The position numbers and the translations under genes are program-made. DNA of 64,000 nt from Pachysolen tannophilus NRRL Y-2460 (Eukaryota): positions 900,502 to 964,501 of the forward strand of contig KV454013.1 in NCBI GenBank assembly GCA_001661245.1. The letters run 5' to 3'. Position 1 is the stretch's first letter, and each line of letters opens with the position of its first letter. Shown here piece by piece: positions 1 through 64,000 of this stretch. The notes under the pieces are model-generated. The model was not told the origin of the DNA. It did no database searches and saw only the letters and a program-made list of their open reading frames with translations.

Positions 1-858
1 TCTTTTTTGGAAAACATTTGATTGATGATTTTTCAAAGAGGTGGAAATTACTGCAGCGACAAGGTATCTTAATATCCAAGGACATGCTGCTTGAATAGTA
101 GATAAATATGATGATGAAAAAAATAAATCACACAACTGATCTAATCCGTTTAAAGTATTAAAAAATGGGAAAAGAGACCAATGTATAATCCAAGTTCTAT
201 GGTGTAATTGTGTTAATGGATCACTAAATGATCTAGAATCTACTAAATCACGAAGTTTACCCAATTCTTGTAACGCATTATCCCAATCTAACCTTATGAT
301 TTCAGAAGCCAATCTCCCCCATGTAGCACTAATATTTAAATCATTATTTGTTGATAAAACTTTAAAATTATTTAATAAATCACTAGCCATAACATAATCA
401 CCACGATTATATTGAAATTGACCAAATTCATATAATTCATTAATCTTCTCCTCTGTAATTTGAAAATTCTTCTCCAAATACTCTTTATTATAATTCTTAT
501 CTTGCTTTAAATTATCTTGAACTTCTCTTCTTGATAAAATATTTAAAGTGTTTTTAGTCTCTGAATCTAATCTTATCAATTCTGATGAAACAAATTTTTC
601 CTTTTCTAAAAGCTCCGGTGGGAATTCCTTACCAGGGTTCAAAGTCTGATACTTGTCCTTAACAAACTTTACCATATTGGTCTCTTTTAAAAGATCATAT
701 GAAAGTTGATTAATGATTTTTTCATCATAAATTAAATCCAAAGATTCAATCAATGGATAAATTAAATGCCTATCTAAAAATGGAATAATCTTGGAAGACA
801 AATCATACTGTCTTGCCAACTCAAGCTCTTCCTGCGTCAACGGAGCCATCTCACTCAT
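1..858 (-). CDS. INT6: Translation initiation factor eIF3 subunit e (Int6); 3' end runs off the window
   Basis: Manual translation from ATG at 858: MSEMAPLTQEELELARQYDLSSKIIPFLDRHLIYPLIE. YDL..K...FLDRHL..PL.E is the eIF3e N-terminal signature. Absent from the ORF track because it is truncated. Confidence 0.9.
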   Translation of the reverse strand, partial: MSEMAPLTQEELELARQYDLSSKIIPFLDRHLIYPLIESLDLIYDEKIINQLSYDLLKETNMVKFVKDKYQTLNPGKEFPPELLEKEKFVSSELIRLDSETKNTLNILSRREVQDNLKQDKNYNKEYLEKNFQITEEKINELYEFGQFQYNRGDYVMASDLLNNFKVLSTNNDLNISATWGRLASEIIRLDWDNALQELGKLRDLVDSRSFSDPLTQLHHRTWIIHWSLFPFFNTLNGLDQLCDLFFSSSYLSTIQAACPWILRYLVAAVISTSLKNHQSNVFQKR

Positions 859-1402
859 TTTCAAATCACTTCCCTTCTATTAGATTCAGTTCAGTTCAGT
901 TCCTTATTCAGGCCACGTAATCTCAAAAAGATAATAAATAACCAAACAATAACTAGTAAGAAAGTAAGTAAGTAAGTAGTAACCTTCAACTTTATATGGA
1001 ATACAAACTTTCTCACTTTTCTACATCTGTTGAAAGAAAAATTTTTTTAACTTGATCAGCAGCGCACGACCACTTTTTTTCTTCTTTTTTTCATTTTTTT
1101 TTTTCAAACAAAATAAACAAAAAACAAAATCTGCCAAACAAGTATCAGAACGTGTCAACAATGTAAAATCACCCAAATGAGAAACTTGTGTTTAGTATAC
1201 ACGACAACGGTGGTGTCGGCAACGATGATGATGGGCCCGAGTTAAGGTGAAAGCTGGCAAAAAAAAAACAAAACAAAGCATAAAAAGCAGTATAGTAATG
1301 ATGAAGATTAGTTTTTAACCGCCGTTGGCCAATTTCAATATAATTGTATGGTGATTGGATTTGATTATTGAGGTATGTGGAGCTAGAAGTCTAGGAGGAA
1401 AT

Positions 1403-2779
1403 ATGGGTAATTTTTTTGGTATTTCTTTTTTAATTTTAGCATTAGCGCTATTGCTTAATACACATTCTCTGTTTCAACCATTACAAACTTCGGTGGCATT
1501 TTCAATATTGGGTTATAATATAACTTGTTATGTGATACCGCGGGCTAAGGATGCTTTTATTAAAATTGGGCTTTATGGGAAGGATATGTCTAAGAAGGGC
1601 AAGCCTATAATCCCTGAAACTATTGGTATAATTCCTGCTATAACATATATTTTTTTAATGTTTTGTTTTATACCTTTTTTATTTTTAAAATTTTTAGTTA
1701 TTGATACAAGTGGTGGTGGTAATAGAGAAATAGGAATTTCACAAGATTATGATAAATTTAAGTTATTCCCACATAATAAATTGTCTTCATATTTGAGTGG
1801 GATGCTTTCATTGGAAAGTATGATCTTATTAGGATTAATTGATGATTTATTTGATATAAGATGGAGACATAAATTTTTTTTACCTGCAATTGCTTCAATT
1901 CCATTATTGATTGTTTATTATGTTGATTTTGGGGTTACTTCTATTCTTATACCAAATTTTATTAAAAATTATTTTGAATTACCATTTAATAATATCGATT
2001 TAAAATTTGGTTATTACATTTATATGGCAGCTGTTTCAATTTTTTGTCCAAATTCAATCAATATATTGGCAGGTGTTAATGGATTAGAAGTTGGTCAAAG
2101 TCTTGTGTTATCGATCTTGTTGTTATTAAACGATTCTTGTTATTTAATACCTTTAGATAAAAATTCACCTTCTTATGATTCTCATTTGTTTTCTGCAGCA
2201 ATCTTGATTCCATATATAGGTGTTTCATTGGCATTGTTGAAATTTAACTGGTACCCTTCTCAAGTATTTGTTGGTGATACTTTTTGTTATTTTAGTGGTA
2301 TGGTATTTGCAATAGTTGGAATCTTGGGTCATTTTAGTAAAACTTTATTATTATTTTTCATTCCACAAATCTTTAATTTCTTATATTCAGTTCCTCAATT
2401 ATTTGCAATTATACCTTGTCCAAGACATAGATTACCACATTTTAACCCACAGGATAATAAATTATATCCATCTCGTGTTATATTTGATAAAAGATTAAAT
2501 CCAATAAAGGAGAAAATTTTAATTTTATTGGAAAATTTAAAATTATTATCATTGATTAAAGAAAAAGATATTAAAACTGGTGAAATAATAGTTAAAGAAT
2601 CTTCAAATTTTACTATAATAAACTTGATACTAGTATGGTTTGGTCCCTTGAGAGAAGACCATTTATGTCTTGTCATATTAATTCTACAATTTCTTGTTGG
2701 AGTTGGATCATTAATTGCAAGGCATACAATTGGACCTTGGTTATTTGGTTATGATAATTTACATTGGCTTGTTCAGTGA
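1403..2779 (+). CDS. ALG7: UDP-GlcNAc:dolichyl-phosphate GlcNAc-1-phosphotransferase
   Basis: Motifs LGLIDDLFDIRWRHK, FCPNSINILAGVNGLEVGQ, FVGDTFCYF and CPRHRLP. First ATG is at 1403; the track start at 1355 is TTG. Confidence 0.95.
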   Translation: MGNFFGISFLILALALLLNTHSLFQPLQTSVAFSILGYNITCYVIPRAKDAFIKIGLYGKDMSKKGKPIIPETIGIIPAITYIFLMFCFIPFLFLKFLVIDTSGGGNREIGISQDYDKFKLFPHNKLSSYLSGMLSLESMILLGLIDDLFDIRWRHKFFLPAIASIPLLIVYYVDFGVTSILIPNFIKNYFELPFNNIDLKFGYYIYMAAVSIFCPNSINILAGVNGLEVGQSLVLSILLLLNDSCYLIPLDKNSPSYDSHLFSAAILIPYIGVSLALLKFNWYPSQVFVGDTFCYFSGMVFAIVGILGHFSKTLLLFFIPQIFNFLYSVPQLFAIIPCPRHRLPHFNPQDNKLYPSRVIFDKRLNPIKEKILILLENLKLLSLIKEKDIKTGEIIVKESSNFTIINLILVWFGPLREDHLCLVILILQFLVGVGSLIARHTIGPWLFGYDNLHWLVQ

Positions 2780-2933
2780 ATGAAAATTTGAAAAAAAAAA
2801 AAGAATAAGATAACAAAAATCTATAATGGAATATTAGTTTTTTTTTTAAAAGAAAATATTATATGTATAATAAATATATACGGATGCAAGTATTAAACAT
2901 TGTTTATTGTCATTTTTTTTTTTATTTTATTTA

Positions 2934-3788
2934 TTAGTTTATCTTTTTAATGTTTCTCCAAAAAAGATCTCTTTCTTTTAATAATTCATCTGCAATTTTA
3001 GCAATTTCTTGAGTCTTTATTAATTCCCTAGCAGAGAAAAATTCACTTAAATCTTTTTCACCTTTATATTCTCGTTCATAATGGAAAGCACTTAATAATA
3101 ATTCATATTTATCGATATCCTTAACAATCTTAGCTTCAAAATTACGTTGCTCTTCATAATCCAACCATGATTCTATGATTTCTTGAGCAAAAATTGGGTT
3201 ATAATTTTTAATTAATTGAGACATGTATAAGATTGTATTATATTCTCTTTTATTTTTCTCTTCTTTGTTTACAGTAGTATCATGTGGAACAATATCACCA
3301 ACTAAAGCTTCTGCAATATCATGAATCAAAGAAATTTTTACACATTTACTCAAATCTAACTTTTCGTTGTTATTTTCTGGAAAATTTGATGAATTCAATG
3401 ACATTGCAATTATAGACATTCTATACATATGATCTGATATAGATTCTGGGTTTGAAATATTATGGTTAAGCCAACCAGTTCTCTTTTGAGATTTGAGTAA
3501 ATCCAAGATTTGGTGAAACGCTAATATATAACTATATGATGAAGACGTTGTCTGTTTTGGTATGAGCAACTGTTTAATCTCTAATGGAACAGCTGATTCT
3601 GGATTCCAAGACGATGATGATGAAGATGAAGATGCCGCAGCATTATTATTGTTTTGTGGTTGTTGGGAAATTGACGAACCAGAAACCGATCTCGTCATTT
3701 TAAAGCTTGTTGTGGATACTATCTTCTTTCTAATTAAAAATAATGAACTTTCCAATGAGCCTACTGTTAATTTTTGGAAAAAACTCAT
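2934..3788 (-). CDS. HD-domain 5'-deoxyribonucleotidase (YBR242W/YGL101W, HDDC2 family)
   Basis: Motifs KRTGW, ESISDHMYRM, HDIAEALVGDI and KDIDKYE. Convergent with ALG7, as YBR242W/YBR243C are in S. cerevisiae. Confidence 0.9.
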   Translation of the reverse strand: MSFFQKLTVGSLESSLFLIRKKIVSTTSFKMTRSVSGSSISQQPQNNNNAAASSSSSSSSWNPESAVPLEIKQLLIPKQTTSSSYSYILAFHQILDLLKSQKRTGWLNHNISNPESISDHMYRMSIIAMSLNSSNFPENNNEKLDLSKCVKISLIHDIAEALVGDIVPHDTTVNKEEKNKREYNTILYMSQLIKNYNPIFAQEIIESWLDYEEQRNFEAKIVKDIDKYELLLSAFHYEREYKGEKDLSEFFSARELIKTQEIAKIADELLKERDLFWRNIKKIN

Positions 3789-4226
3789 TTATTTGTTTAC
3801 ATTAAAATAGAAATGAGATAAAACTATTTTTTATTATTTACATTTTTTTGATTTTTTTTATTTTTTTTATTTTTTTCTGTTTTGGCTCATTGAGAAAATT
3901 TTCATTTTAGAGACAAATAAAAGTTTCAAGAATTAGCAAAGAAAAGAACAAGCAAGATAAACGAAAAGTTCATCTTTTATACATTCAGTAGAATTTAATG
4001 AATGATTTCATTAAGATAATTAATTAGATATTTTTTTTTCAAAATTTTAAGGTATAATAACAAAAGTTATTAAATTTGTAATATGAACCCAATAATTGAC
4101 TACTATATATAAAGAGAAATTTTTTTACTAAATAGGAGGAGATAATATAATAAAACTGTATTTTTGTAAAATAAAAAAAAATCAACTTTTACTATTTAGT
4201 TTGATTTCCTAGATTTTAAAATTTGT

Positions 4227-4878
4227 TTAAGCAACTAATTCAACAACACCACCAACAGCTCTAATTCTTTCTTCAGCCAATTTTGAAACATATCTTGCTT
4301 TAACGATAACTGGGACTTCTGGTAATCTACCTTTACCCAAAACTTTACCGTAACCATTGGCTAAAGTATCAATAACAACAGCTGATGAAGATGAAGAGTT
4401 TTTCAACAGATCAGATCTGTTTTCTTCTGGTACCAAGGTCCATAATTTATCCAAGTTAATAACTGGTTTCCAGTCATGGTTTGCTAATTTATGGAAATGT
4501 CTCATACCAACTTTACCAAAGTAACCTGGATGGTATTTATCCATATTGGTTCTGTGATGATGTTGACCACCAGCTTTACCACGACCACCCGGATGCTTTC
4601 TATGTTTACCGATACGACCCTTACCGGCTAAATTTTACAAAAAAAAAAAAAAGAAAAATAGACTGTTAGTATGAATGAATAAAAATAGTAATAAAAAAAA
4701 ATCCAAGAGAAAAAACACTTCAAACCTAATTAATACAAAGACATATCAATTTTTGTATAAAATGAATAAACCAAAAGAAAAAAAATTGGTCCAGTAATTA
4801 ATTAATCCAATAAGTCAATCAATCAATAATCATTACTATTAATTTTTTCAAAATCTTTTTTTTTCCATCATATATCTA

Positions 4879-4911
<33 letters not shown>

Positions 4912-5029
4912 TTGAAATGACTTATAATTCGGTTTCTCTTCTAATATATTCTCTTAAATCTATAAATCAAATCCACATACCTGAAACATGGCCTCTATGT
5001 TTTCTAGTTTTAGTTAATCTGCTAGGCAT
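4227..5029 (-). CDS. RPL28: 60S ribosomal protein L28 (uL15); exons 5029-4981 and 4627-4227, 149 aa
   Basis: Exon 1 [16 protein letters not shown] joins in frame to [17 protein letters not shown]. Spliced length is 450 nt. Confidence 0.97.
4628..4980 (-). other. Spliceosomal intron of RPL28 (353 nt)
   Basis: GTATGT donor at 4980, TACTAAC branch at 4671-4665, TAG acceptor at 4630-4628; removal restores the frame. Confidence 0.95.
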
Positions 5030-5220
5030 TTTTCACTTATTCTAACTTCTTAACTTTTAATTAAAAAATTTAAAAAAATAAATAAAATTATTATAATAAA
5101 CTTTTTATTCAATACTTTTTTCCTTCTGTATAAGGCTTGAAGCGTGAAAAATTCACAAAAATTTTCAGACATGCGACGGTGTCTGGATGAACAAAGAAAA
5201 AAAAAATTCAAGAAAAATCG

Positions 5221-5274
5221 CAGTCACAAAGGAATAGTAAAGTAAGGAATTAAAGAAGTTTCCTCATTGGGAAA
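5221..5274. promoter_or_regulatory. RPL28 promoter: Homol-D box plus Mcm1 site
   Basis: CAGTCACA at 5221-5228 and TTTCCTCATTGGGAAA at 5259-5274, about 190-245 bp upstream of the RPL28 ATG. Confidence 0.7.
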
Positions 5275-5620
5275 TACTTTTCTTCACTTTTTGTTTTGTT
5301 TTGGGGTTTTCTGACACTACACTACTTTATCTTTGCCAAAATACCCAATTGGTAAATATTGTATATCCAATACACTACTTTGATGATTTAACGACACAGC
5401 GTCATTATATGAAGAAAAATTGGTAAATTCTTTCTTTTTTTCTGGCGTGTCACTTTTGACACAAATCAATAATGGTGTAGGGTGTGTGTAGGAGGCTGGC
5501 AAATTAATTTTTTTTTTTTTTTGCTCAGATAACACTATTATTAAAACCTCTTTTATATATATAATAATATATAATTTAAATCAAAAGCGTTAAAGGTAAT
5601 GAATATATAGGTTAATCGGT

Positions 5621-6049
5621 ATGCCATCAGAGACTAGTAGCAATGATTTGGCACTAACGCTGGAATACGAAAAGTTGAAAAAACAGCTTCATCATCAAAT
5701 AGTGAATAAGAGAAACTTGGATAGAGAACTTACAATGTTGGAAGAAGAGATATTTAATAAAGAAACACTGTATTTAAGTCAAGGAGCTTATGGGAATATA
5801 ATTAAAGGATTTACAAATTTTCCAAAAACTTCTGGGTCTTCAAATAGTAGGAAAAAGTTTAGTTTTACAGATGATGATAGAATATTCAGTTTAAGTTCTT
5901 CAACTTATGTTAGACATTTAAAAAAAATTAATGAAAATGGTGGTAACCTGGAAAATTCATCAAATGTTAATTTTGAAGAATTAGCTGAAGAAGATATTGA
6001 TATAACACCAAATTCTGGTAAAAAAAAGAAAAAAATTAATGAAGAATAG
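5621..6049 (+). CDS. EAF6: NuA4/NuA3 histone acetyltransferase subunit Eaf6
   Basis: LEEEIFNKET(A)YL...GNIIKGF...DDDRIFSLSS is the Eaf6 signature. Confidence 0.92.
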   Translation: MPSETSSNDLALTLEYEKLKKQLHHQIVNKRNLDRELTMLEEEIFNKETLYLSQGAYGNIIKGFTNFPKTSGSSNSRKKFSFTDDDRIFSLSSSTYVRHLKKINENGGNLENSSNVNFEELAEEDIDITPNSGKKKKKINEE

Positions 6050-6570
6050 TTGTTAGTTTTTTTTTTTGTGTTTATGGGTGTACAGTAAATAGTATAAGCT
6101 ACAAATGTGGGTTTTGTTTTTGTTTTTTTTTATTTATTTTTAAATTTCAATTTAGTCTCCAAAATTATAATAATTGTAAACGAATATTATGTTTTCATGT
6201 TCGCATTGCCAAATAAAAAAAAATAAAAAATAAAATGTACAAAGTTATAAACAATTAAAAGAAAACAAGTGCTATAAAAAGATATTCTAAAATTTGTTTT
6301 TTTTTTTCTTTTGTTTTTTTTAAAAAAAGAGAATAATCAAACTCATAATGAAATGTACTTTAAAACTTGAACTTCATAAACGAACAGCAATTAAAAAAAT
6401 AAAAAAATCAACAGAATATAGTATTATAATATGATAAAAAGAAATAAATGAATTTTGTTTTAAATTCTTTATTTTTTTTTTTTTTCTTTTTTTTCCTTTT
6501 TGTGTTTAATTAAGGGAATATTTAATTAAAACAATCTTCTTCTATCAAAATTGAATTCATCATTCGTAAT

Positions 6571-8178
6571 TTATAATTCTTTGAAACAATCTCTACCAAA
6601 GAATGCAATTTTAAGCCAATCAGCACAAACCTTAAATCTTGATCTAACAGATAAGATCATGGAAACGTACAAGACTCTCCAGACAAAGAAAGTAAAGAGA
6701 CCACCACCAGAGTATAAGTTTCTCTTACCATATGTGACATTGGCAATAGCCTTTTCTGAACCCAAATAAGCTAAAGCACCCAAGTGAATATAATTGAAAG
6801 GTTTAATACCAACAGATTCAAATACAGCTGGAACTCGAGAAACATCAGATTTAGACAATTGTTCTGTAAATGATGGTTTTGAAGCAATTTTAGAGAAAAC
6901 TTTTGCCAAATATTCAGCTTCTTGATGAGCAACTTGAGCAGTTGGAGCCAATTTAGCATTACTACAATCACCAATGGCAAAGATATTTTTAGAACCTTTA
7001 ACCAATAAATTTTCATTAACAACTAATCCTCTTCTAACATCAGATTGATCTGGGATTTTTTTAGCTAAAGATTGAACAATTGGTCTTTGTTTATTACCTG
7101 TTGCCCAAATTAACATACCATATGGAATATTTTCTTCTTTAACACTTTCTCCCTTTTTAGTTTTAGCAATTAAAAAGTTATCTTCAACTTTGGTAACAGC
7201 AGTACTTGTTCTTAAATCAATTGCAGTTTCTGATAAAACTTTAGCAGCATATTTAGTTAATTTAGTTTCAAACATATTTAAGACATTTGGCATTGCTTCC
7301 AATAATAAGATTTGAAGTTCATCAACTATATTTGGCATTATATGTTTTAAATCTTGTTCGATAAAATCACTTAATTCACCAGCAGTTTCAACACCTGTTG
7401 GACCACCACCAACAACAACAATTGTTAATAACTTCTTACGTTCTGGATCACCTTTTGGTAATAAATTTGCCTTTTCAACACATTCAACAAATTTATTTCT
7501 AATTTTCTTGGAATCTGGAATTTCTTTTAAGAAAAAACCATGTTCTTCAACACCTGGAATACCAAAAGTATTTGGAGTAGCACCAACACCAACTACTAAA
7601 TAATCATAATGAACAGATGCAAGATCTGAAGTATTTGGTTTAATCTTTAATTCACCAGAAAGACTTGTTGCATTATTAACCGATTTAAAAGTGATGGAAT
7701 TATTTGATGGGTCAATATCAGTTGCTTCAGCTTCATAATAAGTAACATCACCTTTTTTCTTACTTGCAAAATTAACAACTGGTTCCATAATTGATTTTTC
7801 ATCAACAGTACCAACTGGACAAGATGGTAATAATGGAGTGAAAAGAAAATAATTTCTTGGAGAAATAATAATAATATTATATTTACTCGAATCAATATTT
7901 TTCAATAATGAAATTGATCCCCAACCAGTACCCAAGATAACTATATTTGGCTTACCATTGTCTGAATGGTTATAACTAATAATTCTCTTGGATTCCGTTG
8001 TCTTGTGGAAAGAAGTGGAACCAGTAACTTTACCATCAGTAGCAACAGTCGAATTGAATCTTGAACCAACGAAAAATTTTGTGGAAATAACAGTTGAAGC
8101 AGATCCAATATTGTTTCTCGAGATTAATCTCTTTGAAGGGTTCAGTAAAGAACGACAATTTTTAATATTTCTTAACAT
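6571..8178 (-). CDS. NDI1: Type II mitochondrial NADH:ubiquinone oxidoreductase, Ndi1-like
   Basis: Arg/Ser-rich presequence; GTGWG and GGGPTGVE dinucleotide-binding motifs; PVGTVDEKSI.EP.VNFA.KKKG.VTYYEAEAT and C-terminal AFFGRDCFKEL closely resemble recalled S. cerevisiae Ndi1. NDI versus NDE assignment is less certain than the family call. Confidence 0.85.
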   Translation of the reverse strand: MLRNIKNCRSLLNPSKRLISRNNIGSASTVISTKFFVGSRFNSTVATDGKVTGSTSFHKTTESKRIISYNHSDNGKPNIVILGTGWGSISLLKNIDSSKYNIIIISPRNYFLFTPLLPSCPVGTVDEKSIMEPVVNFASKKKGDVTYYEAEATDIDPSNNSITFKSVNNATSLSGELKIKPNTSDLASVHYDYLVVGVGATPNTFGIPGVEEHGFFLKEIPDSKKIRNKFVECVEKANLLPKGDPERKKLLTIVVVGGGPTGVETAGELSDFIEQDLKHIMPNIVDELQILLLEAMPNVLNMFETKLTKYAAKVLSETAIDLRTSTAVTKVEDNFLIAKTKKGESVKEENIPYGMLIWATGNKQRPIVQSLAKKIPDQSDVRRGLVVNENLLVKGSKNIFAIGDCSNAKLAPTAQVAHQEAEYLAKVFSKIASKPSFTEQLSKSDVSRVPAVFESVGIKPFNYIHLGALAYLGSEKAIANVTYGKRNLYSGGGLFTFFVWRVLYVSMILSVRSRFKVCADWLKIAFFGRDCFKEL

Positions 8179-8700
8179 CTTTTTCTTTGGCGGTATTCTT
8201 CCCCTTAACTTAAACCAACGGTTATTTTACGAAAAATTGAAAAAAATGAAGTTTTCAGAAATATATGTTGTTATAGATATAGATGATATATATATATATA
8301 TATATATTTATGTATGCGTTTTTTTCACAAATTTTTTTTTTTTCAAGAGAAACCTAATATTGCATTCGAACCTAAAATTTTAAAAAGTCCGAATTTCTAA
8401 AAGAATAAATTTAAATGAGAAAAAGAAAACTAAACAAAACAAAAACAAAATAAATCAAAATAAATATATATAAAATTATAATTAGAATTAAAATAAATAA
8501 CAAAAGAATAAAAATAAAAAAATATAAACCTCTCCGCTCTTTAGCCTTTTTTTATGAATTCTTGATAATATTCAATTCAAACAAGTCGAGTTAGAATTTA
8601 TGAGATTCCTGCTTTCAATTCTGAGTGTTTTTTTTTTTTTGCTTTTTTTACTTTTTTTTCTTTTTTTCACTTTTCGTTCATTGGTTAATTTTTTATACAT

Positions 8701-8910
8701 TTTCCCACCTTCCTCATTGGGAAGCGCAGCTCCGGCCACCCTCACTGCTTTCGGTATTTCGGTAACCCAGAGTTCTGTGCCAGCAATACACGAGGGGTCG
8801 CCGATGGCAATGGATGCAACGGCTATTCTAGGCATTTTTTTTTTACATGATATAAAGCTATGCGTTCGGTCTTTCTTGTGGGCGCTACACCGAAAGGTAG
8901 TGTGTTTAAG
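8701..8910. promoter_or_regulatory. GC-rich UAS-like island upstream of the NDI1-like gene
   Basis: CTTCCTCATTGGGAAG at 8709-8724 is Mcm1-like and contains CCAAT on the minus strand. Several CGG/CCG triplets sit in otherwise very AT-rich DNA. Confidence 0.5.
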
Positions 8911-10386
8911 CTTTTAGTAAAATACATCTATGATTAGACGCTTAAACCCCTCAATTATTATTAAAGTCAGAAGATCTTATTAAATATGTAAATAATATGG
9001 AGAAGAGGAAAAAAAAAAATAATAATAAATTCCCCCTCCATCTATAGGAAATAAAACTTCAAATCTTCCCCATTCATTCTATAAAAAGCTTTAAAATTGT
9101 CTTGACTTCCCTTTGTCCAATTTTCTTCAGTTAAAACTTCAAAATTCAAGAATTAATTTTCTTTCTTTGAATACTATGAAAAACCCCATAGTTTTTTTGT
9201 TTTTTTTTTTGTATGATTTAATTTTCTCGGTAAATGGAAAAACTATTCGGTATTTTTTTGAGCGGTTAATATGGAGCGGATTTTTTAATCTTAATTTTTA
9301 ATTTTGCGAATTTCGAAAAAGAAAATTAATAAAAGCGCGTGCGCAATAGGTCAAAAACATGGAAAAAACAAAAAAAGAAAAAAAAAGAAAACTGATAAAC
9401 TATGCGCGGCTGGAAGTACACTTTTTAGTTAGTGATGGGGGAAGCGCTCTTAAAGACATGCGCATTTGAGTTTACGCGCACTTGAGCTCATCAGTACCCA
9501 TGCGATTGTGCGCATGTGCGTGGGGTCCTTAAATGCGAAACAATTAAACATAATTAAACCCCTCCAAGGGAACAAAAGGGATTTAATTCAATTTATCCAA
9601 CTCCAACTCCAACTCCAATATTATGGCTCCATAATTATGGGTCCATAATTATGTCCTCTCTGATAAGATAAGAGTTATCTTAAATCGATACTGTAGTTCG
9701 TAGTTGGGGGGATGACATGTAAAGGATTTTTTTTTGCTTTTTTGATTATAAATTGTAATTTGAGAGTTTGTAATTGGACTGCTAATCCCTGGCCCTGGCC
9801 CTGGTCCCCGAACTACTGATGAGATTTATATTTCATCATATCAACAATAAAAAAAAAATTAAAATGTTTGGAAAAACATTACTTGCGCAAGACAAAACTC
9901 ATTTCGTAAAAAAAATATATATATATATACATTAAGGAAATGAGTTTAGTTGAAAATCAATAATCTTGAACTGGTTTATAACTTTATCTTCATCTCTCTA
10001 TCAATTGTAGTATTTTCAAAATAATTTTTTTTCAATAGCGCCAATTCTTTTAATAAATTTATTTGTTTGCGATGAGATGATTATGTGTGTTAATACTTAT
10101 CTGGCTGGGGTAGTGCAGCTTTTGAAGCATTAACAAGCAGCATCGTGCTTTATAATTTAAAACAAAATAAAAAAGTAAATAGCGTTTGTGTTTTTTTTTT
10201 TCTTTCTTTCTTTCTCTCTCTCTATATCTCTCTTTCTCTCTCTTTCCCCTTTAGCAAGTAAATTTTTGGTAATTGAATGAATTAAATTGATATAAAATTC
10301 TACTAGTTACTAGTTAATTATCAATTGCCAAATATTTTGGTTTTAATTTTTTTATTGTTGTTTTTATTATTATTATTATTATTATT

Positions 10387-13300
10387 ATGCCACTTTATCC
10401 AAATAAAAATTCTAACGGCGGTAATGAATACAAAAATCATAAAAATAGTTTTATATCTGATGTTACCAATAATTCGGGTTTAATGGAAATTAATCTTGTT
10501 CGAGATTTACAAAGTCATCCTGAAAATAAACCAGATTTTAGTCTGAAAGAATTGGATAATGATTCAACAATAATTGATAAATCAATTATTCCAAATTATA
10601 CTTTAATTTCTAAAATTGCTCCTTTAACATCAAATTTAATTTCCAAATATAGAGGTATTAGTGTTAAAGATAATAAGAAAGTTATAGTAAAACTTTCATT
10701 ACATTCTTCTGCATTGTCAATATTAACAAAATTTTTAAATGAATGGCATATATTAGGTGGTATTCATGAAATAATTGCTCCAAATAAAAGAAAAGCTGTA
10801 GATGGAATATCAGATTATGTTTCAGATTTACCTTATACATTACCAAAAAATATAAAAGGTATTCTTTATCCAATTGAATTTATATTTAATAAAGAAACTG
10901 ATAGTACTGCTTTAATATATGATAATGAAGAAATTCCAAAAATTTCATTAAAGGAAAAATATATTATAAATTCTTATAGAGAAAGTTCACCAGCTTTCTT
11001 TAATCAAGAAACTTCATCAACTTCTTCAATTAAATCAATGACTTCTTTTAATAAGTTGGATTTTAATAGACAAGCTTTACAAAGATCTAAATTACAAGTT
11101 TTGGAATTAATTGATATTTTCATTGAAATTTTAAAAATTTTACAAAAAATTCATAATTATGGTGTTGTAAATAATGGATTATCTTCAAATTCAATTTTTA
11201 TTGAAGAAAAAAATTCAAGTAAAGTTTACATTTCAGGTTTTGGCCTTGCATTCAGTCTATTAACTGAAGATTGTACAAAAGGTTTTAGAATGAGAAATAG
11301 AGATTATGTTAAAGATTTATTGCCATATATATCCCCAGAATCATCAGGTGAATTTAATAGATTGGCAGATTTTAGATCAGATTTTTACAGTCTTGGTATC
11401 ATAATGTATGAATTATTCTTGGGATTTCTTCCCTTTGATTACTCAGATTCATCCCAAATCATTTATATGCATGTCAATCAAACTCCATTGGATCCTTCAT
11501 CTATAGCACCTTGGTTACCAGTAAAACTATGTTCACTCATAATGAAATGTCTTGCCAAAAGAGCAAGTGAACGGTTTAGAAGTGGTAATGAAATTATTAA
11601 TAGTTTACTTTTAATTAAAAGAGAATTGACAACTGTTAACAATGTGGATTCAATTATTCATGCTAGGCCAAAATTAGTTATTCCAAAAGATATATATGGT
11701 AGAAATAATGAAATAGAAGAATTAATAACAAAATATGAATCAATGGAAAGAGGGAAAATAAATGGACTAATGGTTACAGGAGAAAGTGGTGTAGGAAAAA
11801 CAATGATGTTGGATGAGTTTAAATCTTATTTAACTTCTAGAAAATTTATATTACACGCAAGTTGGAAATGCAACAAATTTCAACAAGCAAGTTCAATACA
11901 TCAAATTTTTGTGAAAATAATTAGAACTGCTTTGAAAAGAATTCTTACTACAAACAAAAAATTCATTAAAAAATGGAGAGATTTAATAATTAAAAATATT
12001 GATGATTTGACAATTGCTACTGATATTTTCCCTGAAATTAAAGACTTATTGGGTCAAAAATTTTTACAATCATTGTCATTAGATAGTCATCATAAATTTA
12101 ATTTAGATGGCAGGTCACCATCTCAAGTTTTACCTTTAAAATTAGAATCAAGATTCACTTATATTATTAAAAAACTATTTGCTTTGTTTGCATCAAATGC
12201 TAATGAAGGGTTCACCATAATAGTCGACGATACACAGTATCTTTCAAAAGGTGAGGTCAAATTGTTTGACGAAATAGTTTCGTTTATTGTTGAAAATAAT
12301 TATCTCCCCAAATCGAAATTAATTTTCGTTTTTTCCAAATTGTCAGCTGAAGGACAAAAGGATAACAACGAGAATTTAACTTTTGTAAAATCTCAGACTG
12401 CTCCTTTAGAAAAATATGATGATCAATCTTATGTAAAGATAGAAAGAGTCTGGTTGGGAAAATTGTCATTTGAAGGCGTAGAGGAATATTCTAGGGAATT
12501 ACTACCGGACAATTTTAATAATTCATCAAAGGGTTTTATCGATAAAACACTATATGATGAATTTTTGTACAACAAGACACCAAATGTCTTACGATATACA
12601 ATGGGTATGTTATTGTTAAACGGTGCTTTTGGACTAGGTGATGACGATTATAGTTTGATATTCAAATACGAAAATGCTATATCAGTTAAACCAAATTCAC
12701 TCGTTGATTTTTTCAATTATTATACAAAATCATATTCTGATAAGAATACTTTGAAAGTTTTAAGATTTGCCTCTTGTATAAGTACTGGCTATTCATTTTC
12801 ATTAAGCTCATTAGCAATTGTATCTGGAATGTCTTTGAAAGACACTTACACATACTTATATCCATCACTTTCAATTTTAATGATTTTCCCAACTACTGTA
12901 AATTATAAGTTTCCATTCCATTTAATTGATAGCTCATGTTTTCCACTGAAAGATTTATCGGAAGATGATTTATGGCATTTGGCATCGAATTGTTCTTTCA
13001 AGTTTTGTCATGATTCACTTCAAGATTACTTGTTAAATACTTTGGTTGACACGCAGCAATTCAAAAAATATCAAAAATTGTGTGCTTTAAGGTTATATGA
13101 ATCCGTTAATGTCGACTTTTTAACCAGCTCAAAGCTTTTTGAAATGTGTCGTCACTTTATCGATTCGAGTTCTATTGCTGAAGAACACGAGTTTCCTATT
13201 TATCGTCATGTATTAACTTTGGCTGGTAAATTAGCGTATTTATCCTATGATTTTGAATTGGCTTTAATATACTTTGAAACCGTCAGAGAGTATTTCACTC

Positions 13301-16300
13301 GTGGCAATAATCTAGAAGATTCCAACAAACAATTGGACTTAACAGTTGTTCAGTTGTACTATATCTTGAAAAGATATGAGAAGTGCCTACAACTAATAGA
13401 TGACTATATACCGACATATCCTACTCCGTATGAGAAAAATCTATTCTTATTGACAAGAACGAAAACTTTATTTATGCTCCATAGACATGATGAGGCTATT
13501 AGAAATGCTTTAAGTGGGTTGAAAATGTTAAATATTATTATTGAAGAAGATGATGAATGGAATGATAAATTTTTGGAAGAAGTTAAACCGAGAATTCCAC
13601 TATCAATTGGCGAAATTCATACCCTAAAAAACATATCTTCAATATCGATCCCGCTGGAAAAAGAGCTCGAGATAGAAACTATTTCTAATTTAATTGTACC
13701 TGTTTTAGCTTCTGGAAGACTCAAATTGGCGAACACATTGACATCTGTTAACATTATTAACATGTTAACTTATGGTTCTTCGAGTGTTTATGCAGTCTCA
13801 CTTTTAGTTCTTGCTATATCTATGACCCAGGAACATGGTAAACAGGCATTTATGAGAGCTATAGAGTATTCCAAAGTTGCTTTAAGCTTGGTGGAAAAAG
13901 ATAAAAATGTTTCATTAGAAACTGGAGTAATTGTATATGAGCTCTATTTTGTGACATTAGCTATTTTCGCAGAACCGTTACAACACGTCATGAAATATTA
14001 CGATGTTTTCATTTCACAGAGTAAATCATTTATAGACAACGGTATCAGTTTTAGTCAATTCATTGGAATTGGCATAAAGAATTTTTGTAACCTTCTTACA
14101 GGAGAGAATTTGAATGCAATACTATTCAAAGCTGAGATGGTGAAGTTTGATTTTGAGGCTGAACAACTGACTTCACAATCGCTAAATGTATGGAACTCAC
14201 TACATATTAAATCCATTAAGTGCTTAATTGGTTCAATTCCATTGGATGAGTTGGTACTAGAAGAGTCGGATGAGCCCAACAGCTTCATTTACAGTGAATA
14301 CCTGTATGCTTTCCACGTTATAAAGTTTTATTCGTGTGTAGCAATAGGTGAATATTCTAAAGCTATGCAAATTTTTGAAGTTGAGATACCAAAATTTAAA
14401 CGGATGTTTCCATTAACTTTATTTGATGCAGCCATTGCATTCTTTGGTTGTATTTTACTTTTAAAAGATGTTGGAAATAATGCGAGAAAGAAATCAGAGA
14501 GAAAGAAAGTATTTGAAGAATATTATGAATATTTGGAAACATGGTCGCTTACTAGTCCTTCTACATTTGAATCAAAATTTTTAATTGTGAAGGCGATTAG
14601 TGCTCATATTTATAATATTGGACAACAAAGCGACATAGAAATTCTTGATTTGTTTGAAAAAGCTGCGGAACTAGCTGCTAGCAAATATCAGTATTTTGAT
14701 GAAGCCCTAGCTTACGAGAGTTGCTCTTTGTGGTTGTTGCAGATTTCTAAGAATAAAGATAGAGCAGCAAAATTTATGAAAGAAGCAGCGAGAGTTTACC
14801 ATTTGTGGGGTTCAAATATTAGAGTTCAAAAATTAGTTGAAGAATATCCAGAATTATTATGTGATTATAACTGGGCAGGAGTTGAAAATTATTCTTCGAT
14901 TAAAAAAGCACAAAATTTTAGTAGCTCTACCAATCTGAGTGAATCTGCTTCTGTGAAAGCAATTAATTTAAATTCAAGTCCATTGCAAATGATGCTATCG
15001 AGTTATTTTAAGAACGAAATAAGTCCAAGTTATCTTCCAAATGCTCGTATCGACTCTACTATTAGTAGTAGCGACGAAGATTACGACAGCGAACACGTAG
15101 ATGATGCTATTATGATGAGCCAGTCTTCTAGTGATGATTTATCGATTGATATGAAAACAGCTATCCAAACTTGTCTAGATATTTCTGAATCAATTGACTC
15201 CGGTTCTATTGTTTTGAAGTTGATTAAAAATACGATGAATATATTAAATGCCGATTTTGCTGTGTTGGCATTGAAAGACAACATAGGTGAAGTATATGTC
15301 GAGGCAGCAGCAACAGAGAGCCAAGTGAGATTAATCAGCCATGAACCATTAAGTTCAAGAAATGATCTTTGCCCCATTTCGTTGATAAATGATGTTATTA
15401 AGTTTGGAACTACAATAAATCGAGAAGATGATCCAATATACTTTTCTTCTCACTATAGAGATATAGATTTTTATTACAATGATAAACCAGGTAACATTGC
15501 CATATTGGGTATACCGATTAAAAACCAAACTGAAACCATTGGTGCTCTTTATATGGAAAATCAAGAAGTTCGTAAACACAGGTCATATAAAATTTTTACC
15601 AAGGAAAAAGTGGATTTAGGAACTTTGTTTTGTACTCAAGCCGCATTCTCGTTAGATAAAGCAATGCTTTATCAACAGATGAATCACGCAACAAAGTTGG
15701 CTAAGGAAGCAACTGAGGAAAAGGCCAGTTTTTTGAATTCAATGAGTCACGAGATTAGGACCCCATTTAATTCTTTATTGAGTTGTTCTATTTTCTTATT
15801 GGACACGGATTTAACAGATATTCAAAAGGAATACGTCGAAACAATTAGAAGCTCTGCCATGGTTACATTAAATATAATTGATGGAATTTTATCTTTTGCT
15901 AAGATTGAAAATTCTCTTGTTACCTTGGATAATATTCCATTTTCCTTAAATGATTGCATTGAGAGTGCCCTTCAATTGGTTTGTGAACAGGCTTCTTCCA
16001 AGGACTTGGAGTTAGTTTACTTGAATAGATGTGATTCAGTCGATACCATAATAGGTGATGTTACTAGATTCAGGCAAATAATCATCAATATCATTGGAAA
16101 TGCTGTCAAATTTACCAATAAAGGTTATATCTTAGTTGAAACAAATTGTCGTAAAGTTTCATCTGATGATAGATACCAGTTTACTGTCACAATCAAGGAT
16201 ACGGGAATTGGGATTCCAAAAGATTCTTATAACAAAGTTTTTGGAGCTTTTAGTCAAGTTGATGGATCTTCAAGAAGAATGTATGGAGGTGCAGGATTAG

Positions 16301-17349
16301 GTCTTGCAATTTCTAAAAAATTGGTTGATTTAATGGGAGGTTCACTTACTTTTGAGAGTATTGAGAATATAGGTACATCTTTTTATTTTTCGGTTATTGC
16401 AAAAGTTCAGTTACAAAATCAACAAAAATTGGAAACTAGAACCAAAGCTTTTCAGGATATTTTGAATTCTAATGAAACTTTAAATAAACAAATTTTAATT
16501 GCTGATTCTTATAAATTGGGGAGATTAGCATTAAAAGAAGAATTGGAAAGATTTGGGTTTGAAGTTACAATAACTGATAATCTTGAAGATACTTTAAAAA
16601 TTTTTAAAGAAAAAGAATCAAAAGATGATGGTTTCAAAATTGTTTTCATAAATAATAAATTATTAAACTCTGAGGAAGATGAGGAGATTATGAATTTTTT
16701 AAATAAAAAATTTTCCAGTAAAACCGTTTTCATATTATCGGGGCAATTTGGTACAGTGAATCTGAAAGGGTTTTCTCAAATTTTATTATTACCATTCCAA
16801 AGATTTAAAATACAAGAAATTTTAACAAAGACGTATGTCCAGGATAAAAATCTTGATCTTGAGGAGAAAAAAACGTTGGGCCGAGCCCTGGAAATTGTTT
16901 CTAAAAAGGAAAATAATCTGACTTTTGATAAGACTTTGTTAGAAACATTGGCAGACAGACATCCATTAAAGATCTTATTAGCTGAAGACAACATGATCAA
17001 TACCAAGGTTGCTTTACAACACTTGAAAAGAATGGGATATAAAGCAGACCATGCAAAGGATGGAGTAGAAGTCTTGAAGAAATGTGCCTCAACCTTGGAT
17101 AAAACTGGAACAAATTACGATGTTGTATTAATGGATATTCAAATGCCAAACAAGGATGGCATTGCTGCATGTTTGGAACTAAATGAGATCTATAAAGACA
17201 ATCACATGCCTAAGGTTGTTGCATTGACTGCAAACGTCGCAGGCGAAGATAAAGAAAGATGTTTGGCATGTGGTATGGTTGGTTTCATATCCAAACCTTT
17301 GCTACCAAACGATTTGGCAGCTGTATTAATGAGTATAGAAACCACATAA
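10387..17349 (+). CDS. CHK1: Large hybrid histidine kinase (group X; Candida Chk1 / S. pombe Mak2-3 type)
   Basis: Domain order: kinase-like (YISPE, RSDFYSLG), P-loop GESGVGKT, GAF, H-box SHEIRTP, N-box NIIGNAVKF, G-boxes DTGIGI and GAGLGL, receiver AEDN...MDIQMP...KP. Confidence 0.92.
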   Translation: MPLYPNKNSNGGNEYKNHKNSFISDVTNNSGLMEINLVRDLQSHPENKPDFSLKELDNDSTIIDKSIIPNYTLISKIAPLTSNLISKYRGISVKDNKKVIVKLSLHSSALSILTKFLNEWHILGGIHEIIAPNKRKAVDGISDYVSDLPYTLPKNIKGILYPIEFIFNKETDSTALIYDNEEIPKISLKEKYIINSYRESSPAFFNQETSSTSSIKSMTSFNKLDFNRQALQRSKLQVLELIDIFIEILKILQKIHNYGVVNNGLSSNSIFIEEKNSSKVYISGFGLAFSLLTEDCTKGFRMRNRDYVKDLLPYISPESSGEFNRLADFRSDFYSLGIIMYELFLGFLPFDYSDSSQIIYMHVNQTPLDPSSIAPWLPVKLCSLIMKCLAKRASERFRSGNEIINSLLLIKRELTTVNNVDSIIHARPKLVIPKDIYGRNNEIEELITKYESMERGKINGLMVTGESGVGKTMMLDEFKSYLTSRKFILHASWKCNKFQQASSIHQIFVKIIRTALKRILTTNKKFIKKWRDLIIKNIDDLTIATDIFPEIKDLLGQKFLQSLSLDSHHKFNLDGRSPSQVLPLKLESRFTYIIKKLFALFASNANEGFTIIVDDTQYLSKGEVKLFDEIVSFIVENNYLPKSKLIFVFSKLSAEGQKDNNENLTFVKSQTAPLEKYDDQSYVKIERVWLGKLSFEGVEEYSRELLPDNFNNSSKGFIDKTLYDEFLYNKTPNVLRYTMGMLLLNGAFGLGDDDYSLIFKYENAISVKPNSLVDFFNYYTKSYSDKNTLKVLRFASCISTGYSFSLSSLAIVSGMSLKDTYTYLYPSLSILMIFPTTVNYKFPFHLIDSSCFPLKDLSEDDLWHLASNCSFKFCHDSLQDYLLNTLVDTQQFKKYQKLCALRLYESVNVDFLTSSKLFEMCRHFIDSSSIAEEHEFPIYRHVLTLAGKLAYLSYDFELALIYFETVREYFTRGNNLEDSNKQLDLTVVQLYYILKRYEKCLQLIDDYIPTYPTPYEKNLFLLTRTKTLFMLHRHDEAIRNALSGLKMLNIIIEEDDEWNDKFLEEVKPRIPLSIGEIHTLKNISSISIPLEKELEIETISNLIVPVLASGRLKLANTLTSVNIINMLTYGSSSVYAVSLLVLAISMTQEHGKQAFMRAIEYSKVALSLVEKDKNVSLETGVIVYELYFVTLAIFAEPLQHVMKYYDVFISQSKSFIDNGISFSQFIGIGIKNFCNLLTGENLNAILFKAEMVKFDFEAEQLTSQSLNVWNSLHIKSIKCLIGSIPLDELVLEESDEPNSFIYSEYLYAFHVIKFYSCVAIGEYSKAMQIFEVEIPKFKRMFPLTLFDAAIAFFGCILLLKDVGNNARKKSERKKVFEEYYEYLETWSLTSPSTFESKFLIVKAISAHIYNIGQQSDIEILDLFEKAAELAASKYQYFDEALAYESCSLWLLQISKNKDRAAKFMKEAARVYHLWGSNIRVQKLVEEYPELLCDYNWAGVENYSSIKKAQNFSSSTNLSESASVKAINLNSSPLQMMLSSYFKNEISPSYLPNARIDSTISSSDEDYDSEHVDDAIMMSQSSSDDLSIDMKTAIQTCLDISESIDSGSIVLKLIKNTMNILNADFAVLALKDNIGEVYVEAAATESQVRLISHEPLSSRNDLCPISLINDVIKFGTTINREDDPIYFSSHYRDIDFYYNDKPGNIAILGIPIKNQTETIGALYMENQEVRKHRSYKIFTKEKVDLGTLFCTQAAFSLDKAMLYQQMNHATKLAKEATEEKASFLNSMSHEIRTPFNSLLSCSIFLLDTDLTDIQKEYVETIRSSAMVTLNIIDGILSFAKIENSLVTLDNIPFSLNDCIESALQLVCEQASSKDLELVYLNRCDSVDTIIGDVTRFRQIIINIIGNAVKFTNKGYILVETNCRKVSSDDRYQFTVTIKDTGIGIPKDSYNKVFGAFSQVDGSSRRMYGGAGLGLAISKKLVDLMGGSLTFESIENIGTSFYFSVIAKVQLQNQQKLETRTKAFQDILNSNETLNKQILIADSYKLGRLALKEELERFGFEVTITDNLEDTLKIFKEKESKDDGFKIVFINNKLLNSEEDEEIMNFLNKKFSSKTVFILSGQFGTVNLKGFSQILLLPFQRFKIQEILTKTYVQDKNLDLEEKKTLGRALEIVSKKENNLTFDKTLLETLADRHPLKILLAEDNMINTKVALQHLKRMGYKADHAKDGVEVLKKCASTLDKTGTNYDVVLMDIQMPNKDGIAACLELNEIYKDNHMPKVVALTANVAGEDKERCLACGMVGFISKPLLPNDLAAVLMSIETT

Positions 17350-18189
17350 TGAAGAGGACTATACACCTTTTTCCAAAAAAAAAATTTTTTTTTTTTTTCT
17401 TTTTTAATTCTTTTTTAATTCTTGTTTGTTATTATTATTCCATATTATTCCACCAATTAATTAGTTGTACAATGGCTACTATTCAGCTTTTCAGTTTCCT
17501 ATTTGTTTTATTACTTATAAATATTTATACATGACCGTTAACAATTAAACATCACATTTGTAGTTATTGTTTTAATTTCTCTTTTATGACACACTTCCTG
17601 ACACACTTTCTAATCTTCTGTGACGTTGTTCGATGTCGTTTTAACGTCATCACTAGTGTCCTCATTAGCGTCGTCATGAGCGTCGTGTGACATCTTCTGA
17701 CGCAGTTTCCCCAATTTCCCAACTAAGACTAATTGTGCACCACAAACACGACCGAAGTAGTTTTTAAGTTGTCTCAGAACACGCCAAAAATAAAATAATA
17801 AAATAATAAATTCGAAAGAAAAAAAAAATCCCTTGTCCAGACAGAGAGATATAGATAGATAGCATACAATTATTATTATTATTATAATTATTATTATTAT
17901 TTTTATTAATATAATCATTATATATTGAGTTAGGATTTGTATCTTTGGATTCAATATTATATTTATTATCTTTTAGAAATCATTATCATACTTTTGTAAT
18001 ATTAATTATTAGTTTTTTTTTTCTTGTTTTTTTTTCTTTTTTTTTATTTTTATTTTTATTTTTTTAATTTTTTATTTTCATTTTAAAGGAAAGGAAAGTT
18101 ATTAACTTGAGAGATTAATTATTGTTTCATATTCGTATCTTTACAGTTGAAAAATTAAAAACAAGAGAAATTAGAATTTATTAATCACA

Positions 18190-18500
18190 GTAAGTAATAT
18201 AACTTTTTCAAAAAAATGAGTTTGTTGAATTTTTAGTACTTTAAATTTCATTTTCATGTTAGAGTTCTGAGATCAAACTTTATCAACGAAAATTTTAAAT
18301 AAGAAAAATAAAAAAAAATAGAGTCAATTTATATCAAGATATAAAGCAGCAATGATAAATTGGGGTTCAGATATGTTATTAGTTATGGGATAAGGATGAT
18401 GGTTTTTTTTTTTTTATTTTTTTTATTTTTTTTTTTTTTCTTTCAAAAATGACATTACAATTACTAACATTTTTTTTTTCTTTTTATTGAGTTTGATCAG
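18190..18500 (+). other. Predicted 5'-UTR intron of CDC42 (311 nt)
   Basis: GTAAGT at 18190, TACTAAC at 18462-18468, polypyrimidine tract, CAG ending at 18500, 12 nt before the ATG. Confidence 0.75.
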
Positions 18501-18512
18501 TATTAAAAAAAT

Positions 18513-19173
18513 ATGCAAACTATAAAGTGTGTTGTTGTGGGCGATGGTGCAGTCGGTAAAGTAAGTTATAACAAACAATAGGAATATGACAATAATTAAT
18601 TGAAGGTGTTTACTAACTTTTTTTTTTTTTTATGTTGGCCTACAGACTTGTCTTTTAATTTCATATACAACAAATAAATTTCCCCTGGATTATGTTCCAA
18701 CAGTTTTTGATAATTATGCAGTCACAGTTATGATTGGGGATGATCCATATACTTTAGGTTTATTTGATACAGCGGGTCAAGAAGATTATGACCGTCTTCG
18801 TCCTTTAAGTTACCCTTCAACGGATGTATTCTTGGTATGTTTTTCGGTGATTGCTCCTTCATCGTTTGAAAATGTTAGAGAAAAATGGTTTCCTGAAGTT
18901 CATCATCATTGTCCCGGTGTTCCTTGTTTAATTGTTGGTACACAGGTTGATTTAAGAAATGATATGGCAATCTTGGAAAGGTTAAGAAAACAAAGTCAAC
19001 ACCCAATATCTGCACAACAAGGTGAACGCATGGCAAAAGAGTTGAGAGCAGTAAAATATGTGGAATGTTCAGCATTGACCCAGCAAGGGTTGAAAAACGT
19101 ATTTGATGAAGCAATTGTTGCAGCACTTGAACCTCCAGTTATTAAGAGAAGTAAGAAGTGCACTATCTTATGA
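18513..19173 (+). CDS. CDC42: Rho-family GTPase Cdc42; exons 18513-18560 and 18646-19173, 191 aa
   Basis: [16 protein letters not shown] joins [13 protein letters not shown](CTG)[11 protein letters not shown]-terminal CAAX CTIL. Confidence 0.98.
18561..18645 (+). other. Coding-region intron of CDC42 (85 nt)
   Basis: GTAAGT donor, TACTAAC at 18611-18617, CAG acceptor; removal gives an exact 191-aa Cdc42. Confidence 0.96.
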
Positions 19174-19665
19174 ATGGGGTTCATCATGTCATAATTTGTT
19201 TTATTTTTTATTTTTTTCTTTTTACTTTTTTCTTTATTTTATTTTATTTTATTTTATTTTATTTTTATTGTTAGGTTTTGATTGTTGTCGCTGGGTGTCC
19301 TCTAGAAACCCAATTTTTATTTTTATTTTTATTTTTATTTTTTTTTTTTCCTTCTTGTTTTTTTTCAGCTGCTTAAAGTCCTTTCTCTGTTATTCAATCA
19401 AGATTACTATTTCTTTTCCTTTTTTCCTTTTTAAAAATTATTTACTTACCTACTTCTTTTATCAAATTGTGGAAGCTGCTAAGTATTATTTGATTTTTTA
19501 TTTCATCATTCATGATTAATCCATATAGATATTCGGGAAATACAGTTCTTTATGATATCGTCACACTCCTTGGCAGTCCCTCCGCCTCTCCTACTATACC
19601 TTCTTCTATTCCTGCCTCTCACTAAACTCACATCTTTTCATCTGGTGGAATTTTTCACCATCAAT

Positions 19666-19740
19666 TTTGATCCATTTGATCCATTTGATCCATTTGATCC
19701 AAATTGACCCAAAATGACCCAAATGGGTCATTTTGGGTCA
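19666..19740. repeat. Tandem TTTGATCCA repeats followed by a perfect 17-bp inverted repeat
   Basis: (TTTGATCCA)x4, then TGACCCAAAATGACCCA-AA-TGGGTCATTTTGGGTCA at 19705-19740. Confidence 0.9.
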
Positions 19741-19916
19741 TTTCAAAAGTAGTTCACTTTCTAACCAAAAAAATTTTTGTTGTAAGACACGAAATTTTTG
19801 ATCGAAGAAAGCATTCATCAAAATCATCAATCATCAATACCAGTACAACAAGAGAAGATTGATTGATTGAGATTGAGAAATAAGAGTGTTTTGGTTATAT
19901 CTGTATATCTAGTAGA

Positions 19917-21678
19917 ATGTTTTCAAATACTCGTTCAGATACTTTATGTATGTATTAACTTGTTTTTTTTTTTTTTATTTTTTTATATTGGTTTTTGGTA
20001 TGGTGGATAATTTGTTTTACTAACGAGAAAATGTATAGTTCTTGGAGGTGAAAAGGTTAGTGGTGCCGATATTAGAAACCAGAATGTTTTAGCTGCACAA
20101 GCGGTAGCAAATGTTGTGAAGTCCTCGTTGGGTCCTGTAGGTCTTGATAAGATGTTGGTTGATGATATTGGTGATGTTACTGTTACTAATGATGGGGCTA
20201 CTATTTTAAGTTTGTTGGATGTTCAACACCCGGCTGGTAAAATCTTGGTGAACTTAGCTCAGCAGCAGGACAGAGAAGTTGGTGATGGAACTACCTCTGT
20301 GGTAATTATTGCTGCAGAATTGTTGAGAAGGGCTAATGAATTAGTTAAGAATAAGATCCATCCAACCACTATTATATCTGGTTATAGATTAGCGTTAAGA
20401 GAAACAACGCGTTATATAAATGAAGTATTATCTCAACCAGTTGACTCTTTAGGTAAAGAAACATTGATCAACATTGCAAAGACTAGTATGTCTTCTAAGA
20501 TTATTGGTTCAGATTCAATATTTTTCAGTAAGATGGTTGTTGATGCTATGTTAGCAGTAAAGACTACAAATTCAAAAGGTGAAGTTAAATACCCAGTTAA
20601 AGCTGTAAATATTTTAAAAGCTCATGGTAAGTCTTCTACTGAATCGATGTTGATTAATGGTTATGCTTTAAATTGTACTGTTGCTTCACAAGCAATGGCT
20701 AAAAATGTAACAAATGCAAAAATTGCAGTTTTAGATATTAATTTACAAAAAGCAAAAATGGCAATGGGAGTTGAAATAAACATTAGTGATCCTGAACAAT
20801 TGGAAGAAATTAGGAAAAGAGAATATGGTATTGTAATTGAAAGAATTAGGAAAATCATTGCTGCTGGTGCAAATGTTGTATTAACTACAAAAGGTATTGA
20901 TGATTTGTGTTTAAAAGAATTTGTTGAAGCTGGTGTTATGGGTGTAAGACGTTGTAAAAAAGAAGATTTAAGAAGAATTGCTAGAGCTACAGGTGCTACT
21001 TTTATTAGTAGTATGTCAAATTTAGAAGGTGAAGAAACTTTTGAAAAAAATTATCTTGGTTTTGCTGAAGAAGTTGTTCAACAAAAAATTTCTGATGATG
21101 AATGTATATTAATCAAAGGAACCAAAGCACATTCTTCTTCATCGATTATCCTTAGAGGTGCAAACGACTATACGTTGGATGAGATGGAAAGATCTATACA
21201 TGATTCTCTTTCTGTTGTGAAAAGAACTTTAGAAAGTGGTAATGTTGTTCCAGGTGGTGGTGCTGTAGAAACTGCATTGAACATTTATTTGGAAAATTTT
21301 GCAACCACAGTAGGATCTAGAGAACAATTGGCAATTTCAGAATTTGCTCAAGCTTTATTAGTTATACCAAAGACATTGGCAGTTAATGCAGCCAAGGATT
21401 CTTCAGATTTGGTGGCAAAGTTAAGATCATACCATGCTGCTTCACAGCAAGCATTGCCCTCAGATTTGAAGAAAAAAAATTATAAAAATTATGGTTTAGA
21501 TTTAATCAAAGGTAAAGTTGTTGATGAAAGTTTACATGGTGTCTTGGAACCTACTGTCAGTAAGATAAAATCATTAAAATCGGCATTGGAAGCATGCATT
21601 GCCATATTAAGAATTGATACCATGATCACTGTTGATCCAGAACCACCAAAGGAAGATCCACATGGACATGACCATTAA
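19917..21678 (+). CDS. TCP1: Chaperonin CCT alpha subunit; exons 19917-19947 and 20039-21678, 556 aa
   Basis: [10 protein letters not shown] joins FLGGEKVSG; motifs [19 protein letters not shown] and GDGTTSV. Intron 19948-20038 has GTATGT, TACTAAC (20018-20024) and TAG. Confidence 0.97.
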
Positions 21679-21786
21679 AAGAAACAACCTCATATATAAT
21701 ATTATATAGAAATTTTTTTTCTGAATTTCTTTCTTTTTATTTCCTTTTCAACCTCAAAATATATATTTAAAAAAAAAAAAAAAAAA

Positions 21787-22454
21787 NNNNNNNNNNNNNN
21801 NNNNNNNNNNNNNNNNNNNNNNNNNNNNNNNNNNNNNNNNNNNNNNNNNNNNNNNNNNNNNNNNNNNNNNNNNNNNNNNNNNNNNNNNNNNNNNNNNNNN
21901 NNNNNNNNNNNNNNNNNNNNNNNNNNNNNNNNNNNNNNNNNNNNNNNNNNNNNNNNNNNNNNNNNNNNNNNNNNNNNNNNNNNNNNNNNNNNNNNNNNNN
22001 NNNNNNNNNNNNNNNNNNNNNNNNNNNNNNNNNNNNNNNNNNNNNNNNNNNNNNNNNNNNNNNNNNNNNNNNNNNNNNNNNNNNNNNNNNNNNNNNNNNN
22101 NNNNNNNNNNNNNNNNNNNNNNNNNNNNNNNNNNNNNNNNNNNNNNNNNNNNNNNNNNNNNNNNNNNNNNNNNNNNNNNNNNNNNNNNNNNNNNNNNNNN
22201 NNNNNNNNNNNNNNNNNNNNNNNNNNNNNNNNNNNNNNNNNNNNNNNNNNNNNNNNNNNNNNNNNNNNNNNNNNNNNNNNNNNNNNNNNNNNNNNNNNNN
22301 NNNNNNNNNNNNNNNNNNNNNNNNNNNNNNNNNNNNNNNNNNNNNNNNNNNNNNNNNNNNNNNNNNNNNNNNNNNNNNNNNNNNNNNNNNNNNNNNNNNN
22401 NNNNNNNNNNNNNNNNNNNNNNNNNNNNNNNNNNNNNNNNNNNNNNNNNNNNNN
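21787..22454. other. Assembly gap (N run)
   Basis: Run of n next to a poly-A tract. Confidence 1.
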
Positions 22455-22894
22455 GCAAAAAAAAATTGAATTATTTGCCTTTATACCTCTTTCTAGATCA
22501 ATCAATTTTCAAAAATGGAAGCCTGGCTCAATCATAAGCACATCACCTATCACATATCACGTATTAGCACTCCACCAAAAAAAAAAAAAAAGCCCTACCC
22601 TACTGCATGTTTCCAGTTTCTAGCTCTTCAACTGCTCTTCTACTACTCTGTTGTTCTGCTGCTCTGCTTACTCTTCTTGCGCCTACAGTAACTTCTATAC
22701 ATATCTATTAAAAAAAGCTTACATATAGAACTATTATTACATAACTAGATGTACCATCACACAAAAATAGGCCCCCAAGTGGGTCCCCAAGTGCTTGGCT
22801 GATGCCAACATGATCATTGCAAATTTCTAATCCCCCATCTCGTCTTCCACGGCGCTCAATATATGGTGGTGTCCCAAAGTGAAAAAAAAAATTC

Positions 22895-22922
22895 TCGTTT
22901 AAGCGTACAATTTTCTATACGA
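22895..22922. promoter_or_regulatory. Two sterol regulatory elements (Upc2 sites) upstream of UPC2
   Basis: TCGTTTA at 22895-22901 and TATACGA (TCGTATA on the minus strand) at 22916-22922. Confidence 0.7.
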
Positions 22923-22941
22923 AAATTAAATAATACTCTTA

Positions 22942-22982
<41 letters not shown>

Positions 22983-23246
22983 TAAATGGAATCATAAATA
23001 GAGATCAACCGTTGTCAGTGTGTTTGAGTTCTTATCATATATCATATAGCTGTTTGACTAGTGAATATATTAGAGACATATATTGAAAGTAGAGAAAAGA
23101 AAGTGAAAGAAGAAAAGAAAAAAAAGAAAAAGGGAAAAGGGAAGGATATAAATAATTTATAATTTAGAAACAATTTCTTGTTATTTTTTGTTCACTGTTG
23201 TTATTTGATTATTTTCCTTCATTTTGGTAACATTTTTGTGTTTCCG

Positions 23247-25382
23247 ATGTCATTTTCATCAGATTCATTCTTGAGAAACGTGTTATTAGATCCTCAGTTA
23301 ACTTCCCGTCAGTTGAACGAAAATTCTTCAGAGATTGGTTCTAGAAATGGTTCATTGAATTCTTCGCCCTCAGCTGCTGCTAATACGCTCTTGGAAATAA
23401 CTAATAACAACAACAACAACAACATTAATATTAATAATAACGCTTTCAGTCAGAATAACTCTTCTCCGGAATCATCAGCTTCAACAAATAGTCACCGCAA
23501 CAGTACGAGTAATAGCATTGATAATAGTTTTGGTAACGGTAATGGCGGTAGTGATGGGAAATATGCCAATCATAGTTCAAGCGCGAAAAGGAAATATCAT
23601 ACAAAGAGTAGGAACGGTTGTGCTACTTGTAAGAAAAGAAGAGTTAAATGTGATGAGCGTCATCCTATTTGTTCTAAATGTGAACATATGGGTATAGAAT
23701 GTATATATCTCCCTATTGAGCCAAAAGTAAGGAGGAAGAAAAAACATTTAACAAATGGTGATATTGATCAGGAAAGCCGGGATGATATAGATGAATCGAA
23801 ATTTAAGCGTAATAAGTTACAGAATAATAATAAGTTTAATCCAACGATAAGTATTAAAATTGATGATTATGATCGTCTTGCCAAGGGCCAAAATTATACA
23901 ACTTCCTCCTTTATGCGTAATGAGAATCCAGCTGATAATAGTAACAATGACAATAATTCAAAAATTAACAATGAGGATTTGTTGAGATCAGGTAAAATCC
24001 CATCAATATCTACAAACAACAATGGAAACATTCACCTACCGCAGCTGCAACACCTTAACGATGTGATGAATTCTGCTCAGCGCCATCATCAGCAGTATCT
24101 GCAACAACTGCAACGTCATCTTCGACTTCAACTGCAACAGCAGCTGCAGCTGCAGCTGCATCGAAAACAACAGCATCAACAGCAACAGCAACAACAGGGT
24201 CAGTCGCAGCAGCTGAAGAAACAACGAAGGTCTTCTGAAAAAGAGAGTCTTAAAGTGGAACCAAGCTTATCACCTTCGATTCCAGCACCTTCACTAAATC
24301 CTATGGATTCAAGTGGCTTCAATTACTCTGGAAATTTAAATATGTTGGATTTGAGGCTAATGTACCATTATACAATGAAAGTTTGGCCTACCATCACAGC
24401 AGCTGGCATCTCAGAAGAAAAAATATGGAGTGAAGACATTCCAATGTTGGCATTCAGTTACCCATTTTTGATGCATTCAATATTAGCTTTCAGTGCTACG
24501 CATTTATCTAGAACAGAAAAAGGGTTAGACCAATGTGTTACTTGTCATAGAGGTGACGCATTAAGATTATTAAGAGAAGCTGTGTTAGAAATATCACCAC
24601 AAAATACGGACGCTTTAGTAGCTTCAGCATTAATTTTAATTATGGATTCTTTGGCCAATGCTTCTTTGCCAACTTCAATTTCTCCGAAATCTTTACCTGC
24701 AAGTGCTTGGATTTTCCATGTAAAAGGTGCTGCTACTATTTTAACTGCAGTTTGGCCTTTAAATGAATCGTCGAGGTTTTATAAGTTTATAAGTGTGGAT
24801 TTAGGAGATTTGGGTGATATTTTAAAAGAAAGGTCATCAATGTCTACAGAAGAAATGGAGGATCGTATGCCACTTTTTTCTGACTTGCAATGTTTTGATA
24901 ATGATATTGCTGACTTGTACCCGGTGCCTTATTCTTCGCCTTATTTAATAACATTGGCATATTTGAACAAATTGCACAACGAAAGATACAAGTCGGATTT
25001 TATCTTGAGAATATTTGCATTTCCTGCTTTATTAGATAAAACTTTTTTAGGATTATTGATAAACGGAGATGTAGCAGCAATGAGAATAATGAGGTCTTAT
25101 TATACTTTATTGAGATCATTTACTACGGCTATGAAGGATAAAGTATGGTTTTTGGAAGGATTATCGAATGTGTTACCAGTTGATGTTGAACAATATTCCG
25201 GTGGGGGTGGTATGCACATGATGTTAGATTTTCTTGGTGGTCCTTCAACTTCTAATGATAATGAGGATGATGATCTGGATGCCTATCCTAGTGTTGGAAA
25301 TGGATTGTTGGATACAGACAACTTGCCCAGTTCTATCACCAATAATTTAGAGATCATGCAAGGTGATAATGGATTCATGTAG
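23247..25382 (+). CDS. UPC2: Zn2Cys6 sterol regulatory transcription factor Upc2/Ecm22
   Basis: [28 protein letters not shown] zinc cluster; C-terminal LDLRLMYHY...[11 protein letters not shown]...[14 protein letters not shown]. First ATG is at 23247. Confidence 0.96.
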
Positions 25383-25585
25383 ATAGCATCTTTTCCTTTT
25401 TTTTTTTTTGCGAATTTTTTTCATTGTTTTTCATAAAACTATGTGTATTTATTTATATCTATATGGGAAGGCTTTTTTATTTAATCTAACTATTATAATT
25501 TTTTAAATTTTTATATTTGCTAATAGAACCCAAAATCATTGAAGGTTAGGTGTATGATCATAATAAAATATGAACAGCTAAATAA

Positions 25586-27691
25586 TTAACTTCTAGGAAC
25601 ACCTAATTCTAACAATTTTGCAAAAGCGTCTGCAAAATCTTTGCAGAACTTTTCGTTGTCAGAAGCATAAATTTCTACCCATTTTTTAAATTCAGGATCT
25701 TTAATCAATTCCATATCAGTTCTTAACATCATCAAGTCATTTTCTCTATTGAAATATTGCATACTGCCGGTTGCTGGCACTGCATCCCATTCCCATTCCA
25801 ATTCTAACAAAACTACAAAAAATCTGTTACTAAAATGTATTGGATTTTCTGTCCATTTACCTTCCCAACCACTATATTTTCTGTGACACCTACCTAAAGA
25901 ATGACCACCGCCTATTAATACAACAGTTTCTTGGTCGTTGAATCCTAGATGATTTTGAAAAACATCTCTTATATGATGCCTATCCTTGGATCCCAATGGT
26001 AATCTTCCATTTGCTGGAATTTTGCTTTGATCTGAACAATCAATCCTACCTGGTTTCCACTCAATTTTTGGTCCGCACATTTCTTCAATAGCTACTACCA
26101 GGCCAAGTGTCCATAGATCTGCATATGTTATCAGTGGGAACCGCTGTTTGATCACTTCCATGAGATGTAATGCAGTGTGTAAACCAGTATTTCCGTCATC
26201 AGTCAACTCAGGTGGAAATCTGTAGTTGAAGGTTGTTAGTTAACTTTTTTTTTTTTTTTTTTCTTATGGTTCAATGACCTAATTTTCATAAAAACAAACT
26301 CACCTCATGGTAGCGCCATTTGATCCTCCTTCTCCTGTGTTTTTGTCATATGTCGCACAAGCATGCCATGCTAAACGAACAACAACAGGGCCGAAAGATC
26401 CATCATCAAAAGTAGGACACAGAAGACTCTTTTTAATAGCCTCTCTAACATCGTCGTAATCCACTGGTTGTGACGTTTCTTGAGTTTCTGAATCATTATG
26501 ATGAGGTTGCACTTTTTTTCTACGTGAAATCTTTAACCTAGAAGGTGATGTAGAATCAAGTTTATGCTTTGATAGTCTGATTTTAATCCCATGCGATTTC
26601 AGTGGAGTTATAGTTCCTTCAAATGATAATTCTTTGGCTTCTGGGGCTTCTGGAGTAAGAGATGACAGCTTCTCGTCTATGTTCAAATTTTCTAATGAAG
26701 TGACGGAAAGTTGTGAGGGTGAAAGTTTTGTTTCGACAGTAACGGCTTTCCTTGCATTTACAGATGATAAAACTTTTTGATCCTGACTATTTGGTGCTTT
26801 AAAAACTGAATTTTCACTTGTAGAAGTAAATTTTTCACTAACAAAAGGATCATATGAGTTAGGTGGTGATTGCCTTGTCGAATAATATCCTCTTTTCTTT
26901 ATTGGAGAGTTTTTTTTAGTCAACAATTCCGGATTTTCGAAAAGTATGTCCTGAGGTATTAATGGTGATTTTAATTCAGCATTTGTCGAAACCAATTCAT
27001 CTCTACCCGTTTTTTCTCTAAGCTTTCTTATAGATTCATGAGATAAATGATATGGTTTTAAATCAAAATCATCTATGTTTTTGAATACTTCGTCAGCATA
27101 ATCATCTTCCTCTTCCTCAATATCTGGGCTTTTCTCTCTCAAATTAATGGATTTCTTGATTTGTGGGTGATAAACATATTTATATACTTTCCTTCCAGTA
27201 AATAACTCGTATAAGCAAACTGGTGCATGAAGTAAAAACCTGTCATAACCATAATCCGAGAGTATCCAAGTTCTTACAACCAACTGATAAGGAGTTCTTG
27301 CCGGTTCAAACATATGATCAATTTCTTTATCAAAATCACTTCTTAAATCTTTTTTAGATGTATTTTTCTCTTTCAGATTAGTATTTTGCCCTTTTTTGTT
27401 TTTAGATTTGAGTTTTTCTTCTTTCAGTTTTTTCAATGGCGAAGTGAAATAACCATTAGGTATCAATCTGACTTTAAGAGTTAAAACAATAACCCTAATA
27501 AAATTTGAAACTGAATATAAGAAAAATAGATTAAAAACATGTGGCAATAAAATTGTTCTTATTAAAAGCCTAAATGCTTTTTCAACAAAATTAAAAAACT
27601 TAGCAATGGATCCAGAAAATCTAGTTGGAATTCTTAAGTAGGACCTAACATCAATGTTTGATGTTTCGTCAAATATTTGCAACAATGGCAT
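25586..27691 (-). CDS. Class I heme peroxidase (Ccp2-like) with long N-terminal extension; exons 27691-26304 and 26219-25586, ~673 aa
   Basis: [16 protein letters not shown]...GGSNGATMR joins [13 protein letters not shown]; proximal His in [17 protein letters not shown]. The two track ORFs are joined by an 84-nt intron. Confidence 0.88.
26220..26303 (-). other. Intron of the peroxidase gene (84 nt)
   Basis: GTGAGT donor, AACTAAC branch, CAG acceptor; removal restores the conserved ATMRF motif. Confidence 0.92.
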
Positions 27692-28223
27692 TTTTTTCAA
27701 TAAATGGATCGTAAATATCAATGATAATAAAAAGAAAGTTGTTGTTTAAGCGCCCATATAAATATTAGCTCAATTATTTTCCCCTTTTTTCGCCCTCTAT
27801 TTTTTTTTTTCTCTTTTACTTTCAATGGATTAAATACAGAAGGAAAGTAATTCCAAATGGGTCCAGTCGGTTTCAAATGAACTGTTTGATGCAAATGCTC
27901 GAGCTGTCAATATATGAATTGAAGTCATATAATATTGAAAGAGCGTCTTTGTGTTTTTATATACATGTTTTAATTTTTCTGTAATTTCCGAAAAAGGAAA
28001 ACAACATTGTTGATGTGACGACCGCTTATCTGAACTACTTTTGTCTACAACCAAAAAAAAACCTCTTTCTTAAGAAGTGATATATGATACCCAAATCCAT
28101 TGTACTAAGCTCTATAGTAAAAAGAAAAAAAAGGTAAATGGAAATGGAAATTAAAATGGAAATGTAAAAAAGTGAAGAGACAAAATATAGGGATTGGAAT
28201 CAAAAATTGATGGACATCAAAAC

Positions 28224-29879
28224 TTAGATGTTAGAATAGTTTGCTCTGAGGCCACTATTATTTGACAAGCAAGTTGTTTCGACATCGTCATTGTCACAAC
28301 CAATGCCTAATTCTTTCCTCAACTCATCTGCGTAGGAAATATCGTAGCCATTTTCAAAAATTTTTCTAATATCTTCTAAAGGTAAACCAGTCACCTCTGG
28401 GTAAAACTTGATAATAAAAATATAAAAAGCCAAGCTGAGTAGTGCATATATAAATGCAGTTCCACTTAATTTAAAGAAACCATTTAAATCCAAGAAAGTC
28501 ATTGAAACGAGGAAATTCATTGACCAATTAATACAACTCATGATCATTGCTCCTAACGACCGGCTTTCTTGAGGCAAAAATTCTACAGAGCACCATGGGA
28601 TAACACCTAGCCCAACGGCATAAGCAGAAATATAAATGACTATAAAAGTGACCAATAAAGCTCCAGCAGCCGGTCCCATTTGGGAAACAAAGCCTGTCAG
28701 TATTAGAGCTGCTATCATTATACCCATTGAATATAATAACAATTTCCTTCTACCTGTAATATCAATTAATACCACATTCGCACATGTAAATAAGAAATTT
28801 GCCAAAGAGACAAATATAGAAACAAACATCAGGTTATTTATTCCAGCAGATTTAAAAATTGTTGCAGAATAATTCAAGAAAGCAGCAATTCCACTTAGTT
28901 GTTGAGCACACATTAATCCACATCCAATGACAAGAGCTCTAATTGTTGATTTTGTGAAAATTGAATTTTTAGTTGTTGATTTTAAATCTTCTGTTGAAAT
29001 ACGATTCAATTGATAATCTGTATTTCCAATCGAAGGATTAATATTTAAATCTTTTTGTATCAAAGTAATTTTGTCATCAATTTGATATTCTTGGGCCATT
29101 GGGAAAATTAATCTAAAACATTTAGCGGCATCTGTCGGGTTTGATTTGATAACCAATAACCTTGGGGATTCACAGATAAATGGAGACAGTAACAAAAATA
29201 ATAATGGTACTATGGACCCCAATATAATCATCAATCTCCAACTGTATTTATGATTTTCTAAAAGGGCGCTAAATACATAAGCCAAAAATTGTCCCAAAGT
29301 TGTACCTAAAGAATTTAAAGTCATTAATGAACCTCTTAATCTTGAAGGTGCAACTTCTGAAACATAAATTGGAACTACCATTGATACAGCACCAACTGGG
29401 AAACCAAGTAAAAATCTACCCGATAAAAACATTTTATAACTAGAGCATAATGCCATTTCCACTGATGAAATAACAAATAATATACAACTCAACGAAATAA
29501 TATTTTTCCTACCAATCTTATCGGCAATTAATCCACTTGTTATACAACCAAATATTGCTGCAATCGCAGTCACTGATGCCACCGATTGCTGTTGAGTCGA
29601 GGTTAATATTTCCCCATCCAAATCTGAACCAATTGAAACCAAGACACCACTAATAATCGCTGTAGTGTAACCATAAGAAAACCCACCCAATGAAGCAGCA
29701 ACAACAATTAAAGTAGCATATATCGAAATCTCTGTATCTTCAATAGTATCATAATTATAGTAAGAGCGCTTAGAGGAAGCCGATGTAATACGACTCGACA
29801 AAACACTCTTGGATGGAAATGTCCTCAATAAAGGGCTATTTTCTGAAATCAAGTTATACAGTTTCTTTGATGATGACAT
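28224..29879 (-). CDS. Sugar-porter MFS transporter, myo-inositol transporter-like (YDR387C position)
   Basis: Motifs ADKIGRK, PIYVSEVAPSRLRG, ESPR, QQLSG, IDITGRR and YPEVTGLPLE. Divergent from RVS167. First ATG is at 29879. Confidence 0.88.
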   Translation of the reverse strand: MSSSKKLYNLISENSPLLRTFPSKSVLSSRITSASSKRSYYNYDTIEDTEISIYATLIVVAASLGGFSYGYTTAIISGVLVSIGSDLDGEILTSTQQQSVASVTAIAAIFGCITSGLIADKIGRKNIISLSCILFVISSVEMALCSSYKMFLSGRFLLGFPVGAVSMVVPIYVSEVAPSRLRGSLMTLNSLGTTLGQFLAYVFSALLENHKYSWRLMIILGSIVPLLFLLLSPFICESPRLLVIKSNPTDAAKCFRLIFPMAQEYQIDDKITLIQKDLNINPSIGNTDYQLNRISTEDLKSTTKNSIFTKSTIRALVIGCGLMCAQQLSGIAAFLNYSATIFKSAGINNLMFVSIFVSLANFLFTCANVVLIDITGRRKLLLYSMGIMIAALILTGFVSQMGPAAGALLVTFIVIYISAYAVGLGVIPWCSVEFLPQESRSLGAMIMSCINWSMNFLVSMTFLDLNGFFKLSGTAFIYALLSLAFYIFIIKFYPEVTGLPLEDIRKIFENGYDISYADELRKELGIGCDNDDVETTCLSNNSGLRANYSNI

Positions 29880-30578
29880 CACTTTAATATAATACAAGTA
29901 TTATTTATTCTAAATTGTATAAAGCAATCAATATTATCTCTTCTCTTCTTTCCCCAATAATAAGTCGCCGAATCTTTGACATTTAAATACTTGATAAAAA
30001 TTTAGACAAAACCCTGTGCTATCATGTTTCACCTTCCAAGCACAGCACAATATTGCACAGCATAGCACAATTAAATTACGTAGTTCCGTTTGATCTTTCT
30101 CTTTCTATCAGAAATAGTCAAAATGTAAACAAACTCAAAATTTATTAAAGTCGTGTTTGTAAAAAGCAAGTTCTGAATTAGGAAAGCAACAAATTTATTG
30201 ACACGTTGTTGTGTTTTTTTATTTTATTTATCATTTTAAAAATGGCGGATTTTATTTTATTTTATTTTATTTTTTTTCCGTACTGAAGCTTAGTAAAAGA
30301 GAGAAAGAAAGCAAAAAAAAAAAAAAAGGCAAAAAATTTAACAGATAACGCCGAAGAAGAAGTTAACTACGGTAAGAGTTAAGTTTCGAATTTATATTAT
30401 TTGCAAACTTATTTCTTTAAGTTGGGGTAATCAATCAATTCTATTAAATAATCTTTTATAATTGATTTTTTTTATTTTTTTTTTTTTTTGGATTTTGATT
30501 TTAATTTTGATTTTGAGTAAAGTGTCAATTTAGGTGATTAAATTAGTTTTCCGAATATTATATAGAATATTGGGGAAG

Positions 30579-31997
30579 ATGAGTTTTAAAGGTTTTAGAA
30601 AAACAGTTGTGAGGGCTCCTCAGACATTTCGTCAGAAACTTAATATGGGGGTTCAAACTGTTGATGCTATTTATGTTGATGCTGAAAGAAGGTTTCAAGA
30701 ATTGGAAGTTGAGACTAAGAAATTGGAGGCTGAATCCAAACGTTACTTTAATGCAGTCAATGGTATGTTAGAACATCAAATTGGATTTTCTAAAGGAATT
30801 GAAGAAATTTATAATCCTATATCGGGGAAAGTTTCTGATCCTACTACTTTAAAAGCTGAAGGTAGTCTTGAAGGAATTGAAGCAGCAAAACAGTATAGAG
30901 AAGTTGTTGCGGAATTACAACAAACTTTAAAACCTGATTTAGAATTAATTGAAACTAGAATTATTGGGCCTGCTCAAGAATTAATAAAAGTTATTGAATC
31001 AATTAGGAAAATGGCTACTAAGAGAGGTCATAAATTATTGGATTTAGATCGTCATAATAATACATTAAAAAAATATCAAGATAAAAAGGAGAAAACTCCA
31101 AAAGATGAAGAAAAATTATATAAAGCAGAAGCAGATGTTGCTATAGCACAACAAGAATATGATTATTATAATGAAATGTTAAAAAATGAATTACCTGTTT
31201 TATTTCAATTGGAATCTGAATTTATCAAACCATTATTTGTTAGTTTGTATTATATGCAATTGAATATTTTTTATACTTTATATACAAGGATGGAAGAATT
31301 AAAAATTCCATATTTTGATTTATCTTCGGATATTATTGAAGCATTCCAAATTAAGAGAGGAGATATTCAAGAACAAGCTGAAGCTATAGGAATTACACAT
31401 TTTAAAGTTGGACATGCAAGAGCCAAATTAGAAGCTACAAAGAGGAGATATGCAGCAGGAGGAGCTGGAACTGTTGGGTCCCCAGCACCAAGTTCACCTG
31501 TCCCTGGATCTCCATACAGCCCAGTGGGAACTCAAGAACTACCTGCTTATACTCCGCCAGCAACAGGAGCTTATGGCCAGCAACCAGTGACAGCAGCAAC
31601 AACAGCACAAGGTTATCCGAATGAAAAAGCAGCGTATGCTCAAAATACAAATAGTGCATATGCTTCTCCAACTTCATACACAAGTGCGCCTAGCGGACCT
31701 GCGCCTCTGTACGGATCACCACTGTATGGCTCTCCTCTGTACGGATCACCAATGTCACCTACTGTTGCTGGTGCTCCCCAACAACAACAACCATTACAAC
31801 AGCCACTGCAACAAGCTACAGAGACGTGCACTGCGTTATACGATTATGCAGCACAAGCCGAAGGCGACTTGAGTTTCTCTGCTGGAGCAGTCATTGAAAT
31901 TGTACAAAGAACCGCTGACGTTAACGGATGGTGGACAGGAAGAATAAATGGAGTACAAGGTGTTTTCCCGGGCAATTATGTCCAATTAAACCATTAA
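30579..31997 (+). CDS. RVS167: Amphiphysin-like BAR-GPA-SH3 protein Rvs167
   Basis: MSFKGF...RAPQ N-BAR domain, Gly/Pro/Ala-rich linker, SH3 [15 protein letters not shown]...GVFPGNYV. Confidence 0.96.
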
Positions 31998-33033
31998 TAA
32001 AAAAAAAGTAGTAGTGTATATACATATGTACAAGATAGCTTTTTCTTTTCTTTTTCTCTCTTTTTTTTTTTATTTTTATTTTTATTTTTATTTGTCGTTT
32101 CATTTTCACAGCGATATGTATAAGAAAGAAGAAGAAGAAGAAGAAGTAAAAAAANAAAAAAAAAAAATTGTCTAGGAAAACTATAGTATAGTATAGTATA
32201 GTAAGTAAATTAGTTAAGTTAGTCTTGCTAATTGCTTAATTGCTAATAAAGGCTTATATTTTTCAAAAATGCCTAAAGTTTCCTAAGGAAATAAAAATTA
32301 AAAATTAAAAAAAAAAAAAAAAATGTGCGTGTCAGATAGATAGATAGATTGATAGGATACATAAATACATAAACACTTTTTTTTTAAAAGTATTATTATA
32401 ATATTTTCCCTGAAAATACCTTAATTATAACTCCTTACTTAATAACCTTACCTACATATTAACTGAATTAATATCTATCTTTCTACCTTATCTTTTCCAA
32501 CTAACTAACAAAAATTTTCTCAAAATAAAAATTCCTGTAAACAGCGGGCTGGATGGATGTTCTAAAATACATCAATCAAACAAGTGTTTAATTTAATTAA
32601 TTTAGCTATAAAAAGAAAAAGAATCTAGAACACATATAGCAGCTTAATACTTATAAAATTATAGTAATTTAATTATACAGTAATTTAATACTTTAGTAAT
32701 ATAATAGTAGTATTATATTTTATTTAACTAGTGGGGACTAGCGCTATTTGTACCGCTACTTGTGCAGCTGCCACTTGTTATGTGCCATTACTGGGCACAT
32801 AAATTCTATTTTTGGTGTAATAAGAAGTTACAAGGGCAAAAAAGCATTTTGGTCTCAAACACACGACTTTGTAATGAGCATTCTTTTTCTTTTGTTTTTT
32901 TTGTTTTTATTTGGATTAAACAACATAAACAGACCAAAAAAAGAACAACAGCGCTATTTTTCTTTCTTTTTTTTTTTTTTTTTTTTTTTTTAATTATAAT
33001 AATTAATTTATATTATATAATAATATATTATAA

Positions 33034-33068
<35 letters not shown>

Positions 33069-33285
33069 ATAATATATTTACATCATTCATTCATATAGAA
33101 GAGCGCATTATAATCAATCAGTTTAAAACCTCAATTTGATTTTGATTATATTTTATTTTTTGGGTTAGATTAAAATTATCGTTTCACGCGCTGTTAGTAT
33201 AAAATCGCTTAAACGCACTACTTCACGAAAGTGTGTATGTCATATATAAAATAATAATAATAATAATATATTATTATTATATATA

Positions 33286-33319
<34 letters not shown>

Positions 33320-33389
33320 ATATATATGTATATATATATATCTGTATATATTAAATTAATATTAGATATCAAGAGAAGAAAGGCATAGA

Positions 33390-35951
33390 ATGTCATTAGA
33401 AGGGTCCACTTCCCCAACAGCGAAGTCGTCGTTGATATCGTGGTGGAAGCAATTTAAGACAAAGCAATCAGAGCAAGAAGAACAGCGACAACTGGGGAAA
33501 TCTAGTAGCGGGTTTCAAGTAAATAGTGTTAATCCTGTGCTACCTAGTGACATTGATGTACAACAACAACAGCTGTTATATTCAGGGAATGTTGGTTCGA
33601 ATTCGCGGCCGATGCTTCGTTATAAATCAAGATCTTCAAATTATGTCAGGCCAATATCTTCATCTGTACCTGATAACTTGACTCAGATTCCAGATTTAAG
33701 GAAACATCGGGATTCATATATTTTATCACAACAACAGAAAAATAATAATGACTCACAAGTATTTGGTGTTTCTTTAGAAAGATCGTTAAATATTGCTGAA
33801 GCAAGAATTTCAGTTAATACAGATTCTCCAGGTGAATTGATTCAATATGGAAGAATTCCTGTGGTGGTTGCAAAATGTGGAGTTTTTTTAAAGAATAAAG
33901 GTTTAGATGTAGAAGGAATATTTAGAGTTGGTGGTTCTTCAAGAAGAGTTAAAGAATTGCAATTTTTATTTTCAACGCCTCCTACTTATGGTAAAAAACT
34001 TGATTGGGATGGTTATACTGTACATGATGCTGCTTCATTGTTGAGAAGGTTTTTAAACTCATTACCAGAACCTTTGGTGCCTTTAGATATGTATGAAAAA
34101 TTTAGAGAACCATTAAGATCAAGACCTAGAATCTTGAAATATTTGAAACATAAAGCAGATAAGAGAAAAGCAGATTCAAATACAAATTCTGCTTCCACTG
34201 GTACAGTTACCTCACAGACACTGGCTACTAATAATAATCCAGTTGTACTGACTGAAAATCTGATAGGTACAACTACGACTAAATCAAAACTTCCACATGA
34301 AGATAACGGTTTACATAAACATCAAATAACAAAAGATGAAGAGCTCAAAGTTAATAAAGCTGAATCTGCAGAAAAAGAAACTGTTGAAAAGGAAGGTGGC
34401 AAAGTCAAAGAAGATAATGGGGAGGAAGAAGAAGAGGAGGAAGAGGAAGAAGGAGATGGAGAAGGAGATGATAATGATAATGATAGTGGCAAGGAAGGAG
34501 ACAAGGAAGATGAAAAGAAATTGAAGAAAAAAAGAAAATTGAAAAAACATAAAAGATTGATCAAGGACATTTTAGGAGCGTTGGATGAATATGCAGTTTT
34601 GGTTGATAACTTACCAGTACTCTCGAAACAATTATTATTCTATGTGTTGGACTTGTTGGCTATCTTTGCTAGTCATTCAACTAAAAACTTGATGCCTGCA
34701 GATAATTTAGCCGCCATTTTCCAACCTTCAATACTTTCTCATCCAGCTCATGATATGGCTCCAAGTGAGTATGCATTGTCCCATGACATTGTTGAGTTTT
34801 TAATAGAGTATAGTTATAAATTATTACCTGCAGCTCAAAGTGTCAACTCATCCAAAGATTTGACCAAATTAGCTTCATCTGATAAAACACTGCTTATGCA
34901 AGATGAAGAAGCTAATGATAAAGAATTACTGAAAGTACCTATTTTGACAACAACTGCACCATCTTCAACTGAACAACAAGTTATCCTAACAGAAATGGTG
35001 AAAGAGGATACTTCATTGTCATCAGTGGGCTCGAATGCTATGGTAAATTCACAACTTTCATTCAACAATCTTAATGGAAACAATAATGGTGTTACTAGTA
35101 CTACATCTTTACTGCTGATGTACCCGCCTGTTTCTAAAAGATCTAGCGCTAGCAGGAAACATAGTAAATCGTTATCAAGTGCAAATATACCGCCCGATGT
35201 GTTGAAGTTTAGTAATCCAAGAAAAGCAACTTTGTCATCCGTTGAAGGAAGTTCTTTAGATCGCTTTATTTCAAATACATCACCGGATGAAGAGTCCGAT
35301 GATGATGAGTTACCCACGTCACCACAACGGCAGTTGCGCTCAAATGCGAAATTAGCCACACCATTGTTATCACCAACGCTGGATATAAATCAAGGCTCGG
35401 ATAATATTAATAATAATCATACTGGTGTTGAAAATAACAATGGATTATTAATTCCCCCTAACAAGGAATTCAAAAACTTGAATAACAAAAAATCAGTTGA
35501 ATCCATTTCAAGCAGTAGTAATAGTTCTCAGCAGCAGCATCAACAACACCAGGCATCATCAAATGGTTCTTCTAGTGCAGGCTTGTTTCAACACATTACC
35601 AGGCCTTTATCTGTTTTCAACCATAAAGACAAAAACTCAAGTGTTGACGAGTTGATTCTTTCAGATATTAACGGGATAAATAGTGTGAATCTTTCGTCCC
35701 CATCATCAACAGCACAATCGCAAAGTCCAACAAAGAAGTCTGCCCTCAGTGCTAATATCCCAGCCGAAATTATTGCCAATGGTTCTACGGGAGCCAATAT
35801 TGCTGACGAAGGTAATAATATAAGTGATGATAACAGAACGTCTAGATGGGACACTGGAGAGCCCGCTAATAACGTTTTGGATGTTCCAAAAAAAGAGACT
35901 TGGTTCAAACGATTGCGCTCGCGCTCGAGAAGTGGGAGTAAACGAGATTAA
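33390..35951 (+). CDS. SAC7: Rho1 GTPase-activating protein Sac7/Bag7
   Basis: VFGVSL...GRIPVVVAKCG...EGIFRVGGS (Arg finger)...HDAASLLRR...NLAAIFQP; located between RVS167 and UBA2. Confidence 0.92.
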   Translation: MSLEGSTSPTAKSSLISWWKQFKTKQSEQEEQRQLGKSSSGFQVNSVNPVLPSDIDVQQQQLLYSGNVGSNSRPMLRYKSRSSNYVRPISSSVPDNLTQIPDLRKHRDSYILSQQQKNNNDSQVFGVSLERSLNIAEARISVNTDSPGELIQYGRIPVVVAKCGVFLKNKGLDVEGIFRVGGSSRRVKELQFLFSTPPTYGKKLDWDGYTVHDAASLLRRFLNSLPEPLVPLDMYEKFREPLRSRPRILKYLKHKADKRKADSNTNSASTGTVTSQTLATNNNPVVLTENLIGTTTTKSKLPHEDNGLHKHQITKDEELKVNKAESAEKETVEKEGGKVKEDNGEEEEEEEEEEGDGEGDDNDNDSGKEGDKEDEKKLKKKRKLKKHKRLIKDILGALDEYAVLVDNLPVLSKQLLFYVLDLLAIFASHSTKNLMPADNLAAIFQPSILSHPAHDMAPSEYALSHDIVEFLIEYSYKLLPAAQSVNSSKDLTKLASSDKTLLMQDEEANDKELLKVPILTTTAPSSTEQQVILTEMVKEDTSLSSVGSNAMVNSQLSFNNLNGNNNGVTSTTSLLLMYPPVSKRSSASRKHSKSLSSANIPPDVLKFSNPRKATLSSVEGSSLDRFISNTSPDEESDDDELPTSPQRQLRSNAKLATPLLSPTLDINQGSDNINNNHTGVENNNGLLIPPNKEFKNLNNKKSVESISSSSNSSQQQHQQHQASSNGSSSAGLFQHITRPLSVFNHKDKNSSVDELILSDINGINSVNLSSPSSTAQSQSPTKKSALSANIPAEIIANGSTGANIADEGNNISDDNRTSRWDTGEPANNVLDVPKKETWFKRLRSRSRSGSKRD

Positions 35952-36425
35952 TTGATCATTATTTTATCATGTCTTTTTCTATCAAAGGATTTTTTTTTTT
36001 TTTTGGTTTTTCTTTTTCTTTTTTTCTTTTTAAAAAAAAAAAAAATGTATTTTTCATCGAAGTTATGTTTACTTTATTTCCTTCCTTCCTTTATCGAGTT
36101 TTTTGGTTGCTTTTCTGTTTCCGGGTGTACTAATAGTTTTCAGGAATTTCGATTCAGTTTTTTTATTTTAATTTGTCTATTTTTTTTTTTTTTTTGTTAC
36201 ACTGCATATGTATAAATGTGTTTCATGATCACAATAGCAAGTGTGTGCTTTTTTTCTACTTCATTCCTTGTTTTAATTATACTTAACTACAATACTGGTA
36301 ATGATAGCTTTTCAATTTTAATATATAAATATATATAACTTGACTGAAAATCTTAATGACTACAACTTTAATTAATTCGAAAAAATACAATATAACAAAT
36401 ACAAATAAAACTTTTGTTATCTTTA

Positions 36426-38321
36426 CTAGTCAATAACGACTATATTTTCGTTATGTTCTTCTCCAGATTGATCTGAAACAATTGAGTCATTAAATTTTTT
36501 TTTCTTCTGTGGAGTCTCGCCTATATTCTCGTCTTCAGCTCTTCTTTTATTATTTCCAGTCAGAGCTTCTTCAGAATCATCATCAATATCTAGAATAACA
36601 ATTCCATCATCGTCAACAATAAAACCATCATCACCCTTATCAATTTCTGCTTCTGCTTCTTCTTCTTCTTGTTCTTCCTCTTCCTCTACTTCTTTTTTCT
36701 CTTTATCAGGAATGTCCAAACTTGGAACCTCCAATACTTTGTCACCATTATCGGAAGTTACTTCGATATATAACTCACAACTCTCCTTTTCGTCATCTTC
36801 ATCATTTATTGATAGTACTTCTCCATTTTTAAATCCGATATCAACCAAGCGTACAGATAAATTATCATCAAAGTCAAAATCGTAAATCAATTTGTTTTTA
36901 CCCAAGATCAATGATACTTCTTCATATTTCAAAACCTCTCTTATCTTATCGATCAAATCCTGCAAAATAAATGTATCTAAACCATTTTTAATTTTCAAAA
37001 TTCCTCTTTTTATAGAGCATTCTTTACAATTTTTATTCCCACTAACTAACAGAGATGATGAAACAAACTTATCAAAGTACTGAGAAGTGAAAATTAAGCG
37101 AGACTTGTCAAAACTTGATTGTAAAGAATTTTCAAAACAATTCAAAGATTGCAAGCAACTAAAACCAGCTATAATTGCATTTGTAGTTGCCACAGCAGGT
37201 ATAATATTTCCTGCAATCTGCTTTATATCGAATTTTGTCTTTGTGGGTATGTTAAAGATAAAAGATCTTAAATTTGATGATGCAACAACAAAATTCAAAG
37301 TATCCTTATCATCTTTATCAAAGGGAATCAGTTCAAAGTTATTTAAAACATATCTTTTTGATAGTGATTTTATCGACTTTATCAATATGGAAAGATTTTC
37401 TTCAACATTCCACAATTTTTGATCATCATCCTGAACATTTAAATCAATTTTATAATTTTCATAATCTAATGGTTTTGGTTTTGTTCTTATGGTCCATAAA
37501 CTATCAATCGATAACAATCTTTGAATATCAACATTGAAAATCTTATTGATAATTTTATAAATATAATCAATATTATCCTGTTTTGATTCTTTGATCAACA
37601 GTTTCAATTCCCATAATTCATTGTTTTCTCTTAACAACAGGTCAATCTCCTGTTTATCATCAGTATCTAAATCATTCGGATTTAAATCCTCTTTAACATC
37701 CTCACCAAAAAGTTGTAAGAACAAAAAATTTTTCAGCCATGTAATACTATGTATAGGTTTTGAAGGAGTTGATCTAATTGTACATACTGGAAAAGTTTTT
37801 GGTGTTTCTTTAGCAATACAATCAAAACATTCCGATTTATATGGGAATATAGGTTGAACTTGACCTTTAAATCCAGTCGTACCGCTTTCCATTAATGGCC
37901 GTTTCAAAAAAAGAGCAATCTTGTTAACATAATTTCTTGCCTCAAGATTATCCAATGCATTGAATATTATATCAAACTGATCAAACCACTCTAATGGGAA
38001 CATAATAGTGTCCATGATACTTCCATGATACGATTTTAATATAGTATTCTTATCATTGTTAAAAAATTCAACCGCTTTAATAGCAGTTGAAGATTTCGAT
38101 TTCTTAATGTCCTTTTGTCTAAAAAGAAATTGTCTATTCAAATTTGAAAGATCAATCGTATCCAAATCAACAATATGAATCTCACCATAATTCGTCAAGA
38201 TTAAATTTTTCAACAACTCACATCCAATTCCACCAGAACCTACCAACAACACCTTGGATTTTTTAATCTTGCCCAATTTTTCTACTCCTAAAACTTTCTT
38301 CAAATGCGAATCTCGCGCCAT
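36426..38321 (-). CDS. UBA2: SUMO E1 activating enzyme large subunit
   Basis: GSGGIGCE, DLSNLNRQFLF, catalytic Cys in FPVCTIRSTPS, AGNIIPAVATTNA. First ATG is at 38321. Confidence 0.96.
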   Translation of the reverse strand: MARDSHLKKVLGVEKLGKIKKSKVLLVGSGGIGCELLKNLILTNYGEIHIVDLDTIDLSNLNRQFLFRQKDIKKSKSSTAIKAVEFFNNDKNTILKSYHGSIMDTIMFPLEWFDQFDIIFNALDNLEARNYVNKIALFLKRPLMESGTTGFKGQVQPIFPYKSECFDCIAKETPKTFPVCTIRSTPSKPIHSITWLKNFLFLQLFGEDVKEDLNPNDLDTDDKQEIDLLLRENNELWELKLLIKESKQDNIDYIYKIINKIFNVDIQRLLSIDSLWTIRTKPKPLDYENYKIDLNVQDDDQKLWNVEENLSILIKSIKSLSKRYVLNNFELIPFDKDDKDTLNFVVASSNLRSFIFNIPTKTKFDIKQIAGNIIPAVATTNAIIAGFSCLQSLNCFENSLQSSFDKSRLIFTSQYFDKFVSSSLLVSGNKNCKECSIKRGILKIKNGLDTFILQDLIDKIREVLKYEEVSLILGKNKLIYDFDFDDNLSVRLVDIGFKNGEVLSINDEDDEKESCELYIEVTSDNGDKVLEVPSLDIPDKEKKEVEEEEEQEEEEAEAEIDKGDDGFIVDDDGIVILDIDDDSEEALTGNNKRRAEDENIGETPQKKKKFNDSIVSDQSGEEHNENIVVID

Positions 38322-38764
38322 TTTCTTTCTTTCTTTCTTTCCTTTTCTTTTGTTTCTCCTTCGTTTGTTCTTGATTGGTTTTCTTTTTATATAATAAATA
38401 TACAATTGTTATCAACCAAACTTGACTTGTCTTTTGGTTGTATTTTTTGTTATTTTTTTTTTGGTGGAACTTCTCGTGTCATCAATAGGGGTGACACAAA
38501 ACTTGATTAAAGGCGACATGTGACGCCAGATCTAGAAGTTGTCTTTCAAGTTCAAATAGTTAACTTAAAACCCAGTTATAGTTGATTGTATTTAAAGATA
38601 TAGATATAGATGTGTATATATGAGATATATATGGAAACCGAAGAACTAAATTTAAAAATATATATTAAACCAAAAATCGTAGAGAACCCGTTAAAAAAAA
38701 ACCAATAAACAAATAGACATACTAAACCAAATATATAATAAAAAAGATAATAATCGTAATCATG

Positions 38765-38797
<33 letters not shown>

Positions 38798-38811
38798 GAG
38801 TTTTTCATAAC

Positions 38812-39951
38812 TCATGCAATAACTCTACCTGCTCGAGTCAATAACGAGAATTTTTCTTTAATCAATCCTGTTTTCTGCGATTGGTAGTTGTTATTGCTTT
38901 TATTGTTTTCTTTTCCTTCTTCACTGAATTTTTTGAAAAAATCATCACTAGTATTGTGATTGATATTATTTGTGATATTGCTTAAATTATCGTATGAAGA
39001 TCTTAATCTTAATGGTTTTGGTTTAAAAGTATTAGTTGGTTGATTTTTCTTGAAATAATAATTAGTAATATACTCTGATTCTTCTTTAATGGTGGTATCT
39101 GTGGTATTATTTGCGCTAGCATTTAAAAAATGACTTGAATTTGATGGAGTTACTACCGATGATGTATTAGAAGCTAAAGTGGAGTTAGATGCTGAAGATT
39201 TCATTAATTCAGGAATACTTCCATTGCTACTATATGAAGGTGTAACTGTTACTCTTGAATGTTGGACGCCATTATTGATTGGGGTATTATAATTATTATA
39301 TGATTGTAATGACTGTAATGATTGTACAGATTGTTGTTTTCTAAGTAATGATAATTCATGATCTTTCTTCAATTTTTCCTTAATTGGTTGTAAGAATGGA
39401 GAAAGACAATTGATCAAATCTGTATTTGAAATTCTTAAATCCCAATTTAAATATCCAAGTAATTCTCTTTCTATAGTATTAACTTCTTTTATAGATAAAG
39501 CACCATCTGTATATTTTGCCCAATGTTTATTTAAAGGTGATGAATCATTCAAATTCTTGGCAGCTAATATTAAACAACCCAAAAATAAACGATGTCTTGT
39601 AGATTCAATACCATAGGAATTTGAAGGTAAAATGGACCTAAGTCTAATTAAATAAACTAATGTGGACATCAATGTAGGTGTTTGAACATTAGAGTAGCTA
39701 ATTAAACGTTCAATGAAAAGTGTTAGCAGCACTGGTTGTTTACTGCTATTACTATTATTATTATTATTGGTGGTAGATTTATTATCCATTGGTGTACTAG
39801 GTGGAGTTGGATACTGTTCTAAATTTGGTGAACTTGGCTTGATTTTGATCACAGAATCTGTGGTTGCAGCCAAATAAGAAACCATATCTTGAGCAACAGG
39901 TTTTCTAAGGAAAACTTTCAATGAAGCTTTTTCCAATGATGAATAAACCAT
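38812..39951 (-). CDS. PCL2: Pho85 cyclin of the Pcl1/Pcl2 family
   Basis: Cyclin box SNVQTPTLM...HRLFLGCLILAAKNLNDSSPLNKHWAKY...ERELL...WDL. PCL2 rather than PCL1 is inferred from its position downstream of VCX1. Confidence 0.85.
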   Translation of the reverse strand: MVYSSLEKASLKVFLRKPVAQDMVSYLAATTDSVIKIKPSSPNLEQYPTPPSTPMDNKSTTNNNNNSNSSKQPVLLTLFIERLISYSNVQTPTLMSTLVYLIRLRSILPSNSYGIESTRHRLFLGCLILAAKNLNDSSPLNKHWAKYTDGALSIKEVNTIERELLGYLNWDLRISNTDLINCLSPFLQPIKEKLKKDHELSLLRKQQSVQSLQSLQSYNNYNTPINNGVQHSRVTVTPSYSSNGSIPELMKSSASNSTLASNTSSVVTPSNSSHFLNASANNTTDTTIKEESEYITNYYFKKNQPTNTFKPKPLRLRSSYDNLSNITNNINHNTSDDFFKKFSEEGKENNKSNNNYQSQKTGLIKEKFSLLTRAGRVIA

Positions 39952-40757
39952 TTCTGAAAAATTAGAATCTCAACTCCAAATACAAGTAATTGGTACTGTT
40001 GTACAAACGATGAAACTGAAATTCTCACAAGCTAGATCGAAAAGAAAAAAAACCCAACCTCAAAATGAAAAACAAGAAAACTAAATTTTAAAAAACAAAA
40101 AAATAAAAAAAAAGAATTAAATTTAAAAGAGAGTATTTAATATATATATTCATTTTGTTTCAATTCATTTTTAGTATAATTTTAATCTACATAGACGCCA
40201 TTTTTTTTTTTCAATTCCTAATATTCCTTAAAGCTAAATTACACTAGTCTCGAGTCTCGAGCCTCAAACATTTCACTTGGAAACTAAGTATTTTTGAAAA
40301 AAGTCTTGATAAAATAATCACAAATATGAGAACTTTTCACGCCTTATGTAAATCAAAATGCAAGGCGTCTATTTTTCACTTCACGTTTTGCAGCATTCAA
40401 GAAACAGGACGCAATATGAAAGGGGGAAAAGCCTCAAAAAGAACAAGAGAAAACCGTTTTTTTTCCTTCGCTGCAATACGGAACAAGCACTGAAGCGCAG
40501 CAGCGGACAAAAAGACAAAAACTTTTTTTTTTTTTGTTTTCTTAAAAACAACATATGTCCGATTAAAAGAGGTAGAAAAGGTAAGGTAAAGGAGCTAACG
40601 GTACTAAACCAATAATACCCATCCTTACCCCATATTCCCTCATCTCTCTATTGTCGAATATATTCTTTCTACCTATTACAATAGCAGGCCTCTTTAAACA
40701 GGTCGTTTTCTTAAGGTACGCTTTTCGGTTATACAGGGGTATTAACTCTTTTCGGAA

Positions 40758-40844
40758 ACGCGTTTTTAATTTTTCACGCTCATTCTTGGAATCAGACGAT
40801 CTTCGCCCAGTGTACAAGAAAAAAAAAAAAAATTTTCCACGAAA
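40758..40844. promoter_or_regulatory. MCB and SCB G1/S elements upstream of the PCL cyclin
   Basis: ACGCGT at 40758-40763 and CACGAAA at 40838-40844. Confidence 0.5.
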
Positions 40845-41436
40845 CAAGAAATCAAAGGCGGATTGGTGCCTTCGTTAGCGCTAAAAATGTGAAAATTTTT
40901 CCTGTCAAACAGAACAGAGAGGTAAAGTTAATTTTTAGATGAGACATTTAGTTAGTGATATAAGATTTGACTTTTCAGTGAATGATCTTCAAACTTAAGT
41001 TTGTTTAAAATAGAATTGATAATTTAAGAATAGTATGGAATGTTGGTATTATTGAATTGTAAAGAAAAAGGTATTTTTAATGGACCAACTAACTCGTCAG
41101 CTGGTTTAAAAATTGACTATTATCGTGCATCTTCTCTGACCGGTTAAAGAATTAAACCAAGCATTACGTTCGCGTTTTACAATTTTCTACTTTCAAAAAT
41201 TTAAATTGATAATTTTTTTTTTTCATAATTATGATATAAAGGGCTTATTCGTTATTGTTGGTGTTGTATATATACGTACACTCCTATTCCTGCAGTCACG
41301 ATAAAAAATTTGGTATTTTTTGAATCGAGTTTTCTTTTTCTTTTCTTTGTTTTTTTTTTAAGCGAACTCGAACTGCATCAAAGGAGTCTAGTCTTTACAG
41401 AAGAACGATTGATATCTTATCGTTGTTTCCGCTAAA

Positions 41437-42747
41437 CTATGTGGCTACAGTATCAGGATAATAAAAAAATGAAATCAGTATGATGAGATATGTGCTTAAT
41501 AACATTGCACCTTCTAGCCAATTACTTTCTCCATCCAAAATTAAATAATTTGTAATGAAAACGGCAACAAACATCACTGCGGTTTCAAAAGTTGAGAAAT
41601 ATAATGACATTGGAGTATCAAAGATCCAACCAATCAAGACCATAAATGGAGTGACAAACAATGAAATTTGTAAAGATGACCCTACAGCAACACCAATGGC
41701 AAGATCCATTTTATCCTTATATGCCACAACCACTGCAGTAACGTGCTCTGCAGCGTTACCAACAATTGGAATAATAATCAACCCAATAAATGTTTTGGAC
41801 AACCCGCTTGTTTCAACAATATCGTCAATTGAGCTAACTAGATAATCAGCACAAAATGAAACCATCACAGTTGTAACAATTAAGACCGTGACTGCAGCAA
41901 CTGGAGATAAATGCATTTGTGCATGTTCATCTTTTAATCTTTGTTGTTGAATTTCTGAGAGCCCAGATAAAGGTAATCCATTTTCAGTTGCAACATCATT
42001 GTTCATTTGTTCATCCAGGCTTTCAAATAATTGTTTATGTGTTTTCAATTGAAATAAAAGATATAAAACATAGACAATTAATAAGATGATTGATGTACCT
42101 CTGGATAGAGATAGTACTAAATCATCAGAAGTACCAGGGACTGGGAATTCATTTCTTGGCTCTTTCAAATCAGGGTTAGGTAATGAAGCATGAAAAGCAG
42201 CTGGTAAAAGTAAACCTATAACAGACAATGCTAATAATGAAGACATTGTTTGTGCAACAGTCTGATTAAATGTTTGTTGCACTCTATTATAACCTCCAAC
42301 AACAAAACAACATCCCAACACTAATAATAAATTCGACAAGATACTGCCCAACATCGACAGTTGTACAACTCTAATTTGATTTTGCTTTATTGCAATTATA
42401 GAAACAATTAATTCCACAGCATTACCAAAAGTTGCATTGAGTAACCCACCAATAGTCTGACCAACATTATCAGCTAATTCTTCAGTAGCATATGCCAACA
42501 CAGAAGCCAACAGAATTATAGAAAAAAAATTAAAACTAAATATCCATGTTGATGAAAAACCTAAAGTTTCCGATAATAGCCCCAAAGGAACAAGTACCAA
42601 AAGATAATTAACTGGATTCGATGATACAGTAAGATACGTAATTCTCTTAAAATTCAAATAAAACAGCACCAGTCTCTCACCACCATTCCTCCTAACGGAA
42701 TTGTGATTACCACTGCTATTCACAAGTAATGGGCTAGTTTCTGGCAT
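41437..42747 (-). CDS. VCX1: Vacuolar Ca2+/H+ exchanger
   Basis: [15 protein letters not shown](A)[15 protein letters not shown] and GNAAEH alpha-repeat motifs. Confidence 0.96.
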
Positions 42748-42763
42748 TGATCCTTTTTATTCT

Positions 42764-42814
42764 CTTCTTCTTCTTCTTCTTCTTCTTCTTCTTCTTCTTC
42801 TTCTTCTTCTTCTT
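42764..42814. repeat. (CTT/GAA)17 microsatellite in the VCX1 5' leader
   Basis: Perfect trinucleotide run ending about 16 nt before the VCX1 ATG. Confidence 0.95.
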
Positions 42815-43220
42815 CCTTTTAAGTTGGGAAAAGAATTATAAAAATGAAAACTTAAAAAGAGAGCCCTTAATTTTTTTTTTTACCAGCTTCTTTCTCTACA
42901 TTGTGTTAGCCAAGCTTGATAACCCTGAGCAATTAGTACCGTATTTATAACAATTTTTCCCGAAAACGGAAAAACTTGAAGAGGGAATTATTATAGAAAC
43001 TACCGAAAAATTCCTAATCCGGAAAGTGCTTTAAATGTTTAATACCGCTCGCTCTTTGTGTTTTGGCCTAGTCTTGGCTACCGCTGATCTCTATTCATTT
43101 TCTCTATTTACTTCTCCTTTACTTCTCCGAACTTCTCCAAAATTCTCCAAAATTCTCCAAGACGGAAGCATATTATGAAACTCTGTTAAAAGAAAAATTT
43201 CTTTTTTGTTTTTTTCCCCC

Positions 43221-44456
43221 TTATATTTTCTCCAAGGCCCATTCTATCTGCTTAGTATCTATGAGGCCCTGAGTTTCACTCCATTCTTTAACTAAATTGT
43301 AACTAAAACCTACAACTTCTTGGAAAGTTGAGTAGCAGCTGTTTATTGGTAAGTAGTAAGGGTCTGCGGATGGTCTAAGACTTTCTTTCAATGGTTTTGG
43401 CTCGATAACCAATGATCTTTTCTTAAATGTCTGAGGGAAAGATATTTTTATATTAGTATAATTTAAATATTTTTCAAAAATTGTAAATGATTGATTTAAA
43501 TTTTCTCTATAATCTATTGATGATAGTGAATTTTTAACAATTAAATCTTTTAATAATTTTTTCTTATGGTCTTCAATTATTGTTTTTGTCTTTAAATGTG
43601 AATTTGTTATTTTCTTGGTACAAATTTCTTCTAAATGTTGATAAACCATTCCTTTTATCAAATGAACTAATCCTAACAAGTACCTTAAGCTACTACCTCT
43701 CCTGTTATCATTCTCATTACCGGTATGGTTGCCATTTTCTATTAATTCCATAGCCTCTTCAATATTTCTTATAATACTATTTAAAAATGGTAATAAACTA
43801 AGCCAACTATCTTCACTCAGTAAAAGTTTTAAAACCAATCTGGATTTATCTTCATAATCAAACGCCACTATAAATATAATTAAAGAATCAATCGAAATTA
43901 ATAACGATTTCTTGCAAACACTGTGTGACAATTGTGAGTTTTTATTTCTTAAACTATCAGATTCCCTCTTCTTCAAAGTTGCCAAATTAACAAAATGCTT
44001 GGATTTACTTAAAAATAATTCACTTTTTTCTTTCCTCTTATCCAACACTGTAGATGATAATTTCTTCTTTTGTTTCTTCCTAGACAATGGCTCATCATCA
44101 CTATCTGAATATTCTTCTTGATCTTCCATGTTTATCTTCTCATTATCCAGGTTTGCCCGAGATATACCTAACCCCACAGGTTTCCTCTTGATATTAAGCT
44201 TCACCTCAACAGAATCTATAACTCCGTCGTTGTTTGAAATAACCGTGTATGAACCACTAGTACTTTTTTTCTGTCTAATAACAACAGGTGTTGTACTACT
44301 CTCTGGAGGAGTTGGTTCTTGTATATCAAATGATGAAGGTAAAGTAGGTGAAAGCAACCGTGGTAATATTCCTTTACTGTTGTAATTTGAAACTATTACA
44401 CTTGAGCTACCATCAACATCCAATGGCTTTGAAAATATACTGGATTTAAAAGACAT
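43221..44456 (-). CDS. Uncharacterised protein at the YDL129W syntenic position; possible Ebp1/AFF C-terminal-like helical domain
   Basis: 411-aa ORF with a disordered N-half, NLS-like RKKQKKK and a helical C-half (LATLKKRESD...SIDSLIIFIVAFDYEDK...WLSL). Function is inferred only. Confidence 0.6.
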   Translation of the reverse strand: MSFKSSIFSKPLDVDGSSSVIVSNYNSKGILPRLLSPTLPSSFDIQEPTPPESSTTPVVIRQKKSTSGSYTVISNNDGVIDSVEVKLNIKRKPVGLGISRANLDNEKINMEDQEEYSDSDDEPLSRKKQKKKLSSTVLDKRKEKSELFLSKSKHFVNLATLKKRESDSLRNKNSQLSHSVCKKSLLISIDSLIIFIVAFDYEDKSRLVLKLLLSEDSWLSLLPFLNSIIRNIEEAMELIENGNHTGNENDNRRGSSLRYLLGLVHLIKGMVYQHLEEICTKKITNSHLKTKTIIEDHKKKLLKDLIVKNSLSSIDYRENLNQSFTIFEKYLNYTNIKISFPQTFKKRSLVIEPKPLKESLRPSADPYYLPINSCYSTFQEVVGFSYNLVKEWSETQGLIDTKQIEWALEKI

Positions 44457-44668
44457 GATGTTTTAATTGATATTTCGTATTTCAATACAGTATTATCTTG
44501 ATAGTGCCAAAGAAAAGAAAAGAAAAAAACAAAAATAAAAAAAATAAAGATATGTATTAGGAAAAAAAAGAGGTTTTAAAATACAGCAGAAATTAAAATT
44601 GTTTAAAATTTTCAAACATATCGGAATTTTGAAAAATTATTGTGAATAAAGAAGAAAGTGACGATAAA

Positions 44669-44743
44669 ATGGCACCAGCTTATAACGAGGTAGAGCCTAG
44701 GTTGACTTTATCGAGATCTAATAAGGGTAATAATAATAATAAC

Positions 44744-44786
<43 letters not shown>

Positions 44787-46375
44787 GTAATAATAATAAT
44801 AATGCGAGTAACAGTAATGATAATGTAGATTATCAAGATCCTAAGAATTGGCCCAAATCTTTACACATGTTTATTAACAATTGTTTTACGAAAGTCAATA
44901 ATTTAAATTTTGGTCAAGATTTAAAAGATCAGTTTCAATTTCAATTAAAGACTTTGATAAATAAAGCTATTCTGGAAAAAAAATTGGTATTGAATGATTG
45001 GTCTAGGCAAAAGCTTCCAATATTAGATTATAGTTTTAAACAATTAGAGTTAATATATGATATTGATGAAAAATTGAAACTGGAAAAACACAAGAGTGGT
45101 TCATTACCTCCTCCTTCATTGTCATCATCTATAACTGGGTCTGTTGTGACGGCACAATCTTTGAAAAGTTTTACAATACCAAAGAAAAATACTATTAAAT
45201 CAGGTGTATTGAAAAGGTCAAATGATGAAGTTTTATCAAAATTAGATTCTTTTCAAGATCATTCTCATGAGAAAAAACCAAAAATATTATCTACTAACAA
45301 TAATAATTCTGATTCTATGATTAAAAAAAATAATGGGAAAGAATTAACTTTAGCTGATAGGAAAAGGAAAAGATTAGAAAGATTTTCAACTGAAATTAAC
45401 AATTTAAATACACCTTCACCTACTAATGATTCTATAATTCAAGAAGAAAATATTTATCAACCATTGATAGGGACTTGTAAAAATTTAGAAAAAAATTATC
45501 TTAGATTAACTTCTCAACCAATACCAGAATTAATAAGACCATTACCAATATTGAAAAAAACTTTAAAATTATTATATCATAAATATCAAGATGAAAAAGA
45601 TTATAATTATTTAAAAAATCAATTAAAATCTTTAAGACAAGATTTAACAGTTCAACATATTAAAAATAAATTTGCTATTAAAGTTTATGAATTTCATTCT
45701 AAAGTTGCCATTGAATTTAAAGATTTAGGAGAATTTAATCAATGTCAATCACAATTAAAAATGTTATATAAATTAAATCATTCAGATTCCATTAAAACTA
45801 CATGGCATGAAAATAGATATGAATATTTATCCTATAGAATATTATATTTTTTAATTACACTGGATTATTCAGAAATTTCTTTATTAAAATTTCAATTAAA
45901 AAAAAATGAAGCTCAAAGTTTTAAAAATGATTTTGTTTCATTTGCTTTTCAATTATTTGATTTTATAATTACAGATAATTATTATGAATTTTTTAAATTA
46001 ATAAATAATTTGAAAAAAATGGATACTAAAATTCCAAAAATTTCTAAAAAACAAGATGAAATTGATTTATTAAGTGTGAATTTATATCATTCAAAATTTT
46101 TTTATTTCCTCAAGATGATAAATGATTTTATTTATGGTAAAGAAATTATTAAAGTCTTTTACATCTTATCCAAGAGTTATAAAAAACTAATTTTAGAATT
46201 TATTAAAAATATAATTTTCGATAATGATGATCTCATATTTAAAGATTTTTTAAACAAAAATAAATTAATAGAATTCATCGATGGAGAATACTTTGACTTT
46301 AATAAAGCTAAATTTAAGATTCAAGATTTAAAAGATTCTACTTTCCAAAAAATAGATATTAAGGGGCAAATTTAA
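44669..46375 (+). CDS. THP3: SAC3/GANP-family protein Thp3 (LENG8-like)
   Basis: LEKNYLRLTSQP...IRP...QLKSLRQDLTVQHI...DLGEFNQCQSQL; C-terminal KIDIKGQI. First ATG is at 44669. Confidence 0.9.
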
Positions 46376-46540
46376 TTTAAAAACTATTTTGATTTTACTT
46401 TCTTTCTTTCTTTTTTTCTTTTTTTTTAAAAAAAAAAAGAAAGAAAAGAAAGAACTAAATATAATTAATTAACTTATACTATACTAGATACTAGTAATAA
46501 CAATGATGAAATAATTAAATATAAAAAATATACATTAAAT

Positions 46541-47317
46541 CTAATCGAATGTTGGTCCCAACCCAATCATTGAAAATTTATATTTATCTTCGTCATCTGC
46601 AATATCCATATAGTGTAAAATTTTATCTACAATTAATTTTTCATTAATAATATTTTTATCCTCTTGAGTCCCTGTTTCATTTATAGATTTTCCTAGTTTT
46701 AAAAAATTTCGCCTTCTTCCATCTAATTCATATAAATTTCCATTATTATAATTTTTCATAAAACAAATAAAATGCAAGTTGACATCATCATTAGCATCAG
46801 GGGTTATTGTTTGACCTTTATTTGAATAATCTTGATAAATACATTGATTTGAATTAAAAATTAAATTTTTAACCAAATTATCCCTTTGTTTAAAATCTTG
46901 AATTAAATTTTTTTTAAATAAATCAATTAATGAATTTAAATTAATTAAACTTGAAGGTAAATTTATTAAAACATGTAATAAAGCGAAAAATCCACATGCA
47001 TTTTTAGTCTTTTGTTCAAACCAATAACAATCATTTTTGGCATCTTTTTCATAAAGCGGCAGTGATAACTCTTTATCTTGAACTAATTTCTCCTCTTCAT
47101 ATTTTGAAGAAATTGGAAATAATAAAATAATAGAATAAATTGGTTGAGGTAATATTTGTAATAAATCTTGATCTGTTAATGAATAAATATCATAAAATGA
47201 AAGCAAAGGGGACAATCCAAGCTTATGAGCAAATTCCGTGAAAATCTCGGGATTAGATTCAAGAGGAACCACGGATGCTGGATATTCCTCCTCCTCATCT
47301 AAGACTTCTTTAGACAT
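46541..47317 (-). CDS. YUH1: Ubiquitin C-terminal hydrolase (UCH-L3 family)
   Basis: PLESNPEIF, Q..KNACG (catalytic Cys), LHFICF, LYELDGRR. Confidence 0.93.
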   Translation of the reverse strand: MSKEVLDEEEEYPASVVPLESNPEIFTEFAHKLGLSPLLSFYDIYSLTDQDLLQILPQPIYSIILLFPISSKYEEEKLVQDKELSLPLYEKDAKNDCYWFEQKTKNACGFFALLHVLINLPSSLINLNSLIDLFKKNLIQDFKQRDNLVKNLIFNSNQCIYQDYSNKGQTITPDANDDVNLHFICFMKNYNNGNLYELDGRRRNFLKLGKSINETGTQEDKNIINEKLIVDKILHYMDIADDEDKYKFSMIGLGPTFD

Positions 47318-48601
47318 TACTAAATCGATTAATTGAATTGTATCAGTTTATATCACATAAATCCCAATTCATTTATTACTTCTTTACTCCAATAAATACC
47401 ATATAATATATAGGGTAGTGTACTTAAACCTCATTGTCTTTCTTTTTCCGGAAACCCTTTTCTCCGTTCATTTCTCCAATAAGTTCTCCCGCTATCTTTG
47501 TTTTATTTTATTTTTCTTCCTTCCCACCAAGTCTCCTTCTCGGAGAAACTGTTTTATAAAAAATTACCTTCTCCGCCTTTCCACCTTTCCACCTTTCCGC
47601 TGCTTCTCCGCTTCTCTAGCTTCTCTAGCTTCTCTAGCCTCTGTAACCTCAGCCTCAATCAACCACATAAGTCCACTCATACTACTACTACAACAAAGAA
47701 AGAATTATCTATTTATTTATATCGATCTTGACTAATTGATAAAATTTAGCTAATTGAAAGTCTACACAAGTTTCGTTAAACCAATCGTAAGATTAAACGA
47801 TGCAAGATGAATTTTTTGAACAAGAAACAAAATTCAATAGTTTGAAAGATGAAAAGATGAAAACAAAAAATAATCAAAAAAAAATTTTTTTCTTTTTCTC
47901 TATATTTCTTCTAATGATTGATATTTAGCTATACTAGTCATTGAATCAAAACGAAATCTTGTGAGTTGAAAGTTGAAAATCAAAAAAATCTCTTATTTTA
48001 GCGCGTTCCTAAGTAAACTCCATAGTAACCAACATTCACGCATATACTACTGCATTAATAACAAAAAAAAAAGAATATGGAGTTACACAAAGTGAAAAAT
48101 TTCCCAAAAGGAAATAAATAAAAAGAAAATTTTTTTCGCCCTTCTTTCTTTGTTTTTTTTTCCCCTTGAGAAATCCTCCCATCCTCAACGGAGGATCCCC
48201 AAGTAAAAATTCTCCTCTAGTCTCCGCCTCGTCTTAAACCTTGTCTTTCTCTTTAACCTTGTACTCCTCGTAAAGGATAGAATCTGAAAAGATCTCAAAG
48301 CTTTCAATATTTCAAATTCAATTTCAAATTTAGCCAGTTATATTACTGTTAACCCACGCATGTTTCTTATTCAGTACCTGTGCTTGAACAAAACGGCAGA
48401 TCTGTAAAAGTACATTCATTCGTACATATATATAAATAAATATATATACATATACGTACAATATATCTTAATTTTAATAATTTCAACCCCTAGACTTCTC
48501 TCTCTTTGTTTTACAAAAAATTACAATTTTAAAATATTCAATTATAGTCCTCTCTAAACCCGAGCAGGAGAAAAGAGGTACGAAAGATTCACGGTTTCAC
48601 T

Positions 48602-48657
48602 TGGTCAATTTTTTTTAAATAAAATTATAAAAAAAATTGACCATTGACCATTGACCA
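48602..48657. repeat. 16-bp inverted repeat plus tandem TTGACCA x3
   Basis: TGGTCAATTTTTTTTA (48602-48617), 10-nt spacer, TAAAAAAAATTGACCA (48628-48643), then two more TTGACCA. Confidence 0.85.
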
Positions 48658-48998
48658 TTTTAAAACTATAAGCTGCATAATTATTATTTTTAGTATGTTT
48701 ATAGATGTAAATATTGTTACATGATGCATTACTTTAATTTTTAAACCAGTACATATTTATGAATATTAATTAGATTGATTATTCTGAAAGTAGAACCAAG
48801 ATAGATTTGTTTACTGTACTTTAATGTCATTTTTTTTATTAATATTATGCGTTATTTACTCTTTGGTAATTGAAAATCAACTAAAAATATTTTAATTTAA
48901 TTTTATCAGTTTATGTAAAAGTGAAAGGCGTTTGCAATTCACAATCAAAGAATATGATATTTAAAAATATTAATATATTCATATCCATATCCATATCC

Positions 48999-49037
<39 letters not shown>

Positions 49038-49123
49038 TGATAAATAATATTTATAAAGTAGTTAAATTTATAAGTTATTTATTTTTATTTATATTAATAA
49101 ATTATTTTTATTGTATAATTATT

Positions 49124-50923
49124 ATGTCTACTTTTTTCAAATTAAATAGTCGAAAAAAACCCAATAGTTTAAAAATATCAAATCCAATTTTATTTGATGA
49201 AGTTAAGACTCCAGATAATGTTGAAGCAATTCCAATAGATCAAGCTAAAATTGTATTAAAAAATAATAGTTCTCAAAGATCTTCAATATTAACTCCTTCA
49301 CCAGTTGAAAGTTTTAAAAAAAAATATGGATCAAATTCATCATCACAATTACAACCAGTTATATTAATTTCAAAATATAAATTTCAACTGTATAATTCTA
49401 GGGAATTAACTATAGATGCTAATGAACCATTAAAACTTATATCAAGACAAGGTGATGGTTGGTTATTAGTAACACCCATTGGTAGATTAGGTGTTCCAGG
49501 TTTAGTACCTCTGTCATATTGTAAACTGGTTAATTTTGAAAATAATTCAATTTTAGATGATGATTGGTTAATTAAAAATCAATATTCTTCTTCAATTAAT
49601 AATCAAGAAAATAATCAAATTCAAGAAAATACTCCAACTTCTCAAATGTCACAATATAATTATAATTATAATAAAAGTGAAAGTAATACTTCTGCAAATA
49701 GTGATAGGGATACTCTTTTACCTAATCCATTACCATCATCCCCTATTTCAAGTATAAAATCTTCATCACCTTCAATTTCAATTCAAAAAGATATGATTGA
49801 TAATTTAAATTTAATTTCTTCAATTTCTATAAATTCATTTTCATCACATAATGATAGATATTGGTATAAAATTGATTTTAAATTAAAAAATGGTAAAATG
49901 AATTTTTTATGTCGTTATTATCAAGATTTTTATAATTTACATTTATCTTTATTTGATCATTTTTCATCAATGAATAATTTTTTCTTTTTACAAAAATTAC
50001 CATCTTTACCAGAACCAATTCAAAGACCAAATTCTTCAAGACTTTTAAAAAGATGTTCAGATTTAAATGATTATATTCAAAATTTAATAGAAATTTTTAA
50101 AACTCATGAAATTGGTGATCACGCTGATGAAGCTGCAAATGATATCTTATTAGTATGGCTTTTACCTAAAAAGGATGATTTGGAATTATCAACATTAGAA
50201 TATTCTTCATTTTTATCAAAAGAAATGGTTACAAAACCTGAAGAATATTTTTCAGGAGAATTTACAAAACCTAGAAGTTTAGAAGTCGTCAATATTAAAT
50301 TATTATCACCAGCAAATTCTGCACAATCATCTCCAATTGATTCTCCTAAATTGAGCTTACCAAAAGTTGTAGATTCATGGTCAAGCAAAGAGGAAGATCA
50401 ACATCAAGTTAAACATCAAGTAGAAGAAGAAGAACAAGAAGAAGAAGAAGAAGAAAAAACAATTGTTGAGACAGAAAAGAAGGAAATTACAAAACAACAA
50501 AATGAAGATGATATATCTCCTGAGTCTTTCTCTCCAACACCGCCATTATTCCATAATAATCTGGCAAAACTAAATATCATAACCGAAAGAAGAAACCATC
50601 ATAGTCATCAAAATTCAAAATCAAATGAAAACTACCTATCGATAAATAATCCAGAAAAACCTAGTCCCACAATCAATAGTTACATCAAAGTTAAAGTTAT
50701 TAGTAATAATGGTAAAGATATCTTAGCAATGAGAATGTTCAAAGATTCAAGTATGACTGTATTGAAGTTATCAATTTCAAGCAGACTTCATATTTACGAT
50801 TATCTTTTAAGTTACAAAGACTTTAAAGACGGGTTTTTCAAACCTTTAAGAACTAATAAAGATTTACAAGAGGCGATATATCGAAATAAAATCGTTATAA
50901 AAGTGGATGAATTAGAAACGTAA
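49124..50923 (+). CDS. Bem1/Scd2-like scaffold with a single SH3, a PX and a PB1 domain
   Basis: SH3 YKFQ(A)...ELT...GWLLVTPIGRLGVPGLVP(A)SY; PX RYWY...LCRYYQDFYNLH...LPSLPEP; PB1 IKVKV...SYKD...DLQEA. First ATG is at 49124. Confidence 0.8.
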   Translation: MSTFFKLNSRKKPNSLKISNPILFDEVKTPDNVEAIPIDQAKIVLKNNSSQRSSILTPSPVESFKKKYGSNSSSQLQPVILISKYKFQLYNSRELTIDANEPLKLISRQGDGWLLVTPIGRLGVPGLVPLSYCKLVNFENNSILDDDWLIKNQYSSSINNQENNQIQENTPTSQMSQYNYNYNKSESNTSANSDRDTLLPNPLPSSPISSIKSSSPSISIQKDMIDNLNLISSISINSFSSHNDRYWYKIDFKLKNGKMNFLCRYYQDFYNLHLSLFDHFSSMNNFFFLQKLPSLPEPIQRPNSSRLLKRCSDLNDYIQNLIEIFKTHEIGDHADEAANDILLVWLLPKKDDLELSTLEYSSFLSKEMVTKPEEYFSGEFTKPRSLEVVNIKLLSPANSAQSSPIDSPKLSLPKVVDSWSSKEEDQHQVKHQVEEEEQEEEEEEKTIVETEKKEITKQQNEDDISPESFSPTPPLFHNNLAKLNIITERRNHHSHQNSKSNENYLSINNPEKPSPTINSYIKVKVISNNGKDILAMRMFKDSSMTVLKLSISSRLHIYDYLLSYKDFKDGFFKPLRTNKDLQEAIYRNKIVIKVDELET

Positions 50924-52396
50924 TAAAACGCCCAGAAAAACGGATTTTTCTTTCTTTTTTCATAATAATAATTAAATATATATAAAAAAAAAAAAAACTC
51001 ACTGACAAACTGTATTTGCGATAGATGTGTTAATTTGTTATAATTTTTCAATTCTTTTGATATTTTCTTTCTTAATTCACTTTTAATTCCTCGCTCGGCT
51101 ATAGATTTACGATACGACTACTTTTTATTAATTCTTCTTTATATGTAACAGTGTTTTTAGTTTCAATACATTGCAGCATATCATTATTGAATTTAGATCT
51201 GCTGATATAAATCCGATAGTAGAAATAAAAAGCTTTTCTTGACAACAATCTGTTGTTAAGCAAAGCTTTTTTTTTTGGCCCAAAACACGTTGTTTTATGT
51301 TATAGAAAAGCTTTTAAGACATGTTGAAAACTTTAACGTTTAGTTGAAAAATAAATAAATAATAAATCAAACATTCGTACATGTATCAAGCACTGATTTG
51401 CTGGAAACCCCATGACAACACATTCAAATCTCAACATTTTTTTCCAAATTAGTCTACAATTAGTGTTTCACTAGATAAGGCATTAAGAGGATGGATATAT
51501 AGATCTGCCGTTGGCATTCTGAACTGATAATCGAAACGCAAAAATTATAATCTTAAACTAGTCTTAAACTAGTTCAAGTTTTTTCCGTTTTGAAAAATCA
51601 TAAAACCGGTTTAATCATATGTACATTCATGCTTAGTGCAAATGCATGATCACAATAACAAAAACAAATACAAATAAAAAAATATGTCTCGTTGGTTGGT
51701 TGGTTAGTTGGTTAATTTCTCTGTTGTTGTTATTGTTGTTTTGTTGTTTTTGTTGTTGTTGTTGTTGACGCTAGATGTACCTCGTACATATAATATGTGC
51801 TGTAAATGCAAGCTTACATAATCGAGGCTCACAATGTTTTATTTCAAATGCTCCAATTTTTCTGAAAATTGGCATCTGTATATTGCCTCATTTACCAACC
51901 GTGTTAGGTAGGATATGGCTTGATATGGTTTCCCTGCTTGCTTGAATCGTTAAAAACGGTATGGAGAACATGTACTGTTGGGCACTAATTGTCAATAATG
52001 ATATCCAATGTACAAGTGTTTTGATTCAAATGGAAATTTCGAATTTTCACTTTCCTGTTGCTGATTGAATTTTTCACGCATTAAACTATAAACATCGGAA
52101 TTATATCAACGGAAAATTAATAGCTTAATCATAATATCAATGGCAGAATATTACATTAAAATGAACAGCTGTAGGAACTTCAGGTCCACTTTCAGGGCTG
52201 ACTTTCAACATTCAACATTTAACATTCTGACCTCTTGCCAAATGTGTCCTTATAAGAAATGAATTAGTTATTAAAATTGATAAAACATAATACAACAAAT
52301 TTCTAAAATTTGTAAATTAGATGGAAGTTAAAAAAAAAAATGTAACAAAATCAAAAAAAAATTTAAAAAAAATTTAAAAAAAATTGAAAATAAAAA

Positions 52397-52808
52397 NNNN
52401 NNNNNNNNNNNNNNNNNNNNNNNNNNNNNNNNNNNNNNNNNNNNNNNNNNNNNNNNNNNNNNNNNNNNNNNNNNNNNNNNNNNNNNNNNNNNNNNNNNNN
52501 NNNNNNNNNNNNNNNNNNNNNNNNNNNNNNNNNNNNNNNNNNNNNNNNNNNNNNNNNNNNNNNNNNNNNNNNNNNNNNNNNNNNNNNNNNNNNNNNNNNN
52601 NNNNNNNNNNNNNNNNNNNNNNNNNNNNNNNNNNNNNNNNNNNNNNNNNNNNNNNNNNNNNNNNNNNNNNNNNNNNNNNNNNNNNNNNNNNNNNNNNNNN
52701 NNNNNNNNNNNNNNNNNNNNNNNNNNNNNNNNNNNNNNNNNNNNNNNNNNNNNNNNNNNNNNNNNNNNNNNNNNNNNNNNNNNNNNNNNNNNNNNNNNNN
52801 NNNNNNNN
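52397..52808. other. Assembly gap (N run)
   Basis: Run of n followed by a long poly-A tract. Confidence 1.
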
Positions 52809-52860
<52 letters not shown>

Positions 52861-52871
52861 CCGCCAAATCA

Positions 52872-55502
52872 CTAACGTAAATTATCAGGATCAATTGTCA
52901 CTATCTTATTCACAGCAAGACTCTTGTATTCTTTTAAAATTGGTAAATTGTATTTCAACACACCCCGTACTATGAGGTCAAAAGGATATTGAGATAGTTT
53001 TACCCATTTTTTCTCTCCTCCCTTAGGGGGCTTCTTTGTCTTTCCCTTATTAATACCAAATCTATTATTAGGATCTTTAAAAGGAGGATTAGGTGGATGA
53101 TTCTCACTGCCAGTAGAAGTTGGATTTAGGTTTACCGTGGTAGTAGTAGTGGTGGTGGGTGATGTTGAAGTAGATGTCGCCGGACCATTATCGTCATCGT
53201 CATCGTCAGAACAGGGGTGTATTATTTTCACCTCACTAACAACCACAACTTTTTGCCTTGTGAAAAATCCGCCTTGAAATTTCAATGGAACTTCAAAATG
53301 CCGTATGTTACCCAATAATACGGTTTGTAACTGTCCATCATCTTGCTCTTGCATATCGATGACACCATTGCTAGCAAAACTATATCCCTCATCTTCCTCA
53401 GTTGAAATTTTATAATAATCTTCATCTTTTGCATGAGAACTTTTAGCAAAAATATCAAGTTCTACATCTTGAATTTCAATACTGAAAAACCCTGGATTGA
53501 AACCTTCAAACACTAAATTGAAAACAAATTCTTCCTCCGAAATAATAACATCTCTAACTTGTAGTATCCTAACTGCTTGTAAATCTTTTGTAGAAGCTAA
53601 TAAGAATCCAGAAATGAACCCTGACCCTAACAATAATAAAATTAAAATGAAGGTAATCATGAAATTTTTGAACTGTTTCAATTTTTGATTTTTGGAGTTT
53701 GGAAAATTATGAGGTGAAAAATATAAATCATTATTTCTTTTAAATTTTTTCAACCCACCACCTGTACCAGCTACACTGTAACTTCCATGATTTCCTAAAT
53801 AACTACTTGCGAAATCATTTCTTCCATCGTTTATACTACCATAAGCATTCTTACGACCTGACCTTAAACTTTTGAATTGATCATTATCAAACGGAATCTC
53901 TTCATTACCATTAGGATCATCAGTATTATTAATATTATTATTACGAACTTGATTGTTGAAATCGAATTCATCAAAATCATCATCATCAAAATCATCAAAA
54001 TCAATATTTTCAGGTAAAAATGAGTAACGCCTTGGTTGAGTTCCTTTTGAGTCAAATAATTTAGAAGTTATCGCTCTTAATGGTGGAATCTCATCAGAGG
54101 TATTACTATTAGTAACAGTATTATTCGTATTATTCAATTGCAGCTTCAGTTTCTGTTGATTTGCAGGTAGTGAATTATACTGTTTGTTTTTCAAATTATC
54201 ATTTCCTGTACCTGTATTTTTTGGAAATCTTTTTAAAGATTTATAATGATTCATACCATGTTTAACAAATCTTGGAGATCCATTTCCCTTGTTTGTATTT
54301 GACAATTGAGATCTCGAATCATATGTTGATGTTTCAAAATCATCATCCTCTATATCATTATCCGAATAATTAACACTTTTATCTATAGATAGATTATTAC
54401 CATGTCGGTTGTTCCCCATAACGTAATCAGTAGGTGCAGTGGCGGTATTACTTGATGCAGTACCATCTGCAATCAAATTAGAATTTTCCCCTACAACCCC
54501 AGTGTTGGGATTATTACAATCGACGCATATCCCATTATTATGATGAACATCCAACAAAGACTGTTGTTGTTCATTACTATTATCAGTATAAATGCTTGTT
54601 ATATTTGATGGCAGACCTTGAGCAACAACGCTATTTATAGAGCCATTTCTCAGATTAAATCTTGGTTTTCGTATACTTCCAGATTTATATAAAGTATTAG
54701 GGTTATTGTTGGCTTGTAACTGTGTCTGCATGGTTGGAGAAGATAAAGTATTCCCCGTTGAAGAAGGGTTATTAATAGAACCATTACTATTGGTACTATT
54801 TATAGTGTTATGCGGTTGCATTTGCAGCAGCTGTTGTAATTGCAGTTGCAGTTGCAGAAGTTGACTTTGCTGCTGGAGTTGAACTTGCTGAATCTGCTGG
54901 TTTGTACTGCTATTGTTATCATACACAAATGTTTCATTGCTGTCATCATCCACATTTTCCTTTACCGTATTATTCAATAATAATGAATGATTGTCTGTGG
55001 TTGAGTTGGTCATCACCGGATTACCACCTGCATTACCATTAATAATATTATTTGCTGCTATCGCCGCACTGCTGGGTATACCAATATTATTATTATTATT
55101 ACTGTTGCTGTTATTAATATTTTCATTTTCATTACTATTATTATTATTATTATTAATACTATTATTAGCATTATTATTATTATTGTTATTATTACTGCTA
55201 TTATTACCATTGCTACTATTATTAGTATTATTAACACCCATATTATTGTTATTTATTGGTAAGAGATTAGTCGATGGCGTAGCAACAGTTTCCGTCTCCA
55301 CTATCATCCTCGAAGTCTTACTCAACAAACTATTCTTATTATCAGAAGATGTCGTTTTTGTATAGGATGGTTTTATACTACTAGTATCCACCACTCCTTT
55401 GTTACTAGCATTATTACTAGAAACATCATTATTTTCCTCCAACCTTGCATGATCACTTATATTCTCTCCATTTCCACTATTCCGAAGATGGTTACTCGAC
55501 AT
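52872..55502 (-). CDS. VAC7: Vacuolar membrane Fab1 activator Vac7
   Basis: MIVETETV and NETFVY motifs, SPHNF before a single TM, then GFLLASTKDLQ...NPGFFSI.IQDV.LDIFAKS...TVLLG...PFDLIVRG. Confidence 0.88.
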   Translation of the reverse strand: MSSNHLRNSGNGENISDHARLEENNDVSSNNASNKGVVDTSSIKPSYTKTTSSDNKNSLLSKTSRMIVETETVATPSTNLLPINNNNMGVNNTNNSSNGNNSSNNNNNNNNANNSINNNNNNSNENENINNSNSNNNNNIGIPSSAAIAANNIINGNAGGNPVMTNSTTDNHSLLLNNTVKENVDDDSNETFVYDNNSSTNQQIQQVQLQQQSQLLQLQLQLQQLLQMQPHNTINSTNSNGSINNPSSTGNTLSSPTMQTQLQANNNPNTLYKSGSIRKPRFNLRNGSINSVVAQGLPSNITSIYTDNSNEQQQSLLDVHHNNGICVDCNNPNTGVVGENSNLIADGTASSNTATAPTDYVMGNNRHGNNLSIDKSVNYSDNDIEDDDFETSTYDSRSQLSNTNKGNGSPRFVKHGMNHYKSLKRFPKNTGTGNDNLKNKQYNSLPANQQKLKLQLNNTNNTVTNSNTSDEIPPLRAITSKLFDSKGTQPRRYSFLPENIDFDDFDDDDFDEFDFNNQVRNNNINNTDDPNGNEEIPFDNDQFKSLRSGRKNAYGSINDGRNDFASSYLGNHGSYSVAGTGGGLKKFKRNNDLYFSPHNFPNSKNQKLKQFKNFMITFILILLLLGSGFISGFLLASTKDLQAVRILQVRDVIISEEEFVFNLVFEGFNPGFFSIEIQDVELDIFAKSSHAKDEDYYKISTEEDEGYSFASNGVIDMQEQDDGQLQTVLLGNIRHFEVPLKFQGGFFTRQKVVVVSEVKIIHPCSDDDDDDNGPATSTSTSPTTTTTTTVNLNPTSTGSENHPPNPPFKDPNNRFGINKGKTKKPPKGGEKKWVKLSQYPFDLIVRGVLKYNLPILKEYKSLAVNKIVTIDPDNLR

Positions 55503-55853
55503 AATACTCAGATATCTACTTCTCTCCTAATCCATATACCCAGATATCCAGATATCTTCAATTTATTGATTCTAATCTCTTTGTTAAAAACATATATTAT
55601 ATATCTATATATATATATATATATAGTTACTAGATAGATTAGATTAAATTTATATGTTTTCTTTCTACCAAAAAAAATAAAAAAATCGATATGAGAAAGC
55701 AAGTTGCCTAATCCGGCTTTTGACATTTTTATGCACTACTTCCATTTTCTTTTTAAGATGGAAGATGGAGCAAAGTAGCAATTTGAAAGAGTTTGTTCAA
55801 CTAGTTTCAAGGAAGTTTGGATAAGTCTTGGATGACGAGTCTTGGTAAAGAAT

Positions 55854-57126
55854 TTAGATGGTCAGCAAGATGTCTTCTCTATCTAGGTTCAAGAGTTTGA
55901 CTCTGCTGGTAAAATCGTCTCTGTTTATATATGCGCCACACATTCTTCTTTGACCAGTGAATTTTGTTCTTCTTGAGTGGAGGACTCTCCAATTATCGAA
56001 TATTAAGCATTGTCCCGGTTTTAAAGTATGGTAAAACTCATTTTTATTTGATTCTAATAATTCGTTCCATCTTTTAGTAGCTTTGTAAAAAAGTGGGATC
56101 TGCAACTCCGGGTCATCCAATGGTAGGTTTAAAGTTGATCTATCACTTATATTCCAACGAACTTGAATTAATTCTCCCATATAATTATGATTTAAAATTG
56201 GACGAGGATATGAAGGTTGAATGAAAACATTTTCTTCACCTGCAGAATGAGTTGGTATAGGAAATTTAGATAAAATCTCATAATATTCTGGATTTTCCAA
56301 TTGTAATAATTTAGCACAATGGAATGAATCACATAAAGTTGTAATCCCACCAGTACCTGTATGTTTTAGTAAATGAAATAATTGTAAACCTGGTGGATCG
56401 GTAAAATATGTTCCATCAGTATGTAAAGGAATCAGAATATCTGTATATGCTGTATCATTGACATTTAAATCAGAAGTAAAATCCCAAAACCCACCGTAAT
56501 GTGTTGGTCTAATAAATGAAATTTTTTCAATTAAATCCTGGGTACACTCTGGAGATTCAGGTACATTGTCAACAAGGCAAAATCCATATTTCCAAATCTT
56601 AAGCACCCATTTTTTAATTCCTTCATCACTAGACATAATTTCTAAATAATCAATTCGTGGCAATTCGGTTTCAATCTTGGCAACATCCCATAACTCTAAC
56701 TTCAAATAACTGGATTCATTTTTAATTTTATCCTCTTGAAGAATTAAAACTGGACAATAAGAATTTAAAAATAACCAATTAACATTAAATTCACTTTTGT
56801 GATCTTGATGATTCCAGTTGAAAATTAATCTATCTCCGCTTAATTCATAAGAAACCGCTTTTATATCATCCGGAATATCATAAGTATTTTGTAATCTCTG
56901 TCTTGTTAAAGGATGATAACATTCGGAGCAATGACAATGATCCCGTAACCATATATAATGACTTTTAAAGAAAAAAAAATTATAACTAATTGTTAATAAT
57001 TGATTTATTAAAATTATATATATATATATACATATATATTACTTACAATTTAGATTCAACTTTGGTGTCCCAAAGTATAGTAACCAAAGAACTTCCAATC
57101 TCAATATTCTTTACTGAATGACTCAT
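55854..57126 (-). CDS. TMLHE: Trimethyllysine dioxygenase (carnitine biosynthesis step 1); exons 57126-57047 and 56961-55854, ~395 aa
   Basis: Spliced N-terminus ...SKFHYIWLRDHCHCSEC...TRQR (Zn-binding BBOX/TMLH-type domain); THYGGFWDFT, DTAYT, HTDGTY, DNWRVLH, R.MCGAYINRDD. Confidence 0.88.
56962..57046 (-). other. Intron of the trimethyllysine dioxygenase gene (85 nt)
   Basis: GTAAGT donor, TATTAAC branch, AAG acceptor; joins an ATG-initiated exon in frame. Confidence 0.8.
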
Positions 57127-57241
57127 TAGTTACCGTTAATTAATTAAATTTATGAAAAGATGATTTGATTTTTTTTAGTTTTTAAAGATAAAAGAAAAAT
57201 TGTACAATTAATTCTATATATGCAAAAATGAAAATTTAATA

Positions 57242-59038
57242 CTAACACCAGTAATGATAAATCCTATAATACAATGGTTTACTTGCCAAACGTTCTTTAT
57301 CCTCTTGGGCTTCTTGTTTCATAAGTTCAAGGTCGACTTCACGGCGACCAGTATCAATATCAATTTCCAGCGGATTTAAAATCAACTTCCAGTTACGAGT
57401 ATATAATTTATGACCAACATAAAAGACAATTATAACAACAAAACTAAGATAATTTTCGAAAAAAGTGTTTGCAGATGGTGGGTCATCAATTGGGAATAAT
57501 GCAATCCAGAATTGTGCGGCCAAGACCAAGATATTGATGATGATAGCGTATATACTACCGAGTAATCCAGTTCTTGAAACAAATGAAAGTTCAGATACAT
57601 CTCTACCTTGTGCTTTTAAAGCTCTTCTAAACTGAATTCTTGAGAATGAAATTGATCCCCATGTAAATAATGCACTTAAACCAGAAATGGCTAATAACCA
57701 TGTGAATGCAAGGGCTTCATCTGTTTTATTCGCAGAAATAAAACATAATAATCCAACAATTGCAGAAGCTAAAAATCCAAATATAGGACGACCTCTTCTA
57801 TCTATATAGGAAAAGATCTTTGGAGCCAATCCTTGAGTTGCCATTGAACAAAGTGTACGTGAACAACCATATGTAGCAGCATTACCTACAGAAAGAACAG
57901 AAATCATAATAACAACATTCATAACACTCGGTAAACCTTTAATACCTGCATTTTTGATAGCAATGACAAAAGGAGATGTATTTGCATCCGCTGAACTTGT
58001 TGCACCAAATAAAGATAGATCATTATAAGGAACTAAAAATCCAATAAACATTAAGCTTGTAAGATAGAAAAAAGTGACTCTCCAGAAAACTTGTTTTATA
58101 GCAGATGGTACAGTTTTCCTTGGATTTTCTGATTCACCAGCTGCAGCCAATGCTGATAACTCAGTACCAGCCAATGAGTAAGCTGCAGTGACAAACACAG
58201 AACATAAACCTTTAAATCCATCAGCAAATGCACCAGGATCATGCCAATATTGAACACCTATGTAATCATGATTTGGACCACCACCACTAATTAAAACAAT
58301 GGAAAGAATGAAAAATCCAACGATTGCAAGAAATTTAACTGATGAAGCAATAAATTCAGCTTCTCCATAACCTTTTGCACCAAAAAGATTTAAAACACAA
58401 ATGAAAACGTAAAAAATAACAACCCAAGCATCTGAATTTATATCAGAATTCCAGTACTGTACAGTTAACGATGTTGCTATAATTTCAAAAGGTAAAACAA
58501 TTAACCACATTAAACAATAATTCCAAGCCATAGCAAAACCCCATGAAGAATCAATAAAACGAACATTATAAGTTAAAAATGCACCTGGAACTGGAAATTC
58601 CACAGCCAACTCACCTAAATCATTCATCACACAATACAACATAGAACCAGTGATGGCCCATCCAATCAATAATGAAGCAGGCCCTCCAGTTCTTAATGCT
58701 GTACCGGTACCAATGAATAAACCACTTCCTATACAACCTCCTACAGCAATGGCCTTAACATGTCTAGGTTTTAAAGCCCTGGATAACGGTGACTGTGCTA
58801 CTTTTAAATTTGTTATTTCTAACTGTGTCAAACCTTCATAATTTGTTTCTTCTGGTATCTCCATTTCTCTAAATGAGTCAACAAAATTATGAAACCATCC
58901 ACTTTTCCCATTTGCAGAATTTCCATCTTGTGCTGATTCAACACTTGCTGAAAAAACAGAAGCTGCATTTTCTACTTCAGTTCCATCTCCAGTACTCTGC
59001 CCGGATTTCTCTGTCTCCAGATTCTCTATATCGATCAT
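57242..59038 (-). CDS. Yeast amino-acid permease (YAT family, Gap1-like)
   Basis: LKPRHV..IAVGGCIGSGLF, GYGEAEF, SPFVIAI, DIDTGRR and C-terminal YWC. Confidence 0.93.
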   Translation of the reverse strand: MIDIENLETEKSGQSTGDGTEVENAASVFSASVESAQDGNSANGKSGWFHNFVDSFREMEIPEETNYEGLTQLEITNLKVAQSPLSRALKPRHVKAIAVGGCIGSGLFIGTGTALRTGGPASLLIGWAITGSMLYCVMNDLGELAVEFPVPGAFLTYNVRFIDSSWGFAMAWNYCLMWLIVLPFEIIATSLTVQYWNSDINSDAWVVIFYVFICVLNLFGAKGYGEAEFIASSVKFLAIVGFFILSIVLISGGGPNHDYIGVQYWHDPGAFADGFKGLCSVFVTAAYSLAGTELSALAAAGESENPRKTVPSAIKQVFWRVTFFYLTSLMFIGFLVPYNDLSLFGATSSADANTSPFVIAIKNAGIKGLPSVMNVVIMISVLSVGNAATYGCSRTLCSMATQGLAPKIFSYIDRRGRPIFGFLASAIVGLLCFISANKTDEALAFTWLLAISGLSALFTWGSISFSRIQFRRALKAQGRDVSELSFVSRTGLLGSIYAIIINILVLAAQFWIALFPIDDPPSANTFFENYLSFVVIIVFYVGHKLYTRNWKLILNPLEIDIDTGRREVDLELMKQEAQEDKERLASKPLYYRIYHYWC

Positions 59039-59233
59039 TGTAAAATTATTTAAACAACTACAATAACTAAACTAAATTAGAAAGAAATTTTCTAAAATTA
59101 ATATTAAATATCAAAAGAATAAATGAAAGAATAAAAAAATGACAAAACTCAAAACTCAGAGCTCAAAAAGCTCAAAGCTCAAAGCTTTTCTTTTTTCTTT
59201 TTTTCTTTTTTTTTTTTTTTTTTTTTTTTTTTT

Positions 59234-59581
59234 NNNNNNNNNNNNNNNNNNNNNNNNNNNNNNNNNNNNNNNNNNNNNNNNNNNNNNNNNNNNNNNNNNN
59301 NNNNNNNNNNNNNNNNNNNNNNNNNNNNNNNNNNNNNNNNNNNNNNNNNNNNNNNNNNNNNNNNNNNNNNNNNNNNNNNNNNNNNNNNNNNNNNNNNNNN
59401 NNNNNNNNNNNNNNNNNNNNNNNNNNNNNNNNNNNNNNNNNNNNNNNNNNNNNNNNNNNNNNNNNNNNNNNNNNNNNNNNNNNNNNNNNNNNNNNNNNNN
59501 NNNNNNNNNNNNNNNNNNNNNNNNNNNNNNNNNNNNNNNNNNNNNNNNNNNNNNNNNNNNNNNNNNNNNNNNNNNTTNTTN
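59234..59581. other. Assembly gap (N run)
   Basis: Run of n within poly-T. Confidence 1.
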
Positions 59582-60278
59582 TTNTTCTTTTTCTTTTTTT
59601 TTTTTTTTTTTTTAATGCCAACCGAAATCACCAAACTCTATATGTTCCTTAAAAGAAACCATTAGCGGTAACGGTATACTCTGAATTAAAAGAAACTTTA
59701 CTTATACTTGACATACTTGACATATTGCCATATATATTCTGCATGATGCTTCTGGAAAAGCCGCAAACAATAATTTTTCACACTATTTTCGTAAGGGCAT
59801 CGCGGGCCATCCTGCGTACAAAGTCGTAGGCATCCCGCAAAAAATTTCACCGGCCCATCGCCTTCTATTGTTTTCAACATCAACCGTTTATATTAATATT
59901 GCTTCACCGTTAGAAGTTTTCCTTAACCCAGAGTTGAAAGCATCATGATATATGTAGTCTTGCTTCCGGACACCCTTTACTACTACTAAGATCAATCAAG
60001 TCCAAGCAAAAAAACAAAAAGATATCTTTAATACCATGAATTACTAACGATCGTCAGTTACTCATCATCAGGTGCCATAAAGAACGAAACGGAAAAAAAA
60101 GAAAAAAAAAGAAAAAAAAATTTTTCAATTCTCAGCCGCACTGAAACTTTAAAAAAAAAGTACTGTGATGACGACTGACGACGAGAACATCTGTCTGTCT
60201 ACCTACATGATGAGTTAGTTAATTGGTTTGGGGAGTTTCTAGAAAATGATATAGATATACAGGTAATGGGGTATGGGT

Positions 60279-60287
60279 ATGACTCAT
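60279..60287. promoter_or_regulatory. Perfect Gcn4 site upstream of the amino-acid permease
   Basis: ATGACTCAT inside GTATGACTCATAC, about 1.2 kb upstream of the permease ATG (distance spans a gap). Confidence 0.45.
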
Positions 60288-60323
60288 ACTCACCTACATA
60301 CTCGTTACTTATTAATTTTACTA

Positions 60324-61931
60324 CTAAATAAGACCTTGTTTTTTCAAATCTTCGTAATCTCTTTGGCTCATAACGTTTCCCTCATCGTCTTCAACTTCAA
60401 CAAGATTTTCAATGAATTTTTCATCTTTTTTATGTTCTGAAGTTAGTCTTTCATTTAAAGCTATTGCGTCCTCGATTTTGGAAATACCTTTGTAGACGTT
60501 TATCAAAGAAGGATCGATTCCTAAGCATTTCAATCCGTGTAGATGTTTTAATTCCGTGAAATGCTTGACATAATTTTTCCTTCCCTGATATTTGGAGTTA
60601 CCACAAATTTCGCAGTTAAACTCCAACCCAAGTCCATGTAGTTTCCATAACCAAAATGGAATTGGTCTTCCATCAAAACCTATTGGTAATTTTAATGGGT
60701 TGCTATAATTTGCTGAGAAAGACTCGTCGTCCGAATCGGAATCACCATTTTTTTTATCATCCGAAGAAGAACTGGATTCGTACAATTCATCTTCTTCAAT
60801 CTTTCGTAATGATTCAATTTCTAAAAATCTTTCGCGATCTGTCATGAAATTTTTACGTTCAACATTGGCTCTAGTATTACTTATTTTCTTTGCTAATAAT
60901 AATGAAACTTCTTTAATTATATGTTCTTTTTGTAAAATTTCTTTATATTCATCAATAGTTATAGTTGAAACTTTATTTCCCAGAATTAATTTGGCAAAAT
61001 TTTTCTTATGTTTTTTCCCTTCAAGATGTCCATCAAAAACTGTTTTTTTGGAAAATAATTTCTCACAAATTTTACAAAAAATACCATCTTCTTGTACTTT
61101 TTCAAACTTAATTTCTTTTCCAATTGAGTTTAATTCCCTTTCAGCTTCATCTTTCAATACATCGTTCCATTTTTGCTCAAAATCTTGTTCAATTCTAATA
61201 ATTGAAACTTCTGGTTTTAATAAAGGTTGAATCTTTATATAAAATTTTTTCAAATATTCAGCCAAATCTTTTACATAATTTAAATAAGATTTAGTTTTTT
61301 TTTCAATTTTTAAATCAATATTTGAAGGATTTGGTAATTTATTAAAAATATCCAAATATTCAATATAACTGAGCCTCAGATCATTTCCAGGTAAATTTAA
61401 CCATTTTTCATGAAATTCTATTAAATCCAAATAATTTCCAAAAAATTCTTCATCACTAAAAATTTTTTGAAGACTTAAATTAGATGCAAAAGAACTCAAT
61501 ATAACTCTCCTTCTCTTCTTATTACCACGTTTCTCAACCTCTTCTGTATTGACATTACTACTGAACATTGAATAAATATTAGATAAATCATCCACAGGGT
61601 TATTTGGATACTTATAATGAAATTGTTTGATTTCATCATACAGAGATTCAAACTCATTCAAATCAATTTTTGCATTTTTCATATCTTGATCAGATCCCAT
61701 CAACCTCTTCAATGTCCTGCATTGATTAGAATACTGATCTAAAAACAATTTACATTCATGTTGTTGTAATAAAGTTTCTCTTAATGATCTCTTCTTACCA
61801 CCCAAGATATTATGATTACCACCACTCGACTGATACACCTCAGGATTTCTCTTTATTCTCCTACTAATCTCAACTTCTATCCTTTCCAACTCTTCAAATA
61901 TACTCCTTTCATTCTCAGCTAGTCTCGACAT
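60324..61931 (-). CDS. PRP9: U2 snRNP SF3a60 subunit Prp9
   Basis: C..CEK.F...FDGHLEGKKH zinc finger, NPLKLPIGFDGRPIPFWLWKLHGL, CEICGN...HF....H, EVEDDEGNVM...DLKKQGLI. First ATG is at 61931. Confidence 0.96.
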   Translation of the reverse strand: MSRLAENERSIFEELERIEVEISRRIKRNPEVYQSSGGNHNILGGKKRSLRETLLQQHECKLFLDQYSNQCRTLKRLMGSDQDMKNAKIDLNEFESLYDEIKQFHYKYPNNPVDDLSNIYSMFSSNVNTEEVEKRGNKKRRRVILSSFASNLSLQKIFSDEEFFGNYLDLIEFHEKWLNLPGNDLRLSYIEYLDIFNKLPNPSNIDLKIEKKTKSYLNYVKDLAEYLKKFYIKIQPLLKPEVSIIRIEQDFEQKWNDVLKDEAERELNSIGKEIKFEKVQEDGIFCKICEKLFSKKTVFDGHLEGKKHKKNFAKLILGNKVSTITIDEYKEILQKEHIIKEVSLLLAKKISNTRANVERKNFMTDRERFLEIESLRKIEEDELYESSSSSDDKKNGDSDSDDESFSANYSNPLKLPIGFDGRPIPFWLWKLHGLGLEFNCEICGNSKYQGRKNYVKHFTELKHLHGLKCLGIDPSLINVYKGISKIEDAIALNERLTSEHKKDEKFIENLVEVEDDEGNVMSQRDYEDLKKQGLI

Positions 61932-62156
61932 CTCCACCAATGATTGATTATAATATAAGTAAATCTTTTGTATTTCTATATTTTTCAAATTTTAATTTAT
62001 TTTTAAAACAAAATTTTCACGGTTAGTTTAAAGAAGAAGATGTTGTAGATTTTTTATTACTTATCAATATTATTGTTGAATAGAAGGACGAAAACAAATC
62101 AAATAGATATATATATTATAACTATATTTCTATATCTATATACTGTTGGAAGGAAG

Positions 62157-62861
62157 ATGAATTATGATTTGGAGATAAAGCAGTTGTTGACTTTAGAGAA
62201 ATTAATCTTTTCATTAAGACCTGAGACGTCGGAGATAGAATCAGATTATTCACTTAGTAATATAACAATACCGAAATATCTTTTACGTCCATATTTATCC
62301 AAAGTTATCAAGATTATTAAAAGAGAGTTTTTGGACAAGTTCCAATCTAATTATACCATGATTTGTCAAAGCTTTTTGAAGCAACAAAATGAAGAAGTCA
62401 ATTCACTAATTGGAAGTTATGTACAGTTAATTCAAACAACAACTTTTATCAATTATATAAAATCATCGGATGACACTACTAAAAAGACACATTCACTCAA
62501 GTTAAAAGAGTTTTATGAATCGGCATTTGATAGGTATGAAAATTCGGAGAAAGTATTTAAGGAAGGTTTTAGAGATAGGTATCATAGAATAGTGGGCAAA
62601 ATCAATAAATTAATTGAAGATTATGAAATTATGAAATCCTATACAGTTGAAAGTAGTCATGATTGGCTAGGGCTAGAATTGGATGAACTTAATGAATATG
62701 AAGGAATGATGGACGATCAAGCAGATATAACATTCTTGGAATTTTTGAGTTTGAAGGAAAAAAGAACAATGTTGAGAAATGAAATAGATGATGTATTAAT
62801 GGACATGTTGAAATATACTAAATTGGAGGCAAGAGTTAATGGTCAGACAGTTAATCCTTGA
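62157..62861 (+). CDS. Uncharacterised helical protein (234 aa); weak resemblance to kinetochore Nkp1/Fta4
   Basis: Clean ATG-initiated ORF divergent from PRP9 with coiled-coil character. The family guess is weak. Confidence 0.55.
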   Translation: MNYDLEIKQLLTLEKLIFSLRPETSEIESDYSLSNITIPKYLLRPYLSKVIKIIKREFLDKFQSNYTMICQSFLKQQNEEVNSLIGSYVQLIQTTTFINYIKSSDDTTKKTHSLKLKEFYESAFDRYENSEKVFKEGFRDRYHRIVGKINKLIEDYEIMKSYTVESSHDWLGLELDELNEYEGMMDDQADITFLEFLSLKEKRTMLRNEIDDVLMDMLKYTKLEARVNGQTVNP

Positions 62862-62937
62862 TAGTATGATTTCAAGTTTTAATGGGTTTACGGGAAAGGT
62901 TTCCTCATTTTGTGTTTTATAAAGATTTTTTTACTCG

Positions 62938-63003
62938 TTTATTCATTTATTCATTTATTCATTTATTCATTTATTCATTTATTCATTTATTCATTTATTC
63001 ATT
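62938..63003. repeat. (ATTCATTT)~8 tandem repeat in a convergent terminator region
   Basis: Seven perfect 8-mers from 62941 plus partial copies. Confidence 0.9.
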
Positions 63004-63233
63004 CTGCTATTTTGGGTTTTTGGTATATATTATTTAATATTCCTTGAGTATAAATGGCAATCAGTTTGTCTTTCTAACCAGTTATCAGTATATAAATGTT
63101 GTTTGTTTTTTTGTTTTTTTCACCCTTTTTATTGATGATGAGATTCCAGGTTTAATGGTTACAATGTACTCCATATTCTTTTTAATAATAAATAAATAAA
63201 TAAATAAAACCATATTATAATATAAGTACAGTT

Positions 63234-64000
63234 TTAAAAATCAACAATCTTTGAAGGGAAAAATTCATCGATTAATTCTAGATAGTATGGCTTCAATTCT
63301 TCAATATTATATGTTACATCAGTCTTTGAATATAAATCATAAGGATTAAAAGCCTGAACTGCCTTCAACATTTGTTTATCGTGATCGTTCATCAAATATT
63401 GGTATTCCAATTCTGTATGTAAAGGGTAACAACTATGATATCTAATCATTGCCAAAGCTTCAGGTGGTAAAGTTGATGAATTTTTACAAATAGAGAAAAA
63501 ATATTCATCATGACCCCAAGAAATTAACACATTATCTAATCCACAATTTGCAGAATATATCCCATATTTCAAATTATATATTGGATTTTTAAAATCAGGG
63601 TTTCTTTTAAAATAATCATAAAATATAATTTTTTTAGAAAATTTACAACCAACGGGGAAAGTATCACCAACAACGTCCCATTGTCCCTTTGAATCATAAA
63701 AATATAATAATTTACCTAAATCATGAATTAGGCCAACCAACTGAAACCACCGGGGTTTATTATCTCTTCTTATTGCTTCTGCAGTCTGTATAGCATGATC
63801 TATTTGAGATAACTCAGTATCAGGATCACTCTCATCAATTAATTTATTCAATTTTTCCAATGCTTCCCATATCGTCATTCTATCTCTAATCTTTGTCTTA
63901 AAATTTATTCTTGCCTGAATATTATACTCAACCGTCTGCTTCTCATGTTGAGTCTTGTAAAAAGCTGCAACTTTATCCTTTGCCAACTCGTACTGTCTAT
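63234..64000 (-). CDS. MIOX: myo-Inositol oxygenase; 5' end lies beyond the window
   Basis: RQYE...FY..QH..QT...DESDPD...HAIQTAEAIR...HDLGK...QWDVVGDTFPVGC...SWGHDEY...RYHS...FNPYDLYSK; the frame stays open to the window edge. Confidence 0.95.
   Translation of the reverse strand, partial: RQYELAKDKVAAFYKTQHEKQTVEYNIQARINFKTKIRDRMTIWEALEKLNKLIDESDPDTELSQIDHAIQTAEAIRRDNKPRWFQLVGLIHDLGKLLYFYDSKGQWDVVGDTFPVGCKFSKKIIFYDYFKRNPDFKNPIYNLKYGIYSANCGLDNVLISWGHDEYFFSICKNSSTLPPEALAMIRYHSCYPLHTELEYQYLMNDHDKQMLKAVQAFNPYDLYSKTDVTYNIEELKPYYLELIDEFFPSKIVDF

Follow-up and report, generated by a model that had tools for sequence, protein, structure and literature searches.

The question raised by this locus is which amino acid its CTG codons specify. 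A sequence-only reading of the window, the whole 64-kb stretch of DNA analysed here, had pointed to eight CTG codons at which leucine does not fit and proposed alanine instead. We conclude that the DNA very probably belongs to a yeast of the CUG-Ala lineage (Alaninales), most likely to Pachysolen tannophilus, in which nuclear CUG encodes alanine (NCBI table 26), and put the probability of this reading at roughly 0.93. The reassignment itself is not new (Mühlhausen 2016; NCBI table 26). It was published in 2016 together with its tRNA and the proof from peptides, and the clade was delimited in 2018.

CTG codons of the window and integrity of the sequence

The window has a GC content of about 29% and contains 93 CTG codons across 33 open reading frames of at least 100 amino acids. 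The 22 gene models hold 88 CTG codons, that is 7.1 per 1000 codons. All eight codons named by the sequence-only reading are indeed CTG, in frame and within the peptide context given for them. Two genes were aligned with 120 homologues each, taken from the matches listed:

Uba2 (SUMO-activating enzyme subunit 2), 36426..38321, minus strand; 6 CTG codons; Pfam families ThiF, UBA_E1_SCCH and UAE_UbL
Vcx1 (vacuolar Ca2+/H+ exchanger), 41437..42747, minus strand; 6 CTG codons; Pfam family Na_Ca_ex

Among the matches listed, the nearest relative shares 61% identity in Uba2 and 72% in Vcx1 and is the sole close one. Positions 36701-38746 (Uba2) and 41440-42747 (Vcx1) were compared with independently assembled Logan contigs of four public runs, which stem from at most three samples and two studies. 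We found no differing letter in any of them; the CTG codons are therefore no assembly errors. Runs of N of a few hundred bases occur within the scaffold sequence. Neither ARAGORN, run with and without introns, nor a search with all Rfam families (0 matches) detected a tRNA gene in the 64-kb window.

CTG codons in alanine and small-residue columns

Three CTG codons of Uba2 and Vcx1 fall into columns that are essentially or entirely alanine:

Uba2-196, HSITW-CTG-K, 37734..37736, minus strand; essentially invariant Ala column (A 117 of 118, S 1, L 0)
Vcx1-130, VVQ-CTG-SMLGS, 42358..42360, minus strand; invariant Ala column (A 118 of 118)
Vcx1-424, YLII-CTG-ISFF, 41476..41478, minus strand; invariant Ala column (A 118 of 118)

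The last of these was absent from the eight sites listed before. HMM emission scores for alanine, serine and leucine were +2.49, +0.30 and -1.49 bits at Uba2-196, and +2.29, +0.17 and -1.11 bits at both Vcx1-130 and Vcx1-424. Within the window, the separation of alanine from serine comes mainly from these three columns. Two further sites agree with them:

Bem1-like SH3-PX protein residue 89, YKFQ-CTG-YN, 49388..49390, plus strand; Ala in both distinct Bem1 SH3 chains
Cytochrome-c/ascorbate-type peroxidase, TLG-CTG-VVA, 26099..26101, minus strand; G 122, A 22, S 7 and L 0 of 152

For the SH3 sites, two distinct PDB chains of Bem1 (2kym and 2rqv) served as reference. Pfam SH3_1 scored the Bem1-like protein with 21.9 (Leu), 25.9 (Ser) and 27.4 (Ala), while SH3_9 gave no match with leucine, 23.8 with serine and 28.9 with alanine. 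A search for homologues of this protein returned four proteins at E<=1e-10, candidates having probably been swamped by low-complexity words. The peroxidase column is occupied by small residues, as had been claimed, with alanine more frequent than serine; the Pfam peroxidase score rises from 91.5 bits (Leu) over 95.1 (Ser) to 97.1 (Ala). The claim that the Uba2, Vcx1 and SH3 FQ sites favour alanine over serine was right.

CTG codons at sites that do not support alanine or are uninformative

Four of the eight sites in the sequence-only reading (Uba2, Vcx1, SH3 at 49388-49390 and peroxidase) carry a positive signal, while the other four are uninformative. The latter are included among the following:

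Bem1-like SH3-PX protein residue 130, GLVP-CTG-SY, 49511..49513, plus strand; Val in both Bem1 chains, Ala unsupported
Bem1-like SH3-PX protein residue 134, YCK-CTG-VNF, 49523..49525, plus strand; Ile in both Bem1 chains, Ala unsupported
Cdc42 residue 30, FP-CTG-DY, 18685..18687, plus strand; in frame in exon 2 (18646-19173), preceded by an intron (18561-18645)
Eaf6 residue 50, ET-CTG-YL, 5768..5770, plus strand; Glu in S. cerevisiae Eaf6
TauD-family (trimethyllysine/butyrobetaine-type) dioxygenase residue 68, DI-CTG-IPLHTD, 56433..56435, minus strand; Lys in human BBOX1
Vcx1-79, FFSII-CTG-LASV, 42511..42513, minus strand; invariant Pro (P 118 of 118), which fits none of alanine, serine and leucine

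Since both Bem1 chains have valine at residue 130, this second SH3 site, put forward as evidence before, adds nothing. Human Cdc42 carries serine at residue 30, and the Pfam Ras scores were 140.7, 142.4 and 141.9 for leucine, serine and alanine. The Eaf6 site had likewise been cited for alanine, but is uninformative given the glutamate of S. cerevisiae; with NuA4 scores of 84.7 (Leu), 86.9 (Ser) and 86.6 (Ala) it argues against leucine only. The dioxygenase site drops out as well, with lysine in human BBOX1 and nearly equal TauD scores of 128.4, 128.8 and 128.9 for the leucine, serine and alanine readings.

Other CTG sites lie in mixed columns. Leucine is the commonest residue at the variable, N-terminal Vcx1-26 (37 of 110), the Vcx1-28 column holds 45 serines and no alanine among 114 residues, phenylalanine and valine are commonest at Uba2-331, and serine is commonest at Uba2-424. 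Comparison with PDB sequences gave G/V/A, A/P/P and M/M/T at the CTG sites of sugar transporters, lysine and phenylalanine at those of Prp9, and lysine and glutamate for Eaf6. These comparisons (Cdc42, Eaf6, dioxygenase, Prp9 and sugar transporter), in which each site was matched by no more than one or two sequences from distant species, do not separate the readings.

Codon-wide statistics and decoding tests

We then tabulated homologous residues under all codons. In columns conserved to at least 90%, the 13 CTG sites comprised three alanine and one proline column; the pattern that would speak against alanine, a majority of leucine or serine columns, was absent (0 Leu and 0 Ser of 13). The five other leucine codons (TTA, TTG, CTT, CTC and CTA) hit such Leu columns at 57 and Ala columns at none of 134 sites. 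CTG differs from them both in Leu columns (0/13 versus 57/134, p=0.0018, Fisher) and in Ala columns (3/13 versus 0/134, p=0.0006, Fisher). Compared with the serine codons of the window, the differences were not significant, neither in Ala columns (3/13 versus 6/86, p=0.09) nor in Ser columns conserved to at least 90% (0/13 versus 21/86, p=0.06). These counts do not separate alanine from serine on their own; what places alanine ahead is the outcome of the likelihood tests combined with the Uba2 tree and the public records.

In a Codetta-style test, codons were decoded on three family alignments from which the query and its nearest relative had been left out. With raw counts (13 sites), CTG scored -1.4 bits as alanine, -14.6 as serine and -36.5 as leucine, and among 51 codons with at least three sites CTG alone deviated from the standard code. 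With HMMER emissions (11 confidently aligned sites), the respective values were +8.2, +1.9 and -13.0 bits, and CTG was again the only deviating codon, here among 50. In both versions alanine ranked first of the 20 residues and serine second, by 13.2 bits with raw counts and 6.3 bits in the more conservative HMMER version. The check proposed by the sequence-only reading, carried out here in equivalent form on three families, assigned CTG to alanine and left the remaining testable codons standard.

Pfam searches pointed in the same direction. The same open reading frames were translated with tables 1, 12 and 26, and the scores of the best non-overlapping families were added by hand. Alanine exceeded leucine by about 26 bits and serine by about 4 bits, and serine exceeded leucine by about 22 bits. 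Families other than those of Uba2, Vcx1, the peroxidase and the SH3 domain showed no preference for alanine: Cyclin scored 51.0 with serine and 49.5 with alanine, Sugar_tr was best with leucine (305.6), and so were MFS_1 and Cyclin_N. Taken together, these tests support the proposed reading of CUG as alanine, with alanine as the best fit and leucine decisively rejected. When the nearest relative is translated with the standard code, leucine appears in 2 of the 29 conserved Ala columns of Vcx1 and in none of the 9 of Uba2, which is at most suggestive.

Phylogenetic placement and public records

In a Uba2 tree, built from this one gene by a quick search without bootstrap and with SH-aLRT supports, the window and one relative form a clade (SH-aLRT 98). 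This clade lies outside the Serinales (96), the Pichiales (97) and a group of Saccharomycopsis and Wickerhamomyces (98). The Serinales of this tree include Babjeviella, and the window lineage remains outside them. The order labels on most rows of the tree are ones that we presume to be correct. On these labels, the lineage is separate from Serinales, Pichiales and Ascoideales plus Phaffomycetales; the rows include no named reference of the Alaninales. The window lineage is nested in neither CUG-Ser group. Its assignment to the clade of Pachysolen and its relatives is consistent with all observations.

For Uba2 and Vcx1, NCBI, UniRef and nr contain the exact table-26 translations, whereas translations of the two genes with table 1 or table 12 had no exact match in these collections. 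The public annotation of the locus already applies CTG as alanine.

Alternative readings of CUG

Under the standard code, CUG would be leucine and the odd columns would reflect lineage-specific substitutions or misalignment. Such a reading could draw on the commonest residue at Vcx1-26, on the valine and isoleucine of two Bem1 sites, and on Sugar_tr, MFS_1 and Cyclin_N as Pfam families that score best with leucine. It falls, however, 21 to 35 bits below alanine in the decoding tests and about 26 bits below in the Pfam sums; CTG avoids the conserved Leu columns in which the other leucine codons abound and occupies invariant Ala columns in which they never occur. Misalignment is not the cause, because these alignments return the standard meaning for every other codon tested. 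As far as sequence goes, leucine can be regarded as already refuted, and we give it practically no chance. Serine is very unlikely too, though not to the same extreme. Here, the code would be that of the Serinales (table 12) or of Saccharomycopsis/Ascoidea, and the sites in Ala columns would be tolerated alanine-to-serine changes. The Pfam total of serine is only about 4 bits below that of alanine, and it is ahead for Ras, Cyclin and NuA4. Serine is also the commonest residue at Uba2-424 and Vcx1-28 and the human residue at the Cdc42 site, and true serine codons of the window do occur in conserved Ala columns (6/86). Yet serine trails alanine in both decoding versions, and CTG is missing from conserved Ser columns, which hold 21 of the 86 serine codons. 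The lineage branches outside both the Serinales, including Babjeviella, and the Saccharomycopsis branch of the Uba2 tree, and the public collections contain the alanine but not the serine translation. Moreover, an alanine-type tRNA(CAG) and alanine-containing peptides have been published for P. tannophilus (PMC4937558).

CUG might also be decoded ambiguously, as alanine together with leucine or serine. A dual reading is reported for Ascoidea asiatica, where decoding as serine or leucine is stochastic (PMC6041473), and the CTG sites of the window are mixed, with Ala columns, hydrophobic columns (V, I, F, L, M) and Ser-rich columns; a minor second reading would be compatible with the sequence. 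This heterogeneity needs no second reading, however, because variable columns take many residues, and in P. tannophilus CUG was alanine at 97.2% of 907 fully supported positions (PMC4937558). We consider ambiguous decoding about as improbable as serine. A similarly slim chance is left for a low-level second reading (for example alanine plus leucine) or for context-dependent decoding, by which CUG would not be purely alanine. The sites behind this idea are hydrophobic or invariant for proline in relatives (Vcx1-79, the Bem1-like sites and Vcx1-26) and form a minority.

Relation to known codes

The preferred reading, CUG as alanine, corresponds to the nuclear code of P. tannophilus (table 26), with CTG in conserved Ala rather than Leu columns and the other codons standard. 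At the level of the DNA sequence, we found no difference between the two. For the mechanism and the proof at the peptide level we infer from the literature: CUG would be decoded by an alanine-type tRNA(CAG) that carries G3:U70 and A73 as identity elements for AlaRS, and after reassignment fresh CTG codons would appear where alanine is tolerated or required. G3:U70 and A73 are described for the tRNA(CAG) of P. tannophilus in PMC4937558. The same paper gives alanine by LC-MS/MS at 97.2% of the 907 fully supported CUG positions, a non-alanine remainder that is no larger than that of the AUG control, and about 80% of genes affected by the CUG code. The P. tannophilus proteomics, deposited as PRIDE PXD003898, reached only 8.5% of the CUG positions. 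The Ala clade comprises Pachysolen, Nakazawaea and Peterozyma (PMC5951914), and CUG as alanine is diagnostic for the order Alaninales (PMC11182611).

The window shares with CUG-Ser1 yeasts (Candida, table 12, Serinales) the loss of CUG from leucine in an AT-rich budding yeast genome. Unlike in CUG-Ser1, the conserved columns under its CTG codons comprise three of alanine and none of serine among 13, and its lineage branches outside the Serinales. With CUG-Ser2 (Saccharomycopsis, Ascoidea) it has in common a separate, independent reassignment of CUG (PMC5951914 and PMC6041473). However, it does not group with Saccharomycopsis in the Uba2 tree, and alanine, not serine, is the top fit.

The main relevance lies in annotation, where the standard or the Candida code misplaces a residue at about four sites per gene. 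The locus raises no new question, its public protein records using table 26 already. It can serve as a positive control: a genuine sense-codon reassignment was recoverable from 64 kb by reading the sequence without tools. The frequency of CTG is comparable in magnitude to that in P. tannophilus, with 88 codons in 22 gene models here versus 16,824 CUG positions in 5288 predicted proteins there (PMC4937558).

CUG is read as alanine

The sequence-only reading of the window, which took CUG as alanine on eight cited CTG codons, proved correct: Ala scored best in both of our decoding tests. At each of the eight coordinates there is indeed a CTG codon, in the reading frame of the peptide given with it. 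CTG is not rare in the window, with 93 codons in 33 ORFs of at least 100 aa, and 88 in 22 gene models (7.1 per 1000 codons). Nor are these codons assembly errors, because Logan contigs of four public runs covering Uba2 (36701-38746) and the whole of Vcx1 differ by 0 letters; the four runs represent at most three samples from two studies, and one may be the assembly's own source.

For Codetta-style decoding and residue tabulation, two of the checks proposed with the reading, we aligned Uba2 and Vcx1 with 120 homologues each and the peroxidase with 175 domain stretches from 150 representatives, giving 13 usable CTG sites. The first version, which used raw column counts plus a small pseudocount, decoded 51 codons (at least three sites each), and CTG was the sole departure from the standard code (A -1.4, S -14.6, Q -25.3, L -36.5 bits). 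A HMMER version used profiles from the same alignments, with sequence weighting and Dirichlet priors, and scored the emission values at states aligned to CTG. Again CTG alone departed, among 50 decoded codons (A +8.2, S +1.9, N and Q +1.7, T +1.1, L -13.0 bits at 11 confidently aligned sites). The three alignments thus decode CTG best as Ala and exclude Leu by 21-35 bits. Ala leads Ser by 6.3 bits in the HMMER version, the conservative measure, and by 13.2 bits with raw counts.

Residues of homologues at the 13 CTG sites (protein and residue number; counts exclude the query's copy in the database and the nearest relative)
Uba2-196: A 117/118
Vcx1-130: A 118/118
Vcx1-424: A 118/118
Vcx1-79 (42511-42513, minus strand): P 118/118 (FFSII-P-LASV)
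peroxidase-21: G 122, A 22, S 7, L 0 (n=152)
Uba2-228: N 55, R 28, A 22
Uba2-241: K, N, R
Uba2-331: F, V, E
Uba2-424: S 23, L 19, K 18
Vcx1-26: L 37, S 19, A 15 (n=110)
Vcx1-28: S 45, Q 22, A 0 (n=114)
Vcx1-244: Q 91
peroxidase-10: W, E, G

Columns conserved to at least 90%, by codon class
CTG (13 sites): 3 Ala, 1 Pro, 0 Leu, 0 Ser
other five Leu codons (134 sites): 57 Leu, 0 Ala
six Ser codons (86 sites): 21 Ser, 6 Ala
four Ala codons (50 sites): 26 Ala

CTG differs from the other Leu codons in both Ala columns (Fisher, p=0.0006) and Leu columns (p=0.0018); against the Ser codons, the same test gave only p=0.09 and p=0.06. At Vcx1-79, an Ala, Ser or Leu reading alike replaces a Pro that is invariant and lies in a membrane segment; a single step separates CTG from CCG.

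The sites chosen by the sequence-only reading to separate Ala from Ser were the right ones: those in Uba2 and Vcx1 are Ala columns, and the two distinct Bem1 SH3 chains in the PDB both have A at the first SH3 site (49388-49390) of the Bem1-like SH3-PX protein. The peroxidase site takes small residues, as described, and Ala outnumbers Ser there. Half of the eight sites are uninformative. Bem1 has V at the second SH3 site (49511-49513), and a third CTG four codons further on aligns with Bem1 I; the Cdc42 site is S in human Cdc42, the Eaf6 site E in yeast Eaf6, and the TauD-family dioxygenase site K in human BBOX1.

Leucine or serine as alternatives

We translated 17 ORFs with NCBI tables 1 (CTG = Leu), 12 (Ser) and 26 (Ala) and scored them against Pfam, where a shift between codes reflects the CTG-aligned profile columns alone.

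Pfam scores in bits under the three codes
peroxidase: Leu 91.5, Ser 95.1, Ala 97.1
UBA_E1_SCCH: Leu 25.7, Ser 29.5, Ala 30.4
SH3_1: Leu 21.9, Ser 25.9, Ala 27.4
SH3_9: Leu no match, Ser 23.8, Ala 28.9
Na_Ca_ex: Leu 171.0, Ser 171.6, Ala 172.7
NuA4: Leu 84.7, Ser 86.9, Ala 86.6
Ras: Leu 140.7, Ser 142.4, Ala 141.9
Cyclin: Leu 47.2, Ser 51.0, Ala 49.5
Sugar_tr: Leu 305.6, Ser 305.2, Ala 304.5

Summed by hand across the best non-overlapping families, Ala exceeds Leu by about 26 bits, Ser exceeds Leu by about 22 and Ala exceeds Ser by only about 4, so that Leu is rejected and Ala is barely told apart from Ser. On the window data alone, CTG as Leu is excluded beyond doubt, and the odds of Ala against Ser are roughly 80:1 to 9000:1 in favour of Ala. 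This remaining gap between Ala and Ser is closed by the placement of the window outside the Ser clades and by published tRNA and peptide data.

The placement comes from a single-gene Uba2 tree made by maximum likelihood, with a quick search and SH-aLRT support only. Besides the window and its nearest relative it contains 27 named yeasts (29 rows in all), none of them a named member of Alaninales, the CUG-Ala order. The window and its nearest relative form one clade (98), outside a Serinales (CUG-Ser) clade that includes Babjeviella (96), Pichiales (97) and Saccharomycopsis plus Wickerhamomyces (98). Such a separate branch beside Pichiales and Serinales would be expected of Alaninales. The order labels follow in part Groenewald et al. 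(PMC11182611) and in part Krassowski et al. (PMC5951914).

As reported for P. tannophilus by Mühlhausen et al. (2016, PMC4937558), tRNA(CAG) clusters with alanine tRNAs, has both G3:U70 and A73 as AlaRS determinants, and is without the long variable arm that Ser and Leu tRNAs have. The same source gives Ala at 97.2% of 907 CUG positions with full fragment-ion support, and 16,824 CUG positions in 5288 predicted proteins, with 80% of genes affected. Krassowski et al. (2018, PMC5951914) widened the Ala clade to Nakazawaea and Peterozyma and describe the novel tRNAs as pre-existing tRNA genes after anticodon mutation. ARAGORN, with and without introns, and Rfam found no tRNA gene in the 64-kb window; the tRNA mechanism by which its CUG codons would be read as Ala is taken from this P. 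tannophilus literature.

The reassignment is established knowledge, and public databases already use it for this locus. The database copies of Uba2 and Vcx1 have A at every CTG; their table-26 translations matched exactly in NCBI, UniRef and nr, and in the same look-up table-1 and table-12 translations had no exact match. Therefore the depositors had already annotated the genome with CUG as Ala.

Relatives translated with the standard code

The nearest relative (P0002, P0122; 61% identity in Uba2, 72% in Vcx1) is known solely as a Logan translation with the standard code. On thin data, two features suggest that the relative may also read CUG as Ala: L stands at Uba2-228, a CTG codon in the window, and in 2 of the 29 Vcx1 columns where Ala is conserved. 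As a positive control, 20 of the 120 Vcx1 homologues have Leu at Ser columns conserved to at least 85%, the pattern expected of CUG-Ser yeasts under standard-code translation. Users of such machine-translated collections (Vcx1 homologues P0133-P0240; Logan, ENA, JGI) should bear this in mind. Uba2 and Vcx1 of the nearest relative apparently lie on one contig, as in the window.

CTG codons in repeats

Twenty of the 88 CTG codons adjoin a Gln codon, even though Gln codons account for just 3.5% of the total. Runs of the kind CTG CAG CTG CAG CTG are a repeated CAGCTG palindrome, which table 26 turns into alternating Gln-Ala tracts.

24132-24158, plus strand: CTG-Gln run, Zn2Cys6 factor residues 296-304
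54825-54857, minus strand: CTG-Gln run, Vac7 residues 216-226
31707-31739, plus strand: three tandem copies of P-CTG-Y-G-S, Rvs167-like protein residues 377-387

The last lies in a Gly/Pro/Ala-rich linker ahead of the Rvs167-like SH3 domain, where repeat expansion has copied the CTG codon.

Gene content of the window

The window is AT-rich (GC about 29% overall, 25-34% across 4-kb windows) and, by Pfam, holds an ordinary budding-yeast gene set: an Alg7-type glycosyltransferase, NDH2, a CHK1-type hybrid histidine kinase (2320 aa), Cdc42, a CCT subunit, a Zn2Cys6 factor, a cytochrome-c/ascorbate-type peroxidase, a sugar porter, an Rvs167-like BAR-SH3 protein, a RhoGAP, Uba2, a Pcl-type cyclin, Vcx1, a SAC3/GANP protein, Yuh1, the Bem1-like SH3-PX protein, Vac7, a TauD-family dioxygenase, an amino-acid permease, Prp9 and myo-inositol oxygenase.

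18561-18645, plus strand: 85-nt spliceosomal intron in Cdc42 (GTAAGT ... TACTAAC ... CAG)
26220-26303, minus strand: 84-nt spliceosomal intron in the peroxidase gene (GTGAGT ... AACTAAC ... CAG)

The latter intron splits the peroxidase into two ORFs (26303-27691 and 25586-26161). In the Bem1-like protein (49124-50923, plus strand), Pfam finds one SH3 and PX only. A near-length search gave three relatives besides itself, each about 30% identical; this low number may be an artefact of low-complexity words crowding the candidate list. Three runs of N, at 21787-22454 (668 bases), 52397-52808 (412) and 59234-59575 (342), are either scaffold gaps or masked sequence, and the 342-base run falls within an apparent ORF at 59139-59615.
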